64,000 bases of DNA from Cyanophora paradoxa CCMP329 (Eukaryota > Plantae > Glaucophyta). The stretch covers positions 310,001 through 374,000 of the forward strand of contig QPMI01000494.1 in NCBI GenBank assembly GCA_004431415.1, written 5' to 3'. Within the stretch, counting starts at the first letter, position 1; each line of letters opens with the position of its first letter. The translations under genes and the position numbers were made by a program. This document shows positions 1-64,000 of this stretch, one piece after another. A model generated the notes under the pieces. The model had not been told where the DNA came from. It saw nothing but the letters and a program-made list of their open reading frames with translations, and did not search any database.

Positions 1-2019
1 AACTCGCGGAGGCGATTTCAGTGTTCACCGTATTCCATTTTCTTATATAATTTTAACTTGTCGGGAAGAGGCATCGTCCCAAGAGGTTTGTTTTCGATCT
101 GTTTTCGATCCTTGATCGTGGTCCTTGAGAATGTTCTCATTTCATCGTATATTTAAATTTTCCAAAACGTGTCCGAGCGAGGAGCCGGGAGCACGGGTGT
201 ATCGGTGGGGCCTTGCATCGTATCGGACCGGTACCCCCGGTGGAGGGAAGAAGGGGGACGGGGGGTACGTATACGTCGCTGACAGGCATTGGCACGGCGG
301 CCTTGCTCACTCTCGACATTAATTATATATGTAATTAATATTTGTTCCAATTGGATCAGCGCCCCGCCGGCGCCGGCGCCGCCCCCACATATTTAGCGAC
401 CCATGCATGCGTCGACCCAGACCATCGGACCGGAGCGGCGCCGCAGCGCGCGCGCCGGGGCGCCAGGGCCAGGGCTAGGTGCCAGTCATACATATACATA
501 TGCATGCACACCTGCGAAGCACCCCCCTCCTCCCCCCCTCCCGCCCTCCCATCCGCCCGCCATCCCCCGCCCCTTCCCGCCTCCCCTCCCCCATAGCTAG
601 ACGCCCCCCCCCCCCCCCCCCCCCGCCAACCCTCCCCCCCCCCCCTTCCCGGCCCCGTCGACGTCCCTCTGTCTGCTTTACCGGCTCTGTCTGCTTCACT
701 CTGCTTCGATTCAAACGTTGAATTATGAGATCGTTTTCGGCCTTGGGGAAAGGAGAGGCCCTTAGGTCTGTTGGTCACTTGTCACAAAATTTTAGAAAGC
801 GAAATTCGTATATCTGAAGACACCTACTACCCCATTTTAGACTCTGGGGAGCACGATGGTCCGGCCCGTTTTCCTATGAGAGGCCTCTAATGGGCAGTAA
901 CAGCACGTCGAAAAGCACAGAAAAGCATTTTCCCGGAAAAAAATAGAAAGCGCAAATCACATTGGCCTTCCAAGTCGAAATTTGAAAATTATTAATTTGA
1001 AGAGACCGCACCCCATTCGCTAGGAAATAGTTTCCAAATTAACGGAGAGCCACGTGGCCGGCCAGCAAATTTGTATGAGTCAGGGTCGTTGTCACAGTGT
1101 GTGCCACGAGGTGGGTTTTAAATATACTTGATGCGTTAGTTGAAAGATTATCAAAATAAACAATTTAAACAGAGCCTTATTACTACGAATTACATTCAAA
1201 TGATTCATAGATAATTATCAACCACCTCCAAAAAGCGCCGAAAGTCGTTTTCATTCAGCTGAGACGACCAATGGGCCCCTCGGGGCCTGTACTCGGTACA
1301 ACTGCGGCCGATTGGGCCCCGCATCGATATCGATATCTGTACCCTTGCGGCACAACTCTGTACCCTCTCACTTGAGTGTGTACCCTTGCCGAGTATACGT
1401 AGACCCCTCTGTTTCTCCTCCCCCCTCCCCCGTAACCGCGCGCGGTTGCGGGCCCCCGTTAAAAAACAAAGAGCTGCCACCCTCACGCCTTGAAGCCCCA
1501 AGACCCAAGGCCACTCCTGCTACGCAGGGACTCGCTTGTCATCACTTCTTCCAATGCTCTCCTCGCTGTCCCCTTCTTGGGGCCGGGTCCTCTGCGGTTC
1601 GGCCCCTGGATGAACAACGAAGGATCGGCTTCTGCGTCGAGCGGATCGCGAAACAACAAATTGAATAACCCTCTGGCAAGAAAATGTGCAATGCGATAGA
1701 ATAGAAGATTTCCTCTGTGATTTCTGCCGGCCATGGGACAGGCCCGCGGCCGCGCGCGACCGCCCGGCCCCGCCTCAAGCTTTCTTGAATATCTGGATCC
1801 GAAAGCCGCGGCCGAGGCCTAGACGGAGACAATACGTCTAAAGATAGAACTGAGGTATCCGTAAAGTGCACGTGTCAAGTCGAGAGATGCGCCTACTGGT
1901 TACGCCGTGCCGGGAACCTATCAGCCATCGCGGCCGAGTATAGCTAGAGCCACCCAGGAAAGTGCGCGTGCGCTAGATCGGAATTCGATTGCATATAGAT
2001 AATTTATACAAAGCCTGTC

Positions 2020-2400
2020 TAGCGCCCCGTGTGCCCCGCCGCCCTCCAGCGCCCCGCCCCCGTCGCCCCCCGGCGCCCCGGCGCCCCTCCGCCCCCGTCG
2101 CCCTCCCCCCCCCCCCCCCCCCCCCCCCACCCCCCACCCCCGCCCTCCTCGCCCGGCGCCCCGGCGCCCCCAGTGCCCGCCCGTCACCCCCAGCGCTCCG
2201 CCACCCTCTTAGCGCCCCACCCCGTCGCCCCTCTTCCTCCCCCCCCCCCCCTCCGCCGCCCCCAGCGCCCCGCCCCGTCGCCTTCTAGCGCCCCACCCAG
2301 TCGCTCTCCAGCGCCCCGCCCCCTCGCCCTCCAGTGCCCCGCCCCCGTCGCCCCCAGCTCCCCGCCGCCCCCGCGCCCCGCCGCCCCCAGCGCCCCGGCA
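2020..2400. repeat. Degenerate GC-rich minisatellite (ccagcgccccgccccgtcgccc-like units)
   Basis: Repeated cagcgccccgccc/ccgtcgcccc motifs; the overlapping ORFs are low-complexity Pro/Arg/Gly artefacts. Confidence 0.6.
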
Positions 2401-2779
2401 GGGGCGAAGTACATAAATGACGGGCGGGGGCCCGGGGCGGCCTTGCTCTCTTTCGACATAAATACGTGAAATCAGCGCTCCGCCCCCCCCCCCTCCCCCC
2501 CCCCCCCCATATTCAAGCTCGTTCTCTCCAAATGGCGCCGCGCGGTGGGCCGGCTTTCGATCATCATCGGATACAGAAAACATATTGGTATATACATAAC
2601 TACATGCTTCACTATGGGCTTACATAAAGAATTAAAAAATCACAAGCAGCGCTTAAGCTTGCGGTAGCAGCGCTAGCGCTGCGATGCACTGATCGGCGTT
2701 GTCCCATATTAATCGTCAATTCGAATTCACTCCGACTCGGCAAACACAGTCTCGGAAACCATCTGCGGCGCACCGAGCG

Positions 2780-5600
2780 TTTAGAGACCTTGTTTAGAAA
2801 CCTTGCGCGCGGCTGCCCAGACTGCTAGCGCTAGGATCGAGACGCTGAGAGACGGGTCCGGGCGTCCGGGCGCATGCGCACGGGGGCGAGCGCGCTCTCG
2901 AGCTCCGCGAGGACGTCGGCATTAAGGGCCTCCAGCTCGGCCTCGTACTCGGCCTGCGCGCCAAGGTTTATCGCCGCCACTCACCTATATATAATTGATT
3001 AACATCAAGTAGAGATAACCTCCTGCGCGTCCTCGGCCATGGCCACCTGGACCTCGTCGTCCAGGTGCGAGCCCGGCTTCGCGACGCAGGTCGCGCCCGT
3101 CTTATTGTTTTTGAAACCGAGGCCCGAGCTCCAGCACGCGCTGCGAATATATACGCGGTAATTATGTAATAAGAGAGAACAGTAATTATGTAAATCGATG
3201 CTATTGCTCTTGGGACTCTAATTCAGCTAACGTCACGTAATCAACGAAGAACGGCGCCGGCGTCGCGCTCACTTCCTGTGGTAGGTCCCAGTCAAGGCAG
3301 TGGTGCAGCTGCGGATCTTCATGGTCAGCATTTCAAGTTTTGCCCGACAACTTCTGGGGCAATTGAAATCGCGATCTTCTCTGCGATTAATATTGCGAGC
3401 GCTTACGTCTTGTCTGAGTAGCACGTGCCGCAATTCGCGTCGTTGTTGACGATCTTCCCGTCGGCTTCCATCTGGTAAGAGCAGCCCTCCACGCCATACG
3501 TAACGGTCTGGTTCGAATTCGCTCCTCCGGCCGCGGTCGACGTGGCAGTCGTGTTCGCTTGCTTCCCGTTAATGCAGGACCTGATTAAGGACGGGGCCGG
3601 GGGAAGCGTTTCATAGCCATCAGATAGTGTCGACGTACGAATCGCGATATCGATTGCAAACTCGCGCCGGGCCGGGGACGCACTGCCCCGTGCTGTCGGT
3701 GAATGTTCCGAGGATGTCGCCCTGTGTCAAGACTCTTGTCAATTGCAACGTAATGACGTCCGGATCCGACCTTGAGAATTCACAGCGATCATGATCGGCC
3801 ATCAGTTTGCGCACGGTAGCATTGAATCCGGAGTAGCAATTGAAGACGGGCGCGTTGTATGTGAGGTCGCTGGTAGTGTAGGTCGAACTGTTCCCTTTCT
3901 GGAAAACGGTCGACTTTCCCCCAAGCTTCCAGCAATCCCTGCAATCAATTTGGCGACCTCATGATCAGTGATAAGCCTGGCAGAACTCGTTCGTTCCTGT
4001 CATATTAATGAAATTAATATCAATACTAGTACTGGTCGCGCACGAGCTTGTCGAGACGATGCCAAGGCTGGCCCCAGTACCGTTGTAATCGGTGTAGCAT
4101 GGGCCCTGATCGTGACAGAGGCACGCGTCAGTCCGTATACATGTTCACGCGTGAAAGTGAAATTCAAAGCGATGGCAACATATCACTTTGTCCGAGATTC
4201 ATTATTTATAGAGGCGGAATCAGCGAGTCCCGGAGCCCGAGATAATTTATTTTAGTTGCAATCGCAGGCGCCGGCGCGGCCGCCGCGCTCGAGCTCGCCT
4301 TCGAAAATTGGTTGAAACACATTGCGCTGTTGTAGGCCCCCGTCGCGGAATTGAATATTTGCATCGTGTACGATAATGAAGTCGAATCCGATTGGCAGGT
4401 CCTGTGCACATGTAAATTTGAGAATGACCCATTGCAAGGTATTATCATATTATGGCCTTGGAGAGGCTTGTATATTTATCAATTCAAATGTGTGCACGTG
4501 CTGGCGATTGCATCCGTGCCGGGCACGGTGGCGAGCTTGCCGTTCCAGGCCTTGGCCGAATCGGTGTTAGAACAACTGTAGACAATCGCAAAGAAGATTC
4601 ATCAGCCAGCTGAACTCGCACACACGAGTACTGTGCGGAGCACGCGCTGGCCATGGCGCGTTTCACCCGTAGTAATCAAAGCAAGTGTACAGAGTCTTGT
4701 TGTAGTAGTTCGTCGTAGTGGAAGTGGACCCCGATGCTGTCGTGTATGTCTTTATCTCCTTAAGAGTTTCGCCTGCTTTGCGATCAGCAGCGTTGAACGG
4801 TGCATCATGATCATGTCATGTACAGCATGCGCGCGCAGTAGGGCGTGAAATTGAATTTTTCGAAGCTTCAAGGCTTCAGACTAGTAAAAGTCTCATTCTC
4901 ATTTACGTATATATACTTACCGCCCAGCCCGCCGTTTCCCGTACTCTCGAAGCACTGGCGCGTGCTGGAGTTGCAGCAGTCGAAGTCAGCCTGACAGCTG
5001 GAGGCCTAGGGCGGCGTGCGAGCGGGGACCGGGCCCGGGGCGCACGCATCGGCGACTGTCTGGGCGGTCTCGGTGAGAGTTCCCAGAGAGTTCCAAGTCC
5101 CTGACACCGGCGTCCAGGTGCCGGACGCGTTCTTCGTGTTTCCATCAAAGCACTCGAACGTGGCGGTGGTGGAGCTCATTGATGGAAGGCTTATTTCCAA
5201 GTTTCAATCTCAACTGGGTCGACACTGACATCGCAGAAAGTCGATTAGCCGATATTTACTCAGCGCGCTGCGCAAACACGCGCGCATCGACATCGCCGAG
5301 TCGGTATACGTACCTATAGCTAGGCCCGACACACCGAATATATATATTAATGAGAACTTCGGACGATCGGAGGCCGCGTCGGCACTGCGGATGCGGCAAC
5401 TTATGCAAGCCTGCCGGGCTCGGAATTCCAAAGCTCAACGGCTTATAAGTTATAACTGAACGAAAACAGCCGGGCACTGCGGCCCGGCGGGCCGCTTCCG
5501 GCGCACCACGCGTACGTACCGTAGTACACCGCGGTACGCGTGGCCGATGTGCGTTGCGGTGATCTATAACCTGCAGGCCTGCGCATGCCATGGCCACGCT
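2780..5600 (-). CDS. Multi-exon hypothetical Cys/Thr/Asn-rich protein, possibly extracellular (ends approximate)
   Basis: Minus-strand exon-like pieces bounded by splice signals: TATFECFDGNTKNASGTWTPVSGTWNSLGT, TRQCFESTGNGGLG, CNGSFSNLHVHRTCQSDS, SCINGKQANTTATST...GVEGCSYQMEADGKIVNNDANCGTCYSDK, ACWSSGLGFKNNKTGATCVAKPG; many NxS/T sequons; no recognised family. Confidence 0.4.
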
Positions 5601-6004
5601 CTCTGATCATGCGGGCCTGATCATGACGTCGACCGTGACTGCGGCTCCGGGGCTCGCCGACTCGGCCAGGCTGCTCCTGCGCATGCCGCGTACACGTGTA
5701 CGCGCTGCAGGCTCTTTGCAATTCTGTTTTTTTCGTGTTGTGGCTCTTTGCGTTCTTGTTTTTGCTTTTTTGCTTTTAGGCTTTTTTTCATGATGAGCAC
5801 GTTCCAATTATTCATCACCCATAAGAATGATTGCCCATTCACATGTCAGTCGAACTGTCAGATACCACATCATACCAGGCGGCGGGCGCCCGGCCCGGCG
5901 GCCGGCGCCGGCGGCGCCCGGCGCCGGCGCCTTGGGCGGCTGTTGGCCCAGTGTTGGGCGGCTGTTGGCCCAGAGTCCAGAGTCCCACACTAGTTGGCGA
6001 GTCC

Positions 6005-7283
6005 CGCCCAGTGTTGGGCCTACTAGTAGTTCAACGGTTGGCCCGGCGCCGGCGCGGGCGCCGGCCGGGGCAGCGGCGCCGCGGCGGGGCCGCCGGGCCA
6101 CCAGGCCAAGGGTCGGAACGAAGCGAAGAATGGTCTGATTTCATAGAATACTCACTAGTACATATACAAGTAAATACGTGCCCTAATTAACGAGAGGAGG
6201 CTCCCGGGTACGTAGCGCCCCGGCTAGGGCCCGGCGGGGCCGGGCCCGGGGCCGGGGGCGGGCGGTCTTTGATCTTGGCTCTACAAAGAAGCGGGGAATG
6301 TATTTCAAAGATTTCCTAGAGCGAGGGAGGTCGGGAGAGGGGCCAGGGCCAGCCCCGGCTAGGGCCCGGCGGGGTGCGGGGCGGGGTGCGGGGCCGGGGC
6401 CGGGGCCGGGGCCGGGGGCGGGCCCCGGGAGGCGGGCGGCGCGGAGCTCGAGGCCGTCGAACAGCTCCCAGCAGGCCGCGTCGACGGCGGCGTAACTAAG
6501 GAAAGAATAACTAAGGGTATGCCCCATCGGCCCGGCGGACCTTGGCCGCCCTAATAAAATTAACTCTATATATAACCTTCACCCGTACCTAGGCCTGACA
6601 GCCTAGTTTGTTTGTGATATTTCATAGATTTCCCCCAGGCCGTCGAAGAGCTCCCAGCAGGCCGCGTCGACGGCGGCGGCGACCTCCCCGCCCCCGCCCC
6701 GCTGCTGCACCCAGTTCACCGAGGCCAGCATCTGCGGCAACGTCGACGTCAGCTGGAACAGAAGTACAGTGCTCGTCTTGTTAAAGCTCGCGAGGATGGT
6801 TAAGCTTGTCTTGCCCAACTAATAATTAAAGTGTGATTATATAACGCTTAAGCCAAAACTGAGCTAAACTCACCATGCGGTAGTCGACGGGGAGGTCGAC
6901 GGCCTTGGGGTCCGCGATCCAGACGGGGAATTTGGGGAGGCGCAGCTGGTGGTGCGCGTACTGCAGCTCGTCGTCCCCTGCCGCGCGATCAAATCTAGGG
7001 GGGGGAGGGTGGGGGGGGGTACGGACAGTTCTTGGAGGCGACGTAGGCGGGGGAGAGGAAGAAGAGGAAGGCGCGGCAGAGGTTCATCGCCTCCTGCGAG
7101 CCCTCATTGGTCGACGGAGACGATTCAGTTGGGAGGGGGGGTACATGGCGCACGCCGATCTTGGCCATCCAGCGCTGGCCGGCCTTCAGCTCGCGGTCGA
7201 CCCTGCGAGGAGCGGACGCTCAGCGGCGCAAAAAGGCGTGGCGGGGCGTGGCGGGGCGTGGCCGGGGCCGGGGGAGGGGGCGT

Positions 7284-7324
<41 letters not shown>

Positions 7325-8130
7325 CGGCGCGCCAGACAGCGAAGCCGGCGGCCTCGAGGGCGTCGGCGTACAGGAAGACGACCGCCGCGTCCGCGTGCGC
7401 GTAGCTGCGCTCGCGCTCAACGGTCGGAGGGCTCGTTTCATGAGGGCCCAGCACCTTAGGAAAAGGTCCCAGCGCTTGCCGTCGGCGGCGGCGGCGGCGG
7501 GGCCCGGGGAGCCGTGGCGGGGCGGCGGGGCGGCGGGGGCGGCCAGCGCCGCCGCCTCGGAGAGGATGCGGTGGCGGGCGCCTGCGTGGGCCACGCCCAT
7601 CTCCCGCAGCGCCCCGTCCGTTAGGGCGAGCAGCGCCGGGCCGTCCGTGTACGAAAACGCCGGCGCGAACCTGCGGCCGCGCGCTCAGGTGAGCGGGCGG
7701 GCGGCGTAGGCGTAGGCGGGTGGCGGGAGCTCTAAACTAAAGAATCGCTAAAGTATCGTACGCCCAGGTGAGCGGGCGGGCGGGCGGGCGGCGGGGGCGG
7801 CGGGGGCTGCGCGCGCACTCGGCGAGGGGTCCCCGCGAGCGGATCCACTCGACGACGTGCGCCTCCCTCCACTGCCGCACGTCCGCCTGCGGGGGGAGAG
7901 GCGGTGAGAGGGGCGGGTGGGTGGGAGGCGGGGGCCTGGGCGCACGGGGGCAGGGAGGGCGGCTCGGGAGGCTCGGGCGGCTCGGGGGCGGCGGCCGACG
8001 GCGGCGGCGGAGCGGGGGCGGTGCGGGAGGCTCGGCGGCGGGGCGGGCTCGGGGGGGGACGAGGCCGGCTCGACGAGGCGCTGCTCGCAGCTCGCGAGGG
8101 CGACCAGCAGACCCGACACGGGCCGCGCGT
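6005..8130. repeat. Segmental duplication copy A (SAM-TIR exons, introns and 3' flank)
   Basis: Closely similar to ~25795-27965, including introns and the flank gaacgaagcgaagaatggtctgatttcatagaata. Confidence 0.9.
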
Positions 8131-9820
8131 TGTCGGTCCACCTAGGAGGAGGAGGGTGAGCTAGTGGCCATATGCATGCTCGGCGTCGCGCGCGAGAGCT
8201 GCGGATGGAGGGGAGTGGATCAGGTGAAGAAGAGGGGAGGGGGCGGGGGGGGGGGGAGGGGGGGGGGGGGGGCACGGACCCGCAGGAACGCGTTGCAGAG
8301 GATGAAGGACTGCCCCGCGATGATCGCCTGCGAGGGGGGTAAGCGAAAGAAAGCAGGTGGGGTGGAGGGGCGAAGGTGGGGTACGGGCCTCGACGGCAAC
8401 GAGTATGAACGCGCCGTTCTTGCACACGAGCACCTCCGACTGGAGGCAGCGCTCGATGGGGTACGTGTTGAACGTCGGGCTGCCCGCGGGTAAGAGACGG
8501 GAGGGGAGGGGTACACCTCAAGAAAGAGATGGGGTACCTGAAGACGGGGAGCTCGAAGAGGGGTAGGGCCGCCATGCCCTTGCTGAGGAGCCAGCCACGC
8601 ATCGAGTAGTCCGAGCAGTAGTCGCCAACCGGATCATGTACTGCGAAATGATTCGGAAAGGGAAGAAGGGGGGAGTAGACGGGGGGGTACCCCAGAAGGA
8701 TAGGGATTTGACGGAGGCCGAGTCGGGTACAGGGAGACGGTGAGACTCGAAAAGAAGGTTCTTCCCCGAGCGAATGAGGTTCTGGGGGGTATCGCGCGAT
8801 TTCAGCGATTTTTGAGAACTGCCTCCGCGCGGATTCGAACCTGGAGCCCCACGGCGACCATGACCTCCTTGACGGGGGTCTGCCAGTTCTGCGGGACGGG
8901 ACGCGGTCGGCTTCGGCGGGGACGGGTACGAGGGCGGCGGGGGCGGGGCGGGGCGGACCTGCGGGCGGGGTACGATGGCGACGGCGTTGTTGTCGGGGGC
9001 GATCCAGGACGCCTCCTGCGGGGAAGAAAGATGAGCGGGAGAACAGGAAAGCAGACCATCCATAAGAAAAAGGAGGGGGGGTATCTAGTTGAAGTCGAGG
9101 CAAACCAGCCGCGGCGGGAGACGCGCAGGCGGCGGGTGATAAGGCGCCGGCCCCCTTACTCCCCGCGGCCGGCCGCCCGACGGCCAGTTCAGGACCGGCC
9201 AGGGGACAGCTGCAGCTGCAGCGCCCGGCGGGGCCGGGCTCCAGGGCTCGGCGCTGCGCGGGGGCCGGGACGACGGGCGCGGCGGGAGGTCGTCGCGGCC
9301 TGCGCGAGATCGAAAGCCGTGAGCCGCGGCGCGCCCGCCGGCGCTGAAGCTGACTGGGCGGGCGGGCGGGCGGGCGGCGTGAGGCGCCCTCGCGCCCGGC
9401 TCGGCGCGGCGAGGCGCGCTCGCGGGCGGCGAGCACGCTGCCGCGCGACACGCCGCCGCGCGAACCCCCGCTCCGGTACCGGTGCTCTCCGGCGCCCCGC
9501 GCGTGGACCAGCTCGCCCCTGCGCCGCGCGCCGGAGAAGGCGCTGAAGGCGGCCAGCGCCGGCTCCTCCCGCCGGCCGGCGCGGAGGCCGATGAATCGCT
9601 CACGGCACACGACTCAGCGGTCGGGCGCGGCAGCGATGAATCGGAGCTAAGCGTGAGCAATCGGAGTCGGCGAATGCGGAGAGAGCAGCGGTGGATCGCG
9701 GCGCGGGAGTTCCGGCGAAGTCGATCGTGAAGACGACCGACGAAAGAGACGTCCTGCAGCTGACTCGGGCAGTCAGCATTGCTCGGGCGGAGCGCAAGGG
9801 GCGAGGACGTGCGCACTGTG
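6603..9820 (-). CDS. SAM-TIR domain protein, copy 1 (unknown N-terminal exons, short BBS1 remnant, Pro-rich linker, SAM, TIR); 5' end approximate
   Basis: Spliced SAM: ADVRQWREAHVVEWIRSRGPLAE|FAPAFSYTDGPALLALTDGALREMGVAHAGARHRILSEAAAL. Spliced TIR: WDLFLS|YAHADAAVVFLYADALEAAGFAVW|VDRELKAGQRWMAKIG|EAMNLCRAFLFFLSPAYVASKNW|DDELQYAHHQLRLPKFPVWI, with the Glu at the catalytic position (6967-6969). Confidence 0.8.
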
Positions 9821-10037
9821 CATAGGGGGCCTGCACCGAAGTCCTACGAGCAAAGTCCTGCCAGATCGACTACAGATCGAAGGATTCCAATGGAAGGGCG
9901 CGATCATCGAAGTCGGAAGTCGATCCAGAGGGGTATACGTACGGATCCCCGGAAGGTCGAGCCGCTGAGCTCCGACTCGTCTCCGAGCAGATCGGGCGCG
10001 AGGGATATCGGCTGGGCTATAGCTAGCCGCAGCTTCG
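9821..10037. promoter_or_regulatory. Putative short bidirectional promoter between the SAM-TIR gene (-) and NLR1 (+)
   Basis: A minus-strand intron-like segment at 9754-9816 (GTGCGC...CTGAC...CTGCAG) lies ~220 nt from the plus-strand ATG at 10038; inferred from gene geometry only. Confidence 0.35.
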
Positions 10038-12549
10038 ATGGGCTGCGGCGCCAGCAGCGTTTGCGGGGGCGGGGGAACAGCCCCCCGGTCGCCGGAAGAG
10101 GCGGATAACGATCGAGCTGCAGCTGCCATCAGCAACAGCGGCACACGTGATGGCTCAGTTGCGGGGATCGGTGGTCCGGATCACGCGGTGTCCGCTGAAG
10201 AAGCCGCGAGCGCTGCCAAAGTCGCCGACGCAGCTGCAGCTGCAGTAGAGCAGCGCCCGAGCGGGCTCTACGGCATGTGCGGGCCCGAGGAGCTGATGGT
10301 GATCACGCGGGTCGAGTTCGTGCAGACCGCTGCGCAGCTTGCGGGCCTGCTGCGATCAGAGCGTGTGCGCGCGGCTGCGAGCAAAGATCCAGAGAAGGAA
10401 GTGCCGCCGATGCTGCCGGCGGTCGACGACCTGGCGCGGAGAGGGAACGCAGAGCAAGCGCTGCGGGAGCTCTGCCACGAAGGCGCGTATACGTACACGC
10501 GCGGTCCGGCCCCGAGCCGCGCGACCCGTGCGCAGTTCTACGAGCCTTTACGGACGACGGATCGCTCGCGTTCTCTGCGGACGTTGCGGCCCTCGTCCAC
10601 TCCGGCGACCCCGACCTCTGCCGCGCCGTGCGCTCCGCCCCGCCCCGCCCCGCGGCCGCCCCGCCCCGCGCCTCAGGCGCCGCCCGCCCGCGATCGAGCC
10701 GCGCCTCCGCCGCAGCTCGTGGACGCGCTCCTGCGGAAGGCGAGCAAGGCGATGCTGGCCGACCACGCCGTCCTCTCCGCGCTCGCCTACGTCGCGGGGC
10801 ACCTTCCCCCGGACACGCTCACCGCCTCCGACTGGGCCGCCGTCCTCAAATTCGCATCCGAGCAGGCGAGCGGCCGCGCCGCGCCGCGCCGCCCGCCGGC
10901 GCCACCTGAAGGGGCGCGAACGCGCAGGTTGAGCTGCTGAGCGTGGAGGGGCTGGAGCTGGGCCCGAGCGACGCGGAGGCGCAGGTCGCCCTCGAGCTCA
11001 CCGCCGCCGTGCTCGCCGCCTACGAGGCCGCCTCCAGCGCCGCCTCCAGCGCCCCAGCCCCCGCCGCCCCCGCCCGGCCGCCGCTGCCGCCGCCCCCGCC
11101 TCCACCCCCGCCGACCCCGCCGCTACGGTGGCGGAGGTCGGCGACGGCGCCTCTGCCGCCTCGCCGCCCGCCCCCGACACCGCCTCCACCGCACCGGCCC
11201 CCAAGGTCCGATATCACCCCTTCCCCCCCCCCCCCCCCCCCACCCCCCCCCGCCCCCGCCCCGCCCCGCCTCGTCCCCCCCTTCCCGCCCCCCCTTCACC
11301 CCCCCCCCCCCAACCACCGTTCCCCATTCCTCTCTTATTCTTGCCTCCTTCGAACTTCGCCCCCCCCTCCCTTCAATGACTCCCTGGGACCCACTCCCCC
11401 CCCCCCTCCCCACCCCCCCTCCCCCCCCGACCTCCCGAACCCTCCTCCTCCCCCCTTTTACCCTTGGTCGCCTTCCCCTCGTCACTCCCCTCCTCTTCCC
11501 CCGCCCCCCTGTACCCCCCTGCCCCCCCGCGCCGCGCGCCCTCTTCTCTCTTCCTGAAACTGGCGGTGCGCAGGGAAGCGGCTGGATGTCGACGAGAGGC
11601 GCATTGCGGCGCTGAGCGAGAAGCTGAAGCGGCTGGAGGGCCGCGCGAGGGCAAAGGGGTGGTGGCGGGCGGAGGCTGCGGCGGTGGTGGCGGGGCAGGC
11701 GCTTGCGAGCGTCCGCAGCGGCGGCGAGCGCTTCGGGGACGTCGTCCGCCGGTGCAAGGCGGCCGGTCCGACCCGTCGAGCCTCCCGCACCGTTGCCCCG
11801 CCTCAGCTTCGGCCTCGCAGGTCGGATTCTGAAGAAGCTCTACGCGGCGAGCAAGGTCATCATGGAGGGCGTCTCCTCCATGGGCGCCACGACCGTCATC
11901 GACCTCGTCTTCTGGGCCAAGGCGCGCCGCAGCCGAACCGGGGACCCTGCCGGGCTCGTCGTGGCTAGCGCTGACTGGCGGTCCGGACCGCAGGACATCA
12001 TGAGCGACGAGAAGGGGGGCATACTGGAGGCGGCGCGGGAGATGTGGAACGACGCGCGCATCGTCGTCGGCAAGGGCGCGCATCTGCAGGGCCAGAACGT
12101 CGACCCCTGGTCCGATCCGCCCTCGGTCTTGAACTCGACGAGGGTGCCGAGCTGACGGGCGGGGGCGGCGGCAGGTACGCGCGGGCGCGGCTGCTGGGGT
12201 CGCTGGCGGCGGGCGGGCAGCTGGAGGAGCTGGAGGCTCTGCTGCGGGACGGCGGTGGGGAGGGGCTCGCGGACTGCGCCTCCAGCCGCCAGCTCGCCCT
12301 CGTCCTCGCCTCCGCCCTCGTCCGCGTGCGCGCCCTCCACCCGGCCCCGGCGGACCCCGCACCCGTGGCTGCGTCCGTAACCGAGCTCTGCCGGGGCCCG
12401 GGGCAGGTGGCGGAGGGGCCGAGCCCCACCCAGGCGGCGGCGGCGGCAGGGCTGCTCGAGCGTCTCGCCAGGAAGGCGGGGGAGCTGGGCGGGGCGGACG
12501 CGGCGGAGATCGCGGCGGGGGCGCTCGCGCACGTGGCGCGGCTCGACGA

Positions 12550-12585
<36 letters not shown>

Positions 12586-15500
12586 GGCGCGGACGGCGCT
12601 CCAGCGCTTGGCGGAGTACGCCAAGCGGGAGGGGGCGAAGCTCCGGCGGCGGCGCAGGCGGCGGCCTCGGTCAGCGTGGCGGTCGGCTGCCTCGCCGGCT
12701 TCCGGCACGGGGCGGCGCGCGTCATGGAGAACGGCGTCGGGCTCGTGGAGGATGTGGCCGAGCTCGTCGCCGACGTGCCCGGCCTCGAAGGGGCGGCCGG
12801 CGTGGCCGGCGACCTCGCGGCGGCGGCGCGGCGCGCGAAGGATGGCCGCTTCGTGCAGCGCGCCCTCTCCGCCCTCGCCGCCCCCGAGCGGCTCCTGCAG
12901 CTCGCGTCCGCGCCCTCGCCCGCCGCGCCCTCGGGCCCAGCTCGGACGGCGAGGTCGGCGCCCCCGGGCAAGCTCAAGAAGGCGCCGCCCCTGCGCCCGA
13001 CGCCGATGCGGGCCAGGGTGAGGAACGGCTACCTGGGGCGCGTGCTCCAGAAATACAAAGAGGCGGTGCGCCCACAGTCGTCGACCGCCGGCACAGCCTC
13101 AACCTGCTGAGGGGCGCCGGACGCGGGGCGCGCGGGGCGGGGCAGGTGGAGGCTGCGGGGCAGGTGGTGAAGCGGGCGCACGTCCACGGGCGGGAGCAGG
13201 ACCTGGCGGACCCCGGAGTCCGCCTGCTGCTCTCCGACCTTGCCGTCGATCTCTGGTGCGCCGCCCGCCGCCCCGGCCGCCCGCCCGTCGTCCGCCCCGC
13301 CCGCTGAGCTCGGCTTGGCCGCAGCGGCTCGGCGCCTTTCCGCCGCTGCCCGGAGCTGGTGTGCGCGAGCAGGGCGTTCGTCTTCGTTGCAAGCCCCGTG
13401 ACGGCGCGGGAGGTGACATGCCTCAAGGCCCTCGACGAGGGTGCGCGGGGGCGACCCGCTCGTTTCTAGACTCGCTATTCAATTTTCTGATTTCGCCCGC
13501 GCGAGCTTCGCCTCATGGCGCCCGGGCCGCAGCGATTGAGACGGGACAAGAGGTCTTCCAGTTCTACCTGAACGGGGCGGAGAGCGTCCTCCAGGCGATG
13601 CCCGTCGGCGTCGACATGCGCCTCAGCCGCTTCGACCGCGTGCGGGCGGTCCCTCTCTGCCCTTTGACGCGAGCCGACCGAGCCCCCGCAGTGGCAGCTG
13701 GACGTGGAGGCGCTGCGGAAGGCGGACGTGTACGCCGCTGCCCGGTCGAACAAGAAGGACCCTCTGGACGTGCTTGCGAGCGGCGTGCAGAAGACGTGCC
13801 GCTTCCCCCGAGAGTACGGCAAGCCGGCGGCTGGACAGAAGCAGCTGACGACGCGCTGGTTCGGCGGGGCTGGGGGCTCGAGCTCCGGGCAGCAGCCGTG
13901 GCCGTCTGCTCCCAAGTGGGTTGTCGAGGAGTCCCTGACGGCCGAGTCCGACATTCATGCCCGCGTTTTCTTCGCTCACGCCTTGAATCCGAAGGACAGG
14001 GAGATCGTTCAAACGTTCTCCACTTCATTGCAAAGCATCGCGTCTTGCTGGTGCGCCCGTTGATGATGGATCGATCGCATGCACGCGTGAACGTCCGCGC
14101 TGCTTATCATGACGCGGCTCTGCAGGTCAGAGGCCGAGCATTGGGAGAAGGGCGAGCGCTGGGTCGACTTGGGTACGTCTTCCTTGGGGGCAGGTGTCGC
14201 GCATCGCTAACGTGGAATCCTCACCCCTGTCGCAGTGGCGCGCGCCATCCGCAACTGCACGCATTTCGTCTTCATTGTGTCACCCGCCATCGACGGCTCG
14301 CAGGTCAGTGGCCCTTAATCGATTATTCATATTAATATTGAATATCTTGATGACGTGAGCTCGCGGCTTGGCAGCATATCCAGGAGGAAGTGGCGTACGC
14401 GTGCAGCCAGGACTGCGCTCTGGTCGCCCTGTACCTCAAGCAGCAGGGGAAGGCCGTCAGGAGCTCGTGGGTGGAGGAGCGCCTGGAACGCGCCGCGCCC
14501 GGCCGCGTGCACAAAATCGATGCCGCCATCGACGTCGACCCAATAGACGCGGCACTCAAGCTTGCGAACGCTGTGAAAATTCGAACCCAAGCGATCGCGG
14601 CTCGCTCGACCGCAGCCACAGCCACATACGCAGGCGCAACCGCAGCAGGGCAGCGGGCGAGGGCCCAGGCCGGCCAGATCCAGCCAGTGCGTTGTTCCCC
14701 GACCGGCCATCCCTTGTATTTGACCCTGATCGAGCCTCGGAGGCTCGGAGAGCTGATGCGGGCGCCCAGGCAACTGCACTCGGGTGGACGGAGGCGGATG
14801 TCGAGTACTGGATCCGATCGCACGAGCCCCTCGCGCAGTGCGCCGCCTGCAGCCAGCGCCGGCCACAAATATGTATAATATATACAGTTTAACGCCGTCC
14901 GACGGTCTGTTTTTGAAGCAGATTCGCGAAGCGATTCTCCGTCTTGAAAGGAAGGGGCCTCCTCTCACTCACCGACTCGGCCCTGAAGCAGCTCGGCATC
15001 AACCATGTTGCTACGCGTAAGCGATTCCTGCTCGAGATTGCGGCCTTGTCCAAGGCCGCACTGGAGAAGTGCGACAGGAAGGTGCTCAGAAGCTTTGATC
15101 GTACAGGCGCGGCGATCTATATTATCTGACATGCTCCGTGAATTGCCTGGTCCAGCTGGAACCGCTGTGTTGGACCGAAGAGGACGTCGTGGCCTGGGTC
15201 CGCTTGCAGGGTCCCCTCGCAAAGTGCGCACCCCTGTTTTCTCGGATGCTCCACTCTCCGCTGTTGATTGGCGGGATTTACAGATTTGCCGAACTGTTCA
15301 CGTTCACCGGGGGCCCAGGACTGCTCTCACTTTCCGATGTGGATCTCGAGCGCATGGGCGTGGACAACTTCCCGGCGCGGCAGCGTCTCCTCGAAAAGAT
15401 AGCCGAGCTTGAAGCGAATGCAATCGCACAGTCACTCCACAAGAATGCCAAGCCCGAGACTGACACAGCCGCGGAGTCACGAGTTGTCGAGTTGGTGCGC

Positions 15501-18500
15501 TGGCCCTGCCGTGGCCGTTTAATGCGAGTATTCACCGACATGCACGCCGGCAGGCTCCGGCGCCATCTCCTGCCGAGGTCGATGGCATCAGAGCATCAAT
15601 TAAAAAAGTACGCTTGATCATGATGGATTAATTGAATTTGGATGATTTAGATGCTCTTCAATAAAATTCATGCAATGGATCCGGACAGTTTGCGGCGGAG
15701 GTGGCCGACGAGCTCCGCCAGGACCAGGACCTTGCGCTCTACGTCCCGCCCCGCGCCACTCCGGACCCGAAGCTGCCGTTCAAGGTGGCCCCCGGCCCAA
15801 GTTCCCGGCTCTAAACCTAGGTCTCATGTGTGCACGCGGCGTGATGGTGACTCCACAGCATCATGTGGATCTTCACGAAAAGGCTGTGACGTTCCTTAAG
15901 GCGCTGCGGCCCGGCGCCAATGTCGGCGAAGATGCCGCAGCGAAGCCGAAGTCAAAGCGCGTTCTGTTATTGTTGGGTGGCGCAGGCACATCGAAGAGCA
16001 CATTTGTGCGCTTCTTGGAGCGCGACGTCTGCGAACAATGGGCGGAGTCAGAAGACACAGCAGGCCCACAGCTGCCTGTCGTGGTGCTTGTTTCGCTGCC
16101 GCAGCTCGCCGGCATGGCGGGCGGTGTGCCCAAAGGATCCGGACTGCGGCAGCACGTGGCGGCCAAACTTGGTGTCGCAGAGAAGGCGCTTCCAGCTCTC
16201 CGAGACAGGTATGCATCTCGTTTATGTTAACGGTAGCGGCCGTTTCGTTGACGTGTACGTCAGCATCGGGCTCGTGCTGCTTCTTGATGGATATGACGAG
16301 ATGGGCGTGACGGACGGCATGAACCTGTGGCAGGAGAACGGCGTTTCAGACTGGGCGAGCGGCGCACTTCTCACCTGCCGAACGGAGTTTCTCGCGTCGC
16401 TTCCCGTTGACAAGCCGCACGAGGTGCTTTCTCTTTCCTCTACGATGTTCCGCTTTTCTGAGTGCTATCTGATCATGAGTCTGTCAATACTCTTGATACT
16501 CTCGGGCTATCTGAGTCGCGCCTGGCAGGCCTCTTTCGCACCTGCCGAGAAGGATGGTGAAGCCGATCGCGACGATTCGGCTCTGGTGCAGCTGCACACG
16601 GTCCCCTTCACAAACGACCAGGTGTGCCGGGCGGCGCGGAATTCTACATGCAAACGCAACGATACAGAGTTAGAACCGCTTCTGCGCAGCGGGACAAGTA
16701 CCTGCAGCACTACGTCGAGCGCCACGAGAACGACGAGGCGGCATGGACCTTCGAGCAGTACCAGGTAGCCTTTGCAAAGACGCCGGGCCTGGCTGCCTTT
16801 GCGGAAAACCCTTTCTCCCTGTCGATGGCCGCCCGCGTCCTGCCCACAAAGTCCGTCCTTTGTGCGTCCAACTAAAAGATTCCACACTGACATGTACACG
16901 TGTTGCGTACAGGACGGCAACCGGAGGACGGCTCGGCATGCGGGGCCTTTACCGGCTGTTCTTGCGGGACTGGCTGAGGCGGGAGCTGTATCGGGGCGGC
17001 ACCGAAATCCCGCGGGATGCCACAGGTGCGGTGCTCAAGCCTGCATGTTGCTAGCACTTGCAGAATAGCAAACAGTTGCAATCGGCCGCATGCACAGTCC
17101 AAGAACGAGTGGAGGATGACTTTGTCAAGGAGGGGACAGGGTTGTGCACGCGACTTGCATGTCTTCTTTTCCGCGTGCGCTCGACTTTGGCTTCTCGCAA
17201 TCAGTCGAGCACTGGAATTCCATAAACGTTAAATGCGCAGATGTCAGCCAGCCAAGCAATGATCCCGGACCCACGGGTCCAGAGGCAGCAGAAGACGGGT
17301 GCTGAAGTGAACTCGAAGCCCGTAGCTGCTCCCCCCCCAAGCCCAGAGCAGGGCGCTCTCTGCGCGCTGCTGGGCGACCGTGCATTGCTTCTCGTGCGCA
17401 ACAGCTGTCCGTTGCGGCAGTGGAGGCAGGGCGGCTCGCTTGGCTTCGCGTTTGTGCACAAGACGCTGCAGGAGTTTCTGTCCGCGGAGGCACTCCTTGA
17501 CTCGGTGCGTGAAGCAAAGGGGGCAGCAGGGACCTATAGAGAGAGAACGCCGACGGCAGGCCCTGAGGGTGGAGGGCTGTTGTGCAGATAGTCGATTGAG
17601 TTATAATTAGGGCTGTACTGATCGTGACAACTGTCTGTGCACAGTTGTCGAGCAAGGCTACTCCGAGTAATTATAACGGCATCGACATCACATTGCACAC
17701 ACGGTATGCCATTCAATTGCTTGATTGAGCGTCCGATGGACAAGCTTACAGTGACATCGACAACACGCAGGAGCATTGTGGGGGATACGACGCTTGTCCG
17801 ATTTCTGGCGGAGGCTGTCCAGCACGAGCCCCAGGCCATCGTTGCGGACGCTCTCGTGCGGATCATCGAATTGAGTCGGCCGCGGGATTCTTCTGGGAAG
17901 GCAATCGAGAATGAAGCACCAGAGGTAGCCCCGGAGGTTGTTGCAGCGGCGAACGCAGCGACCATCCTCGTCGCTGGTGCGTGCAATTGTTTCATTGATA
18001 GTTCGTGAGTGTGTGCCCTGCCGAGTGAGGTTCTTGCGATGGCCCCTGCAGGCCACTACTCGCTGGCGGGCCGCAACTTGCGGGGTGTGCGTATACCAAG
18101 AGCCAATCTGTGGCGACTGGAAGCAGCAGGTGCAGATCTTCAAGAGGCGGATCTGCGACACTGTGCCGTAAACGAGGCATGCCTGTCGAGTGTGGATCTG
18201 AGAGGTGCACGCATGGACAACTGCTTTGTGATGCAGCATCCGGCATTGCTGCATAAGAGCGCCGTTCGCGCCGTTGCCTGGACACCGGTGCGTGCAGATA
18301 TCCCGCTGCAGCGGTATTGGTGTGCAAGGGAGGTGCAGCAGGGTGGGGTAATCATAGGACAAGCGAGTCTCAGGGTTGTGGGGTCGCTGACAGAAGCACG
18401 GGTGTGCGGCCTGCAGGACAGGAAGTGGATCGTCTCGGGGAGCGATGACAACCTGGTGCGGGTGTGGGACGCAGAGACAGGGACAGAGCTGAGGAAGTTG

Positions 18501-21500
18501 GAAGGCCACAAGGACAACATCATCTCAGTGGCTGTACATGTCTCCACAGTGCGTGAGGGAGGGGCGGGGGTGAGATGTGGTGGAGGACATGCATCTGGGC
18601 GTGCGAAGCTTAAGGCGATGGGTCTGGCCCTGGGCCGTGATAGCAAGCAGTCCCGACACCTAAAGAGTCGCAATCGAGCACGAGCATGGTTTGGGGCCGT
18701 GAAGGCACTGACAGAAGCACGGGGGTGCGGCCCGCAGGATGGGAAGTGGATCGTCTCAGGGAGCAATGACAAGTCGTTGCAGGTGTGGGACACTGAGACA
18801 TGAATCGTCTCGGGGAGCAATGACAAGTCGGTGCAGGTGTGGGACGCTGAGACAGGGGCGGGTCTGCGGAAGCTGCAAGGCCACACAGGCTGGGTAACGT
18901 CCGTGGTGGTTTCAGCGGTGCGCAAGCCCTGAAAGGAAGGGTGGTGACACAGGCCTAGGGGCCCGAATGATGTGGCCCAGTGGGATGGGACTGCATGCCC
19001 GGTGGGGTCCGGTTTGTGCACATTTTAGAGCCACAAGTTTTCTGATGAGGGCGCGGGGCACGGCTTGCAGGACGGAAAGCGGATCATCTCGGGGAGCAGT
19101 GACAAGTCGGTGCGCGTGTGGGAGATGGAGACAGGGGCGGAGATGCGGAAGCTGGAAGGCCACACGCGTAATGTCAACTCGGTGGCGGTTTCGAAGGTGC
19201 GCATGGGAAGGGCTGCAGCGGGGCATCCCAGAAGATGGGCAGTAGGGCCTGCAAAGGCGATGAGGCCGGCGTGGGGCTGGGATAGCTGGTGGAGCGCCTC
19301 CATCTAGACTAGATGGATTTCACGGTCTAGAGAGAGCGAGCTCAAGTTTTGGGGCTGTGGGGTCGCTGACAGAGAGCGGGGGCTTGGCTCGCAGGACGGG
19401 AAGCGGATTGTCTCGGGGAGCGACGACAAGTCGGTGCGGGTGTGGGACATGGAGACAGGGGCGGAGCTGCGGAAGCTTGAAGGCCATACGGGCTGTGTAC
19501 ACTCGGTCACGGTGTCGGAGGTGCGCAAGGGAAAGTTGGGGGCGGGGCGGCTTGGAAGACGAGCTCCAGGTCTTGTCAATAGATGGGAGCGGTGCGGCTT
19601 TTGATTGGTGTGATGCCCAAATAGCAGGCTGAATGGTTCTGGCAACGCTAAGTGGGGTCCAGGGTAGTCACACTGAGTGAGGTTTAGAGGAGCTGTCCAG
19701 TAATGCGGGCGCGGGGCGCGGCTTACAGCTGTTGAGCTGCAGGACGGGAAGAAAATCATCTCCGGGAGTTCTATCTACGACGGGTTCCGAGGAGACAACA
19801 CGCTGCGGATGTGGGATGCGGAGACAGGGGTGGAGCTGCTGCAGCTGCAGGGCCACACGGGCTCTGTCAGCTCTGTGGCAGTGTCAGCGGTGCGTGATCA
19901 TGAGCTTGAGAGAGGCCCGGGGGGGGGGGGAGGGGGGGGGAGGGGGGGGAGGGGGGGGGAGGGGGGGAGGGGGGGGAGCGGTGGCCTGGCCATGGCCTGG
20001 AGGACGTGCAGCGGCACCATCGGATTGCCAAGAGGATGGAGTTGGCATGGAGCTGTGATAGTTGTAGCAGAGGAGTTTCAATTCGGTGATGCAGAGAGGG
20101 TCTAGGGCGAGCATGATCTAGCTATACATTATAGGACACATATAGGGCCGTGCACATGAGGACACTGACAGGGGCACGGGGGCATTATGCACAGGATGGG
20201 AAGCGGATCATCTCGGGGAGCACGGACAAGTCGGTGCGGGTGTGGGATGCGGAGACGGGGGTAGAGCTGCGGCAGCTGCAGGGCCACAAAGACTCGGTCA
20301 ACTCGGTGGCACTTTCAATGGTGCGCAAGGGAGGGGCGGGAGCGGGGCGGCCCAGAGGACGTGCATGAGCCGCTGAACAGGGTGGACTTGCAAAAGGGGA
20401 TGAAATTAATATTGGCTTGGGCTGCAATAGATGTAGCAGAGCTGTGAGCAGTTTCTGCAATGTCGGCACCAGGATGCCTGATGGGCCTGGGGTTCAAGGG
20501 CGAGCAAGTCTCAGGGTTGTGCACATGCACATGAGGACGCTGACCGGGGTGCGGGGGCATGACACACAGGACGGGAAGTGGATCATCTCGGGGAGCAACG
20601 ACAAGTCGGTGCAGGTGTGGGACATGGAGACAGGGGCGGAGCTGCGGCAGCTGCAGGGCCACAGAGACTTGGTCAACTCGGTGGCACTTTCAGCGGTGCG
20701 CGAGGGACGGGCGGGGGCAGGGTGGCCCGGAGGACGTACATGTTCATGTGCAGGGGACTTACAAAGGGGATGAAATTGGCTTGGGCTGCAATAGAGTCTG
20801 GGAGAACGAGATTTGGGGCTGTGCACTTGAGGGCGCTGACGAGGGCATGGCGGCATGACGCATGCGCACAGGACGGGAAGCGGATCGCCTCAGGGAGCAC
20901 GGACAACTCAGTGCGGGTGTGGGATGCGGAGACAGGGGCGGAGCTGCTACAGCTGCAAGGCCACATCTTCTGGGTCTCCTCGGTGGCAATTTCAGCGGTG
21001 CGCAAGAGCGGGGGGTGCGGGGAAAAGGGAGAAGGGGAAAGGGAGGGGAAGGGGGGGAGGGAGGTAAGGGGCCGGGGGGGGGGGGGGGGGGGAGGGAGGT
21101 AAGGGCCGGGGGGGAGGGAGGTAAGGGGCCCGGGGGGGGGGGGGGGGGGGGGCATGAGCCAAGCCGGCTCGAGCCGGACTTAGGCACCGGCAGCTCGAGC
21201 CAAGGCCAGCCGAGACGCTCGAGGGGAACAGCAAGACAGCAAGGCCTGCTCAAGCTGGGTGGGGCATTGTAAGGGGCGAGCCGGCTTGAGATGCTGTCTA
21301 GCGCGGATATTAATTTAGATTTATTATGAATATATCGAATTATATACGACCGGGACTAAGTACCCCCCTCCTTGAGCCTGCTGGCAATTCGGGCTCAAGC
21401 TAAGCCCCACCCCTTTCGATATCTCACAATACAGCGCTAGCAGTGCATATTAAGGCGATAAAGTTGGCAGGGGGCTGCTAGCATGTGCTGCAACTAGCGT

Positions 21501-23437
21501 GTGCAGGCCCTCTGAGCAAGCAAGTTTCAGGGACTTGAATGCACTGACGGGGCACGGGCGCGCTTCACACAGGATGGAAAGCGGATCGTCTCGGGGAGCA
21601 TAGACCACTCGGTGCGGGTGTGGGATGCAGAGACAGGGGCGGAGCTGCTGCAGCTGCGAGGTGAACTGGCCATGGGCTCCATCCGCTCGGTGGCTCTGTC
21701 AACGGTGCGTGATGGAAGGGCAGGGGTGGGGTGGCCCAGGGAATATTAATGTGCAGTGCGGCTTGTGAAGAGGCCTAGGATGGGGCCCGGCGCCTGGGAG
21801 GGCTGCAATGAGGGGTGCAAATTGAAAAGTTTCCGTTGACACCCAACGGGGTCCAGGGCAAGCGAGTCTCAGGGTTGTGAGGGCTCTGACAGGGGCTCGG
21901 GGGCGTGGTGCACAGGATGGGAAGCGGATCATCTCAGGGAGCGACAACGAGTTGGTGCGGGTGTGGGACACGGAGACAGGAGCAGAGCTGTGGAAGCTGG
22001 AAGGCCACATGGGCTCTGTATACTCCGTGGCGATTTCGGCTGTGCGCAAGGGAGGGACGGGGGTGGGGCGGTCTGGAGGACGTGCTGCAGGGCCTACCGA
22101 GTTCCAGATCTAGAGTCATTGGGCCAGCGTGAGGCGAAGTGTACGATAGCGGGGGGAGTGTTTTTGGCAACACTGGGCAGTTATAATTACCAGGGTCGGA
22201 ACAAGCAAGCATGTTTCATGGCTGTTATCAAAGCACTGACTGGGCCCCCGGGACGTGGGTGCATTGCTGCAGGACGGAAAGTGGATCATCTCGGGGAGCA
22301 GTGACAAGTCGGTGCGGGTGTGGGACATGGAGACAGGGGCGGAGCTGCGGAAGCTGGAAGGCCATACGGGCTGTGTACACTCGGTGGCAGTTTCGAAGGT
22401 GCGCATGGGAAGGGCTGGATCCGGAGCAGAGCAGTCCAGAAGACGGGCAGTGGGGCCTGTAAAGGCAATGAGGCCGGCGTGGGGCTGGGATAGCTGGTGG
22501 AGTGCTTCCGTCTAAACTAGATGGGTTTGATGGTCTAGAGAGAGAGAGAGAGAGAGAGGGAGCGAGGTTTGGGGCTGTGGGGTTGCTGACAGAGAGCGGG
22601 GGCTTGGCTCGCAGGACGGGAAGCGGATTTTCTCGGGGAGCGACGACGAATCGGTGCGGGTGTGGGACATGGAGACAGGGAAAGAGCTGCGGAAGCTGGA
22701 AGGCCACACAGACAGAGTCACGTCTGTGATGGTTTCGGCGGTGCGCATGGCCCAGCGGGAAGGGCTGGAGCAGGGCATCCCAGAGGTCGGGCAGTGGGGC
22801 CTGCAATGACAATATTAATGAGGCCGGCGTGGGGCTGGGATAGCTGGCAGAGCACTTCTTGCGACTCGGAAATTTTGAGGGGGTCTGGCATGGGGCCAAC
22901 GTGTTTAGGATGGTTCTGACGGGGGCACGGGGGCATGGCGCACAGGATGGGAAGCGGATCGTCTCGGCAGGCGGGGGCAAATCTGTGATCATCTGGGATG
23001 TGGAGACGGGAGAAGAGCTGCTGCAGCTGGAAGGCCACGGGCACGTGGGCTGGGTCTGCTCGGTGGCAGTGTCAATGGTGCATGTGGGAGGGAGCTAGGG
23101 CGGGACGGCCTAGAGGGCGTGCAGCGGGGCCCGCGGCCTGCAAAGGCAATGGCACAAGCCTATTCCTATGTATCCCTTCAGAGACACGTACACATAACGG
23201 GGCCCGACGGTCCAGGGGAGCTTCCGGCGACGCCCAACGGGGTCCAGGGCAAGCGAGTCTCAGGGTTGTGAGGCTCGAGCTCTGACAGGGGCTTGGGGGC
23301 GTGGTGCACAGGATGGGAAGCGGATCATCTCGGGGAGCAACAACAATTCGGTGCGGGTGTGGGATGCGGAGACAGGGGCGGAGCTGCTGCAGCTGCAAGG
23401 CCACACGGACTCTGTCACCTCAGTGGCGGTGCTGGCG
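10038..23437 (+). CDS. NLR-like STAND protein NLR1: N-acylation motif, helical/ARM-like region, TIR, SAM, SAM, NACHT NTPase, pentapeptide repeats, 14 WD40 exons (3' end unresolved)
   Basis: Starts MGCGASS. TIR at 13962-14580: RVFFAHALNPKDREIVQTFSTSLQSIASCW|SEAEHWEKGERWVDLV|ARAIRNCTHFVFIVSPAIDGSQ|HIQEEVAYA. SAMs at 14770-15081 and 15156-~15420. Walker A LLLLGGAGTSKST (~15976), Walker B LVLLLDGYDE (~16270), then LLTCR, NPFSLSMA, FVHKTLQEFL, AAANAATILV, pentapeptide LAGRNLRGVRIPRANLWRLEAAGADLQEADL, and WD40 exons at 18417-23437. Confidence 0.9.
18417..23437 (+). repeat. Array of 14 highly similar phase-0 WD40 exons of NLR1
   Basis: Exons 18417-18548, 18738-18917, 19071-19196, 19395-19520, 19743-19889, 20195-20320, 20570-20695, 20872-20997, 21573-21704, 21916-22041, 22273-22398, 22615-22740, 22946-23077, 23312-23437; each runs cag|GAY...|gtgc and is a multiple of 3 long. 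Confidence 0.95.
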
Positions 23438-25794
23438 GTGCGCGAGGGAGGGGGGTGGGAGTGGGAAGACGTGCGGCGAGATTATTTCAATAAAACGCTG
23501 ACCGATGAGAGCAGAATAAAGTTTTTGCGCGATACGCTTCGGGCGCCCAGAAAGCGTGGACCCTTCGAGTCGAACGGGGGGCTCTGTCTGTTCAGGAAGT
23601 CCTGGAGGGGGATGAGGCGTGGGCCCAGGGTTCCGGGCAGGCGGAATTGGTCGACGAGGATGGGACACATCCACTGCCTTTCCACTGGAATGGGCCCCTG
23701 CACGCATCTGCTGCCCTTCCAGTGCGCCCGCAACCGCCCCCATTGGACAGGCTGGGGCCGCCCCCATTTCAAGTTTGACAGAAGCGGCTGCAGGGCGGCG
23801 GGACGCTCTTTGCCATCGCCAGCCCGGCGGGCGTTTCCGTTGAGCGTGTCCCGGTGCGGCCGGCACCCTCAGCATGGCCCATAAATTCAGCATACCCTGA
23901 GCGGAAGCCCTCCGCAGGCCTTCCGCTGCACGCGGCGCATCCAGCAGACGGCAAGCCTGGAGGCTCAGGGGGCAAAGGTCCGCAGTCGCCCCCTGGCGCC
24001 AAAATCTTCCAGTCGGCCGCCCTCTCGAGCTCAGAGCCGCCATGGACGTGCCGCAGATGGATGCGGCGACGTCGATGGAGCCGCGCCTGCGTCGGCTGCT
24101 GCTGCAGCTTGGCGCCGTCAATGTCGAGGAGAGCGCCCCGCAGCCCGCCCCCGAGTAACTGGGGAGAGCTAACGTTCACTTCTCAACGGAGGCGCGGCGT
24201 CATAACTTATTTCTTTTCAGATGTATCCCTGCATATATATCCTGCAATTCAGTGTGTGTTTGCATGGCTGTTGTGATGGGCCCCTCTAGCAACATAATAA
24301 TAATAGTATGCCTTCAGCTGCAGATTCGGTTCGAATTCAATTTATTGGCCTGTGGCCAGCTGCAGTACGTATACGCGAACGCATATACTGGCCGTGGGGG
24401 AAGGAGGATGCTTTTTGTGGAATTACTTCCAAACTGCTTCCATTAAGCACTAGTACTCGCGTGATGGAGCGTGCAAGGGGCCCCAAGATTGCTTAAGTTG
24501 CCACGCGCGTATTTGTTTTTGATGAATTACCGGCCACAGTTTCAAGATCTAGACATCAGCACTGCGGGGGTTGTCCAAGGGGCACAGGGACAAAGAAACA
24601 AAATTACAAAGACAAGAGCACGAATAACGACAAGACATAGAGCCAAAATCGACAATAAAGAAGGAAAAACACAGAGACAGATCGAGAAGAGACGATAATT
24701 AAAATAAGAAACCGAGACCGAGCAGATCTAGTAACAGATCTAGATGACAATAGTACTAGAGATTCCATCAACAACTGAGGGACCGGAACTGAGGAGGTGA
24801 AGCAGGACAATGCAAAAGAGCGGATCATTAAAGCCGGCCGGCGCCGGGGCGGGCAGTCGAACTGCAAATGACGACGAACTACAGGTCCGGATCCAGCACG
24901 AGAACAAGTCCTAAAACTCGGCGAACTCCAGAACAAGAACAACTCCAGAACTCCGAACTCCGAACCAGCACGAGAACAAGCTTAAGACAAGTCCGGCACG
25001 AGAATCCGACTCGGCGAACCAGACCGAACTAAACTACAAGACGGAGATCTAGAACGCCGGTGCCGGCGGAATACGATCAGGGAAGCAGAAGACGAAGCGA
25101 GAGGCGGCGCCGGCGGTCGGGTACCAATTGCAAGAACAAGGGCCGGAGGGTCCGGCCCCGCAAACCGCCGGAGGGAACCAGAAGGAGACGCAGGCTCGGC
25201 AAGCCGGCGACGGGTGCGACCACGAGTCCGGGCAAAGATCGGGAGAGGGCCCGGGAGCAGGGCCAGGAGAAGTCAAGCCCGGCGAGAAATCTGACCCGGA
25301 ACCGGAACCCAGCGAACGGCGACGACGAAGAGGCCCCCGGAGAGCCAAGACGAGCTATCGGGCAAAGCACTGACAGCCGGAGTCAAGCAAGGCGGAGAAA
25401 GTACCCCGCACACAGGAGCCGCTAAGCAGGCGGAGAGTCCAGGGCCGAACAGGACCACAAGAGTTCAGATCTAGAGACCCAACGACGTCGATGGGGACGC
25501 GGCGGAGGCCTAGGGAATTGATGGATCTCTCGTCACGGTATTGATTGAAAATTTTAGAGGAGCAAAGAGTGTGCTTATTTGATACTGTTTAAAAATTTTG
25601 AATACTCACGCGTAGCGTAGGCGCGTAGCGCCTTGAGCTCGGCGAGATTTAGATAGGTTTTGGACCGTTTTTTGCGTGAAACACGACGTACCCCCCCGCC
25701 ACTGGCGGCCACTGAGTGGGGTGCCAGTGGGGGGGGGCCACCGACTCAGTGGGGTCGGACCGCCACTACGCCCACCCCTAGTCCCGCCCACGGC

Positions 25795-27175
25795 GCCCAG
25801 TGTTAGGCCTAGTTCAACGGTTGGCCCGGCGCCAGCGCGGGGCGCCGGCCGGGGCAGCGGCACCGCGGCGGGGCCGCCGGGCCACCAGGCCAAGGGTCTG
25901 AACGAAGCGAAGAATGGTCTGATTTCATAGAATAGTCACTAGTACACATGCAAGTTAATCCTTGCCCTAATAAAAAAGAGGAGGCTACCGGGTACGTAGC
26001 GCCCCGGCTAGGGCCCGGCGGGGCCAGGGCCGGGGCCGGGGGCGGGCCCCGGGAGGCGGGCGGCGCGGAGGCCGTCGAAGAGCTCCCAGCAGGCGGCGTC
26101 GACGGCGGCGGCGACCTCCCCGCCCCGCTGCTGCACCCAGTTCACCGAGGCCAGCATCTGTGCGCGCGCCGTCGACGTCAGCCGCAGAAGTAGTACAGTG
26201 CTCGTCTTGTTGAAGCTCGCGAGGATGGTTGAGTTTGTCGTGCCCAAGTAATAATTAAAGTGTGATTAAAAGTGCCTAAGCCAAAACTGAGCCAAACTCG
26301 CCATGCGGTAGTCGACGGGGAGGTCGACGGCCTTGGGGTCGGCGATCCAGACGGGGAACTTGGGGAGGCGCAGCTGGTGGTGCGCGTACTGCAGCTCGTC
26401 GTCGCCTGCCGCGCGATCAAATCTGTGGGGGGGGGGGGGGGGGGGGCGGGGGGGGATGGGAGGGAGTACGGACAGTTCTTGGAGGCGACGTAGGCGGGGG
26501 AGAGGAAGAAGAGGAAGGCGCAGCAGAGGTTCATCGCCTCCTGCGCGCCCTCATCGATCGACGGAGACGATTCAATTGGGGGAGGGGGTACACGGCGCAC
26601 GCCGATCTTGGCCATCCAGCGCTGGCCCGCCTTCAGCTCGCGGTCGACCCTGCCGAGAGCGGACGCTCAGCGGCGCGAGGACAACGGGGCCGGAGGGGGG
26701 AGGGGGGGGGCGCGCCAGACCGCGAAGCCAGCCGCCTCGAGGGCGTCGGCGTACAGGAAGACGACCGCCGCGTCCGCGTGCGCGTAGCTGCGAACGAAGG
26801 TGTTTGTGGGGGGAGGCAAGGGGCAAGGGGTAGCGGGCACCTCAGGAAGAGGTCCCAGCGCTTGCCGTCGGCGGCGGCGGCGGGGCCCGGGGCGCCGTGG
26901 CGGGGCGGCGGTGCGGCGGGGGAGGCCAGTGCCGCCGCCTCCGAGAGGATGCGGTGGCGGGCGCCGGCGTGGGCCACGCCCATCTCCCGCAGCGCGCCGT
27001 CCGTTAGGGCGAGCAGCGCCGGGCCGTTCGTGTACGAAAACGCCGGCGCGAACCTGCGGCCGCGCGCTCAGGTGAGCGGGCGGGCGGCGTAGGCGTAGGC
27101 GGGTGGCGGGAGCTCTAAACTAAAGAATCGCGAAAGTATCGTACGCCCAGGTGAGCGGGCGGGCGTCGTGGGCGG

Positions 27176-27208
<33 letters not shown>

Positions 27209-27965
27209 GGCGGTGCACTCGGCGAGGGGTCCCCGCGAGCGGATCCACTCGACGACGTGTGCTCCTTCCACTGCCGCACGTCCGCCTGCGGGGGGGGGGG
27301 GGGGGAGGGGAGGGGGGGGGAGCGGGCGGTGAAAAGGGCGGATGGCGGGGGCTCCGCTGGGCGCACGCACGGGGGCAGAGAGGGCGGCTTGGGCGGCTCG
27401 GGTGCGGGATGGAGGCCGGCGGCGGAGGAACGGAGGGCGGGGCGGGGGGCTCGGCGGCGGGGCGGGCTCGGGGGGTACGAGGCCGGCGGCTCGGGGGCCT
27501 CGGCTTGCGCGGGGGGCTCGGGAGGGGGCTCGGGGGCGGGAGAGGGGACCCGCGGGGAGCGGGGGCGGCTGGCAGGCGGGGCGGGGGCCCAGGGGGGTAC
27601 GGAGATGGGCCAGGCCTCGCCGTCCTCCTCCTCGTCGGGGGGCGGCTGGGCCGGCGGCTCGTCGGGGAGGGTCCGACCCAGGTCCGCGTGCCGCGAGAGG
27701 ACCTGGGTGGGGTACAGGGGTCAGAGGGGGTACATACGGGGGTACAAGAGGTACAACAGGGGTGCGCGCCTGGAGGGAAAGGGCGCCGGAGCGGTGGAGG
27801 ACGGCGAGGGCGGCTTCGGCGCGGCCGTAGCGGCCGAAGCGGAGTCCCAGAGGCGGGTCGTCGGCCCCGCCGCCGGGCCGCCCGGAATCGACGAGGCGCC
27901 GCTCGCAGTAGAGTCGGACCTCGCCGCTCGCGAGGGCGACCAGCAGGCCCCACACGGGCCGCGCG
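25795..27965. repeat. Segmental duplication copy B (SAM-TIR exons, introns and 3' flank)
   Basis: Closely similar to 6005-8130 in the same orientation; copy A lacks most of the ~27480-27890 segment. Confidence 0.9.
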
Positions 27966-29635
27966 GGCGGCGGAGCCGCCGCCGCCGCCGCCGCCCGCGG
28001 GTCATAAGCCGCCGCCGCCGCCCCGCCGCCGCCGCCGCCTTCCGGCGCGGGCACGGGTACGGGCACGGAAACCTCCATCGCCTCGAGGCACGTGACGGCC
28101 GCCGGCATCTGTAGGCTGCCCCCCGCGGGCGTCAGGGAGGGGGGTAGGCTATTAGAGAGGGATGGGGGGTACGGACGAGTAGGCGCGGGCGCCCTCGGGG
28201 CGGTACGCGTGCAGGGCGCCGCCCCTGCAGGCGGCGAAGATGAAGTCGGAGCCCGGGGCCAGCGCGAGGGCCCGGACCGGGGCGTCCAGCGCGATCGAGC
28301 CGACCAGCGCCCCGCCCTGCGCCCCCGGGCCGGCCCGCGGATCAGTCCAGGCTGCCACTTTAAGGGCGGACGGGAGGACGCGACGGTCTAGCCACTTTAG
28401 GGATCAGTATAGCTTGCCACTTAAAGGGATCAGTCTAGCTTGCCACTTCTTTAAGGGAAGGAGGGCGGGCCTTGACGATGTGGATGTGGCGGTCGCGGCA
28501 GGCGGCGGCGATGACAAATCGGCCCCCGCGGAGGGCGCCCGAAGCGCGCAGGAGGACGGGGGCGCTGGGCAGAGGCACGGCCGCCTCAGCGGAGTCGGCG
28601 TCGTCGCCCATGACGAGGAGCCCGGGGGCGTCGGAGCCGACCAGAAGGTTGGAGAGGGCGTCCTGCCGATCTTCCTCGCCCGCCTCACGCCTCACGGCCT
28701 CCATGCACGTCACTGCCAGGGCGATAAGGGGGAGGGGGGAGGGGGGAGGGGGGGGGATGAGGGGGTACGCTCGCCCTTCGGAATGCGGGTGCCGACGGCG
28801 CCGGTGCGCGCGAGGGCGTACCCCTCCCGCGCGGCCGGCTCGGCGGCTAGGAGCCCCTCCGACTTGTCGGAGAGGGGTACGCCGGCGGCCCGCAGCGCGG
28901 CCAGCCGCTCGCACGCGCGCCCGCATGCGGCCTCACCTGAGTCGCGCCCCAGCTCCGCCCACACATCCTCCTCCTGCGCGGCCGGGGGTAAGCGAGCGGC
29001 GGGGGGGTACGCGGCGGCGGGGCAGGGGGCGGACGAGGGGGTCGGCCTGCGTGGGGCGAAGCGTGAGCTTGAGGTAGGGGCGCAGGCTCCGGTAAATGAA
29101 CAGGAAGCCTCCGCTGGCGACCACAAGGAAAGGGACGCGCGGGGTCGAGGCCTCCGGGTACACCGCCGCGAGCGCCACCGGCCGCCCCAGCGCCGCGTGC
29201 CTCGCCACCAGCTCCGTCCCTGCGCGCCGCCGAGGCGTCGGGCCGGGGCGGGCCCAAGGCGGGCCGCACGCGCATGCAAGGGGGCGCACCGCGGAACAGG
29301 CGGAACGAGCTGTCTTCTCCGGCGATGGCGAGATGCACGTCGCCGTTGGAACTGAGGTCAATGAAGCACGCCTGCTGCTGCTTCGCCTTCCCGCCCGACG
29401 GCTCGCGCCACGCGCGCAGCCAGACGCTCTGCGCGCGCGGCGCGTGCTCTCAGACCACGATAAGAATCCGTAGCTAAGCGCTAGTCGACTGTTGACGTGT
29501 CCGCGTCCGTGCGGGAACTTCGTGCAAGGGGCTGCGAGCTCCCGTCGCAGCGGGCGAGAGTGCTGGACTTCGGCGGCGCAGCTAAGCGCTAAGCGGCGTA
29601 GTGCGAACCTTCGGATCCGCCATTGGATCCGCCAT
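26008..29635 (-). CDS. BBS1-like beta-propeller, Pro-rich linker, SAM, TIR fusion protein (1-nt frameshift in the SAM exon: pseudogene or sequencing error)
   Basis: BBS1-like motifs in the expected order: WLRAWREP, IDLSSNGDVHLAIAG, PFLVVASGGFLFIYRSLRPYLKLTL, EEDVWAE, DALSNLLVGSD, FVIAAACRDRHIHIVK, LLVALASGEVRLY, LRFGRYGRAEAAL, VLSRHADL...PPAQ. The open 336-nt exon 27702-27367 is in phase with the SAM exon. TIR has SKNC|DDELQYA; stop at 26008-26010. Confidence 0.8.
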
Positions 29636-30119
29636 CTTTCTGCACGGAGCCAAACACAGAAGAAGCAGCAATGATGCGTGCTTAGGGCTCCATTGCGCTG
29701 TCTTGCTATGCGCGACAGCGCCGGCTTCGGTGCCGGGCCCTGCCGGCGTAAGGTCGACGGGCAATTGAGCTGCAGCGGCAGGGCTACGGCGTTGTTCAGG
29801 CAACTTGAGCTCAAGCCCAAGCCCAGGCCACAGCTGGGGGTGACTCGGGCTCGATGGCGCGATCGACCCAAGGACGTCGACTCTCGCCGCCCAAGCGCCC
29901 AGCTGCAGCCCGCGCGTCCCCGCCCGCTCTCAGCACCAGCGCGACCCGTAGAGCAGGCGTCGCACGTCCCCGGCGGAGCGCGAGCGCCACACCGCGCGCG
30001 GGGCGCCGGCGGAGATCGATATCCAGAGGAACGCTCAGCACGTCAGCCGCGTCCCCGCCGCAGCGCCTCATCGCGTCATCGCCTCAGGCCAGCAGCGCCG
30101 GCGAGCTCTCTCCCGCAAG

Positions 30120-33100
30120 ATGGGTTTCAAGACGCCTCAGCAGGTGCGCCGTACGCGTCGGCGTCGACGACGACGTCGACGTCGCTTGCGGCTGCGCTGC
30201 ATCGCGCGCGGCGTTGGCGCGCCGGCCCCGGGCGAGGGCCGAACCTGTCCGCGTCTAGATGCCTTTAGCTGCATCGCGCACCAAGCGCGCTCATCGCGAA
30301 CCCCCGCACCGCGATTGCGCGAGCTGCAGCCTAAGCTTTAGCCTGCAACCGGATTACGACATCGGCCTGCTGCGCGCTGACTCGCTGCGCCGCGCCGCAG
30401 ATCTGGGACACAGTGGTGCAGATAGGGTACAAGAAGGCCGGCATGAAGGTCCCGCTGGCGCAGTACATTCTCCTGGGCATCGGGAGCGGCATGTTCGTCG
30501 GTGCGCGTGCGCGCCCGCGCGCCTCAAGCTCGGGCCCCGGGAGCTGCTGCTCGCCGTGGCCCAGAATCTAGCTATGCATAGCTCCCTCCCTGCTGCTTCT
30601 GACTCCGACCCCCGCTCAGGCTTCGGCGGAACCAGCGCCCTCATGGTTTCCTACGTGCGATCAAATTTGATCTAATTTGATCTAGACCTGAATTTGATCC
30701 CTCCCGCAGGGCTGGAGCACGGCGAACATGGCGGGGGACTCTCCCGCGGCCCCGGGTACCGTGAAGCTCCTTTTCGGCCTCCTCTTCCCAGTCGCGTGCG
30801 CACGCTTACGCGTACCCCTCCTCTAATCATAGTAATCCGGGTCCCGACGTCGGCGCCGGCCCGCGAGTACTAGTGCTAGTAAATATGACGTTCACCGAAG
30901 ACCCCGCCCCGCCCCGCCCCGTCCCTCCCCTGCGCGATGCACGATCCCCCACTGATATTTCATATATGTAGCTAACGACGACCGCGCCCCGCCCCTCCTC
31001 CCCCGCCTCCTCCCCCCCCGCCCCCCCCCCCCCCCCCCCCCCCGCGCCCTCCCCGCCCCCTACCACTACGGCTGACCAGCGACCCCTCCCCTCTCCCCCC
31101 TCCCCTGCCCTCCTCTCTCCCCCCCCCCCCTCCCCCTCCGCCCCCGGGCGCAGGCTGCTGCTGATCGTGGTGGCGGGGGGCGACCTCCTCACCGGCAACA
31201 TGTGCTACTGCACCGCCGCCTTCCTCCAAGTGCTAATTTATAAGCTGATGATCGCTTATAGGCTTCTAGCTTATTATTAAGTAGCTTTTAGCTTCCGCCT
31301 TTCCTCCGTAGCTTGAGTTGGAACGCGGGCCGCACCGCCGCCTTCCTTCAGATGCGGGCTTCAGCGCTAGCTACCGGTAGCCGGGCCGGGGCCCGGGGCC
31401 GGGGGCCGCGGCCCCGGCCCGGTTTTAGCCTTAGCTTGAGCCTTATAATAATTCTATGGCTATACTCAGCCTTAGCTTGAGCAGGCGCGACCGCGCCCTC
31501 TCGTTTGCAATTCTGCGCCCGCCCGCCCCGCCCCGCCGCTCGCGCCTCTAGCTTGGGCTCCCGCCTTCCGCCGGTACCCCTCCCTCCGATCCGCCGAGGG
31601 CCACGCCGTGGTGGCCGTCGGTACCCCCTCTACCGGCCAACCCCAACCCCCCCCCCCCCCTCCCCCCCACCCCACCCCCTCCCCCCTCCCCCTCCCCCTC
31701 CCTCCTCCCCCGCCCGGCGACTCGACGTGAGCTGACCTGGCCGCCTCTCTCTCTCGAACTTCCGCAGCCGCCGAAGCCGCGCCACAAGGGCCAGCGCTGG
31801 CGCTTACTCTGGGGAGGCCTCCGGTCCGTCCCTTTCAGCTTTTTATAAACTAAACAAAAACCTAGCTCTAGATCTAGATCTAGAGCAGTGAAAGCCTGCT
31901 CGATCTCGTCCGAGCTTCTCTTAATTAACAAAAGCTAACTAATACAACTTGGCTCGATAACGTTAACTACAATTGCAATTTCTGACTTCACTTCGATTCG
32001 ATCCGGGCAGGGCGTGCTCGATCACCTTCTGCACGAACTTCCTGGGCTGCGTCGCCCACGCCTACTTCATCTGCTACCTCGGGAACCTCTTCGGGGCCGA
32101 GCCCTGGAAGTCCGGCATCGCGGGCCTCGTCGAGACCAAGGCGCGCCCTCCCCTTCGCCCCTGTGCGCCGCCTAGATCTAGATGCTCTGCTGGGCTTAGG
32201 CGCTAGAGCTTAAAAGCTTGTGCTCCCGATCGAGCGAGCCCTCCGGATCCGCTGCATGCCTAGCCTGTTCCGACGCTCGATTCCTCTTCGAATTTGATCT
32301 CACCGGGCGGGGCCGGGCTTACACATGTACAGGCTGCGAAGCTGGCGTGGCACGAGATCTTCTTCCGCGGCATCGGCTGCAACTTCCTGGTCCGACCCGA
32401 CCCGCGCCTCGTCCATAGCTAGATCTTACATTAGACTCTTGAGCTAGACTTCAAGGCTTAGCAAGCCTATAATCAGCCAGCTTATAAATTTAGTATCTCA
32501 GCTTAGCTCACTCGGCCCCCCTCCCCGCGCAGGTGTGCATGGCGGTGTGGTCGACGATCGCGTCGGAGGACGCGGCCGGCAAGATCCTCTCCATCTGGTC
32601 CGCCCTGGATCCTAGCTATAGATATAGGATCCTAGATCCTATAGCTAAGTGGAAGTCCGCGGGGCCGGGTCTAAATCTGGCTCGCCTAGCTCTGGTCCGT
32701 TTAAGGTCCTTAGATCCTATTAAGGATAGGACGCGGCCGGCAAGATCCTCTCCATCTGGTCCGCCCTGGATCCTAGCTATAGATATAGGATCCTAGATCC
32801 TATAGCTAAGTGGAAGTCCGCGGGGCCGGGTCTACGTTTGGCTCGCCTGCTCTAAAATTAAATCTGATCCAATCTAAATATAATCCTGCTCGCTCTGATC
32901 TGATCTGATCCCGCTCGCAGGTTCATCATCGCCACCTTTGCCATGTCCTCCTACGAGCGTGCGCCCCGATGTATAATTTTCCTGATCAGTTAGGTCGAAT
33001 TAGATTTCATTTCGTCTGCGGCGTCTGATGAATTCGAACGATTGCGCGCGCAGACGTCGTCGCGAACGTAAGCACCTCTGATCTGATCTGATCCGATCTG

Positions 33101-34219
33101 ATCTGATCTGATCCGATCTGATCTGATCGCAGTTCTACTTCCTGCCGCTGGGCTACTGGCTGGGCGCCAAGGTGACCCCCTTCACCGCCCCCCAATTCGA
33201 GTTCGAAGCTTTTAAATCGCTATAACTCGTCCTCGATCTTGTTCTTCTTTTGAATTTAAGACTTTAGCTCATATAGGAACTTATATACAATTAAGCTTGC
33301 ACGACTTTGCAGCTAGCGCTTATTCTTCTTCTTCGCAGGTGACGGTGGGAGAGCTCTTCAAGAACTGGTTCGTGGCGCCCTAGGCCTGCAGCCCGGTCCC
33401 GGCCCGGTCCATAGTTACATAGGCCCGTCCTAGGCCTGACCGTCTCAAACGCAAGTACTATTCTGCCGCAGCCCGGCCCGGCCCGTAGGCCCTGTCCTGT
33501 CCGCCTCATGATCAGACGCGAGTGCTATTCTCAGGTTCATGGCGCTCTGCGGGAACTACGTGGGGGGCGGCCTCTTCGTCGGCGCCTACTACTACTTCGC
33601 CATCGCGCACCCCTTCGGCAAGTCCAAGGACGACAAGGTCCGCTTGACACAAAACTTTGAAAGTCGATAAAAACCACGAGGCATTCTATAGGCATCTTCT
33701 TTTAAATTGCATTAGCGATGCTTAAGCGTGGCTGAAAATAACGCGATGCTAATAAAAGTGAAATAATACAAATGCTGGAGGCGTTTTAGAGCCTTGTGCA
33801 TTACCATCGCATTAAAACCGCTTGCACGTGGTCTAGATCTTCTATTTGTATTTCTGGACGTATATATGTGTCTCACCTTGGGAATCGAAGGCGCCGTCGC
33901 CGGCGGAGCTGGAGCGGGGCGGGGCGGGCGGCGGCGCCGGCGGCTCGGCCTCCACCTCGACCGACTCGGCGGCCGTGGTCGTGTCGCCCACCTACGCGGC
34001 CCTCCCGGGGTCCATGGGCACGGCCTCCGCGGTGCGTCGAAGGATCCTAGATCTAAATCTAGAACTTGCTTTTAGCCGTGCCACGCCTAGACCCGCAGTT
34101 CGCTGCTAATTGCGACGTGACTGATCGCAATCGTTCGGGGCGGGCGCGCGCAGGTCGCCGTGCCGGTTATTTCCGTCCATGGTGGACGCCATGGCCACGG
34201 CCACGGCCACAGGTCGTAA
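30120..34219 (+). CDS. Formate/nitrite transporter (FNT/NAR1-like family)
   Basis: Spliced MGFKTPQQ|IWDTVVQIGYKKA...LLGIGSGMFVG|FGG, KLLFGLLFPV, LIVVAGGDLLTGN, TNFLG, IFFRGIGCNFL|VCMAVW, GKILSIW, FAMSSYEH|VVAN|FYF, GNYVGG; these are FNT signature motifs; stop TAA at 34217-34219. Confidence 0.9.
33078..33128. repeat. (GATCT)n-like microsatellite in an FNT intron
   Basis: ctgatctgatctgatccgatctgatctgatctgatccgatctgatctgatc. Confidence 0.85.
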
Positions 34220-37200
34220 CGTTGCTATCGATATCGATATCGATATCGACGTCCGACTGTTGCGGCGCCGGGAGTGGGCGCCATCGCTGGTGCTTATAAT
34301 AAGCTTCTCAGATATACGTAATCTTTGCAAGTGTATCATATTCATTGATCATGAAGTGCTAGCGTGTTGTATTTGTTTTGTTTTTTTGTGGCCATGGCCG
34401 ACTCTGTGACTTTGATTCGATTCCCGTAGTCTAGCAGACGAGTCCACGAGGCGATGAACTTTCGTTTCCTCCAACTTTTGTTTGATTATCTATAGCCTAG
34501 TAGTAGGTGGGTCGTCCATTGCTTAGCATATCCATGTTTATCGGTATCGGGTCTCCGCTTCGGATCCCGCTGTAGAGGCGTCGACGAGTGCGTAGCACGT
34601 GACCCGTTTACCTTGGACAACAGCTGCAGCTTCCGATTGCGATTGCGATTATCCGCTGAACATATTCCGTAATGATCAGAGGGCTCTCTGTCCTCCTTTT
34701 TGTGTTTATTTTAGATCTGCGCATGCAGGCCATGGCTACGTCTTCTTGATAACTGCAAGACTTTAGCTCCGGTCAATCTTGTCGTGATCATGTATTGAAC
34801 CTAGCTTTAGCCTGCGGACCAGACTCCGGCTCCATGCATGTGTCTGCATTAATATTAGTACCGTATCGCCGTTCTATGATTAGTTGATGTTTCTTTGCAA
34901 TCGATCGCCAACCGCCGGCGGGGTAAAAAGGGATTAAAGGATTTGAATCTGATCAAAATTCGCGATCGATCTAGATCTGACAGGCCGCCGGGCCTAGGAG
35001 GCACAGGAATATCGTGAATTGAAACACATAAAGCGCTAGCTGCACTGTACACAAGCCGCTGCCCTCCCCCCTCCACTACCCCCCCCCCCCCCCCCCCTTC
35101 CTTCCTCCCCTCGGCGCGGGGCGCGAGGCGCGGAAGGAGGCCGGGGGAGGGGGCGCAGAGGGGGGGGGGGGAGGGGGGGGGGCGCAGGAGGTGCAGCGCC
35201 CCGTTGGCGGCGGGGGCACCCGCCGCGCCGCCGCCGCGCCGCCGCCTCCGCCCCGTGTCAGACACCGCCGGCCGCGCTCCCGCATGCGCAGCTCCGCCTT
35301 CCCCGCGCACGCAGCCGCGTACCCCGCCGTCCGTGCAGCTCCTGCAGCCCGTACCCCCCCGCGGGGTGTTGGGGGGGGGGGGCGACCCGGTCCAGGCCCG
35401 CGTCAGCGGCGTCCGCCCCGACATGTTCGGTGCCTGCGGGGGTACAGGGTCGGATGGAGGGGCACGGACACCGGGAGAGGGTAAGGGACCTGGAGGGGGC
35501 GAGTGCGCCGTCGGGGAGGGAGGGGGTACGTCGCGTGCAGCGCCGCCGGCGCGGGGCCCGAGGACCGGCGGCCCGAAGGGGTTCGGCGGGGCAGGCGGCG
35601 GGGCGAAGCCGCGGGTCGGACGGAGGGGCAAGGGCGCCGGGGAGGGGTACGGGACCTGGAGGAGGGGCGGGCTGGGGCCATGGGGGGCGGAGGGGCGCCG
35701 TCGCGTGCAGCGCCGTCGGCGGCGGGCCAGGGGGGGTCGGCCCAGGGGGGATCGGCGGCTGGGAGGGGTACGGCGGGGCGGGGAGGCCGCGGGGTCCCGG
35801 GAGGACGAGGGAGGGGAGGGGCGGTCGGGCAGTGACCGCCTCCAGCCCGGCCTGCGGGCGGGCTCGGAGGGGGTACGAGAGCTGGCCAGGGGGGTCGGCA
35901 CAGGGGGAATCGGCGGCTGGGAGGGGTACGGCAGGGCGGGGAGGCCGTGGGATCCCGAGAGGATGACTGAGGAGCGGAGCGGGGGGGCAGCGCCCGTATT
36001 CAGCCCGGCCACGTCAGCCGCCGCACCGGAAGGCCTGCAGGCGGGCTCGGAGGGGGTCCGAGAGCTCGGAGGAGAGCACCGGCCGGCGCCGCAGCTGCGG
36101 GAGCGGCGTCGGCGGGGAGCGGGAGGAAGGGGCGGGCCGAGCACGGACCGTTCAAGGGTGCACCCCGCGTCCGCGTCGCCGAAGGAGCGTACCCCCCCCC
36201 CCCCGGGGTTCGGAGCGCGCAGGGCGGGGCCCGCGACCTCCTCGTTACTGGGCCGCGACGATGGTCATGGCCCTCTTGTTCCTGGGCCATCGTCAGGGGC
36301 GGACGGGGCCAAGCGCCGGGCGGCAGGGCGCACTGCGGCTGCGGCACCACAGGAGCGCAGCCGCAGCCGAGCGCGGCCGCAGCCGAGCGGAGCACCGCGT
36401 GACGCCGCGCTTCTTGTTCTTACGCTCGCTCTCCAACAGGCCGCTCCCGCTTCAGCACGCCCCGATCGACGTTAACTTCTTGGCTGTGAGCCTGTGACTC
36501 CAGCTATAGCCTGTGAGGCTGGCAGACGGCTTGCAATGCAGCGGCGCGATCTGCGAGCATTGCCGATCAGTTTCTGTGAGCATGGCGCGGGGCCGGCGGG
36601 CACAATGGCTCACCCAGGTCCGCGATGTCCTCCCTGTCGTCGGGCCGTCGAAGCCGAACGCGCCGCTGCGCTCATCTGACCGGAAAGCAGATATGCATCA
36701 GCGGAGAAGCGCGAATGGGCCGGCCCCGCGACGGCAACCTCGCGTTTCTCGGATGCGCATCGTCGACTCCGGGCAATTCGTCCAAGCAACTGCAGCGTTC
36801 TGCTGAGAGACGCATCGCTGAACATCGCCGCCTCGCTCCGAAAGCGAATATGATCCCCATTGATTCCAGGCAGAAGGGGTACACGACGCGGGTCCCCGCG
36901 CCGGTCCAATTTCGAGCTGATGGCTTCACCGAAGCGAAGCGTTGCACCGATCGCCGAACTAGAGCTTCCGATTCAGCGGGAGCACAGCTGGGACGCGTCG
37001 CGCCGGCCGCATTCAAGTGTGCGAGCGACCCGAGCAGCCTGCGAGAAGCCAGCGGTGCTCCAGGAATTGAGGAAGCCTGAGCGAGTGCCTGCGTGCGTCG
37101 GCAGCGCGTGCGCTGGCTGATCTAAATCTCCCCTCGAGCTTGCATCGATGTCGCCCGCAACAAACGCGCGCGGGCTGTCGCTGATGCGTGCGAACGTGCG

Positions 37201-37244
37201 CAGGAGTCGAAGTACGAGGCTTCATACAGGAAGCGTCGCATGCG

Positions 37245-40200
37245 ATGGGCTGCGGGTGCGGCAAAGCTCGTCCAGCTGCAGCTGCAGCTGCGGCCGGCCA
37301 TGGCCAAAGCGTCACGACCAGCGCCGGCGGCCGCGGACCGAAAGCTGCGGCCAAAGACGTGAAAGCTGCAGCAGCCTCACCCGCCCGCGTCCCAGAAGCG
37401 CCAGCTATAGCCGCGGCTCGAGCCCCCGCGGCCGCTCCCGCGCCGACGCCCCCGGCCGCGGCCGATCCCAAAGCTGCAGCCCCCGGCCCGCGAGTACCGG
37501 CGCCAACTGCAGCTGCGGTCGCCGCACGCAGTGACCCGGAACCGACGGGCGCGGCCGCCAGCTCCGCACCAGCTCGTGGCCCGGAAGCGAAGGTCGAAGC
37601 GAACGCCCGCGATCCGAATGCATATGCCGCGGCCGCGGCGCCAGCTGTAGCCAGCGATCCGGAGGGGCGGCCGGTGCGATCGCCGGAAGACGTGTCTCTC
37701 GTCATCGCAGACTCGCCCCGCGACGTCGACGAGGCGCCCCCGCTGCTGGGCGCGGGCCCGCCGCTGGAGGAGCTGCGGGCGCTGCAGCTGCGGGAGGCGA
37801 GCGGCGTCGCCCAGCTCGCAGGCCTCCTCCGCCTCGTCGCCGCCGGCGAGGCCGCCGTCCGCCGCGGGGAGCGCGCTCCGGACGGGCCCGCCGCGCGGGC
37901 GCTGCAGCTCGCGGTTGTGATGGCGGCGGCGGGGGCCGACGAGCAGCAGCGGCTCGCCGCCGCGCGCGAGCGGCTGCACTGGCTTTGTGACAACGGTGCG
38001 CATGGCTCCTTCCCCCCCTCCCGTCCCCCCCCCCTGCCCAATCCCCCCCCTCCCCCGCCCTCCCCCCCGGCCCCCAATCGCCCTTACCCGCTCCTTCCCC
38101 CCCCTCCTCCCGTTCCACCGCCCCCCCCCCTTCCCTCCCCTGCCCGATCTCCCCCCCTCTTCCCCCCCCCCGCCCCCCCCCGCCCCCCCTCCCCCCCCCC
38201 CCCCCGCCCCCCGCCCCCGCCCACCTCGCCCTGACGTCGTTCCACACCGCAGCGCTGTCGGCGTTCGCGAAGATCGGCGTGCCCAGCGAGGAGAACCTCG
38301 CGGACGTGTGCGGCCTCCTCGCGTCCGGCGACGAGCAGCTCTGCCGCAAGGCGCGCCGCTCTGCGCCCGCCCGCTCCCAGCTTGCAATTAGCTGACGCCG
38401 CCCAGATGGTGGGCCAGCTCCTCCGGCGGGCGAAGGGGGCGGCGCTGGCGGACAGCGGCGCACTGGCGGCGCTCGTGGGGACGCTGGGCTGCCTCCCGCG
38501 CGGCGCGTTCACGTCCACCGACTGGCAGCTCCTCATCGACTTCTGCACCGAGCAGGTACCTAACATAAGCTTCCCCCGCCCGGCCCGCCCGCCCGCCCGT
38601 GCCGCCCTTCTCCCCGCGACGGGCCGGGGGCGCAGCTGCAAACCGTGAAGGGGGCGGGGCTGAGGGACCACGACGACCTCGCGCGGCTCGAGCTCGTCGC
38701 CGCCGTCCTTGCCGCCGTCGAGGCCGCCGACGCCGGCGCTCCGCCTGCGGAAGGTCCGCCTCGCCTCGCGTTGCCACCCCCGACCTTCCCCACCGCCGAC
38801 GCGCTCGCAGCGGCGGCGAGGCGGCTGAAGCACGAGGAGGTTGTCATGCCGGTGAGCGCGCTGCTGGCGGAGATCGCGAAGCGGGCAGAGGCTGCCGGCT
38901 CGTGGCGGGCGGAGGCGGCGGCGCACCTGGCGCTAGAGGCCCTCGTGCGCGCCAGCTCCGACTACGACCGCTTCGGCGAAGTCGTCCGCCGCGCGAAGGC
39001 CGCCGGTGCGCCGCGCGAACGGATGCGGAGCCGCGCGCCGCAAACGACCGGGGTGCGCGCAGTGCGGGTGCTGGAGAAGCTGTACAGGGCGGGCAAGCTG
39101 GTGGCGGAGGGGGTGGCGAGCTTCGGCGTCACGACCGTCATCGACGTCGTCCTGTGGCTGAAGGTATGCGCCGGCCCCGCGAGCGCGCCGCGCGCGCCGA
39201 GGCGAAGCGCCCACAGGAGAATCGCGGCGAGGCGCGAGAGGCGCTGCGGGAGATGTGGGACGACATGCGGACCGTCGCGGGCGCCGACCTCCCGAAAGGG
39301 GCCGAGGCCTGGTCCGATCTGCTCGTTCCTCCGTCTGTCGGTCGACGCAGCGCGAAGCTGAAGGCCTAGGGGCCGCCGCGCAGGTTTGCGCGGGCACGGC
39401 TGCTCGGGATGCTGGCGGAGCGCGGCAGGATGGCGGAGCTGAAGGCGCTGCTGGACGGGGCGGCGATGGGTGAGGTCGCCCGCCGCCGAAAGCTCACCCT
39501 CGCTCTCTGCTCCGCCCTCGTCGCCGTGCGTCCGGCCTCTAGCTGCAGCCGGCGCGTCTTCGCCATGGCCGGACCGACGCTCCCGCAGGTCGTTGAGCGG
39601 GAGGAAGCCGGCGGGCGTGGCGCGGGCGCCGCGGTCACCGCAGTGAAGCTGCTCGAGGCGTGCGCGGAGGCGGCGGCGGGGCTGCTGAAGGACGGCGCCG
39701 CCTCCCTGCGGGTGGCGGTGGCGGCGCTGGCGCACGCGGCGGCTCTCGACAGCCCTGGGGTCGCCCCCGCGGCTGCCCTGCAAGCACTGCAGCGGCTGGG
39801 CATGCGAGACTCCGCTCGGGAGGCCGTCGCGGCGGCAGCCGACCGCTTCGGTATCGACCCCAAGGCCAGCGGCGGCCCCATCGATCGGCTGAAGCCGGCG
39901 GCGCGCCTGTCGCGGGCAGCACCGGCAGGCGGGTCGCTCTCGAAGCGCAGTGCGCTCGTCGCGTCAGCCCTGGAGGCCGAGCGACAAGGAGACGCCCTCC
40001 TGCAGCTCAGCGACGCGCTTGCTTTGGTGCGGTTCCGTGCACCGCTGCTGCTGGCTTTCGCGGGCTTATATTGAAGCAGGCGCGGGAGGCAGCGCTGGAG
40101 CGGTACAGAAAGGAGATGGCCAGCGAGGTGTACGTGCCGGTGCGGGCGGCGGCGGACAGCGACGGGCGTATTGCGAAGGGCGACGGGCACTGCTTCGACC

Positions 40201-43200
40201 TCGACGCCGCCCTCGACTCGTTCGCAGCCACCGGCACCGCGCCCTGTGCTGGCAGCACCGATCGCCGCGTGCTCCTGCTCACTGGTGGGGCTTTTTAGCC
40301 GACCTCCTGAAATCCCTTCTGCTGACCTACGCCCTGCCCTTGCAGGCGACTCTGGGTGCAGCAAGACGACGAGCCTGCGCCAGCTCCACCGGCGACTGCT
40401 GGAGCGGTGGAGGCCGGGCGTCCCCTTTCCCGTCTTCGTCTCCCTGCCCGTGGTCACGGCGTTGGGCTCGAGCCTCGTCGACAAGCTCGTCGATGCGACG
40501 GGCCTGCAGGAGGACGATCGGGATCGCGAGCTGAAGCAAGAGCTTAGGCAGAGGTGCGCAGGCAGCTCCCCCCGCCGATCCATATATACCCGCTTGATCC
40601 GCAGAAGTCCATGCTTGTGCTGAGTCCGCCGCCAGGGTCAAGCTGCTTGTGCTGCTGGACGGCTACGATGAGGTATGCGCCCGTGCGGATCCTGACGCAA
40701 ATGCGCCGCACCACGGGTTTGATTCCCAGTCTTGCAGGCCCGGCTGAGCCACGCCTTACACTACCTTTACCCGAAGCTCAGCTCGTGGGCCGCCCGCGTC
40801 GTCGTGGCCTGCCGCGCCCAGTACCTGCCGAGCCTCGGCATGGATCACAAGGTTCGAATTAATTACAAATCTACAGTTCCCGACGTTCAACCCCCTGCCG
40901 TAGAGTTACTTCTTGCTGGAGCAATCGGATGATTCGAGCCAGCTCTGCGAGGCATGGACTTGCTCGTTCAACCAGGACCAGATCGGGGCATACGTGCAGC
41001 AGTGGCTCGGCGTCTACCCAGACCCCGAGCACGACTTCGACTGGTACATGAAGCAGATCAACACGATCCTCGGCCTGCTCGACATCATCCGCACGCCCTT
41101 CGTCCTGTCAATCGCCTGCAAGGAGCTTCCATCGATTGGCGCTAAGCTGTGCGCCATGTGGCTGTGCCTTCGTATTGTTTCGAGAGGCTGAGACGGGTCT
41201 GGGTGGCTGCAGGATGGAGAAGCAACATGATGGCTCAAGCTTCGCGCGGGTCCTGATGCGCGATGTGTACAACGCGTTCGTCACCGGGCTATTCAGACGG
41301 GAGGAACAAAAGCGCGCAGAACAGAAGTGCTTCGCAAACTTCGCTGTCAACTGCCGCAAGTTCTGCCGATCTGTCGCCGTTCTGATGGACAAGCAGGTGC
41401 GCGCCTTGGACTTACGGCAGTGCCATGCTTTGCTTACGACCCACACGCTTGATTAATATTGGACGGCAGGCCACGACGGTCTTGCAAGTAGACATGCAGC
41501 TCTCCTTTGGTGTGCTGAATTCAAAGAAGCTGGGCGCGGCGGGTGCAGACGCGGCCGATCCCGCTGCGAAGGCCGCAGCGCTGCTCACTAGCGAACGGAG
41601 CGCGGAATTTCTCAGAGCCGCTCCAATCAGACCGACGTGGGAGGAAGACGGAAAAATCTCGTACAGCTTCATACACGCTTCCCTCAAGGAGTACTTTGTC
41701 GCCGACAGCATTCTCCCCTACCTCGATGCCCGCCTCGCAGCGCAGCCGGCCGCGGGATCCCAGCGGCGCAGATCCGCCATGTGCGGCATCTCTTTAGCTT
41801 CGTGATGATAATCTCGTCTTCCTCTTCCGCTTAGCGCTGGTCTCTTTTAATTGTCGCAGGTGGAATGTGGGTGGAGCGGACGTGGTGGATGGGCTCGGCC
41901 GCCGGCTGCTGGTGGACGACTCGGCCATCGTCCAGTTCCTTGCCGACCGTGCCCGCTCCGAGCCGCCCTTCGCAGAGGTTCGAAGCTGCCGCGGCCGTGT
42001 GCGACGCCTCTTTCCTCGCCCTGTCTGATTCGATCACATTGACAGGCACTCTGGGCGTGCCTGCTGCAGTCCGCTAACGGCGGTTCGCCCATCGCAGCTG
42101 CCAATGCGATGACTGTCCTGAATCACGGTCGGCACTGGCCCCATATGCTCTAGGACGCGTTCCCTGCACTAATATATATCCGCAAAGCGGGCGCATCGTT
42201 TGCGGGGAAGGAGCTGCGTGGCATTCGGGCGCCTGGGGCCGACCTGTTCCGACTCGAGGCGGCTGGGGCGGACCTGCGCGGCGCGGACCTCAGCGGAGCG
42301 ATTCTGGACGAGGCGAACGTGGCGGGGGCTGACCTGCGGGGCGCAAACCTCGACAACTGTCACCTCAGCGTTTGGCCTGCGTGCCAGCTTGGGTACGCAA
42401 CGCGCTGTGTCGCATTCTCGTCGGTGCGTCTGCCTTGGGTATATATGGGGCTCATAATGATGTCTAGGTCTAGGGTTTCATGACTGTGGGCTGACAAGCG
42501 TAAGACTGCTCTCTGGTTTCACGCTCTGCATTCCAGGATGGGCGCTCGGTCGTTTCGGGTTGCGAAGATGGGACGATCTGCATTGTAGATGCCGAGAGTA
42601 GATCCTTAAGCTTCAAGGCGAGCTTTAAAACTGTGGAATCCGTCGCATTCTCTGCAGTGTGTCTTTGCTTTGAAAATGCAAATGACCGCTTGGCGCCTGC
42701 TGAACGTGTCACAGGACGGCAAGAAGCTGGCGTGGGGCGATGCAGGTGGAGTCGTGGGCCTGTTCACATGGCCGTGGGATGTGCCGGGAGGGATGCGCGT
42801 CCCTCTAAAGCTGAAGGGGCACATGAGGGTTGTTACCTCCGTGCTTTTCTCGCCGGTGCGAAGAAGAATTTGGAAAAGCTTGAAAAGTTATATAATGTTG
42901 TATTTCACTGACGCTTCTCCCGGCAAGTAGGACGGTTCGACTCTGGCGTCGGGCAGCACTGACGGGACCGTGCGGCTCTGGAGCGCAGCAGATGGCACGC
43001 TGCTTCGCGTTCTCGAGGGGCGTGGGGACACTGTCCGCTCGATAGCGATCTCGCCGGTGCGAACAACTGCAATTCAAGCTTAAGGCACATGCATATGAGA
43101 ATGGACCTGTCGGTGACGGTTGCGGTTCGCTCAGGATGGCAAGATGCTTGCGTCTTGCTCTGATTCGGAGTCTTTGCGACTGTGGAGAGTGGCGGACGGG

Positions 43201-46081
43201 GCGGAGCTTCATAACCTTTATAGAATTCGTCGTGTCAAATCGGTGGCTTTCTCACCGGTGCGCCCATTCGGTGCGCTTGCGATCGGCTTCGTCGTGCTCA
43301 CTTGTGGGTGTCTGTCACATCCAGGATGGCAAGGCATTGGCGGTAGCAAGCTCGGACTGCACAGTGCAGATGTGGAGCATCGCAGATGGGTCACTGCTCC
43401 GTGTTTTCAAGGGGCATGCAGCTCATATGTATCTTCGCTCAGTGGCATTCTCGCCGGTACGAGTGTCCGAGCTCGAGTGTTTGCGGGTAAATTGTAGCTC
43501 ACCTCTGCAACACACATAGGACGGCAAGATGATCGCTTCAAGCAGTACTGACAAGACTGTGCGACTGTGGAGGGTTTCGGACAGTGAACCGCTCCGCGTC
43601 TTCGGTGGACACAAAAGCAGCATCCTTTCGTTGGCATTCTCGCCGGTGCGCATCTGAACAAATTCTGTCTTTCGGGGGCGCGTGCGACTAATAGATATGT
43701 AATGCTCGCCTTGATGAAGTTGCAATTGGCAGGACGGGAAGGTCCTAGCTTCGTATGACGAGGACAAGACGGTGCGGTTGTGGAGCACGCATATGGAGGG
43801 CGGGGATCTGCGTCGCGTTTTAGAGGGGCATTCGTCTATCGTCAATTCATTGGCATTCCTGCCGGTGCGAAATCCTGCCAGTACTTTTTCAGCAGTTGCG
43901 AAGCTCTTAATTGTATAATAGAAGCTGTCTCACACTAGCGAGTGACCATGAGCAGGATGGCAAGACGCTGGCATCGAGTGGCGAGTTCGAGAACGTGCAT
44001 CTGTGGAGTGCGGCAGATGGGGCGACTCTCCGCGTTCTTGGCGGATCTTCAGATTCGTTCTCAACAACGGCAATCTCTCCGGTCCGAGTAGCTTGTAGCA
44101 GGGAGATAGAGCAGCCGGTGGATTTCTCACTGCAAGCGGGCAGAGTGGCAGAACGATGGCCACGGCATCTAGTAGGGGGGGCGCTGTGCGACTATGGAGC
44201 GTGGCAGAAGGAACAGAGAGTCTTGTTCTCAAGGGGCACACGCAGGATGTAACTGCGTTGGCGTTTTCGCCGGTGCGTCCGCATGCGACGACATGGAACT
44301 GTGCATGCCTTGTTGACGAGCAAGCAGGACGGCGAGACATTGGCCTCTGGCAGCCGGGACACAACTGTGCGGCTGTGGAGTGTGGTGGACGGAGCATTGC
44401 GGCACATCCTCGAGGGGCATTCCCATTGGGTTATCACAGCAACATTCTCGCCGGTGCGCACTTCCGAATGTAATCTACGTCCACGCGGCAATTATCTTGC
44501 AGACTTGAGAACGATGCAAAGATCTTTTTATGCTTACGCTTGCTTACGCTTGTGGGTCGCGATCGGGCAGGACGGAAAGATGCTGGCTTCAGGCAGCTGG
44601 GACGCGACCGTTCGACTTTGGAGCGTCGCAGACGGGGTGCTGATCCGAGTTCTCAAGGGGTTCTCTCTCATCGGTATACCATCCGTCGTATTCGAAGATC
44701 GAGTTACATCGGTTGCATTCTCACCAGTGCGTTTTGATGGTTTTCCCTGAGTACGGGGCGCGAGCTGGGCTGAGCATCAAAAAAAAATTTGCTCGGATAG
44801 GTCCGGCCAGGCAGGGAGGGGGTTGCCCCCCTCCCCACGTGCCGCTGTTTCCAGCGGCTCGGCCGGACCCTAGCTGGGCTGAGCATCGTGGCAAGTTGAA
44901 TGAGTGTGCATGCGTTATAGCCAGCAAATATGTGTCGATTTGCGAGCTCGAGCACGTCAGCATATGCATGCTATTTGCGAGCCAGCTGACGCCCAAGGGG
45001 TGGGCAGGACGGGAAGACGCTTGCTACGGGCAGCTGGGACGCGACCGTGCGACTTTTTATGGTTGCAGATGGTGCAGTGCTCCACTTTTCGAACGAGGAA
45101 GAAGCAATTGAATCCGACGAGGACGACGAGGACGACGAGGACGACGAGGACGACGAGGACGACGAGGACGATCGACGCGGCCGGGCGAAATTTGGTGTCG
45201 AGGCAGTCGCGTTCTCGCCGGTTCGTTTAGCAAAGAAGTGCGGCGCAACGTGCGCGTTATCCGAGGTCGCTCATTCGTCGCGGGCTTTCCCAAGATGGAA
45301 AGATGCTGGCATCAGCCGTCCAAGACGGTACCGTGCGGCTACGGAACTCAGAGGATGGAACACTACTCCGCTGTCTGAAGGGACACTCGCACGCAGTATT
45401 TTCGTTGGCATTCTCGCTGGTGCGTCAAGTAATGTGCACCAAGAATCACGAGGGCACTCACACTTGTGTGCTTAGGATGGCAAAACACTGGCATCGGGCA
45501 GCCGCGATTCCACCGTGCTGCTCTGGAGCATGCCGGACGGGGCTCCGCTCAACTCAGTAGTCTCCAAGGTGGGAGCCTGCCTTTTGGTTTTCGGTGCGGT
45601 GCGCAAGAAGCATAATCGTTTATTTGCGCAGCGCGCCGCCGATCCGATCTGCGTCCGCCGCCTTGGGCGCGCAATGCGCCTTGATCCTCGAGGAGCCCTC
45701 GTGCGGACATCCACCGCCGCCCCTCTCCAACCGATCGCGAGGCGCCGACAAACCGCTCACTCGCGCCTGCCGCATGCGCAGGCGGACGAGTGCACGCGGG
45801 CAGGAGACCTGCTGCGGCGCGTGTTCGCTGAGGGCGGCGGCGAGGGGTGGGTGGCGGAGGATCTGGATCCGGATCCGGAGCCGCAGTCGGCGGCGGTCAG
45901 CGGGCGCGAGCTGCTGCTGGCCTCTGCAGCGCTAGCCGATCGATATCGCAGCCAGCTCGAGGCGGAGGCGATCGATCGCGAGCTCGCCGCGTTATTCGCG
46001 GCGCCTGCAGGGCCCAGCGCGCGCGCAGAGGCGCTGGCGCTAGCGAGAGCGGCGCTAGATGAGTGTAGACATTGTTTGTGA
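37245..46081 (+). CDS. NLR-like STAND protein NLR2: N-acylation motif, helical/ARM-like region, NACHT, pentapeptide repeats, 14 WD40 exons, short helical tail
   Basis: Starts MGCGCGK. The helical region is homologous to NLR1 (LEKLYRAGKLVAEGVASFGVTTVIDVVLWLK vs LKKLYAASKVIMEGVSSMGATTVIDLVFWAK). Walker A VLLLTG|DSGCSKTT, Walker B LLVLLDGYDE, VVVACR, TPFVLSIA, FIHASLKEYF, AAANAMTVL, pentapeptide FAGKELRGIRAPGADLFRLEAAGADLRGADL; WD40 exons at 42537-45568; stop at 46079-46081. Confidence 0.9.
44763..44887 (-). mobile_element. Small structured insertion flanked by 16-bp direct repeats (candidate SINE/MITE-like element or ncRNA)
   Basis: Direct repeat agctgggctgagcatc at 44763-44778 and 44872-44887; inside are a 9-bp closing stem, two hairpins with GCAA and GAAA loops on the minus strand, and a T9 run. 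Confidence 0.45.
45116..45169 (+). repeat. Coding 9-bp tandem repeat (GACGAGGAC)x6 encoding poly-DED inside a WD40 loop
   Basis: Directly visible and in frame within exon 45008-45220. Confidence 0.9.
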
Positions 46082-46444
46082 TCATTGTTAAATAGCTTCT
46101 TGACACACCGTTCAAGATTCATCTAAAGTGTGCAAGATCTTCCGAGCAATAAGGAAGATCTTGCGCACTTCAAAATATGTCAAGTTCCTTGACACACCGG
46201 CGGTCGAGCCCGCTGTGTCGCTTGCGGTGCCGACGCTGGAGAGAAATCCATGTTTTAGAGAGCGACGCTAGATCAATATTAATATTTGCATTCAATTTGC
46301 CGTTCAATTTGCACTTCAAGTACGCAAGCTCTTCAGAGAAATAAGAAACAACTATATGATAACGGTATTCGCGATATCGATCGCCGGCGCATCACACGTA
46401 GCGGCATCTAGCTCCGGGATCCGCTCACGATCAGCGGCTAGCGC

Positions 46445-46735
46445 TCAAGCTCCGCGGCCACGTGCGCCATGACCAGCGCTCGGAGCTCCGCGCTCGAGTC
46501 GATTTCGAGGCCATGCGCCCGCATGCGCAGGCAGAAGGAGCGGAGAAACCAGCTTTCGTGAGTCCTGGCATGGATTTGCCGCCCGGCGCCCCGCTTCGCG
46601 CCGGCGCCAAACGAACCGAAACCCGCGGCCGCCGCCCGCCCGCAGGAGACTCTGCTCGAGCTCGAGCTCGAGGCGGTCGCCCACATGAAGGGCCTCGGGC
46701 CGTCCGCCGCAACGCGGCGGACGCTCCGGGGGCTC
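46445..46735 (+). pseudogene. Degenerate copy of the 5' exons of the gene at 55485
   Basis: Matches ~55520-55840 (cacgtgcgcc..., gcaggcagaaggagcgg, cgaaccgaaacccgc, gcaggagactctgctcgagctcgag) with indels, a lost donor and no continuation. Confidence 0.65.
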
Positions 46736-47222
46736 GCGCGCGCACAGCATGCGCATGCGCAATATTAATGAATCAGCGAGTCGACGTCGTAATAAGAATA
46801 TTATATTTAATGCTGTCAAATGCGAGAATAAATGTACATGTTCGTGTTCGCTGCAAGCGAGATATACTCATACAATGATAGAGTAATGTGGACTGACATT
46901 GCTTTTTGCGCTTCATGATGATCACGGCTTGATACAGACGTGCATACGTGAAACTCGAAATACCGATGCGAAACTTGCGCGCCGAAATATAGTAACGTTA
47001 ACAAATGCAATCTAAAGGCTAACTTTTTTGTGCACGTGGCCGGTAGTTCGACAAAAAAATGTTGATATCGATTATCGATATTATCGATGCCATAGAACTT
47101 CTGTCGCGACCCCGCCGCGGCGCAGCGCGCAGTGAATATTCATACCGACCAGTTGAATTTCGCGATGTCAAATTAAAACAGTACCTGAGTTCCGCAACCT
47201 GAAGCTTTCTAAACGTATTATA

Positions 47223-50200
47223 TTACGGGCGCCGGACGGGGATGCTCCAGGAGGTAGTGGCGACGAACTCCGGCCCGTACGTGCACGAGAGCGCCACCAG
47301 GTATGTCCGGGCGATCGACCCGGGCGCCACTTCCGAGCTGTCAGCGCCGCTCCAAGTCATACATTAATATTACGAGGGCGGCGTGTGTGGATTTGGAGCT
47401 GGCGCGCACTCGGGGCGGATGTACGGGCTCAGGAGCACGCGCTTCAGGTCGCCCGAGCACGTCTGTGGTTCGTAGGCGTGGTCAGACCGTAGACTAGCCG
47501 CTGTGCAATCGGGACGAGGTCCGCCTCACCTGGTTCCACATGCGGATGATCGAGCCGTCGGGCGTGGCGATGGCGCCGTTGGTCCCGGCCGCAGGATCGC
47601 CCGTCGCACGCACCCTCAGGCGGCAGGCCTCGGCGTGGTCGCCGCACGCGTCCGGGAAGGTGAAGCTGCCCCGCGCGCAAATGTGTCTCAGTATTAGTGA
47701 TTATGAGTTGCAAATCGAAAACCGAGATCTAGAGGCTATAAATATGGCCATGGCCATGGCACCTCAGGTCGACGGCGACGGGGGCCGGGGAGCCGCCAAC
47801 GACACCGGCAATCTCCGCGGGGCTCGCGGCGCCCTGGGCGATACTGGGCGCGGCGGCCCGCCGCACACGGAAGCGGATGGGGCACGAGGCGCCGCTCGGG
47901 TACGCGCTCGAGTAGATGCGCGCGTCGTACGTATTGCCCAGCATCAACTGCGAAGAGCATACACGAAATTAAAGGCGTTCACGAAACATACGCCAACATT
48001 CACGAAACAGCAAAGGGCAGAGGGCGGCGCATGCACAAATTCAATGCACACGGACCGGCGTGCCTGGGGGGATGCTCTGGACCGCCGTCGCCGCGCCGCT
48101 CACGGGCCGCATGCACGAGCTGTCGAACTGAGGGACCGCGGCGCACGTTATATAATTAGCACTGTCGCCTGCAAGCACACTAGTACTGGCTTTAAATTTC
48201 CAAGAGAGAAGGCTCCCGTACCTGAACAGTGCTGACAAGGTTCGGGGCGGGGACGGAGCACCCCCCCACACTTGCGAGCAGCTCTTGCTCCCGCTGCGGG
48301 CACGCCTGTGGAGCGTACGCGTTGTCAGATGGCGCCACAAGCTGACATGTACAGCGCTAACGGTGTTGTCAGGGTACGTTTAGGGCGCACGGCGCGGAAG
48401 AAGGGTCCGTCGCGGTCGACGACGCGGAGCTCGACGGTGCAGGCGCCGCGTGGGCCGCGGCCCAACGTGTTCGTCACGTTGAAGTCCACCTGCGAAACCG
48501 TCAGGAATGGGCTGCGCGCGGGCACGGTGTGCAATTTCGGCTTTTTGTTATCGACCTTGTGCACGCCGGAGTGGCTGGCGGGAAGGCCCGCATCGGCCCA
48601 GGCGGCGTTGGAGATGTTCGAGGGGATGGCGGGGAGGAGGCCCTGGCCCGGCGCCACGCTCTGCCACAAGCTGACGCCGGCGCCCCACTCCGCCACCAGC
48701 AGGCTCTGCATAGATACTCGTCAGATCTATATATAAATATCTTGAATTCAAAGACGGCCACGCAGCGTACTCTGAGGTCGGGGACGGGCGCGCCACAGAA
48801 GACAGCCCCCGCGCCGTCCCGCCGTACCGCCGCGAGGAGCGAGATATTTATTGGCGGAGGGCACTGCGGGGCTGCGGTTATAAACAATTACCGGCGGAGG
48901 GCACCACAGTTGCGCGAGCGGACCTTCACGTCATGGAGGGTGGTAGGAGCTGAGTAGGGGAAGCACTGCTGCGGGATTGAGCTCGAGCCTCCCGCGGGGC
49001 CGTCGCCTGTCGGCGTCGACGGGGCGTCGATATCGATTGCCTCGTGCTCCAGAGGTCCCGTGCATTGCGCGTCCGACACAGCGAGCGTGAAGCCTCCGGT
49101 GGAAGAGCTTCCCATCACACCTATGCGCGTGCGCGTATCGGATTGGCCGCCGCGCGAGACAGACCACTTCTCGCTGCATTGCAATTAATATTGTACCTTC
49201 CACGAGGATGTAGTACGGGTTGTTCGGCATCAGTGAGTAGTACTTCTCGTTCGCCACGACCAGCGAGCAGCCCACGGCTGTACGATATCGATGCATCAGC
49301 AAAGCGGGCCTGAAAGAACCGGCGATGCAACGCACTTTTCGCGACAAGCAGACTACCCGCTGTCCCGGGACAGCCAAAGTAGAAGGAAAGCGTTGGTGTG
49401 AAGTCAGGGGCGGGATTGCACACATTAATCGTTATGCTCGTCCTGCGAATTCGAAAGTAGAAAGGATGCGAAGCGTGATCAGCTTTAATCTCTCGTCGAG
49501 AGCTCGAGGAGGCGCACGTCGCTCTCGCAAGGTTGCGGAGGAGGACCAGGGCGCTAGTGTTGGACCTGCCCGTGACGCTCGCGCGCCCGAGCAGCGTAGA
49601 GTTTCCCTTGCGGCAATGCGAGAGGGAGGCTGTCTTCACGCTCGCCGGGCAGTACGAGTCTGAAGAGAATCCGAGAAGCTCAGTCAGAACAAGGTGATCG
49701 TGTCGAAACTGCACGCACATGTCGGCGAAGGGTCCGAGCCGAGCGTGCAGTACTCCGCCTTCCTGCGAAACCAATTGCAAGTTTGCTTATGCATTCATCC
49801 GTAATTACAAGAGCCTTGTTTGCGCAGCGTATATACGTACCGCGTGAATTGGGATTCGGCGAGTCCGTGCTCGCTGACCCAAGAAGCCCACGTCGCAGTG
49901 CCCGCATTCAACATGAAATGCACCGCATAGTACGTGCCTGTACGTGTAAAAGAATAAATACTTAGGTCCTGAATCTTGATGGACTGACTGAACGTGCACG
50001 TATACGTATACGTACCAGACAAGAGAACTTTGTTACTTGTTGGAATGGACAACACTCCTTGCCACCAATCGATCCACCATCTGGCCTGCGACATGTACGC
50101 AATATTGATATGCCCGCCGTTAGTGGCATATTTTGAAGTATATGGCAGCGAAGCAGACACACGGTGACAATTGTGGATGATGGGTCGGTCGGGCACCCGT

Positions 50201-53200
50201 CGACGATGACGATCGCCTGGCCATCCCGATTACACCCGGCGCCTGTCGCGAGTCAACGTGGTTTTATCGAGATGTATTTACAGCTGCACGAAGCTTATAT
50301 AATTAATTAAATTTAGCGGTGCACCGTATTCATTGCCACAGTCGGGCATCATACGGATTCCGTGCCAGGAGAGCCAAAATGTCTCGCTATTCATTGTTAC
50401 GGGCAGCTCAAAGCGCATGACGAAGTCTCGGTAGGACTGCGCCGAATGATAGTAGGGAAGGATTGCAGCCCTCGAGAGCAGCGATTGCAGCCCCTGCGCA
50501 CGTGTCGGTGATTACGCGCAACGCCCAAAGCTACCGGGCAGCCGCGTCACCTGAGCACTGTAGCTTCGGGAGATAAGGAGGTCTCTCGAGCAGGTTCCAA
50601 GGTCGACGTATTTGCAGGTGCCGTCGTCGGTCCAGTAGTCGGGCGCGTAGTCGCGATACGGGCACGCAGCGGTGTCAAAGACTTCGAGACGGAAGGGCCC
50701 CGTCGAATTGCCATAGGCCGGCGCGGTGAAGAATTCAGGTTGGTAGTTGATGGGCCCTGGCCCGGCGACGTTTCGCGCCTTGAAGTTGCCTTGGACCAGG
50801 ATGTAATATGTGCCAGGGCGGATTGAAGCCCCTGTCGGAGCGCATTAACATTGGATGAAGCGCGGGCCGGGGTCACACTGCGGGCAGGCGCAGGTCGATA
50901 CCGTAGCGCTTGGTCGTAAATTGTTGGATGATACCCGGGTACATGTCCTCGTTGTTGCCGAATGCCAAGAACCAACCGTACAGGCGCCGCTCGTACGCCG
51001 GCATGGCTGGGTTCCCAATGTAGACGGCGATTGAAGGGAAGGTCAGCGCATAGTTACGCAGGGCGATTTCGAACCCGTGGCTGCACGTGAAAGCGCGTTA
51101 ATAGCAAGCGCTGCTGCTATTAATTGTAAAAGCGTGTTCTACGGTTGCGCGCACTAGTCTTGTTCGACGCGGAGGCGGGCGAGGAAGACGCCGGTGGCGT
51201 TGCCGGGAGTGGAGGCAACGTCAAAGTATGCATCGCCCCATTGAAGCAGCTGCCGGTGCAGCGCGCTGGGCCGCCCGACGCTCGTGGTCACGGTGAAGGA
51301 GCACACGCCGATCTCGGTACCCGAGAAGAGCGAAGGGTCGTACGCGGCCGGGCCAACCACTCCCGTCGCACCTTCAGTTTCACCGTCAGCGGTGCCTTTC
51401 GGGCGAGCAACTACCAGAAACGAGAAGGACGAGCCCACCGGGCAATAACACATTTGAGACGCTGAGGAGGCGGTTCGGACTGCCGTTCATGATTGAGGGC
51501 CGCATGATGGGGACCGACCCGTTTACCAGGGCATCCTCAATCACCTACTCGCCTCAGACCGTTAACAAGACCGGAATCAATTGAATGCAATATAATAGAC
51601 TCGAGCTGTGGGCGCACAGCGAGTGACGCGGCCGGGCGGGCCTGGCGGTAGAGGGCGGCGACGCCCGCAGCGACGCCCGCCGCGTAAGAGGTGCCATGGA
51701 AAATGCCGGTGGTGGCAGTGAAGCCGGGCAGGCCGTTCGCGGCCGCCACAGCCTTCGGACGCATCGCCGACCGCACGTTCTGTCCCGGAGCAAACAGTGA
51801 GATGCACCTGCACGAGGGGAATCGAAGGTTCGGTGAGCTCGAGCGATCCCAGGCCCGGCCCCAGGCCCCTCGTGCCCGCACCTGCCCCAGTTGGAGAAGC
51901 CGGCGCGGTAGTCGTCCTGGTCGCTGGCGCCGACGTTGATCGCCCCCGGCGTGTTTCCTGCGATCGCAATCGCGACGGTGAGGCTCCCGCTGCCTTATAA
52001 TTAGGCCCCACGGCGAGGCCCATATACGCGCCTGGCACGCTGCCACACGCATCGGCGTAGTCGTTGCCCGCGGCCTGCACGTGCACATGTGTACAGCATC
52101 GGCAATCGGCGTCGACAAGGGGCGACATCGATATCGCACCGTAATTACAACGGAGCCGGCCAGGCGCAGGCGGGCGACGACGTCCGTGTACAGCGCATTG
52201 GCGCCGCCGCTCGAGGTCGACGCGACAGCGAGCAGCGTCACGGCCGGCTGGCGGCGGCTTTTGATGTCGAGGAGAACGTGTTCCAGCCCTGGCATGGGGA
52301 GCAGAAGGCGGTCATGGGGGCGCGGGAGACATGGAGCTGTTGGGGGGCTGGGCCATGGGGCGGGCGGGCGCACCGGCGAGCACGGCGCTGTCCGTTGCCT
52401 GGGCGGAGCAGTCGCCAGTGGCCCCTCCGACGCGAGCGAAGACCTTGACGGCGAGGACCGTGGCCCCGGGCGCGGCTCCGAACGTGCGCCCCGCCGCGGC
52501 CGCGGCGACGGCGGTCCCGTGCGAGTCGGGAGAGCAGTCGCTCGCCCAATGCTCGCTGCTATTGCCGTAGAGTGCGGAGTCGACGTCGTACAGCCGAACC
52601 TGCACGCGGTCCGATAAGATACGTATACGATCTAGACGCGTAGCTATACCGGTAGGGACTGAGGGTTTTAGAAGCGGGGGCGCGCGCACGACGCGGCCTC
52701 CGAACTCGCCGTGCGTGGCGAGCACGCCCGTGTCCACGACGTAGATGTTGACGCCGGATCCGTTCACCGTCCCGCGGTCGAAGCGACCGTCGAGTGGGCC
52801 CCATTGCTGGTCAAGCCTGCAGGGGACATTGCAATTGAAATTTGCGAATGGGAGCGGCGGCGGTGGGTATTCGCGTGCGACGGCGCCGCACCGGTCGAGG
52901 TGCCAGGGCACAACGTCGCCCCACGGCTGCGGGCCGTAGCCCAGTGCCGTAAAGTCCACCGCCTGCGCGGGCGACACGGGCTGTGCACGCACGAGCGTCA
53001 GATCCACGAATTTGATGCTTGGAGCTCGAGGGGGCGCGGGCCCGCGGGCGGGCCGGGCGGGCGCGCATGCGCACCGAGTCGGGCACGACGAGCTTCACGT
53101 GCTCGTGCGAGCGGAGCGACTCCGCTGCCTCGCGCGTCATGCTGCCGCCGGCGATCAGATATGCGCATGGGGGGGGGGGGGGGGGGGGGGGGGAGGTGGG

Positions 53201-54150
53201 GGGGGGAGGAGAGGGGCGCGTATAAAGCAGACGGTTCGAGGGTGGAGGGGTGCATTGGGTGGCAAGGGGCAGGTGGAGGATCCCAGGAGGGGGAGATGGG
53301 GGAGATACTAGTGTATACGTGGTACTGGGCGCCGGACGAGGGGGACGGGGTTCTTTTAATCATGAATTTAATGAAGAAGCGCGATATATCGATCGGCTGA
53401 GGAACGAAAACGGGGAAGACGGGGGACATTTCAAGCTCATAAAAAAAGAGCTTTTCGCGGAATTCGAAGAGGAAGGCATGTATAGTGGAAGGAGGCCTGA
53501 AACTTGGAAGATGCGATGAAAGAACCGGGCCAGAATGGAAGCGAACCTGGCGCTGAAGCCGAGGAAGGCGTGGCGGTACACGCGCCGGATGATGCCCATG
53601 GACCCGCCCGCGCTGCCATCGATATCATCCGCGGCCGCCCCGCGGACGCGCGCCGCGACCTCCTCGAGCCGCCCCTCCCGATATCGATCCGCGCTCTCGC
53701 GCAGCACCTGCATCATGATCATCGGATCGTCCAGATCTTGCGATCGCAAGACACTGGCCATGGGAGCCACTGATCATGAGCGCGGAAGCGACGCGCGCGC
53801 GCGCACCACGATGTATGGCTCGGACTTGCGGTCGCCGATCAAGTTCCCCGACTTGAACGCGCTGATATCAATAGTGACCATGAGGGCCCTGTCAGCTGCA
53901 GTTGCAATTGCCAGCGAAGGCCTAGGGAACGTTGGAAAAGGCACGGGGAGCAGGCGCGCGCGCACCCGAAGGGACGATCGATGGGGGCAGGCCTAGGATC
54001 GGCGCCAGCTGCAGCTGCAGGCGGCAGGCCCAAGCCAGGGTCGACAAGCTGAAGGCAGCGCTGACGAGCAACTGCAAGCCTGACGAGCAACTGCAAGCCG
54101 CACAGCAGCAGCAGCGCCAGCACCGAGGGCCGTCCTCGAGCCCGTCGCAT
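47223..54150 (-). CDS. Secreted subtilisin-like (S8) serine protease with I9-type prodomain and long C-terminal extension
   Basis: Signal-like MRRARGRPSVLALLLLCGLQL; prodomain RRVYRHAFLGFSAR|MTREAAESLRSHEHVKLVVPD; VPWHLDR; catalytic IYVVDTG, SHGTAVA and HGTSYAA; oxyanion AAGND; FSNWG|CISLFAPG; further spliced exons lead to a probable stop at 47223-47225. Confidence 0.85.
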
Positions 54151-55484
54151 TGTAAAGATATATGTGAACTTCGGAACTTCGATTCGTATTCGGCAGGCTG
54201 AGCCGCTCAGCCTGGCAGCGGAGGGCGTGCGGAATCACTTGCAGCCACCGCGCGCGCAGTCTGACGGTCAGCCGATGAGCACTGCGCCGCGGCGGCAGCA
54301 CTGCGTATAGACCGTATCATAGACTTCATAGTATAGGCTGTATAGCGCGCGCTATAGCCTATAGCTAGATCCTACGGGATGATCATCGGACTCCGGGACT
54401 CGAATCGATGATAGGACTCCCGAGTCCCGGGCCCCGGGGCCCGGCGGCGCCCCCCCCCCCCCATGTTTAACACAGTTTATACGTGTTTTGTACGCAGACG
54501 GCGCCGCCGGAAGCTGCATGAGTCAGCATGAGCCTGCATCTAAGAGGCTCGCCGAGTCAGACTCCTCAGAGCTCGAGTACTAGTACTAGTATGAGCTCTA
54601 GGCCCCTAGCTCGAAATAGCCTCGAATCGTTCCGAAGTTCAATTGTTCAATGAATGCTTAATTAGTTCAATCGCAATTGCCGCGCTGGATCGACCGAGCG
54701 GTCCCGGCGGTCCGAGCCTGGAGGCTGGACTCGGCCGCTGGAGGGCCAGTGTGCCACACTGCTAGTCACTGCCAGACACTGCCAGACAGTGCCAGTGTGC
54801 CACTGTGAGCACTGTCACTGTCACAGTGTACATGTGGACACTGTGGACTCAGTGTGGGCACTGTGTGGCCCAGTGGACTCTGAGTGGAGGCCCTGGGGCC
54901 TGGGGCCCTGGAGGCTGGACCCGGTGGTCCCGGCGGTGGACCGTGGCTGGTCGACGCGTACGTCGAGACTGGTCGAGTCACTGTCACTCACTGAGTGATC
55001 GTCCGATTATCGTCGACGCGTGGGGCGCCCCCGCCGCCCCGGGCGCGGGCCGCGCGGCGCGGCGCGCTGCGGTCTCTTCAATTTCATATATATATAATTT
55101 TTGAATTAAGATTCGAGGAGAATAGGACTCATTATAGGAAGGCTAGCTAGGGACTCCGGGAGGCTAGGGCCCTCGCCGAGTCGGGTCCCCCTACTAGGCT
55201 ACTACTAGTAGGCTAGCCTAGTAGCTAGGCTAGGTAGCTAGCCTACTAGGCTGGCACTACCGGTATATATATAGCTAGGCGCGCGCCGTATAGCGTAGTA
55301 GGCCAGGATGGGCCACTCAGTGACTAAATATTGGCGCGCGCTGCGCGCGCGGCTGCATGTACATGTGCGACGTCGACCTTCATTACTGAAGTTATAAGCT
55401 TCGAGACCGTTCCAAGAACGGGGTTCGACTCCACTGAGGGCAGTTACTCAGCAGTCACTCGGCGTCGAGTCGGCGACGCCCCCG

Positions 55485-57079
55485 ATGCAGGATTCGGCCT
55501 CCAGAATGGCTCGAGAGATCGCTGCGGTCACGTGCGCCAGCGCCCGGAGCTCCGCGGCTCGATTCGGTGTTGACGCCACGCGCCCGCAGGCAGGAGGAGC
55601 GGATGCGGCGGGCGGCCGTTCTCAAAACCAGCGTGGACCTCAGCTTCGTGAGCCCCGACATGGAGGTGCCGCCGCCCTCTGCGCCCCCGCGCGCGCGGCC
55701 GCCGCGGCCGGCGCACGCGTACGCCAAGCGAACCGAAACCCGCCGCGCGCCCGCAGGAGACGCTGCTCGAGCTCGAGGCGGTGGCACACGTCATGGGCCT
55801 CGGTTCGTCCGCGGGCGACGCGGCGGATGCTCCGGAGGTCGCCGCGCTGCTGGCGCGAGTCGAGGCGCTCGCCCGCGGGACGGCGGACCCCGTGCACCTC
55901 GTCCAGTGCGCCTTAAGCTTAAGCTTTGAAAGCGCCGCACACCGAAGCTAGATAGATTCTTCCTGACCGCCGGTCCCGCCGCGCGCGCGCGCGCAGATTC
56001 CTCAGGGTCCGCCTCGCCGCGCGGCGCCCCGCGCGCTCCCTCTCGCCCCCTTCGGCTGCCAGGCTGACCCGCGCCGCCGCGCCGCGCCGCGCAGCACGTG
56101 CGGTTCGTCTACGACGGGACGGACGGCCCGCCCGCCCTCCTCGTCGTCGCTCGCCTCGCGCGGCCGCTCCTCCTCCGGCGGCTCCACGAGGCCGCCCGGG
56201 CTCCGATGAGCCTCGAGGCGGCGCTGCGGTCGGCCGTGCGCCTCGCGCCCTTCTGCAGGGACGCGCTGGAGGACGCTGGGGAGGCCATGCGCGGCGTGGG
56301 GCGCGCCCTCGCCGCCTCCTCGGACCTGGGGGCGCTGGAGGGGGTACCGGAGCGGGATCTCGGCCTCGTGTCCTCGGCCCTGCGCGCGGCCGCCGAGGGG
56401 GGGTACGTCGACTCGAACGCGGCGGAGCGGTGGCGGGCGGCGGCGGCGGAGCTGGAGAAGCGGCGCGCGGCGGAGCGGCGGGCGGCGCGGCGCGGCCGGC
56501 GGCAGGAGGTGGACCCCGCCGCCCACGCGCACTGCAGCTCGCCCCGCGCCCGCAGCGGCAGGCTGGCCGCCTGTACCCCGGCCAGGACCGGCCCCTCTCC
56601 CCTACGAGCTGGGCGTCGCTAGGGCCCTGCAGCCGCTGCTGCCGCCCCGCGCGGCCCGCCTCGTCGCTTCGTTTCTCTGCTGCCACCCCACTGCCGTGCG
56701 CCGCTCGCGATGCCGTACCCCTTCCTCCCGGACGAGGCCGGCCTGACCCCCCCCCCCCCCCCCCCCGGCTCTCCGCAGAGCTCACATCTTCCCCCGTCTG
56801 CTGGTGCCCCGTTTTTTCTGAGCTTCCTGACGCGTCTCTTTGCCGTACCCCCTGACCCTCCTTCCAGCATCTGCGCGGACCTCCGCAGCTACGCCCCGGC
56901 GTACGAAAAGTCCGCCGCTTTCCGTACCCCCGCTTCTCCTCCTTTGCCGATCGTACCCCCCCAGGTACGTCGACGGCGTCGGCTTCGTCCAGACGGCGTC
57001 GCGCTCCGGTCCGCCACGTACCCCAGGACCTTAACCCCCCCCCCGCCCCCCCCCCCCGCCCCTCCCGCCTTCCCCCCCC

Positions 57080-57111
<32 letters not shown>

Positions 57112-57250
57112 CCTGACCATCGACGTTCGAGCAGAGTTTTACTGCGGGGCGTGCCGGGAGGCGGCCGGGACGGCGGCCGGGGAGGCGGCGGGGCGCCACA
57201 ACCGCCTCGTCGTAGCCTCGCTGGGTCCAGGCCACGCCGCGGGGGCATAG
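55485..57250 (+). CDS. Hypothetical multi-exon Ala/Leu/Arg-rich protein (3' end approximate)
   Basis: Spliced MAREIAAVT|QEERMRRAAVLKTSVDLSFVSPDME|ETLLELEAVAHVMG...|HVRFVYDGTDGPPALLVVARL...; GT-AG introns in consistent phase; no recognised domain. Confidence 0.5.
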
Positions 57251-57734
57251 CCCAGTGGCCCACCCCTCCCCTCTTACCCCTTGTATCCCAATGGGGCCTA
57301 GCCCGGTAGCCCCCGCGACGTACGCAGCTACGCCCCTCCTTCCCGCGCCCCCCCCCCCCCCCCCCCCCCCCCCCCCGTCCCCTCCCCCGCCCTTCTTGCC
57401 CTCCCGCCCCCCTTCCCCCCTCCTTCTCCTCCTTCCCCCTTTTCGTCCCCCCCCCCCTCTTCTCTCTTCCTCTCCTTTTTTCCCCGCTTCCTCGCCCTTC
57501 CGCTTCCCCCCCCCCGCCCCTCCCCCTCTCGCCCCCCCTCCCTCCCCCTCCCGCTTCCTCCCCTCCCCTTTCCGCTTCCTCGTCCCTCCTCCCCCCTACC
57601 CCCCCCACCCCCTGCCCCTCGAGGCCTAGGCCTCCCTACCCGCCGTTTCGGCTTGGTTGTATTCTAAGAAAATGGATGCATAAGAATGAAACACTGGCGC
57701 ACAGCCTGGCAGGGAACGACAGGGGCCGGGCCTG

Positions 57735-60081
57735 CTACAGGAGGGAGAGCTCGGCCGAGTCGGCGGCCGCGGCGTCCCAGTCCGCCCCCTCCTCCTCCGC
57801 CGCCCCCGCCGCCCCCGCCGCCCCCGCCGTCAGGGAGCCCTCGAGCTCCTCTGCTGGCAGAGGCAGTCCGCCGAGCTCGAGCTCGAGCTCGAGCTCGGCC
57901 AGGAGGCCTAGGCCCGGGTCCGCCCCCCCCTCGGATTCGAACACATCCTCCGGCCGCCCCTGTCCCTCCTCGTCCAGCCGGAACCCCCTCATGCCCAGGG
58001 CGACTGCGCATACGGCGCCGGCGCGGCGCGCTTCAGTTTAAACTGCCCGCTTCAGCGGAGATGGGCACGGATGGACGGACGGGCGATTTGTTCGTGCACG
58101 ATGACGTTTCTGGGGTCCGCTCCGTCCTTGGTCACAACCACGATGGTCGCAGTGCCCTGTCGAGCCATCAGATTGATAGGTAGATTTCCGACCGAATTCG
58201 AATTCACAGCACGCGCGTGCGCACCTTGTGCTTCTGCAAGAGGGTCGAAGTCGCCAGGAGAGTGCTCGTTCCGCACCGGCCCATCACCGTAGGGGCCTCC
58301 GGGTCCGCTCTCAAGCAGGCGTACCGGGCGCCGTCGGCGTAGATGCCGTCTCTGAACAGCAGGTTGGGGTGAGAGTGGCATGGTAGAGCACTAGTACTAG
58401 GCAAGCTCGAAAAATCGAGCAGTGTCCCCTTAAGCTTCTGACCATCAGACCCCCCCCGAGCGCACACGGACCTGAGCAGCGGGCTGGGGTCCTTCAAGCC
58501 CCGGACCAAGGCAAGGGACTCCTTCTCGGAGAGCTGCATCCCCTTCGAGCACCAGCGCGCGCCGTCGCTGCTCCCGTAGATGCCGCCCCCCTGCGCGAAG
58601 CTTATATTAATTAAGGAGCTGCAGGCGGCGCCGGCGGGCGCTAGCTAGGGAGCTGCAGGAGCTATATATTATTAATTAAGGCGGAGCTGCAGGAGCTATA
58701 TATTATTAATTAAGGAGCTGCATTAAGCGTTAGGTCTTAAGCTTAAGCTTTAGGTCTTAAGCGTAGATGCCGCCCCCCTAATTCGAAGCTCAAGGAGCTG
58801 CAGGCGGCGCCGGCGGGCGGGAGGGCGGCCCTCGCGGCCGCGGCCGCGGGGAGCGGCTTAAGCTTTAGGTCTGAAGGCGGCCGCTTAATCTTAAGCTTAA
58901 GATTTAGCGAAGCTCAAGGAGCTGCAGGCCTAGGCGGCGCCGGCGGCTTAAGCTTTAGGTCTGAATGAAGACGGCCGCACCTTCACGCCCGCATCCCTCG
59001 TGAGAAGGTCGCACCAGCCGCTCCACCCGCTCGACGCCGTCGTTCCCCCCGTTGTCGTTGTCGACGTTGTTGGCGTTGTCGACGTCGTTGGCGTTGTCGA
59101 CGTCGTTGGCGTTGTCGACGTCGTTGGCGTGGGCGTGGGCGTGGGCGCCGGCGCCGCCTGTACATGGTCCGCGGGATAGTCCTGCATGCGCGCGCGCGCG
59201 CGTACGCGCGCCGGTCAGGCTCTCTCACGATATCTATCGATATGTATCGGCAGAATAGTACTGGCGTTGAGCAGGAACTTGTTCGCGGCGGCCTCGTCCC
59301 AGTTCTGCACCTGCAGCCGGTCCCCCTCGAGCGCCCAGTACCCCTCCTTCCCCCCGACCGGCGCCGTGTACACGACCACGCGCGTGCCCTCCGGCGTCTC
59401 AGCGGCGTGGAGGAACCTGCCGGCCTTGCGTCAGCCTGGCAGGCCTGGGAAGGACCTGAGGCGCCGCGCGCGGCGGTGGCCAAGGCTGAGCCGCTGAGCT
59501 CGAGCGCGCGGGCGGCGTGGCGCATGCCGCAGTGCGCACTGGACGCGCTGGTCGGGCTGCGTGGTCTGCGTGTGGTACCCGTTGACGCTCTGCCCGCTGG
59601 GCCACTGCGACGGGCTCCCGGTGAACCAGCCGGGGAGATCCAGAACGCGCCCGTTGTTGATCAGGCCGCTCCACGCCTGCTGCTCCAGCGCCTGGCCGTC
59701 CTCCCCGGGGAGGCGGTTGAGAGCCCACGCGAACTTGCTGTCGAGCGAGGCTGTGGCATGCATGGGCCGCGCACGCGGCGCCTCGTTAGAACGACGCGGC
59801 CGCGGCGGCGCGGCCGGCCGCGGGCGCTCGCATGCATATGCGCACGGGACTTCGGGTCGCAGGGCTCGGCGCGCAGGGCCCAGTCTCCGGCGGCGTCCTT
59901 CGCGTTCACATCGAAGAAGAGGCACTTCTTGGTGGATTGCTGCGGCATCGGCGTCGGACCCCGGGCGTCATGATCACTAAAGCTTCAATTGCAAGCTTTC
60001 AAAGCGCTAGCGCTAGCGACGGCGAGGGCGACGACGCACCTCCTGGATGGTGAACTGCTCACCGAAAGTGGGGAGCGCCAT
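57735..60081 (-). CDS. Ricin-B/beta-trefoil-like domain, Thr/Pro linker, profilin-like domain and acidic tail
   Basis: N-terminus MALPTFGEQFTIQE|QSTKKCLFFDV...AEPCDPK...GLINNGRVLDL...VNGYHTQTTQPDQRVQF; linker (TTSTTP)n; profilin-like SGWSGWCDLLTRDAGVK|GGIYGSSDGARWCSKGMQLSEKESLALVRGLKDPSPLL|GIYADGARYACLRAD...VMGRCG...NVIVHEQIAL|ALGMRGF. Confidence 0.7.
59057..59128. repeat. Coding 18-bp tandem repeat x4 (PTTSTT linker)
   Basis: gttgtcgacgtcgttggc units. Confidence 0.85.
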
Positions 60082-61265
60082 CCCTGCGAGCTCGCGATCT
60101 AGACTCTGCGGGCGGTCGGCATCAATTGGATGCGCCGCAGCAGCGAGCTCCGACTCGAGTGAACTTCGGAGGGCGCATCGGTTCGAGCACATTGCGGCGA
60201 CTGGCGCACCCGTGAACGGAGATGCCTGCAGCTGCGGCTGGCGCGCGGCGGTGCTTGCTGCGAATGGGGGGATGATCTGCAGAGGGGTACGTCCTGACGG
60301 CCGCTGATCAACGCACTCATGCAACTAGTACTCGAGCTCCGAGGCTCAATGCATGCGCAAGCTCGCGGAGTCCGGATCCGGGATTTCCGAAGTTAAAATG
60401 CGCGCGAGCCTCGGAGACGTCGACTCGGCGACGGTCAGACAGGTATACCGTAGTACGTATACGTACAGACAGAATCTATATATAGCTCAGCGGCTATAGC
60501 TAGATCATCGAATCGGGTCGAGGCCTTCAAGGCTTTAGCTCGACCGCAGCGGCGCCGGATCGAGGCCTAGACTTGTAAGCTCGACCGCCGGGCACAATCT
60601 AGAACGATATCGTCGACCGTCGATCCGACGTCGACACGCGTACGAGGCCTGGAAATATCGAGAAACACAGCACTAGTACTGCAGCTGCGGCATTCAATTT
60701 AATTCCGATCCACGTACACAGAAAGGGACACGTCAGTTAGTTAGGTTTCAAGTTTCGATTTCGTTCACTTCTTCGAGTCTACAACATGTGCGCGTCCTTG
60801 CGTATACGGCGCGAATCGAAGATTCGGGGAATTAAAAAAATCATCTTGGGCAATCTCAAAGCACTGTCACTCTCGAAGAAAAGGAAACGGTTCACGAATC
60901 GAGCAAATGCAAGAAAGGAGAGAAAGCAAATCGCACACTAATCAAACAGCAGAGGCCAAACGGGAAATGAAAGAGGCTTCCGAAATTCAATAATACACAC
61001 AACAATCCGCTTCCGGATCCGGGACACCTTGAGCTGAGCTGAGCAAATCAAAGCTGAGCAAGGCTGAGCTTTTATAATTAAGCCTAAACTTCGCTTATTA
61101 AAGCCAAGCTAAGCTAATTACTATGAGCTTGAGCCCTAAGCTGAGCTTCGCCCAAGCTGTGCCTAAAGCTAAGCCAGCAAATCCAAGCTTGAGCCGTACG
61201 CTTCGCTAATTAAAGCCACGCAAAGCTTATCACAAGCTTCTCCAGGATGCCCAAGCTGTGCCCGG

Positions 61266-64000
61266 CTAGTCGCGGCGCTTCTGCTTCTTCTTCTTCTTCT
61301 TGCCCTTGCCTTGGTTCGAGCCCTCGGCGGGGCCGGCGGTCGCCTCGGAGGCCCGCTGGTAGTCTTCGGCTGCCTGCAGAAGGGGCGCGGGGCGGGGCGG
61401 GGCGGGGCGGGCGCCGTCAGCGCTCGGGCCCGGGCGGGGTCGATCCGGGCCCGGCAGGAAGTGGTCCCAATGTTCAGATGTCCTAATGGTTTGTAGGGGC
61501 CCGGGCGGGGGCCGGGGATCGGGGCCCGGGGCCCGGAGGGGGGAGGGGGGGGGGGGGTAGCGGACCTCGGCGAGGTTGGCGCGGATCGTCTCCAGCCGCG
61601 TCCGCAGCGCCTCCGCCTGCGACCGCGCGGGGCGCGATCAGATCAAAAGAGGAGGGGGGGGGGTACGGGGAGAAGAGAAGAGGGGGGTACGGGCGGACCT
61701 CGGCGAGCTTGCGCTCGATCTCGGCGGCCTCCTCCTCGGGGCTCCGCGGCGAGCGGCGCCCGCCCGACGCGCCCTCCGCCTCGCTCAGGTCCCGCTCGTC
61801 CAGGTACTCCAGCAGCCGCAGCAGGTACACCTGCGGGCGCGGCTGGTCAGACAGACAGACAGCGAGGGGTGCGAGGTGCCGCTAAGATAGTGCTGCTAAG
61901 ATAGATAGAGCCGCAGGAGGTACACCTGGGGCGGGGCAGGGCGGGGCGGGGCGGGGCGGGGCGGGGCGGGGCGGAGCGGGGCGGCGAAGGCCAGACGTCC
62001 GGGGGGGGCGGGGCGGGGCGGCGCCGGTCAGACAGGGCCGGGGCGGCGGGGGGGGGCGGGAGGGCGAGGTGCTGCTGAGATAGATCCGTCAAGTTCTTAG
62101 ATTCGTAGATTTGATTTGATTAGATTAGATTAGATAAGAAGGGCCAGAATCTCTTGTGCTCAGGGGCTCAAGGAGGGCTTCAAATGCTTAAGATGTTTAG
62201 ACCTTGGCCCGCAAGCTAGAAACGCTAGAAACGCTTAGAGGCTTAAGAAGGGCTTAACGTTCTTAAGAAGAAGAAGGTTCTTAAGTTCTTAGACTACAGC
62301 TAGGACGCTTTACAGCCTTGGCCCGGAAGCTGGGAATGCATAAGAAGGGCTTCAAAGTTCTTAAGAAGGGACCTTGCTGGGTGCTGCTAGGACCTTGCTA
62401 AAAGGGCTTCAGAGCGGGTGCTGCGTTCCTTAGAGGCTTAAGATGCTTAGAATACAGGTAGGAAGCTTAGGGCCCTGTCCCATTAAGAAGGGAAAGCTAC
62501 AGCTTAACTTAAGAAGGGCTCTGTCTAAACTAGAGCTAGGAGGCCTAGGGGGGAACCCTGGGCGGACCTTGACAGCGGAGCGGGTGCGGCGGGTCTGCTC
62601 GGAGAGGCCCCCGCCGACCTCGCGCCGCAGCTCCTCCAGCTCCTCTCGCCACTCCTTCGCCCCGAAGTCTGAAGAGAAGAGAAGAAGCGTCAGCGAAGAG
62701 GCGTGCGCGCGACGACTAGCTAGCTGACTAGCTAGAGCCTAGCTAGACCCAGCCTTAGTTGTTGTTGTTGTTGTTGCCCGTTCCAGGCCTAGGGGCGGGC
62801 CGGGGCGGCTGCCAATCCCACCCGGGGCGGCGTGGCGGGGCCGCGGCCCGCTCGCACCCTCGGCGGCGGCGGCGAGGATGCTAAGACGGCTGAGGCCAGC
62901 AGGAGGGGGCCGCTGCTCGCACCCTTGGCGGCGGCGTCTAGATGATGCGTCTAGGCAAGTCTTGGCTGTCTTAGCGGCTGCTGGTCCCACGGGACAGAAC
63001 ATGGCAGAGCGAGGGCCGCGGCTCTTGGCGGCGGCAGCGAGGATGCGTCTAGTCTAAGACACCGCTAAGACGCCGCTAAGAAGGCTAAGAGAGCGCACCC
63101 TTGGCGGCGGCAGCGAGGATGCGTCTAGTCTAAGAGACCGCTAAGAGAGCTAAGACGGCTGAGGCCAGCAGGAGGGGGCCGCGGCGCGCACCCTTTGCGG
63201 CGGCGGCGAGGATGCGGAGGAGGCGCGGGACGACCGTCTCGAGGGCGTGCACCAGCGCGTCCAGGAGCGCCAGCGCCTGCAAAGGGAAGGGGATCAGAGG
63301 CGGCCGATGAGAAAGAAAAGAGAAGAGCTTAGAGCGCTTAGAGGCCGTCCGTCAACCAAGGGGCAGGTTCCGAGGCGTGCGCACGCGCGTGCGCAAGCAA
63401 GCAAGCTGTTGAGGTCTCTAAGGCGTCCCCTCTAGCCGCTCCGACGCGCGCGGCGGGGGCCAGCGAGCGCTCCAAAGAGCACTAAGGAGGCTAAGAAAGG
63501 CAGTCGCTAAGAAAGCGGGCGCTAAAAATGCTTAGAAAGCATGCGCCGAGAAAGGGCGGACCTCGTCCCACCACGTCTGGTCCCGCTCGTACTCCCCCGC
63601 GCTCGCGAAGGCCTCGACGGTCTCCCCCGCGGCGCCGTCCTTGGCAAGCGAGGCGCCCTCCTGCCTCCGCGCCGGCAGGGACGACGACGACGAGGCCTGG
63701 GGCGAAGAAGTGGAGGAGGCGGAGGAAGAAGGGGGCAGGGCGGCCTTGTTCTCCCGCTCCTGCTCCTCCTCCTCGTCCTTGCCTCCGCCGAAGGCGCGGG
63801 ACCAGGTGCGGGCGAGGCCGGCTCGGATCTCCGCCCGCTGCCGCTTGCGCCCGCGCTTCAGGACCTCGGGCACCGCGAAGAGGTCCGTGATCGACTCCGG
63901 GTCCTGAAGTTTCTTAGGAAGGAGGTAGGAGGCGGGCAGGGCGGGGCACCTTGTCGGGCTTGCCGTCGGCCCGCTTGGCGGCGACGCGGGCGATGGCCCC
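61266..64000 (-). CDS. Hypothetical coiled-coil protein, 3' part only (runs off the window)
   Basis: Exons DPESITDLFAVPEVLKRGRKRQRAEIR...WWDE, ALALLDALVHALETVVPRLLRILAAAAK, FGAKEWREELEELRRE, VYLLRLLEYLDERD...ERKLAE, AEALRTRLETIRANLAE, ...GKGKKKKKQKRRD*. Confidence 0.55.

Follow-up and report, generated by a model that had tools for sequence, protein, structure and literature searches.

An NLR-type gene with its own TIR and two SAM domains lies between two small SAM-TIR units in Cyanophora paradoxa

Results

The window, a 64,000-nucleotide stretch of Cyanophora paradoxa contig tig00020902, carries an NLR-type gene (NLR1) which sits between two small SAM-TIR units (gene 1 and gene 3), and a SAM is found in all three of these neighbours. 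The features are as follows.

6603..9063, minus strand: gene 1 (tig00020902_g15006.t1; public model P0018, 428 aa), exons placed from exact peptide matches
6603..7480, minus strand: gene 1 TIR (end of exon 7670-7455, then 7404-7333 with a GC donor, 7202-7154, 7093-7027, 6977-6874 and 6731-6603)
7540..7886, minus strand: gene 1 SAM, two exons (7886-7819 and 7670 onward), phase-2 intron after the PLAE codon
7946..8130, minus strand: BBS1 exon remnant, reading VSGLLVALASCEQRLVE..., its 3' part taken up as exon sequence by the public model of gene 1
8280..9063, minus strand: gene 1 5' part, six exons (9063-8959, 8888-8841, 8781-8692, 8641-8540, 8481-8386 and 8324-8280)
9064..10037: divergent intergenic stretch from the gene 1 ATG to the NLR1 ATG, by coordinates
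10038..23430, plus strand: NLR1 (tig00020902_g15007; P0001, a 2009-aa public model)
10038..13639, plus strand: NLR1 N-terminal region, ~900 aa, common to NLR2 and P0002 (tblastx against NLR2)
13950..14570, plus strand: NLR1 TIR (end of exon 13692-14050, then 14126-14172, 14236-14303 and 14375 onward)
14743..15081, plus strand: NLR1 SAM1 (exons 14743-14837 and 14922-15081), phase-2 intron after the PLAQ codon
15156..15494, plus strand: NLR1 SAM2 (exons 15156-15223 and 15284-15494), 60-nt phase-2 intron after the PLAK codon
15689..17600, plus strand: NLR1 NACHT-type NOD (P-loop GGAGTSKST at 15976-15999, Walker B LLLDGYDE near 16270-16300)
18060..18293, plus strand: NLR1 pentapeptide repeats (Pfam Pentapeptide, 32 bits; NLR2 51% identical)
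18417..23430, plus strand: NLR1 WD40 array, with roughly one blade to each exon and 14 or more DGK(R/W)I(I/V)SGS units
26049..27285 (~26.0-27.3 kb), minus strand: SAM-TIR unit of gene 3, second copy of the gene 1 SAM-TIR
27700..29635, minus strand: BBS1-like exons upstream of the gene 3 SAM, propeller part only

The original prediction placed gene 1 and NLR1 head to head across ~220 nt. This spacing did not hold: because the annotated ATG of gene 1 is at 9063 and the first in-frame ATG of NLR1 at 10038, the two starts are 975 nt apart. The intervening region is spanned by a DNA-like run (X12), and at 9600-9999 we found no RNA contigs, the RNA-like runs there being without depth. The divergent orientation was as predicted, but gene 1 is not the clean gene that had been supposed, since its 5' part is a mosaic. 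Gene 3 lies tail-to-tail with NLR1, ~2.6 kb past the last WD40 exon, which agrees with the ~2.5 kb given for a second SAM-TIR gene. That this unit is intact could, however, not be confirmed, as it has lost 1 nt at codon 8 of the first SAM exon, which leaves exon 1 frame-shifted relative to the acceptor.

NLR1 encodes, in order, a long N-terminal region, a TIR, two SAMs, a NACHT-fold NOD, pentapeptide repeats and the WD40 array, so that a C-terminal repeat sensor (WD40 and pentapeptide) and an N-terminal TIR_2 effector domain are combined in one protein. Its open frame begins MGCGASS, and the public model P0001 is truncated at either end. Ten exons with GT-AG sites throughout form a single open frame between the TIR and the P-loop. 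The gene is transcribed, with RNA contigs identical to the window from 10048 onward that define introns at 10481-10542 and 10619-10715, and further RNA pieces at 11664-12501 in the N-terminal region. In that region Pfam gave only a sub-threshold match to ARM_5 (25.8 bits, cut-off 27). P0002, encoded on contig tig00020660, was the one paralog of the same architecture that we found, collinear over 10410-18536. The predicted NACHT-WD40 gene with its own TIR and two SAMs is thus borne out by domain matches, the single frame and the public model.

The Walker A and DGxDE-type Walker B motifs of NLR1 are invariant across the family alignment. Pfam NACHT (PF05729) nevertheless gave no match at E 0.01 on P0001:1280-1790 or P0002:1100-1640, and it fell below gathering score in all ten family members scanned (best E 2.1e-6; P0002 15.6 versus 26.7 bits). 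The profile check suggested for the locus therefore succeeded for TIR_2 and SAM_1/SAM_2 and failed for NACHT. An AF2 model of P0002:1080-1560 (pLDDT 78.7) has as its top Foldseek matches the NACHT modules of NLRC4, NOD2 and NLRP3, with E values down to 2e-10 over ~500 columns; the fold was examined here on the paralog rather than on the NLR1 protein, the P-loop exon being 64-70% identical. On this model, the NOD of NLR1 would have a NACHT fold (NBD, HD1, WHD and HD2).

TIR_2 (PF13676; cut-off 28 bits) matched P0018 at 41 bits, P0001:940-1290 at 36.1 bits and P0002 at 43.7 bits, and reached only E 0.011 when searched exon by exon. In a model of P0002:780-1075 the TIR part (pLDDT 70-91) matches the SPARTA TIR, MyD88, TRR-2, ThsB and the SARM1 TIR, and the SAM part is of low confidence; the TIR fold rests on P0002, the public gene 1 model lacking 13 residues. 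The conserved Glu, which we take to be at the catalytic position of TIR NADases, lies in NWDDELQYA in gene 1 and HIQEEVAYA in NLR1. With HMMER, the Glu of CDDEMQ in P0021 aligns with the conserved Glu both of 7uxr, a bacterial TIR, and of 7ylf, the top chain with a TLR TIR. Gene 1 has DDE at this column, and NLR1 and P0002 have EE, in keeping with the claim that these TIRs retain the residue. By sequence, the family of the gene 1 TIR is nearer to TLR and bacterial TIRs than to SARM1. The closest relatives of the gene 1 TIR, P0019-P0025, are 56-70% identical to it and have no SAM in the public models. Among these, the Cyanophora LRR-TIR family (P0020-P0025) shares with gene 1 the whole length of the TIR, including the linker ADGK(A/R)WD and the last exon start MLASVNW, but its public models carry LRRs, in contrast to the SAM and different upstream parts of gene 1 and gene 3. 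A CaaX-like CSVQ terminates P0021 and P0022.

The three SAM peptides originally quoted map to 7818-7871 (minus), 14785-14838 (plus) and 15171-15224 (plus). Exon by exon, Pfam SAM_1/SAM_2 scored at or near the gathering score (23.7-25.6 bits), and the domains (PF00536/PF07647) are above it in both public models: SAM_1 reaches 32.1 bits in P0018, and P0001:940-1290 gives 54.9 bits in two stretches for SAM_1 and 49.1 bits for SAM_2. That the SAMs form one family, as had been claimed, is supported by identities of 45-52% and by an intron of common position and phase. The gene 1 SAM is 47-52% identical to those of NLR1, and SAM1 and SAM2 are 45% identical to each other; being as distant from the NLR1 SAMs as they are from one another, it appears to be an old family member rather than a matched partner. 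Among the fetched proteins it matches only the SAMs of NLR1 and P0002. The best PDB sequence matches of the NLR1 tandem are C. elegans TIR-1 (E 2.3e-4) and SAM1-2 of human SARM1; for both SAMs, aveugle and ANKS6 are also among the structures matched in the PDB. Aveugle (a CNK partner) and ANKS6 form mixed SAM pairs.

Gene 1, as modelled in P0018, has a chimeric N-terminal part followed by the SAM and the TIR and ends at a TAG stop (6605-6603). Exons 9063-8280 encode residues 1-162, for which Pfam (whole model), PDB sequence and Atlas searches found no family. RNA contigs of 1.5 kb (depth 21-41) cover these exons with minus-strand GT..AG joints at 8479/8538, 8781/8841 and 8888/8959, yet at ~96% identity; the ~4% of other letters are those of a paralog elsewhere, not of the window copy, and past 8285 the contigs continue unlike the window. 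By sequence, this part of gene 1 is a duplicated fragment of another expressed gene. Downstream, translation of the remnant frame resembles the BBS1 exon of gene 3, VWGLLVALASGEVRLY. RNA contigs that connect 8280 with 8080 or with 7886 were not found, and no transcript linking the parts of gene 1 was seen. All the SAM-TIR splice sites are kept, one RNA contig piece ending exactly at the exon 6 donor (6874), and both the GC-AG intron and the last exon starting MLASVNW are supported by the TIR paralogs, in which the sequence is ...ALEAAGFKIWVDRELKAGQKW.... The RNA contigs over the SAM-TIR mostly carry gene-3-type letters; the gene 1 letter at 7181 is present in an RNA contig of X1 and X3, so that weak expression of gene 1 is possible, and contigs of this kind cannot show absence of its expression. 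A frame-shifting joint, 6972/7373, occurs in RNA and also in a DNA-like run, which suggests a further deleted copy elsewhere. Gene 1, beside the NLR1 promoter, thus looks like a derived chimera that has acquired new ends on both its 5' and 3' sides and is itself expressed little or not at all; transcription is shown for NLR1 and for a gene-3-type mRNA but is not confirmed for gene 1.

A duplication of ~2.1 kb, introns included, relates 6005-8069 to 25794-27487, with ~8069 matching 27487. The introns of the two copies have diverged by 13.6% and the exons by 5.2%, and the exons differ at 16-17 synonymous versus 6-7 non-synonymous sites; this synonymous excess, together with the better-kept exons, points to purifying selection on the coding part of the SAM-TIR units. 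Gene 3 has a GC donor at its last intron and a C-terminal tail, ...PGPAGP, that still resembles that of P0019, whereas the gene 1 tail has been replaced. Its SAM exon 2 scores 21.9 bits with SAM_1. The BBS1-like exons before it match Pfam BBS1 (E 1.7e-9 and 9.7e-8), an open frame (27071-28387) leads from these into the SAM, and spliced SAM-TIR RNA contigs are present. Joined to this BBS1-like propeller, gene 3 looks like the transcribed parent copy.

Discussion

NLR1 looks like a self-contained TIR-NLR. In common with plant TNLs and with animal and bacterial TIR-STAND proteins it combines an N-terminal TIR with a STAND NTPase and with repeats at the C-terminus, and by analogy with them would be expected to be activated by induced proximity. 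It departs from these proteins in having a NACHT-type rather than an NB-ARC NOD, WD40 and pentapeptide repeats instead of LRRs, two SAMs between TIR and NOD, and ~900 aa before the TIR. SARM1 and C. elegans TIR-1 share with NLR1 two SAMs in tandem next to a TIR that keeps the conserved Glu and, through the faint match in the N-terminal region, a hint of ARM-like sequence. However, they are ARM-SAM-SAM-TIR NADases, and neither gene has that order: NLR1 carries TIR-SAM-SAM inside an NLR, ahead of the NACHT, and gene 1 a single SAM and then a TIR. As regards the octamer and the NMN/NAD+ control of SARM1, the likeness is limited to the sequence of the SAM tandem.

From the anatomy and homology of the locus, and from the transcription of NLR1 and of gene-3-type mRNA, we infer how assembly and activity may proceed. 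The WD40 array of NLR1 would bind a ligand, upon which the NACHT module may oligomerise; NLR1's own TIR would thereby be clustered, aided by the tandem SARM1-like SAMs, and could then cleave NAD+ or make a nucleotide signal. MGCGASS is a probable N-terminal acylation motif, which would put the assembly at a membrane.

On balance, we think it probable that local segmental duplication and the shuffling of exons gave rise to this cluster of NLR-type and TIR genes, in which the SAM-TIRs are separate from NLR1. The flanking units would be paralogs arising from the ~2.1 kb duplication, their TIR coming from the Cyanophora LRR-TIR family and their SAM from the old family of the NLR SAMs, and if the products of gene 1 and gene 3 act at all, it would most likely be as TIR proteins in their own right, oligomerised by their SAMs. 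The collinear paralog P0002, with the same architecture as NLR1, supports this reading. Against it, the closest TIR relatives of gene 1 lack a SAM in the public models and, of the proteins fetched, only those with SAMs of the NLR1 type match its own SAM, as would be expected of a dedicated adaptor; the divergent placement beside NLR1 could allow co-regulation, and the letter at 7181 leaves room for low expression of gene 1.

These same observations bear on the model originally proposed, in which NLR1 is the sensor and the SAM-TIR proteins its separately encoded effectors, oligomerisation of the NACHT seeding a SAM polymer, by which they are recruited and NAD+ cleavage is amplified. In its favour are the adjacency and divergent orientation of gene 1 and NLR1, the single SAM family with its shared intron position and phase, the restriction of the SAM, among relatives of the gene 1 TIR, to the copies beside NLR1, purifying selection on the SAM-TIR and the existence of heterotypic SAM pairs such as those of aveugle and ANKS6 among the PDB matches. 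Fungal NWD2/HET-S and amyloid-motif pairs offer a parallel, since there too a NACHT-WD40 receptor, with blades highly similar among themselves, adjoins a gene sharing a short homotypic module, but in NLR1 this module is a folded SAM internal to the NLR, not an amyloid motif, and the receptor carries its own effector domain. Moreover, recurrence defines the fungal pairs (excerpts of PMC9815663), whereas the arrangement here is seen at one locus only: among 8 proteins found with P0018:205-428, in a search covering proteins of 235-749 aa with 5-residue words common to the query, there is no g15006-like protein on the contig of P0002 (tig00020660). The gene 1 SAM is no closer to those of NLR1 than these are to each other, gene 1 is a chimera almost without RNA support of its own, with no transcript seen to link its parts, and the first SAM exon of gene 3 is frame-shifted. 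We consider this model unlikely and a functional pairing of NLR1 with the SAM-TIR proteins speculative; the anatomy on which it was built stands, the specific SAM link is favoured by one result, and gene 1 does not emerge as a matched partner. Combinations of this general kind are on record, as SAM at NLR N-termini (SAM_Ste50p) is reported in fungi in excerpts of PMC9815663 and TIR-SAM and TIR-NACHT hybrids of amphioxus are catalogued in those of PMC2575513. In both cases SAM or TIR is joined to NLR-type or TIR proteins, as in NLR1 and gene 1, but the excerpts give single-protein domain lists, unlike NLR1 with its neighbouring SAM-TIR genes, and contain no mention of TIR-SAM-SAM-NACHT-WD40 or of a neighbouring SAM-TIR partner.

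Could the SAM-TIR units instead be decaying by-products of segmental duplication that now serve no function, as pseudogenes or artefacts of annotation, such that only NLR1 matters? The deletion in gene 3, the foreign 5' exons, BBS1 remnant and replaced C-terminus of gene 1, the lack of any RNA contig from 8280 to 8080 or 7886, the paralog's RNA letters over the 5' exons of gene 1 and the 6972/7373 joint in a DNA-like run are all consistent with this. We nonetheless regard it as quite improbable, given the synonymous excess and better-kept exons, the full set of gene 1 splice sites, the spliced SAM-TIR contigs and TIR motifs that are intact relative to the paralogs.

BBS1 is a ciliary trafficking protein, and the propeller part carried by gene 3 might link a non-immune cluster to the flagellum, in ordinary signalling or regulated NAD+ metabolism, but this is very improbable in view of the lineage-specific expansion (13 of the 15 NOD search matches are Cyanophora proteins) and of the array of near-identical WD40 blades and the TIR with its conserved Glu, the usual marks of NLR-type conflict genes.

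The preferred reading is thus of a cluster in which NLR1 would signal through its own TIR, and in which the SAM common to NLR1 and the units beside it would reflect shared descent within a duplication-prone part of the Cyanophora genome.

Architecture of NLR1

The GC-rich DNA of the window, with its many short introns and donors of the GTGCG type, carries NLR1 (g15007; public model P0001) and a second receptor gene in the following arrangement.

10038-10058 (+): start of NLR1, from the earliest in-frame ATG (10038)
10481-10542 and 10619-10715: NLR1 introns seen in RNA contigs
13300-13640 (+): stretch upstream of the NLR1 TIR, P0001 residues ~800-870
13692-16208 (+): ten NLR1 exons, in the order TIR, SAM1, SAM2, linker, P-loop exon
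38400-44700 (+): NLR2

A single open frame could be threaded through 13692-16208 with GT-AG at every site, and 3' of its P-loop part lie pentapeptide repeats and then a WD40 array of at least 14 units, each exon encoding roughly one. Pfam recognised TIR_2 (36.1 bits) and, in two stretches, SAM_1 (54.9 bits) in the public model. The first TIR strand, ARVFFAH, is missing from that model, but P0002, an NLR1 paralog on another contig, retains the equivalent TRVYFCH and the strand was therefore retained in the NLR1 TIR. For the fourth TIR exon acceptor 14360 was dropped, the paralog backing the public-model acceptor at 14375 (HIQEEV). Separately, the stretch RAFVFVASPVTAREVTCLKALDEA at 13300-13640 resembles a worn second TIR core, and Pfam gave no match within it.

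The protein opens with MGCGASS, which we take to resemble a myristoylation-palmitoylation motif; the annotated start lies 237 nt further downstream. RNA contigs from 10048 cover the MGCGASS start; contigs from three RNA-like runs are identical to the window from that position, with pieces reaching 12501. Depth in the RNA-like runs is zero at 9600-9999 and 11200-11599, and run X12, which behaves as DNA, covers the whole region.

Throughout, search queries were single exons or public models, and exons were joined by coordinates for frame checks and domain comparison only. The P-loop exon of NLR1 found only 15 matches among 1.84 billion representative proteins, 13 of them EukProt proteins of Cyanophora paradoxa, with the window's own public model (P0001, tig00020902_g15007.t1; 99% identical) at the top. 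We call the nucleotide-binding (NOD) module a divergent NACHT, because Pfam NACHT was matched by all ten family members scanned, each under the cut-off (best E 2.1e-6), and because the AlphaFold model of the P0002 NOD (pLDDT 78.7) has NLRC4, NOD2 and NLRP3 NACHT as its top structural matches (E down to 2e-10), a fold assignment that comes from the paralog and not from the window's own protein. Generic P-loop matches were all that the NOD exons returned one by one against Pfam and PDB, as did a NOD-family profile against PDB sequences.

P0002 (tig00020660_g12507, 1776 aa) has an architecture like that of NLR1 in every part and runs collinear with it across 10410-18536. The TIR part of its model adopts a TIR fold and the SAM part is of low confidence; as a single-sequence query against PDB, its TIR found no match. 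NLR2, a paralog of NLR1, has two N-terminal exons in common with it, as well as the Walker B motif and the pentapeptide and WD40 regions, and is without the TIR-SAM-SAM cassette. From the shared N-terminal exons to the P-loop is ~0.7 kb in NLR2 compared with 3.6 kb in NLR1.

The SAM-TIR genes

Two SAM-TIR units, on the reverse strand, flank NLR1.

6603-9063 (-): gene 1 (g15006; public model P0018)
7203-7332 (-): gene 1 intron with GC donor; counterpart at 26650-26715 (-)
8280-9063 (-): six exons supplying residues 1-162 of the gene 1 model
25794-27487: direct copy of 6005-8069, introns included, with gene 3 (-)
27700-29635 (-): BBS1-like exons

Seven exons of gene 1, read by eye and by script, encode SAM-linker-TIR and end at the stop TAG 6603; on P0018 Pfam gave 41 bits for TIR_2 and 32 bits for SAM_1. 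This public model (tig00020902_g15006.t1, 428 aa) was retrieved with an alignment whose rows were single exons and the NLR cassette. A homologue search with the 154-aa frame of gene 1 exon 2 found no match in a length range that excluded the 428-aa model.

The closest relatives of gene 1 are P0019 and the LRR-TIR proteins P0020-P0025, at 56-70% identity across the entire TIR. P0019 (tig00020902_g15004; TIR 69-78% identical to that of gene 1) is a third TIR gene of this subfamily, two gene models before g15006 on the same contig outside the window, and its N-terminus consists of KPAAAEA repeats. The relatives retain ALEAAGFKIWVDRELKAGQKW, including 13 TIR residues skipped by P0018, so that only a GC donor (GC-AG) fits the intron 7332-7203. 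It and its gene 3 counterpart are spliceable only with that donor (TG|GCGCGC), and the gene 1 copy holds a run of ~40 C. In avoiding this intron the public model loses the 13 residues; its GT donor at 7372 was rejected since every paralog retains them, and all three differences between genes 1 and 3 in this stretch are synonymous. The relatives also read DYRMMLASVNW, which places the start of the last gene 1 exon at 6731. Acceptor 6752 was dropped accordingly and, with 6731 backed by the paralogs, the 'lost acceptor' of gene 3 is no lesion.

As originally predicted, the TIRs keep their Glu: the one in DDE(L/M)Q falls on the Glu that is conserved in one bacterial and one Toll-like-receptor TIR, and the NLR-type TIRs have their EE in its alignment column.

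SAM domain relationships

Pairwise identity of SAM domains
Gene 1 SAM, NLR1 SAM1: 52%
Gene 1 SAM, NLR1 SAM2: 47%
Gene 1 SAM, P0002 SAM1 / SAM2: 45% / 50%
NLR1 SAM1, P0002 SAM1: 60%
NLR1 SAM2, P0002 SAM2: 70%
SAM1, SAM2 inside one protein: 45-48%

The suggestion that the SAMs form a single sequence family is borne out by 45-52% identity and by an intron that interrupts all three window SAMs at one shared position and in one phase, between the second and third bases of the codon following PLA. They are of common origin, with the gene 1 SAM an old third branch and not a recent copy of its neighbour's. The public models of the closest TIR relatives of gene 1 contain no SAM, and among the proteins fetched the gene 1 SAM matches P0001 and P0002 only; this restriction is the best point for the idea that NLR1 would recruit separate SAM-TIR effectors through SAM-SAM assembly.

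Duplication history and expression

Of the changes that separate the exons of genes 1 and 3, 16-17 are synonymous and 6-7 non-synonymous, and the introns of the two copies have diverged by 13.6% compared with 5.2% for exons. Purifying selection has therefore acted on the SAM-TIR coding sequence. A 1-nt deletion affects codon 8 of the first SAM exon in gene 3, and with it the SAM, from AHVVEW onward, shares the frame of a 439-codon ORF, which begins in the BBS1-like exons and crosses a long stretch rich in Pro; read in this frame, the SAM lacks the conserved Trp at its start. The BBS1-like exons hold the propeller part only (Pfam positions 51-111 and 177-254 of 254). They and gene 3 are either one fusion of SAM-TIR with a truncated copy of BBS1 or two genes side by side. 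The C-terminal tail is P0019-like in gene 3 and was replaced after an insertion in gene 1. Because a BBS1 remnant is present in gene 1, gene 3 seems to be the parent and gene 1 a partial copy derived from it.

The differing RNA letters at 6913, 6931 and 7181, and three more in 7548-7638, are exactly those of gene 3, and so a gene-3-type SAM-TIR mRNA exists at low depth. The gene 1 letter is retained in contigs at 7181 only (RNA-like runs X1 and X3); expression of gene 1 itself is weak at best, on contigs that are unable to show absence. A joint at 6972/7373, skipping 400 nt with non-canonical ends and a shifted frame, occurs in RNA-like runs and in DNA-like X12 alike, and is probably the trace of an additional, deleted SAM-TIR copy at another place in the genome.

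The layout first proposed for the locus was largely right in its domains and wrong in its gene boundaries. A head-to-head gap of ~220 nt had been described; the gene 1 model ATG (9063) and that of NLR1 lie 975 nt apart. The 5' part of the gene 1 model is a duplicated fragment of another gene followed by the BBS1 exon remnant, after which comes the SAM. The 8280-9063 exons are matched by 1.5-kb RNA contigs at depth 21-41, which have minus-strand GT..AG joints, differ from the window by ~4% and continue beyond 8285 with sequence unlike it; both versions of these exons are present in X12. These exons with their introns are therefore a ~96% identical duplicated fragment of a well expressed gene elsewhere in the genome. 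The N-terminal ~162-165 aa of gene 1 had no Pfam, PDB or Atlas match and no family was found for them; no RNA contig joins the 8280-9063 exons, the BBS1 remnant and the SAM.

Discussion

We favour a reading in which NLR1 would be a self-contained receptor, because its SAM tandem finds TIR-1 and SARM1 as its best matches among PDB sequences, ahead of other SAM-domain proteins. The WD40 array would bind ligand, the NACHT module would oligomerise, and NLR1's own TIR would thereby be clustered with the SAMs assisting; the flanking SAM-TIR genes may be products of a duplication-prone cluster. Cross-recruitment of the SAM-TIR proteins through SAM is possible. A complex prediction for the SAM tandem (P0001:1100-1250) with the gene 1 SAM (P0018:205-280) scored 0.00, which counts neither way, and a SAM-TIR gene next to a SAM-bearing NLR was observed at one locus. 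The original prediction is a fair hypothesis with thin support, and we consider it unlikely that a STAND receptor here recruits a separate SAM-TIR NADase by SAM-SAM polymerisation, as opposed to death-fold, TIR-TIR or amyloid contacts.

Within the plant lineage the glaucophytes branch deeply, and the literature searched contained no paper on Cyanophora or glaucophyte NLR-type genes and none on SAM as an NLR adaptor. On record are SAM_Ste50p at the N-termini of fungal NLRs (PMC9815663) and, from amphioxus, hybrids of the TIR-SAM and TIR-NACHT types (PMC2575513).

If the SAM-TIR genes were real partners, SAM would stand beside CARD/PYD, TIR and amyloid motifs as a fourth kind of NLR-to-effector adaptor, in a glaucophyte, in a system made of the SAM-plus-TIR parts that animal SARM1 also uses. 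At present the locus chiefly shows segmental duplication and exon shuffling making chimeric TIR genes around an NLR. In the TIR-SAM-SAM cassette of a NACHT-WD40 receptor, the SAM-plus-TIR combination known from SARM1 has been assembled, independently or anciently, in an NLR frame, and this bears on oligomerisation as a switch for TIR enzymes.

Follow-up and report, generated by a model that had tools for sequence, protein, structure and literature searches.

The window analysed here, a 64,000-nucleotide stretch of a Cyanophora paradoxa CCMP329 contig, carries two NLR-type genes on its forward strand. The pair raises the question of how a set of TIR and SAM domains came to lie between the helical region and the NACHT domain of one of them, NLR1, and to be missing from the other, NLR2, which is located 14 kb downstream on the same contig. 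Glaucophytes diverged deep within the plant lineage. Receptors that join a TIR to a STAND module have been described in plants, in bacteria and in some animals, and the SAM-SAM-TIR combination is known from SARM1. The analysis described below makes it likely that NLR1 is one STAND/NLR-type gene with a frame-neutral block of four domains, that NLR2 is its distant paralog, and that TIR and SAM pairs were added to or removed from such genes at different times.

NLR1 extends from approximately 10038 to 23440 on the plus strand and corresponds to the public model tig00020902_g15007.t1 (P0001), which matches the window exactly; an exact look-up of P0001 on the contigs returned no match. The C. paradoxa gene models are Augustus/BRAKER1 products (PMC6704402), and g15007.t1 is an Augustus prediction that joins the helical, TIR, SAM and NACHT exons in a single gene. 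This model is faulty at no fewer than three places within the NLR1 locus. The probable true start is the sequence MGCGASS at 10038-10058, an N-myristoylation/palmitoylation-type motif which is in the same frame as the public start at 10275 and 79 codons upstream of it. At the level of the motif alone, both MGCGASS and the NLR2 start at 37245, MGCGCGK, combine an initial MG with a nearby cysteine and have a small amino acid as their sixth residue, and MG(C)-type starts are likewise found in P0025, P0026, P0015, P0027 and P0007.

The N-terminal region of NLR1 (10038-13065, plus strand) is spread over several exons, and was recognized as helical and ARM_5-like from Pfam, blastp, tblastn and intron comparisons. 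Residues 56-150 of P0001 score 33.8 bits against the ARM_5 profile (PF23948; cut-off 27), under which the relatives P0018, P0011 and P0027 fall below the cut-off. Up to about position 12340, the helical region is common to NLR1, NLR2 and the other helical-NACHT genes, while the stretch from 12340 to 13065 is conserved only in the four genes that carry the cassette. NLR1 and NLR2 have five helical-domain introns in common, each at the same place and in the same phase, and together with the MGCG starts these agree with the original prediction that the two genes share a (putatively) acylated helical N-terminus and its intron positions.

Behind the helical region, the original prediction placed a cassette of one TIR and two SAM domains. 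Its location ahead of the NACHT domain was correct, but the cassette is larger than had been supposed, with an additional, seemingly dead TIR upstream at 13146-13830. The full block comprises TIR-A, TIR-B, SAM1 and SAM2 (13146-15494), and has phase-0 introns at both ends. TIR-A is encoded on the plus strand by exons at 13146-13255, 13325-13440, 13533-13639 and 13692 to about 13830, and is a diverged TIR-like domain that lacks the catalytic glutamate. No match to it was found in Pfam, nor in the PDB by sequence profile. TIR-A can be aligned with seven paralogs. Hhalign matched it to TIR-B (87%, E 4e-6, 57 columns) with an alanine at the glutamate position, and the best Foldseek matches of its AF2 model (pLDDT 81.8) were mostly TIR domains in the PDB, at only E ~1e-2 and TM 0.5-0.58. 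The motif KRAHVHGRE, which was considered as a duplicate of the pre-NACHT YVPP motif, was rejected as such; it forms strand one of TIR-A and is common to the TIR-TIR-NACHT genes.

TIR-B (13947-14575, plus strand) consists of four exon pieces, at 13947-14050, 14126-14172, 14236-14303 and 14375 to about 14575, the last of which belongs to an exon extending to 14686. These are separated by GT-AG introns at 14051-14125 (phase 2, within the Trp codon of SCW), 14173-14235 (phase 1) and 14304-14374 (phase 0); the introns of P0001 agree with this four-exon division, as had been predicted from the DNA. The same model wrongly deletes the first strand of TIR-B through a 54-nt "intron" at 13946-13999. Single TIR exons taken from the window gave no Pfam match because the pieces are too short, and the assignment of TIR-B is based on P0001 and on paralog profiles. 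The segment P0001:860-1100 reaches 36.8 bits against TIR_2 (PF13676; cut-off 28), compared with 35.8-76.6 bits for the paralogs. Furthermore, the four exons from the window are colinear with the TIRs of seven paralogs, and an HMM built from paralogs only matches each of them in turn (E 2e-3, 2e-5, 1e-9 and 2e-16). The paralog profile in turn matches the solved TIR structures of Cat1 (2.8e-5) and TIR-STING (3e-4). The second glutamate of HIQEEVAYA (codon 14387-14389, plus strand) falls after strand C, at the WxxxE/CxxE position of TIR NADases, and aligns with the DEL glutamate of Cat1. This putative catalytic residue is part of an EE pair, within SQxCxEExAYA, that is invariant across the TIR-TIR-NACHT genes and the cassette genes, and as far as these motifs indicate, TIR-B is probably active as an enzyme.

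The two SAM domains follow on the plus strand. SAM1 (14770-15081) is encoded by exons at 14770-14837 and 14922-15081, and SAM2 (15156-15494) by exons at 15156-15223 and 15284-15494; each is interrupted by an internal phase-2 intron, at PLAQ|FA and PLAK|FA respectively, and each forms a 0-0 module with phase-0 introns on both sides. In P0001, SAM_1 (PF00536) scores 56.3 bits over two stretches and SAM_2 (PF07647) 50.5 bits, at E 4e-15, and single SAM exons from the window DNA alone give Pfam scores of 25.7 and 27.7 bits; the SAM2 ORF had no match in a word-index search of proteins. A possible insertion footprint within this region, the resemblance of the frame-B stretch at 14904-14954 to NLR2 40062-40112 (11 of 17 residues, 24 bits), was considered and rejected. 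The true frame at 14904-14954 reads FAKRFSVLKGRG, after an acceptor at 14921, the matching stretch of NLR2 is largely intron, and 24 bits is the noise level of a very noisy tblastx comparison.

Two small linker exons at 15554-15607 and 15689-15784 (15554-15784, plus strand) carry the pre-NACHT motif KFA...LALYVPP and link the SAM domains to the NACHT domain; they are conserved in P0017 (approximately 90%), P0002 and P0018. The P-loop exon (15859-16208, GGAGTSKST) and the Walker B exon (16264-16423, LLLDGYDE) come next on the same strand, followed by a pentapeptide linker at about 18054-18290 and a WD40 array, together spanning 18054-23440. All family members tried remained under the gathering score for NACHT (PF05729), with 14-26 bits where 26.7 is required. 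Since the NACHT alignment, used as a sequence profile against the PDB, yielded generic P-loop matches only, a fold search was needed. The model used was of the paralog segment P0002:1140-1560 rather than of NLR1 itself, in which Walker A and B are present. It has a pLDDT of 80.4 and an NBD-HD1-WHD-HD2 arrangement, and its Foldseek matches are NLRC4, NLRP9, NLRP7, NOD2 and NLRP3 (E between 3e-10 and 1e-6, 420-480 aligned columns). The predicted order of NLR1 is thus acylation motif, ARM-like helical region, TIR-A, TIR-B, SAM1, SAM2, NACHT, pentapeptide, WD40.

This order presupposes a single gene. The public model is a computed one with several errors, and genes in C. paradoxa follow one another at close spacing (PMC6704402), which would suit a wrongful merger of two neighbors, a helical-TIR-TIR-SAM-SAM gene and a NACHT-WD40 gene. 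However, the introns that part SAM2, the linker exons and the P-loop exon from one another are GT-AG introns of only 59-81 nt, and the stretch from 15554 to the P-loop contains no Met. The pre-NACHT motif of the linker exons follows the N-terminal domain in every member of the family, and P0017, P0002 and P0018 have these spliced junctions too. Such a merger is accordingly very improbable; across 12176-16423, all 18 of the 18 junctions are GT-AG and keep the frame.

NLR2 (37245-45560, plus strand) was analysed exon by exon, from its start at 37245 to the WD40 exons at its end. Its helical (38246-40026), NACHT (40080-42132) and pentapeptide (42178-42384) exons lie on the same strand, and all of the NACHT and pentapeptide exons are colinear with the family profile. 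The gene is intact and, in agreement with the original prediction, has neither TIR nor SAM: no match to either was found at E<=1 anywhere between 37 and 46.5 kb on either strand. Instead, a 53-nt phase-0 intron at 40027-40079 (plus strand), a splice inferred from the sequence, would join the last helical exon directly to the pre-NACHT exon. On this evidence, the intron appears to be the "empty" counterpart of the NLR1 cassette site. The intron phases of the block explain how it could enter or leave a gene with the reading frame preserved.

Among 1.84 billion representatives searched with the P-loop exon, the matches were 14 proteins of C. paradoxa and a single ENA protein of low complexity. 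This search thus lent no support to the link, made in the original prediction, with helical-NACHT-pentapeptide-WD40 proteins of Mortierellaceae fungi and their Mycoavidus endosymbionts. In an unrooted NACHT tree of 22 genes, with which the helical-domain tree is broadly congruent, at least five changes of architecture are required. The NACHT domain of NLR1 groups with those of three other helical-TIR-TIR-SAM-SAM genes and of the genes with an N-terminal TIR-TIR-NACHT arrangement, whose loci include g12774, g22112, g12396 and g13286 (the starred clade of the tree). The four helical-TIR-TIR-SAM-SAM genes form a clade at 100/100, and the TIR-TIR-NACHT genes, these four and P0005 one at 98/93, within which monophyly of the TIR-TIR-NACHT genes is weak (46/72). 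The best match of NLR2 in every region, by contrast, is P0027 (g7653), another helical-NACHT gene. The supposition that NLR1 and NLR2 are a close pair with and without the cassette thus fails, and the two appear from these groupings to be distant paralogs.

The same tree bears on the idea of modular gain or loss of an effector block within one NLR family. The minimum of five changes and the phase-0 borders uphold gain or loss of the block as a unit, and domain blocks seem to have been gained or lost several times. The TIR pair marks the combined TIR-TIR-NACHT and cassette clade, and only the four cassette genes have the SAM pair; the two pairs appear to have separate histories, each with its own time of addition or removal. 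As for the claim that the TIR is internal rather than N-terminal, it does lie behind the helical domain in NLR1, but because the TIR pair is N-terminal in the sister genes, the "internal" position is due to the helical domain in front of it and not to an unusual TIR insertion. Incomplete gene models may account for some of the family's architectures. The domain order of NLR1 recurs in three or four paralogs on other contigs: P0002, P0017 and P0018 have the same TIR-TIR-SAM-SAM-NACHT-pentapeptide-WD40 arrangement, with NACHT regions 59-69% identical to that of NLR1. What is new at the NLR1/NLR2 locus is that a paralog of the plain helical-NACHT type shares the contig, that the block's intron phases are known, and that NLR1 and NLR2 have both been placed in the tree.

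Because the tree is unrooted, gain and loss are not distinguished by its topology, and the non-Cyanophora relatives that were found are much too distant for outgroup rooting. An ancestor that already had the helical-TIR-TIR-SAM-SAM-NACHT order, with plain genes of the NLR2 type as deletion products, would fit the single branch dividing bearers of the TIR pair from non-bearers. With a root on or beyond that branch, one loss is as cheap as one gain, and the phase-0 boundaries permit a clean deletion. Yet the plain helical-NACHT genes comprise several deep lineages and the bearers one clade, such that any root among the plain genes, the midpoint root included, makes the block a gain. Moreover, NLR2 retains no relic of a TIR or SAM, and the SAM pair is limited to one clade of four genes. 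Deletion from such an ancestor is thus unlikely, and gain of the block is favored over its loss.

If the block was gained, its source might be sought next to NLR1, where SAM-TIR modules lie on both sides. One neighboring SAM-TIR gene has its SAM and TIR exons at 26472-27262 (minus strand), and a second copy of the module at 7025-7871 (minus strand) is 84-89% identical in DNA to the copy at 26.1-27.5 kb. In both minus-strand copies, as the original prediction had noted of the SAM-TIR neighbors, the TIR has a phase-2 intron with a GC donor in a Trp codon (FAVW), matching in place the one in SCW of NLR1; the phase-2 SAM intron (PLAx|FA) is also common to both copies and NLR1, and SAM identity is about 46%. 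A recent copy from these flanking genes is nevertheless highly unlikely. The order is reversed, TIR-SAM-SAM as opposed to SAM-TIR, TIR introns 2 and 3 are offset, and the profile of the NLR TIR-B domains matches the neighbors' TIR exons at no better than E 0.3-0.9, while SCW, RWVD, ARA(I/V)RNCTH and SQxCxEExAYA are common to the TIRs of NLR1 and the TIR-TIR-NACHT genes. In addition, other contigs hold three or four paralogs with the block, and SAM1 had become distinct from SAM2 before the cassette genes split. The internal intron shared by the NLR SAMs and the genome's SAM-TIR genes points to exon shuffling inside the C. paradoxa genome. A weak match of the TIR-B profile at 49701-49826 is spurious.

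By homology with characterized receptors, the WD40 array of NLR1 would sense a ligand, upon which oligomerization of the NACHT domain would cluster the TIR-B domains, with the SAM pair assisting as in SARM1. The clustered TIR-B domains could then cleave NAD+ or make a signal nucleotide, and TIR-A might serve as a non-catalytic partner or a brake. It is conceivable, though quite doubtful, that the block is a mobile "effector cassette" still being moved among NLRs by exon shuffling or unequal crossing-over, perhaps alternatively spliced, and that with the ARM-like region it constitutes a NACHT-triggered, permuted SARM1-like NADase. If so, a unicellular alga would diversify its receptors at their effector ends as well as at their WD40 sensor ends. 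The reading preferred here, in which the two pairs came or went at different times within one family, provides a concrete and testable case of NLR effector-domain assembly, in which a single family in a single genome displays the intermediates (plain, TIR-TIR only and TIR-TIR-SAM-SAM). It likewise offers a natural set of variants for the contribution of tandem SAMs and a dead TIR to a TIR-NLR.

In the literature searched, no description of this architecture was found. One predicted glaucophyte protein unites the parts of TIR-STAND receptors with those of SARM1. The family resembles the NACHT NLRs of animals and fungi (NLRC4, NLRP3, NOD2; HET-E-type) in its NBD-HD1-WHD-HD2 fold (Foldseek E ~1e-10, paralog model) and in its Walker B, LLLDGYDE, and NLR1 shares with fungal NACHT-WD40 proteins a C-terminal WD40 array as the sensor. 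It differs from them in its sub-cut-off Pfam NACHT score, in a family-wide Walker A of the form GxxGxSK[ST], in the short pentapeptide linker before the WD40 array, and in having its effector domains behind an ARM-like domain instead of at the N-terminus. Like plant TNLs and bacterial TIR-STAND proteins, NLR1 combines a TIR, a STAND NTPase and a sensor made of repeats, and the nearest ESM Atlas clusters are bacterial TIR proteins with nSTAND/NACHT domains; those receptors, however, have one N-terminal TIR and no SAM, and plant TNLs use NB-ARC and LRR. With SARM1, an ARM-SAM-SAM-TIR NADase that forms a SAM-driven octamer, NLR1 has in common an ARM-like helical domain, tandem SAMs and a glutamate-bearing TIR; the likeness seen here is one of domain content. 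Unlike in SARM1, the order is permuted to ARM-like-TIR-TIR-SAM-SAM, an additional dead TIR is present, and the whole is fused to a NACHT-WD40 receptor.

The internal block of NLR1, a receptor-like gene on the plus strand (about 10038-23440), is real and precisely located: it occupies 13146-15494, between the helical N-terminus and the NACHT. The original prediction placed here two SAMs and one TIR, interrupted by introns near 14051, 14173 and 14304, and these domains are borne out. Mapping of P0001, the public protein model of NLR1, resolves the three into plus-strand GT-AG introns: one of phase 2 at 14051-14125, which interrupts the Trp codon of SCW, one of phase 1 at 14173-14235, and one of phase 0 at 14304-14374. 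In P0001, Pfam recognizes TIR_2 (36.8 bits; cut-off 28) and, twice, SAM_1/SAM_2 (E 4e-15 and 2e-13), together with WD40 and, close to the N-terminus, ARM_5 (33.8 bits). From the window DNA alone, the second exon of each SAM matches SAM_1 or SAM_2, and Pfam gave no match to the four single TIR pieces, which are too short. These pieces are colinear with the TIRs of seven paralogs, and a paralog-only HMM matches every one of them (E 2e-3 to 2e-16). The paralog TIR profile in turn matches solved TIR domains, namely Cat1 (2.8e-5), TIR-STING (3e-4), AbTIR and MyD88, and the position of the catalytic Glu aligns with the invariant second Glu of SQxCxEExAYA (NLR1 codon 14387-14389).

Although the three predicted domains are present, a TIR-SAM-SAM cassette is an incomplete description, as the recognized TIR (TIR-B) is preceded by a further region, TIR-A, in four exons at 13146-13830. 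The four cassette genes all conserve TIR-A, as do the TIR-NACHT genes P0003, P0004, P0019 and P0020, where it is N-terminal. Its profile matches that of TIR-B at 87% probability (E 4e-6), with the register kept from strand C to helix D and an Ala at the position of the TIR-B catalytic Glu. Strands and helices alternate in an AlphaFold2 model of TIR-A (pLDDT 81.8, pTM 0.80), whose best Foldseek matches in the PDB are weak (E about 1e-2, TM 0.5-0.58) and nearly all TIRs (SNC1, RUN1, TLR15, Mal and Cat1). From sequence and model, TIR-A is read as a diverged, probably non-catalytic TIR; on this reading the block of NLR1 would comprise TIR-A, TIR-B, SAM1 and SAM2.

The window has a GC content of 54-76% in 2-kb bins, and short GT-AG introns are abundant. 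A query with the stop-free P-loop exon of NLR1 (15859-16206) returned 15 matches among 1.84 billion representative proteins. The best, P0001 (99% identical, 2009 aa), was identified by exact look-up as EukProt EP00741 Cyanophora paradoxa tig00020902_g15007.t1; of the remaining 14, 13 are C. paradoxa gene models too. The C. paradoxa models were built by BRAKER1/Augustus with RNA-seq training, and their authors warn of the need for manual curation (PMC6704402); that paper makes no mention of TIR, NACHT or WD40. P0001 was placed exactly on the plus strand at 10275-19601, and GT-AG sites, with a local donor that is mostly GTGCGC, reproduce every NLR1 junction from 12176 to 16423. This model provides the joined-exon evidence for NLR1, all other analyses having been performed exon by exon. 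It is in error in at least four places: its start falls 79 codons after the in-frame motif MGCGASS (10038), and several family members begin with a matching MG(C); a false in-frame intron of 54 nt (13946-13999) deletes the first TIR-B strand (ARVFFAHA), kept by all paralogs; another of 99 nt (16006-16104) deletes a conserved NACHT stretch; and it breaks off early, with four WD40 units included. A proline-rich GC tract (about 11050-11480) is translated as well. Within NLR1, WD40 units are repeated, with 85% DNA identity over 480 bases between 19066-19527 and 22268-22747. At several conserved intron positions where a paralog has GT, a GC donor (G followed by GCGCGCC) is found: 10866 and 11922 in NLR1, 38351 in the paralog NLR2, and 26718 and about 7333 in the two minus-strand SAM-TIR genes neighbouring NLR1. 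GC-AG introns seem common in these genes.

Downstream of SAM2, which ends at 15494, two small exons (15554-15607 and 15689-15784) lead to the P-loop exon from 15859, across phase-0 introns of 59, 81 and 74 nt. The small exons hold K[FY]A...LALYVPP, a motif found ahead of the P-loop throughout the family, regardless of what lies further upstream; they are almost identical in the paralog P0017, and neither contains a Met. The domain order is identical in four paralogs, on four contigs. In comparative terms, these short phase-0 introns, the shared pre-NACHT motif, the lack of a Met and the common order make it unlikely that NLR1 represents two separate genes; searches for RNA-derived fragments returned none.

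All family members fall below the Pfam NACHT cut-off (14-26 bits, against 26.7), and a PDB search with the NACHT sequence profile returned generic P-loop proteins only. An AlphaFold2 model of residues 1140-1560 of the paralog P0002 (pLDDT 80.4) matches NLRC4, NLRP9, NLRP7, NOD2 and NLRP3 over 420-480 columns (E 3e-10 to 1e-6), and this predicted fold, with the Walker B LLLDGYDE, supports a divergent NACHT-type module. Every family member has the Walker A GxxGxSK[ST], with Ser for the usual Gly before Lys (e.g. 15976-16002 and 40345-40371). The ESM Atlas clusters nearest to the TIR-to-NACHT part, a lead only, are bacterial TIR plus nSTAND/NACHT proteins, none with SAM.

NLR2, also on the plus strand, starts with MGCGCGK at 37245. 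As predicted, its helical exons share intron positions with NLR1: five agree in position and phase, after CR[AK] (phase 0), EQ (phase 0), KAA-G/V (phase 1) and W[AL]K (phase 0), and within the Trp codon before [YF]ARARLLG (phase 2). Its NACHT-to-pentapeptide exons are colinear with the family profile (positions 6-594). The predicted absence of TIR and SAM from NLR2 likewise stands: profiles of TIR-A, TIR-B and SAM, run on all stop-free pieces from both strands of the window, matched only NLR1, the two SAM-TIR genes and one spurious piece, with nothing at E<=1 in the 37-46.5 kb of NLR2. In the block's place is a predicted 53-nt phase-0 intron (40027-40079), between the last helical and the pre-NACHT exons. 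Upstream of the block, confident similarity extends no further than about position 12340 (NLR1) and 39528 (NLR2), and the next ~230 NLR1 residues (to 13065) are conserved among cassette genes only.

After two further searches, 27 C. paradoxa family members were found, and four architectures were assigned by Pfam on the pre-NACHT parts and direct reading: type a, helical-NACHT (P0009, P0011, P0014, P0015, P0022-P0028 and NLR2); type b, TIR-A-TIR-B-NACHT (P0003, P0004, P0019 and P0020); type c, helical-TIR-A-TIR-B-SAM-SAM-NACHT (P0001, P0002, P0017 and P0018); and type t, another TIR (YD[IL]FISHKQS) followed by NACHT (P0007, P0010 and P0012). An unrooted maximum-likelihood tree of 22 rows and 653 columns was built from the NACHT-to-pentapeptide region, leaving out P0006, P0008, P0013, P0016, P0021 and P0026, which are fragments or duplicates, do not belong to the family (one protein) or have no recognisable P-loop. 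In this NACHT tree, type c is monophyletic (100/100), a starred clade (98/93) unites types b and c with the fragment P0005, and type a is scattered over several deep lineages. By summed per-exon scores, NLR1 is unremarkable among other family members in its similarity to NLR2, which is closest to P0027 in the helical region (285 bits) and the NACHT (388 bits; next best 233), with a tie in the pentapeptide region (P0027, 92 bits; P0015, 93). P0027 shares the P-loop GDSGCSKTT with NLR2 and, with its long branch, is placed well away from NLR1. In a helical-region tree, type c is again a clade (87/99), a starred branch parts it from the P0011 and P0015 groups, and P0027, P0009 and the NLR2 exons are unresolved near its base; this topology does not conflict with the NACHT tree, and nothing in it points to recent helical-domain transfer.

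Elsewhere in the family, P0011, P0012 and P0025 (tig00021070 g17805, g17934 and g17936), two of which are adjacent genes, have almost identical NACHT regions (branch lengths 0.06-0.09). P0012 carries the N-terminal TIR of P0007 and P0010; P0011 and P0025 are helical. Unless this is a gene-model artefact, it may reflect a recent N-terminal swap or NACHT-WD40 gene conversion.

The idea of modular gain or loss within one NLR family was right in kind, the five labels requiring at least five architecture changes on the NACHT tree, but it needs refinement. The TIR pair accounts for one state change, on the branch to b and c, and the SAM pair for another, on that leading to c; type b lacks the helical domain, and in type t it is replaced. 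As the tree is unrooted, the direction of change cannot be read from it. Wherever the root is placed among the type a lineages, the TIR and SAM pairs become gains and the absence of the helical domain from type b a loss, and a gain of both pairs is considered probable, in preference to their loss from NLR2-type genes.

Phase-0 introns bound the whole block (13146-15494), the TIR pair (13146-14686), SAM1 (14770-15081) and SAM2 (15156-15494), and each could therefore be removed or added without a frame shift. As to a source for the block, the SAM-TIR genes (exons at 7025-7871 and 26472-27262) do have the predicted phase-2 intron, which splits the Trp codon after FAVW as after SCW in NLR1, but with a GC donor, and their second and third TIR introns are offset by two bases and about three codons. 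Both NLR1 SAMs have an internal phase-2 intron between PLA[QK] and FA, matched in phase between PLAE and FA in both neighbours. Identity is 40% between SAM1 and SAM2, 57-65% between each and its P0002 counterpart, and about 46% between the two and the SAM of the neighbours. The neighbours' TIR is remote from TIR-B (per-exon E 0.3-0.9), nearly all of whose motifs are found in type b TIRs. These SAM identities, the remote TIR and the shared type b motifs exclude a recent copy from the neighbouring genes, and indicate that the NLR1 SAMs are part of a single C. paradoxa SAM lineage that both gene families use, the TIR pair being the NLR family's own. A 1.4-kb segment with the SAM and TIR exons occurs twice on the minus strand (6637-8069 and 26069-27487; 84-89% DNA identity), in the same orientation, with one copy on each side of NLR1.

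No paper linking Cyanophora, TIR and NACHT was found in the literature searched, and as far as that literature shows the block architecture, a recombination of well-known modules, is unpublished. The MGCG start hints at attachment to a membrane. Once the variable WD40 array binds a ligand, NACHT oligomerisation may be released and would bring TIR-B domains together into NAD+-cleaving sites; the tandem SAMs could provide a second oligomerisation interface beside the TIRs, and TIR-A might act as a non-catalytic partner or brake. The models for this proposed action of NLR1 are the TIR-NLRs and SARM1.

Follow-up and report, generated by a model that had tools for sequence, protein, structure and literature searches.

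Why should every repeat of a WD40 domain be encoded by an exon of its own, and does this layout contribute to variety among the repeats? The question is raised by a gene of the glaucophyte Cyanophora paradoxa CCMP329 in the window analysed here, which is the whole stretch of 64,000 nt at positions 310,001 to 374,000 of the forward strand of contig QPMI01000494.1 (assembly GCA_004431415.1). All coordinates given below are those of the window, and all features described for this gene lie on its forward strand. As a whole, it is probable that the WD40 region is the C-terminal domain, with a putative ligand-sensing role, of an expressed NLR-like (STAND) gene, whose blades are diversified at the level of DNA.

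Architecture of the gene and of the WD40 array

The order of domains is SAM, NACHT-like NTPase, pentapeptide repeats, 14 WD40 repeats and a short tail. The SAM domain (15138..15614), which is located upstream of the NTPase, matches Pfam SAM_2 above the cut-off (E=1.1e-5). The P-loop NTPase region (15686..16845) is split by introns and was assigned to the same gene by ORF translations and tblastn. Its translations contain the Walker A sequence GGAGTSKST and the Walker B sequence LLLLDGYDEM; the NACHT motifs were defined as a Walker A of the form GxxGxGKS/T and a Walker B of the form hhhhDGhDE, N-terminal to the repeats. Residues 270-530 of the paralog P0011, corresponding to its NTPase, are 43-53% identical to the window (tblastn), and the Pfam NACHT match to this paralog is sub-threshold (E=9.7e-5, 22.7 bits against a cut-off of 26.7). 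Searches of PDB and NCBIfam gave no match for the NTPase. On the motifs and the sub-threshold match to the paralog, the region is best described as NACHT-like. The pentapeptide repeats are encoded by an exon at 18051..18287 (Pfam Pentapeptide, E=2e-6; RNA joints 17975>18051 and 18286>18416), the 3′ end of which encodes the first strand-a-like segment (..AVRAVAWTP), ahead of blade 1. Downstream of the array, the last coding exon (23515..23778), reached by RNA joint 23436>23514 in contigs X1 and X4, encodes on translation a non-repeat tail of 87 aa and the stop codon. No HET domain was found in this gene, which has SAM instead, and the paralog P0011 has the architecture TIR-NACHT-pentapeptide-WD40x14, in which the NACHT match is the sub-threshold one. 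These assignments suggest that the gene is part of an expanded family of STAND genes in which TIR and SAM domains occur.

The 14 frame-neutral exons at 18417-23437, one per WD40 unit, that were described in the initial annotation were reproduced by a regex and translation scan, and their borders coincide with RNA joints. All are phase 0-0 with lengths that are multiples of 3; each is immediately preceded by AG and followed by GTGC(G/A). The length is uniform, 10 of the 14 being 126 nt if exon 2 is taken in its RNA form, and one 42-column scaffold aligns all units. Exon 1 (18417..18548, 132 nt, phase 0-0) has RNA joints on both sides, and the ORF that contains it matches Pfam WD40 (PF00400; E=1.2e-8, 35.5 bits against a cut-off of 27). 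The scan and RNA joints together define exons 3 (19071..19196), 4 (19395..19520), 8 (20872..20997), 10 (21916..22041) and 14 (23312..23437), all of 126 nt, as well as exon 5 (19743..19889, 147 nt), which has an insert of 7 aa (IYDGFRG) in the b-c turn, exon 9 (21573..21704, 132 nt), in which GE and an insert of 2 aa replace GH, and exon 13 (22946..23077, 132 nt), the most diverged unit (SAGGG, GHGHVGW). Exon 6 (20195..20320, 126 nt) was defined by the scan and RNA joint 19888>20194, and exon 7 (20570..20695, 126 nt) by the scan and RNA contigs. The exon border falls in the a-b loop (S|DG), so that each exon covers strands b, c and d of its blade together with strand a of the following blade. 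The window contains a second, more diverged WD40 array (42715-45598), which shares the phase-0 border, S(P)|DG, and likewise carries one repeat per symmetric-phase exon.

By homology with the modelled paralog P0011, at 60% repeat identity, the 14 repeats are predicted to form a tandem propeller domain. An AF2 model of the P0011 array (pLDDT 79.8) has four-strand blades every 42 residues, and its best match in PDB is 2ymu, a 14-repeat WD40 propeller protein of Nostoc punctiforme (44% identity, E 2e-57); Apaf-1 also matches. Each of three paralogs has 14 repeats, and the solved structure that the modelled fold matches is itself a 14-repeat propeller, from which it can be argued that the number of repeats is constrained.

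Recombination and variation among the blades

DNA recombination reshapes the array, as had been supposed in the initial annotation. A two-unit segmental duplication is evident, in which exon 3, intron 3 and the 5′ part of exon 4 resemble exon 11, intron 11 and the 5′ part of exon 12, with homologous introns; introns 3 and 11 are 81% identical over their full length. By alignment, the 5′ part of exon 12 (22615..22740, 126 nt) and the tail of its upstream intron match those of exon 4. Exon 11 (22273..22398, 126 nt) is a mosaic, with similarity to exon 3 over nt 1-30, nt 114-126 and the intron that follows, and to exon 4 over nt 45-106; the alignment shows a central GH-TGC-V-H patch common to exons 4 and 11. 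The mosaic structure was significant in a two-breakpoint permutation test (p=0.0012), and the PHI test gave p=0.017. Since both breakpoints lie within exon 11, exon borders are not privileged points of recombination. Homology between introns extends over ~30 nt at either flank, and the intron interiors are largely unalignable. Among repeats of three paralogs, 39 of 40 are closest to repeats of their own gene, each gene having its own fixed scaffold residues, and no exchange between paralogs was seen at the protein level. The array is less strongly homogenised than fungal HIC arrays, because the mean nucleotide identity of the exons is only ~77% (range 65-90%) and dS is ~0.48.

These features fit a probable model in which a DNA unit of one exon and one intron was duplicated in tandem to build up the array, which would explain why each repeat lies on its own phase-0 exon. 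The similarity of the scaffold within a paralog would be kept by within-gene homogenisation and purifying selection. Residues of the b-c turn, of the d-a loop and at the beginning of strand a differ between blades, with indications that dN exceeds dS at the 3-4 strongest positions. New combinations of blades would then arise in the germline by unequal crossing-over of exon-intron units and by gene conversion in patches shorter than an exon, and the mRNA would join the WD40 exons constitutively in genomic order.

The columns of highest entropy are SGSx, Dx, GH+1..3 and VxS, and every triplet after GH, each residue at the surface site that follows and the IYDGFRG insert agree exactly with the first description. 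When the repeat register is aligned to two published HET-E numberings, these columns correspond to HET-E positions 10, 11, 12, 14, 30 and 32, equivalent to Paoletti codons 7, 9, 25 and 27, and the HET-E-type sites flanking the conserved V after GH and the D of SGSxDx take entropy ranks 1, 2, 3 and 6 of 42 columns. In Podospora HET-E, these WD40 positions are under positive selection; the earlier observation that variation is concentrated on them thus agrees with both the entropy and the matched numbering. The same columns are most variable in the paralogs P0011 and P0178 (Spearman 0.64 and 0.47), and repeats 3 and 10 of P0011 have 7-aa inserts at the same turn as the insert in exon 5.

In an ML partition codon model, omega_rest for the scaffold was 0.16-0.2, and omega was 2.18 with p=0.007 at the 4 strongest HET-E sites and 5.4 with p=1e-6 at the 3 sites R1-2/R1/D-1, values that compare paralogous repeats of one gene in which recombination breaks the assumption of a single tree. 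For the full set of seven HET-E positions, omega was 1.22, which is not significantly above 1 in the ML test; the site-wise dN/dS check suggested initially thus indicates an omega above 1 at the 3-4 strongest sites (omega 2.2-5.4) but not for the full set. A tree-free test on 7 disjoint pairs gave dN_hot/dS_all of 2.0-2.7 (p=0.007 to 6e-4), a range also given as 1.6-2.7, and NG86 at the hot codons themselves gave an omega of ~0.9. If the scaffold has been homogenised and old blade-specific residues have been retained, dS is underestimated, and the signal of omega>1 could reflect conserved blade-specific contacts rather than diversification that still continues.

A neutral or structural explanation would take the array for an ordinary WD40 scaffold, in which the loops are less constrained or make fixed blade-specific contacts, diversifying selection and a repertoire are absent, and the exon-per-repeat layout is a fossil of amplification. 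Top-face loops differ between blades in any WD40 protein, and the omega of the seven positions together, the NG86 value and the indication from dS and the intron interiors that the array is not young are all in keeping with this explanation. It is nevertheless unlikely, because two different tests place dN at the 3-4 strongest positions above the dS of the whole exon, three paralogs share these hypervariable columns on a scaffold homogenised within each gene, and a patch of hot sites has moved between exons 4 and 11. The probable membership of the gene in the expanded STAND family, in which TIR and SAM occur, also argues against it. Of the favoured explanation, in which the WD40 region is a sensor domain, the exons, the order in which they are spliced, the variable columns, the mosaic structure and the grouping of repeats by gene are observed; that the gene acts in immunity or recognition, that ligands bind to the variable face and which way selection has acted are inferred.

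Splicing of the array and the structure of exon 2

GT..AG joints occur at 12 of the 13 inter-exon borders in the RNA-type contigs X1, X4 and X7, which derive from three studies, and the joint between exons 6 and 7 is absent among the 15 joints listed, out of 17. The joints into exon 1 and out of exon 14 are those at 18286>18416 and 23436>23514. The DNA run X15 contains zero splice joints across the array. All 15 joints listed connect neighbouring exons, and none of them skips an exon, in contig-level data that may hide rare isoforms. The combinatorial diversity by alternative splicing that the initial annotation had envisaged is therefore unsupported; the available RNA joins the exons in genomic order. 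The variety of the blades traces to DNA recombination, with no mixing of exons seen so far.

The WD40 exons might instead be interchangeable cassettes, which are skipped or combined by alternative splicing or somatic recombination to yield many isoforms, in the manner of Ectocarpus ROCO LRR exons, human NLRP3 exon 5 and DSCAM. All 14 exons have the phase, length and loop borders by which the loss of one exon would remove one blade cleanly, and cassette splicing is documented for the LRR exons of Ectocarpus ROCO genes and for NLRP3; moreover, contigs drop rare splice variants, and the evidence covers the 15 joints listed. Despite these points, such use of the exons is very unlikely: in three RNA studies every joint listed is between adjacent exons, and products with 13 blades would probably close badly, given the three 14-repeat paralogs and the 14-repeat propeller match. 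The proposal that any exon can be skipped stands for the reading frame, but the probably constrained number of repeats argues against it. Frame neutrality is also a necessary by-product of exon duplication and is not evidence of use, as has been argued previously (PMC3341825).

Exon 2 (18738..18917) measures 180 nt in the DNA but 126 nt in the RNA, as defined by TRF (period 54), translation, and DNA and RNA contigs. The initial description needs correction here: the DNA contains a 54-nt tandem duplication (18750-18803 / 18804-18857; 94% matches) with an in-frame TGA at 18801-18803, a stop codon that had been missed. The duplication is also found in the independent DNA contig X15, and the RNA contigs X1/X7 are without the 54 nt. 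The stop-containing 54 nt may be removed from the RNA as a candidate mini-intron (18783..18836; GTGTGG..GTGCAG) that was created by the duplication: its excision would leave an open exon of 126 nt and predicts 2 mismatches relative to copy 2, which matches X1 record 1. The least probable explanation, that the stop codon and the duplication confirmed in DNA make this copy a transcribed pseudogene in decay, is opposed by RNA contigs of two studies that lack exactly the stop-containing 54 nt, by the open and correctly spliced state of all other exons, by the low omega of the scaffold, and by a 2.4-kb spliced RNA contig that spans upstream exons into the WD40 array.

Relation to known receptors and implications

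The closest parallels are with HET-E, HET-D and HET-R of Podospora anserina (HNWD), in which WD40 repeats of 42 aa on a conserved scaffold likewise follow a STAND NTPase. In HET-E, as here, hypervariable residues flank the V after GH and the D of SGSxDx, and a double-propeller model has been proposed. In HET-E, dN exceeds dS at these sites; here the 3-4 strongest of them, compared among paralogous repeats, point in the same direction. Within-gene concerted evolution by unequal crossing-over or gene conversion is also common to the Cyanophora gene, HNWD and fungal NLRs with highly internally conserved repeats. On the other hand, the fungal receptors carry HET as the effector domain, whereas the Cyanophora family has SAM and TIR; repeats are 65-90% identical in nucleotides here and ~90% or more (near-identical) in fungal HNWD; and in Podospora mixing occurs between genes. 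The published descriptions consulted for the fungal arrays mention no splitting by introns, and a Mortierella relative (P0240) has its array encoded without introns, whereas here each repeat is a separate exon. The fungal receptors act in self/non-self recognition, a role that is putative for the Cyanophora gene. By analogy, the Cyanophora gene may work like HNWD receptors, but is not a member of that family, because it has no HET domain and its repeats are only 65-90% identical. Bacterial NACHT-WD40 STAND genes are also intronless and have other effector domains, in contrast to the exon-per-blade layout of Cyanophora; one such relative, P0151, a metagenomic bacterial-type protein with 41% identity, has the architecture Mrr_cat-NACHT-pentapeptide-WD40 with a precomputed NACHT match and an array encoded without introns.

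In exon organization, a fair analogue, as pointed out initially, is provided by candidate immune receptors of Ectocarpus, those of ROCO type and of NB-ARC-TPR type, which also have one repeat per symmetric-phase exon, and for which it has been proposed that exons are duplicated and shuffled, with diversifying selection acting on the ligand face (PMC3341825, PMC11378527). The repeats of these receptors are LRR (72-nt, phase 2) or TPR, however, whereas those described here are WD40, and the lineages are unrelated, Ectocarpus being a stramenopile and Cyanophora a glaucophyte. A genome screen in Ectocarpus limited shuffling to LRR and TPR loci (PMC3341825). Duplication and movement of whole exons, the feature by which shuffling is judged in Ectocarpus, is seen here in the two-unit segment, yet breakpoints also lie within an exon, and multiple splice variants are reported for Ectocarpus ROCO, whereas none was seen here among the joints listed. 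Members of the human NLRP family are similar in that the sensor repeats of a NACHT receptor lie on uniform in-frame exons with the same structural border, a uniformity on which in-frame skipping of exons depends (PMC6642158). Each NLRP exon, of 171 nt, encodes two LRRs, and alternative splicing of these exons has been shown experimentally, whereas WD40 blades must close propellers and no exon is skipped in the joints listed here.

It is very improbable that the exon-per-blade layout is actively used, either because blade exons are skipped, repeated or somatically recombined under conditions such as biotic challenge, or because duplications within exons, like that of 54 nt in exon 2, provide cryptic splice sites. 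If this is true, each of many NLR-like genes would give rise to a repertoire of propeller sensors, and diversification similar to that of DSCAM and VLR would exist in a unicellular glaucophyte.

The WD40 exon array and its splicing

Fourteen WD40 units were recovered at 18417-23437 on the (+) strand by a regular-expression and translation scan, each preceded by AG, followed by GTGC(G/A), open in phase 0 and of a length divisible by 3 (126 nt in nine units, 132 nt in three, 147 nt in one and 180 nt in one, as counted in the DNA). The initial annotation had described frame-neutral cassettes with one exon per WD40 unit, and this is confirmed; the scaffold, the triplets after GH, the variable residue following these and the insert IYDGFRG were all recovered as it gave them. 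Its description stands for the 14 frame-neutral exons (E1-E14) and needs correcting for exon 2, which holds a 54-nt duplication and an in-frame TGA. A tail exon (23515-23778, (+)) codes 87 residues and a stop codon.

Contigs of three RNA-type runs, each from its own study (X1, X4 and X7), and of a DNA run (X15) were aligned to 17900-23700. At the predicted borders on the (+) strand, the RNA-type contigs show GT..AG joints, which connect the pentapeptide exon to E1 (18286>18416), each of E1-E5 to the next exon, each of E7-E13 to the next exon, and E14 to the tail exon (23436>23514); the X15 contigs over 17900-23700 show no such joint, and E6>E7 does not figure among the 15 joints listed. All 15, from three RNA studies, join neighbours and none skips an exon, so that the proposed combinatorial diversity by alternative splicing is unsupported in these assembled contigs, from which rare isoforms could escape. 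A splice isoform of Apaf-1 with an extra WD40 repeat is known, and is not used as evidence here. Because a 2.4-kb X1 contig extends from the upstream exons into the array, the transcript is a long spliced mRNA. At 20581, 21971 and 23404-23410, loose ends of both RNA and DNA contigs match a conserved exon and then enter different WD40-like sequence; this shows that further family members exist and are transcribed, and that contigs from short reads jump from one paralog to another within these repeats.

Contigs break at long G-rich low-complexity tracts in introns 5 and 8 (19919-19978 and 21032-21152), and in intron 8, which is 575 nt long, there is an AT-rich stretch as well (21290-21400), unlike its surroundings and possibly a small insertion. 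A length divisible by 3 is found in nine of the 15 introns within or flanking the array (binomial p=0.03); neither of the first two (18288-18416 and 18549-18737) contains an in-frame stop. For P0178, a paralog protein, the public gene model includes inserts of 36 and 44 residues that have ..LQ at their end and coincide exactly with two SP|DG borders; they resemble in-frame introns taken as coding in the annotation.

Exon 2 (18738-18917) holds a 54-nt tandem duplication at 18750-18857 (TRF period 54, 94% matches), the junction of which makes an in-frame TGA (18801-18803). A CAG|GT site is doubled too, leaving 18783-18836 with GT at its start and AG at its end. The X15 contig, from DNA, contains the duplication with no difference; in X1, from RNA, the exon's initial 12 nt are joined to the second copy (2 mismatches), and the X7 RNA contig likewise continues as though the 54 nt were absent. 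Collapse of the two copies during assembly is unlikely to be the cause of the missing 54 nt, because they have no 31-mer in common. Excision of 18783-18836 (GTGTGG..GTGCAG) leaves an open 126-nt exon 2 and predicts exactly the 2 mismatches of X1. This segment is a possible newborn mini-intron, a candidate that would be shorter than the nearby introns of 75-77 nt. Exon 2 entered the repeat analyses in its RNA-supported 126-nt form.

Domain order, paralogs and predicted fold

Upstream of the array and on the same strand are a SAM domain (Pfam SAM_2, E=1.1e-5) and ORF pieces with a P-loop (GGAGTSKST) and a Walker B motif (LLLLDGYDEM), and a pentapeptide-repeat exon (Pfam E=2e-6) is spliced straight onto E1. 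NACHT was not recognised by Pfam in the ORF fragments of the window, and was not found via NCBIfam or PDB sequence search. With exons searched singly, one exon was used as a query against 1.84 billion representative proteins; no protein entry among the results was flagged as encoded by the window, and the paralogs P0011 and P0178 were found. P0011 (EukProt model tig00020801_g13965.t1), the closest 14-repeat relative from this search, has the order MGC-TIR-NACHT-pentapeptide-WD40x14, in which the TIR and NACHT matches are under the Pfam cut-offs. Its NTPase region matches the window by tblastn at 15686-16845 (43-53% identity) and also at about 40774-41971, the NTPase region of a second NLR-like gene with a WD40 array at 42715-45598 (+). 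This second array has 12-13 recognisable WD40 exons of 123-156 nt, all divisible by 3, with the S(P)|DG phase-0 border of E1-E14 and much more diverged repeats. Since a diverged array has the same border, the exon-per-repeat layout predates the homogenised E1-E14 array.

An ORF at 10038-10940 (+) starts with MGCGASS, P0011 with MGCKSG and P0178 with MGCCVSS; the MGC start is an N-terminal Gly-Cys acylation-type motif. The N-terminal region of P0178 also matches 11657-12077. The gene with the 14-exon array may start near 10038 and span ~13.7 kb.

The WD40 domain folded was that of P0011, from an alignment of 25 fourteen-repeat relatives, and stands in for the spliced protein of this gene. The model (mean pLDDT 79.8) has four strands per 42 residues and, about halfway along, a break of low confidence. 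Its top PDB match is 2ymu, a 14-repeat 'highly repetitive propeller structure' (44% identity, E 2e-57), and Apaf-1 and the two-propeller Aip1 also match. When the strand pattern is compared with the sequence, the exon border corresponds to the a-b loop, SGSxDx to the b-c turn, GH+1..3 to the d-a loop and the VxS residue to the second residue of strand a, and WDx starts the c-d loop. The first three variable groups would sit on the top face, with WDx opposite, a placement on one face that rests on the model strand pattern and textbook WD40 topology rather than measured geometry.

Variable positions, selection and recombination

Of the 42 columns in the scaffold, VxS has the highest entropy (2.84 bits), ahead of SGSx (2.41), GH+3 (2.35) and GH+1 (2.12); next come the exon's last residue and Dx, and then GH+2 and WDx. 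The same columns vary most in P0011 and P0178, with 13 full repeats each (Spearman 0.64 and 0.47). In Podospora, positions 10, 11, 12, 14, 30, 32 and 39 of the 42-aa repeat have high dN/dS (PMC12222747), and the strongest four are codons 7, 9, 25 and 27, each pair of which flanks a conserved consensus residue (PMC1805685). The two numberings appear to map to the same columns here, with the register taken from motif arithmetic. The HET-E-like hypervariable positions of the initial annotation are present, the top-entropy columns matching the Podospora positions.

Pairwise NG86 estimates gave a dS of about 0.48 and an omega of 0.46 overall and 0.35 for the scaffold; a variant using the hot codons' own synonymous sites (omega about 0.9) was set aside, as it involves 3-6 saturated codons. 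A GY94-type maximum-likelihood model, in which two site classes shared their branch lengths, was used along with a tree-free check, in which dN at hot sites was compared with exon-wide dS in seven disjoint nearest pairs. Omega was 0.16-0.2 for the scaffold and 1.22 for the seven HET-E positions (p=0.36 against omega=1; tree-free ratio 1.6, p=0.02), and these two classes differ at p=2e-21. For the four strongest positions, omega was 2.18 (p=0.007; tree-free 2.0, p=0.007), and for the R1-2/R1/D-1 triplet 5.4 (p=1e-6; tree-free 2.7, p=6e-4). These comparisons are between paralogous repeats of one gene in which recombination is present, and the same dN/dS picture could arise if old, conserved residues specific to each blade sat within a homogenised scaffold. 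For these reasons, diversifying selection at the hot positions is likely rather than established.

Recombination as a source of diversity, which had also been proposed, is shown by a two-unit segmental duplication and a mosaic exon 11. Exon pairs have 65-90% nt identity; introns have ~30 nt of homology at each splice site, which declines to background by 40-50 nt, and some are homologous end to end (81% for I3 vs I11, the introns after E3 and E11). The block of E3, I3 and the 5′ part of E4 matches that of E11, I11 and the 5′ part of E12, and is a two-unit segmental duplication. At 21 sites differing between E3 and E4, E11 reads 333333 44434444444 3333 (two-breakpoint permutation p=0.0012); because its middle sites are of E4 type, the central patch, including the hypervariable codons, derives from the E4 type. 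The PHI test across all exons gave p=0.017, and in a GENECONV-like scan of pairwise runs no pair was significant after correction for 91 pairs. The segmental duplication and the mosaic exon show recombination acting on exon-plus-intron units and on sub-exon patches, and exon borders are no special recombination points. Repeats group by paralog, share scaffold residues that are fixed within their gene and specific to it, and number 14 in each paralog, a pattern that points to concerted evolution within genes, with repeat number constrained.

Relation to known receptors

P0151, a bacterial-type metagenomic relative (Mrr_cat-NACHT-pentapeptide-WD40), is encoded by an uninterrupted gene (L001 2468-7744) that overlaps the stop of a MarR-like gene, and the Mortierella relative P0240 (ARM-like-...-pentapeptide-WD40; L002 1501-7238) is also uninterrupted. 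The intron-per-repeat layout is therefore a feature of the algal family. The simplest explanation would be that the amplified unit already contained one intron. The intronless relatives also raise the question of the source of the NACHT-pentapeptide-WD40 core.

The array resembles the fungal HET-E/HNWD sensors in its variable positions, concerted evolution and recombination, but differs in that it lacks a HET domain, its repeats are less identical and it contains introns; by analogy, it would work like these sensors, without being a member of their family. It has the exon-per-repeat design in common with the Ectocarpus genes of ROCO-LRR and NB-ARC-TPR type, and with the LRR exons of human NLRP genes, but its repeat type is WD40 and alternative transcripts are absent among the joints listed.

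NLR-type receptors with hypervariable, internally conserved sensors (WD40, ANK, TPR) are found in fungi, and exon-per-repeat receptor genes (LRR, TPR) in brown algae and vertebrates. Both designs come together here in one glaucophyte gene; glaucophytes are a deep branch of the plastid-bearing Archaeplastida. In the searched literature, there was no substantive pairing of Cyanophora with NACHT genes and none on Cyanophora NACHT-WD40, and one-exon-per-WD40 arrays were not described. The finding does not amount to evidence of adaptive or combinatorial immunity. The locus offers a known splicing order, a mosaic exon that records conversion and a possible newborn 54-nt intron. It suggests that an intron within the duplicated unit provides a long non-coding target for unequal crossing-over, and that surface-diversified propeller sensors on STAND ATPases originated independently, or were retained, in another eukaryotic lineage.

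Follow-up and report, generated by a model that had tools for sequence, protein, structure and literature searches.

Exon structure and transcript evidence

The window analysed here, a stretch of 64,000 nucleotides (64 kb) from the glaucophyte alga Cyanophora paradoxa, carries on its minus strand a gene of 15 exons (29735-25907) delimited by the joints of RNA contigs. Its 14 introns have GT or GC..AG ends and are spliced out in RNA contigs from three runs of two studies. Exon 1 (29609-29735) comprises the 5' UTR and the start ATG (29635-29633) with nine codons (MADPMADPK), an N-terminus that is identical in the public EukProt model g15010.t1; its joint to exon 2 (29428/29609) has GT..AG ends and is present in RNA contigs X4 record 6 and X6 record 11. 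Exon 2 (29290-29428, phase 0, RNA joints) opens the BBS1 propeller with the closing strand of blade 7 and with blade 1, and exon 3 (29035-29219) is the best-conserved BBS1 stretch, containing FIYRSLRPYLKLTL. The helical insertion of the propeller is encoded by exon 4 (28775-28973), which is followed by a GC-AG intron (RNA joint 28775/28712). Further blades follow in exon 5 (28471-28712), for which the RNA uses a GC donor (joint 28470/28315 in three runs) instead of the GT donor chosen by g15010.t1, where the exon is 24 nt longer. One blade is assigned to exon 6 (28177-28316) on the basis of a local BBS1 HMM and a pLDDT above 90. The last BBS1 blades, with the motifs GEVRLY and FGRYGR and a 37-aa Ala/Gly/Pro loop insert, lie in exon 7 (27770-28115), again followed by a GC-AG intron.

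Exon 8 (27371-27702, 332 nt in RNA) begins with 22 BBS1 codons (VLSRHADLGRTLPDEPPAQPPPD) and continues as a Pro/Glu-rich linker. The N-terminal half of a SAM domain is encoded by exon 9 (27219-27285, 67 nt in the window), while exon 10 (26841-27053), which shows no difference from RNA contig X1 record 1, supplies the C-terminal SAM half and, beyond a short Ala/Pro spacer, the strand that opens the TIR (KRWDLFL). Exons 11-14 (26787-26716, 26649-26601, 26540-26474 and 26405-26302, RNA joints) encode the TIR core with SPAYVASKNCDDELQYA. After a GC-AG intron, exon 15 (25907-26157; RNA contigs X1 record 1 and X6 record 7) contains the TIR end, a Gly/Pro tail, the stop codon TAG (26010-26008) and a 3' UTR reaching at least to 25907.

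The splice between exons 7 and 8 is documented by RNA contig X4 record 4, which bridges 27883-27769 to 27701-27574, and X1 record 1 runs from exon 8 through exons 9-15 into the 3' UTR. The BBS1-like and the SAM-TIR exons are thus linked through exon 8 and probably share a transcript, as the initial annotation had assumed. Independently of these contigs, g15010.t1 (774 aa) already predicts a BBS1-SAM-TIR fusion. All sequence searches described below were run with single exons or with g15010.t1; exons were joined solely for the phase count and the first stop, and no bases were inserted at frameshifts in any analysis.

The BBS1 propeller and the SAM-TIR module

A BBS1 beta-propeller, complete with all seven blades and the helical insertion, is encoded by exons 2-7 together with the 22 codons that open exon 8. 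Compared with Pfam PF14779, exons 2, 3, 4 and 5 matched profile positions 1-37 (E 0.13), 51-111 (E 3.2e-10), 107-163 (E 3.3e-3) and 177-254 (E 9.7e-8), and g15010.t1 matched the profile end to end (1-254, E 8e-39). Among the sequences of solved structures, exon 3 corresponds to residues 87-142 of Chlamydomonas BBS1 (E 1.4e-9), exon 5 to residues 213-275 of human BBS1 (E 3.5e-6) and exon 7 to residues 359-415 of Chlamydomonas BBS1 (E 1.7e-5). Exon 4, exon 6 and the start of exon 8 gave nothing useful in this sequence set when searched alone. Exon 6 alone likewise had no match in Pfam; it aligned inside the region covered by the local BBS1 HMM (7-320). The same family HMM identified the start of exon 8 as similar to the linker that follows the BBS1 propeller, and BBS1 homology ends within this exon, at residue 457 of g15010.t1 and position 403 of 575 of the HMM. 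In the AlphaFold2 model, residues 10-445 have a pLDDT above 90, helices lie at 116-172, and blades 1 and 7 are both present with high confidence. The top Foldseek match was the Chlamydomonas BBS1N structure 4v0m (TM 0.88-0.92, E 4e-30), followed by human and bovine BBS1. These exon-wise profile matches, together with the structural comparison, bear out the earlier proposal that the whole N-terminal propeller is present and collinear. Its identity to BBS1 orthologues (median 32%) lies in the range found among canonical BBS1 proteins themselves (29-42%), nine of ten near-invariant columns are retained, and the family motifs LRPYxK, GEVRxY and FGRYGR are kept.

The normal C-terminal part of BBS1, a helical region and the GAE domain, is replaced by SAM-TIR, in agreement with the initial annotation. 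The Pfam domain PF23304 (GAE_BBS1), carried by 25 relatives, was absent from g15010.t1, whose alignment to the local BBS1 HMM covers positions 7-403 of 575 and leaves 404-575 unmatched. When 28 full-length canonical BBS1 proteins were searched against the 64 kb window with tblastn, matches occurred only at 27770-29422; no GAE exons were detected in the 26 kb downstream, and no BBS1 exons elsewhere in the window. Blades 1 and 7 of BBS1 are where ARL6 binds the propeller, and the GAE domains of BBS1 and BBS9 form a dimer (PMC7018513). A protein without GAE would probably not take the usual place in the BBSome.

The SAM domain is split over exons 9 and 10. Exon 10 reached 23.8 bits (E 6e-5) against SAM_1, whose cut-off is 23 bits, and matched the ANKS6 SAM among PDB sequences (E 0.026); on g15010.t1 the SAM_1 match is partial and below the cut-off (0.0015, 19.3 bits) because this model cuts exon 9. 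Nothing SAM-like lies between exons 8 and 9, and the protein has one SAM domain. Two SAM units at 14923-15440 in the window share 42-48% identity with the SAM exon.

The SAM-TIR module is of a type associated with NAD cutting and immunity. Single exons gave weak TIR matches (TIR_2, E 0.13 on exon 13), and the read-through of exon 12, intron and exon 13 had no PDB match. On g15010.t1 the domain is clear, with TIR_2 at 1.3e-19 (residues 626-738) and TIR at 8.8e-5, so that both SAM and TIR are present as proposed at the outset. All ten language-model neighbours of the TIR were TIR_2 domains from bacterial clusters. The nearest solved sequences were a bacterial TIR-domain protein (7uxr, 4.6e-5), the TIRs of Toll-like receptors and Cat1, and SARM1 was absent among PDB sequence matches at E<=0.1. 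The Glu of the NCDDELQYA motif (E694 of g15010.t1) aligns with the conserved TIR Glu of Cat1, TLR and 7uxr. Judged by these alignments, the domain is of TIR_2 type with a catalytic-type Glu and bears the motif of TIR NADases. A single-sequence fold model of the TIR, all helices with a pLDDT of 54, was discarded as poor.

Exon 3 had 177 relatives at E<=0.001 among 1.84 billion proteins. Among the best 150 of these, none of the 149 others contained a TIR, and no orthologous fusion was found; a literature search on TIR proteins and the BBSome in Cyanophora, and on BBS1 combined with TIR, returned nothing relevant. Within this scope, the fusion is as novel as the initial annotation had supposed.

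Reading frame, a truncated second copy and alternative readings

The reading frame at the joint differs from what had been described. The initial annotation assumed an open, in-phase exon of 336 nt (27702-27367), whereas the RNA gives 332 nt (27702-27371) and the SAM-TIR exons are out of frame as assembled. The openness of exon 8 is uninformative because all three frames are open at 83% G+C. When the letters of the window are joined at the RNA junctions, translation in the BBS1 frame passes into the SAM-TIR exons out of register and meets its first stop at 25987-25985. Extra bases in the X1 RNA contig at the exon 8/9 joint (six C at the exon-8 end versus five in both genomic copies) and inside exon 9 (behind 27262, giving 68 nt versus 67 nt in the window) restore SAM-TIR to the exon-8 frame. 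With a third extra RNA base, at 27405, the frame is lost once more, unless it is compensated by a further difference within 27440-27573, a segment for which no bridging RNA or DNA contig is listed; one X6 RNA contig is without the 27405 insertion. The RNA across the exon 8/9 junction thus confirmed the splice but not the phase, as it repairs the frame only in part. The odd 5' end of the X1 contig does not derive from the second copy described below, which has substitutions and different indels there.

A/T codon-position statistics in exon 8 favour the BBS1 frame, strongly so at 27702-27607. Homopolymer deletions are a typical residual error of long-read assemblies, and the contig name tig00020902 looks like the naming of a long-read assembler. 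The frame breaks are probably homopolymer assembly errors in the window, and a continuous reading frame is likely, given single-base corrections of which the RNA supplies a part. In g15010.t1 the frame is opened by a different exon-8 donor and by cutting exon 9 to 32 nt, an exon choice that drops half of the SAM and conflicts with the RNA contig. The locus is a warning for very G+C-rich assemblies, in which single-base homopolymer errors shift frames, any frame stays open, and gene predictors respond with invented splice sites that keep the model open.

A second, 5'-truncated copy (copy B) lies on the minus strand at 6027-8140. Exons 1-6 are absent from it, and of exon 7 a remnant of 46 nt is left (8084-8129). 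The 3' part of exon 8 follows, and then the full set of SAM-TIR exons with conserved splice sites. Megablast identity to the complete gene (copy A) is 84-93%, and its exon 9 has 68 nt (ADVRQWREAHVVEWIRSRGPLA) and is in frame. The fusion is older than the duplication, because copy B keeps the exon-7 remnant beside exon 8 and SAM-TIR. The protein identity of the TIR exons is 95-100%, with six synonymous versus one non-synonymous codon differences and no indels, whereas the introns are 70-94% identical with many indels. Judging from these codon differences, purifying selection acts on the TIR exons of either copy. Copy B has no start codon of its own; ten long minus-strand ORFs at 7751-13098, considered as a source of an N-terminal domain, had no Pfam match, and there is little coding signal upstream at 8130-11800.

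We interpret the locus, with confidence and doubt about evenly balanced, as an expressed chimeric gene that most likely yields one protein of ~780-790 residues, composed of the propeller, a Pro/Glu-rich linker of ~90 residues, one SAM and a TIR_2-type TIR. An unlikely alternative is a transcribed and spliced but decaying or non-productive chimera left by a partial duplication, in which the frameshifts are real, the propeller runs out into a meaningless tail rich in Arg and Pro, and the TIR goes untranslated. The window is indeed out of frame at two places, the three RNA insertions combined still give no single frame, and the exon-8 donor has five C in copy A as well as in copy B; in addition, RNA depth is low, and the 5' end of copy B is visibly degraded, lacking the equivalents of 27488-27919 and any upstream domain. 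However, the selection on the TIR in both copies speaks against decay, and all three differences are bases missing in homopolymers, the usual error of long-read assembly. Over 756 nt the RNA is identical to copy A, and it shares the extra base of exon 9 with copy B; the A/T third-position bias of the SAM-TIR exons (6/152 A/T sites) matches that of the BBS1 exons.

We consider it rather improbable that the gene is the alga's own working BBS1 with a swapped 3' end, whose propeller would still bind ARL6-GTP at the flagellar membrane and thereby bring SAM-TIR to the cilium or place it under control there, the targeting role suggested in the initial annotation. The orthologue-like conservation of the propeller, including its near-invariant columns, speaks for this reading, as does the lack of a second Cyanophora BBS1 among the proteins searched and of GAE exons downstream. 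Yet missing from an annotation is not the same as missing from the genome, the matches inspected were the best 150 of 177, and without GAE the known pairing of BBS1 with BBS9 is lost (PMC7018513). A word search with the exon-7 protein found no second Cyanophora BBS1 within a length window of 241-768 aa, which was set by the 439-aa ORF query and just excludes the 774-aa g15010.t1; in such searches exon-sized scores fall below the reach of E<=10 against the whole library. Of 24 BBS1 matches traced to their source, none came from Cyanophora, and no other match among the BBS1 relatives listed had a Cyanophora-like amino-acid composition. Two G+C-rich candidates proved to be canonical BBS1-GAE proteins on marine or other metagenome contigs. 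The check for a separate full-length BBS1 suggested at the outset was thus negative for the proteins searched and the 64 kb window. That this is the sole Cyanophora BBS1, the subunit through which ARL6 brings the BBSome to the flagellar membrane, having lost its BBSome-anchoring GAE and gained a SAM-TIR NADase, or in a variant a bait for pathogen interference with ciliary trafficking, is an equally doubtful proposition. If true, an NAD-cleaving enzyme of death or signalling would sit at the flagellum under direct control by the binding of ARL6-GTP or ciliary cargo, and with no other BBS1 it would have to be asked how flagella manage without normal BBSome architecture.

It is more improbable still that the locus encodes two proteins, of which one would be a truncated BBS1-like propeller and the other SAM-TIR on its own, expressed from an internal promoter or by internal initiation. 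The frames differ in the window, and propeller and TIR never occur within one RNA contig of the runs examined, where depth is only ~5; on the other hand, exon 8 is spliced to both exon 7 and exon 9, in the SAM-TIR frame an ATG first appears in mid-SAM (LREMGV), and copy B also lacks a start. Finally, an assembly artefact joining unrelated genes within the low-complexity Pro-rich exon 8 is very improbable: this stretch is repetitive and G+C-rich, and its central segment is without a bridging contig, but copy B independently links the exon-7 remnant, the 3' part of exon 8 and SAM-TIR, depth across the stretch is non-zero in four of four runs, and the BBS1-frame coding signature runs on through the exon.

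Possible function and comparison with known systems

For the single chimeric protein that we favour, analogy with SARM1 and with other proteins built from a sensor, an oligomeriser and a TIR suggests that the propeller may act as a ligand-binding sensor, with an ARL6-GTP-like or another ligand. Self-association of SAM and TIR would then assemble the active site, and the TIR may cleave NAD+, causing depletion or producing signalling nucleotides. ARL6/BBSome biology would thereby be tied to NAD-based signalling, possibly for the first time.

With canonical BBS1 (4v0m, Chlamydomonas BBS1N-ARL6; human 6xt9; bovine 6vbu) the Cyanophora protein shares the complete propeller at an identity within the normal range. 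It differs from them in the low-complexity loop of 37 residues inserted in the propeller and in the loss of the last 172 of 575 family-profile positions, including GAE, in favour of the Pro-rich linker, SAM and TIR. Plant NLRs with integrated decoys likewise join a host-protein domain to a cell-death or signalling module, but g15010.t1 contains no NB-ARC, NACHT or LRR by Pfam. A decoy role as in plant NLRs needs a separate genuine copy of the target; the idea of a decoy or guard for pathogen attack on the BBSome, put forward in the initial annotation, is so far unsupported, because no second Cyanophora BBS1 was found among the proteins searched. The bacterial and plant TIR NADases (7uxr, Thoeris ThsB, Cat1 and plant TIR-only proteins) resemble the Cyanophora TIR in the TIR_2 type and in the S..Y..S.(W)C..EL motif with its Glu, with the Trp of the WC motif being Asn in Cyanophora. 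The Cyanophora TIR differs from these in being eukaryotic, in its spread over six exons and in its fusion with SAM and a BBS1 propeller.

SARM1, TIR-1 and dSarm are animal NADases with the architecture ARM-SAM-SAM-TIR, in which the two tandem SAMs form an octamer ring. The likeness to SARM1 proposed in the initial annotation holds loosely, for the order of the parts: the Cyanophora protein has a BBS1 propeller in place of the autoinhibitory ARM repeats, one SAM instead of a tandem pair, and a TIR whose nearest solved sequences are 7uxr, TLR and Cat1. Cell-death and immune signalling repeatedly employ the combination of a sensor, an oligomeriser and a TIR, in bacteria as well as in plants and animals. 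In this glaucophyte alga, the propeller of a conserved ciliary trafficking protein occupies the sensor position, a natural case for testing whether nearly any binding domain can be coupled to a TIR enzyme. As in SARM1, an N-terminal protein-binding or regulatory domain precedes a SAM oligomeriser and a C-terminal TIR with a catalytic-type Glu.

Domains and exons of the BBS1-SAM-TIR gene

Three-frame translation of the minus strand between 26 and 30 kb, a region of 72-75% G+C, gave BBS1 pieces from about 29430 to 27770, followed by a Pro/Glu-rich stretch and by SAM- and TIR-like pieces up to a TAG at 26010-26008. Contigs of four public sequencing runs were aligned to positions 24900-30500 (5,601 letters), and ambiguous contig cuts were moved to legal splice sites before exon coordinates were fixed. 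The contigs of three runs, which stem from two studies and are labelled only as guessed RNA, skip 14 introns of 53-180 nt, all with GT..AG or GC..AG ends, and therefore represent spliced RNA; those of the fourth run are colinear DNA. The RNA contigs define a minus-strand gene, termed copy A, whose exon 1 (29735-29609) holds the ATG at 29635 and is followed by exons 2 (29428-29290), 3 (29219-29035), 4 (28973-28775), 5 (28712-28471), 6 (28316-28177), 7 (28115-27770), 8 (27702-27371), 9 (27285-27219), 10 (27053-26841), 11 (26787-26716), 12 (26649-26601), 13 (26540-26474), 14 (26405-26302) and 15 (26157-25907). GC donors are used in five of the 14 introns (first intron bases 28774, 28470, 27769, 26715 and 26301, minus strand). 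The summed contig depth of the DNA run X8 reached about 5000 at 25087-25273, in a high-copy repeat that lies shortly downstream of the gene, and about 4100 at 27144-27330, covering the poly-C/G tract of intron 9, compared to about 20 nearby.

A HMMER search with exon 3 among 1.84 billion representative proteins returned 177 relatives at E<=0.001. The top relative was a 100%-identical protein of 774 residues, EukProt EP00741_Cyanophora_paradoxa_P015549 (gene tig00020902_g15010.t1, hereafter P0001), itself a predicted BBS1-SAM-TIR fusion with Pfam matches to BBS1 (8e-39, residues 12-264), TIR_2 (1.3e-19, residues 626-738), TIR (8.8e-5) and, partially and under the 23-bit cut-off, SAM_1 (0.0015, 19.3 bits). 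P0001 was used as a stand-in in protein-level searches and for folding.

In an exon-sized Pfam scan, exons 2 to 5 matched the PF14779 (BBS1) profile at positions 1-37 (E 0.13), 51-111 (E 3.2e-10), 107-163 (E 3.3e-3) and 177-254 (E 9.7e-8), respectively. A search of solved-structure sequences placed exon 3 on residues 87-142 of Chlamydomonas BBS1 (E 1.4e-9), exon 5 on residues 213-275 of human BBS1 (E 3.5e-6) and exon 7 on residues 359-415 of Chlamydomonas BBS1 (E 1.7e-5), where the crystallised propeller construct ends. The AlphaFold model, for which an alignment of relatives was the input, has a pLDDT >90 over residues 10-445, and it best matches Chlamydomonas BBS1N of the complex with ARL6 (TM 0.88-0.92, E 4e-30), followed by human and bovine BBS1, with generic WD40 proteins far behind. 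The median identity of the propeller to canonical BBS1 is 32%, compared to 29-42% among the canonical proteins themselves; judged by sequence, its divergence is not unusual. A GGC/GCC-rich stretch in exon 7 (27961-28074) accounts for an insert of 37 residues, Gly/Ala/Pro in composition, within a loop of the propeller (P0001 residues 337-371), which is not present in other BBS1 proteins and is modelled with lower confidence.

A local BBS1 family HMM of 575 positions, built from full-length relatives, covered P0001 residues 8-334 and 372-457 with its positions 7-403; past position 403 it gave no alignment. The homology reaches 22 codons into exon 8 (VLSRHADLGRTLPDEPPAQPPPD versus iLkRtAeleas...gpppe of the HMM), which places the break inside this exon; it lies near 27635, and the codon signal weakens there too. 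The last 172 HMM positions, among them the GAE domain PF23304, are absent from P0001, and tblastn of 28 full-length BBS1 proteins against the whole window gave matches at 27770-29422 only, each ending about 200 residues before the C-terminus. Both the collinearity with the BBS1 N-terminal propeller and the presence of SAM-TIR in place of the normal C-terminal region, as proposed in the initial annotation, are borne out. Given that ARL6-GTP contacts propeller blades 1 and 7 of BBS1 in the bovine BBSome structure and that the GAE domains of BBS1 and BBS9 dimerise (PMC7018513), the fusion retains the ARL6-binding part and lacks the BBSome-anchoring part.

Reading frame across exons 8 and 9

The initial annotation had described an open, in-phase exon of 336 nt (27702-27367) as the bridge between the BBS1 and SAM-TIR parts. 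This had to be abandoned: the RNA donor of exon 8 lies at 27370, resulting in a length of 332 nt, and because all three frames are open at 83% G+C, the open frame is no evidence. Taking the assembly letters as they stand, with no bases inserted, and joining them at the RNA splice sites, we obtain a BBS1 frame that is unbroken from exon 1 through exon 8. Beyond this point it enters exons 9-15 out of frame, giving an Arg/Pro-rich translation that ends with a stop at 25987-25985. Codon statistics leave no doubt as to which SAM-TIR frame is the true one; A/T letters shun the third codon position in these exons (6 of 152 sites), as in the BBS1 exons. In exon 8, this measure supports continuation of the BBS1 frame, strongly at 27702-27607 and more weakly beyond. 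Joining the two frames would require one additional base inside exon 9 and another at the exon 8 end or close to it.

An RNA contig of run X1, otherwise identical to the copy A locus over 756 nt, carries an extra base between 27371 and 27285 (C5 to C6) and another behind 27262 (A to AA). The second of these gives exon 9 the reading ADVRQWKEAHVVEWIRSRGPLAE, which is a proper SAM start (W-x4-V-x2-W-I/L), and a length of 68 nt in the X1 contig, equal to that in copy B, a 5'-truncated SAM-TIR paralog located elsewhere in the window. The X1 contig contains a third additional base at 27405 that is missing from a contig of run X6 and shifts the frame again unless compensated further upstream. All three differences (27262, 27371, 27405) are bases missing from homopolymers of the assembly. 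Homopolymer deletions are a typical residual error of long-read assemblies, and the contig name tig00020902 presumably follows the naming of a long-read assembler. The three sites are probably consensus errors left over from long reads in DNA of very high G+C content, and errors of this kind may affect many gene models of the Cyanophora genome. P0001 has a GT donor for exon 5 that lies 24 nt beyond the GC donor of the RNA (28447-28470). Its exon 8 donor at 27366 (..SLPPC), the one also chosen in the initial annotation, differs from the RNA over 27367-27370, and its exon 9 is cut to 32 nt (ADVRQWKEHTS/FAPAF), which deletes half of the SAM domain and differs from the RNA over 27219-27253. These exon 8 and exon 9 junctions look like a detour of the predictor around single-base frame errors.

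Since the RNA contig supplies the needed extra bases, all in homopolymers of a long-read-style assembly, copy A likely encodes an in-frame BBS1-SAM-TIR fusion. A chimera that is transcribed yet frameshifted, as the assembly letters read and as the base at 27405 would leave it if uncompensated, is unlikely.

Origin and integrity of the locus

Among the best 150 of the 177 exon-3 relatives, PF14779 is present in 149 and GAE_BBS1 in 25, and a TIR occurs in P0001 only. The literature yielded no BBS1-TIR protein, and nothing on Cyanophora TIR or BBSome genes, in agreement with the earlier impression that a BBS1-SAM-TIR protein had not been described before. Exon-7 word searches of proteins of 241-768 aa gave no second Cyanophora BBS1, none of the 24 relatives whose source was looked up came from Cyanophora, and no other match had the Gly/Ala/Arg/Pro-rich composition of this alga. 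Two G+C-rich candidates were rejected, both located on metagenome contigs, and the one with neighbouring gene calls is a canonical BBS1-GAE gene. By these indirect checks a second BBS1 is absent from the public protein sets, which says nothing of the genome; the finding gains considerably in interest if Cyanophora has no other BBS1. That copy A is the alga's own BBS1, rewired, appears rather improbable to us.

The possibility that the locus makes two separate proteins was judged very unlikely. X4 record 4, a contig of 243 nt with 0 differences, links 27883-27769 to 27701-27574 and thus connects the final BBS1 exon with the Pro-rich one. X1 record 1 (895 nt) starts in the 3' UTR, crosses all TIR and SAM exons as well as exon 9, and ends within exon 8 at about 27439. 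Exon 8 is consequently spliced on both sides, to BBS1 at one end and to SAM-TIR at the other; no single contig of the four runs covers both the propeller and the SAM-TIR halves, and no listed contig bridges 27440-27573. The claimed continuation of BBS1 into the SAM-TIR exons holds for splicing but not for the frame as assembled.

A mis-join of the assembly is barely credible, as the junction occurs twice, in copy A and in copy B (6027-8140, minus strand). The latter has the full set of SAM-TIR exons, with splice sites conserved, and their translations share 95-100% identity with copy A. Between the TIR exons of the two copies there are six synonymous codon differences, one non-synonymous difference and no indels; intron identity is 70-94%, and intron indels are many. 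This pattern demonstrates purifying selection on the TIR frame. Copy B lacks exons 1-6. From BBS1 exon 7 it retains a 46-nt remnant (8084-8129, corresponding to 27920-27965) that reads ..GLLVALAS.., and from exon 8 the 3' part. Because these pieces lie upstream of SAM-TIR, copy B descends from a BBS1-SAM-TIR ancestor, and the fusion predates the duplication. Neither a recognisable domain nor a start codon was found upstream of copy B. Intron 14 begins with GT in copy B versus GC in copy A. Compared to copy A, copy B also has a 373-nt insertion in the last exon region (6264-6636), and the end of its TIR-tail coding sequence (..AAVDAACWELFDGL..) is duplicated (6731-6636 and 6491-6390). Several stretches at 11820-13290 (minus strand) show a coding-like third-position signal with no Pfam match in long ORFs; a gene so far overlooked may lie here, between copy B and the adjacent NLR-like gene.

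The SAM-TIR part and its known counterparts

Exon 10 matches SAM_1 of Pfam with 23.8 bits, above the cut-off of 23, and the SAM exon of copy A is 42-48% identical to SAM units at 14923-15440 of the window. Among solved-structure sequences, P0001 residues 545-774 match the bacterial TIR-domain protein 7uxr (E 4.6e-5) as well as Toll-like receptor TIRs and the CRISPR-associated TIR Cat1. In the alignments with 7uxr, TLR and Cat1, the Glu of ..SPAYVASKNCDDELQYA.. aligns with the conserved Glu of the (W)C..EL motif. A fold of the TIR from its single sequence was discarded as a poor model.

The simplest reading is that copy A is one more member of an algal sensor-SAM-TIR family, with a sensor taken from BBS1. 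Binding of a ligand to the propeller would control both the assembly driven by SAM and TIR and the cleavage of NAD+. The data establish which domains are present, how they are ordered, how the gene is spliced and that the TIR is under selection; an uninterrupted frame, the enzymatic activity and the biological purpose are inferred. The likeness to SARM1 suggested in the initial annotation extends to the sensor-SAM-TIR layout, but not to membership: SARM1 was absent among the solved-structure matches of P0001 residues 545-774, and copy A has one SAM, not two.
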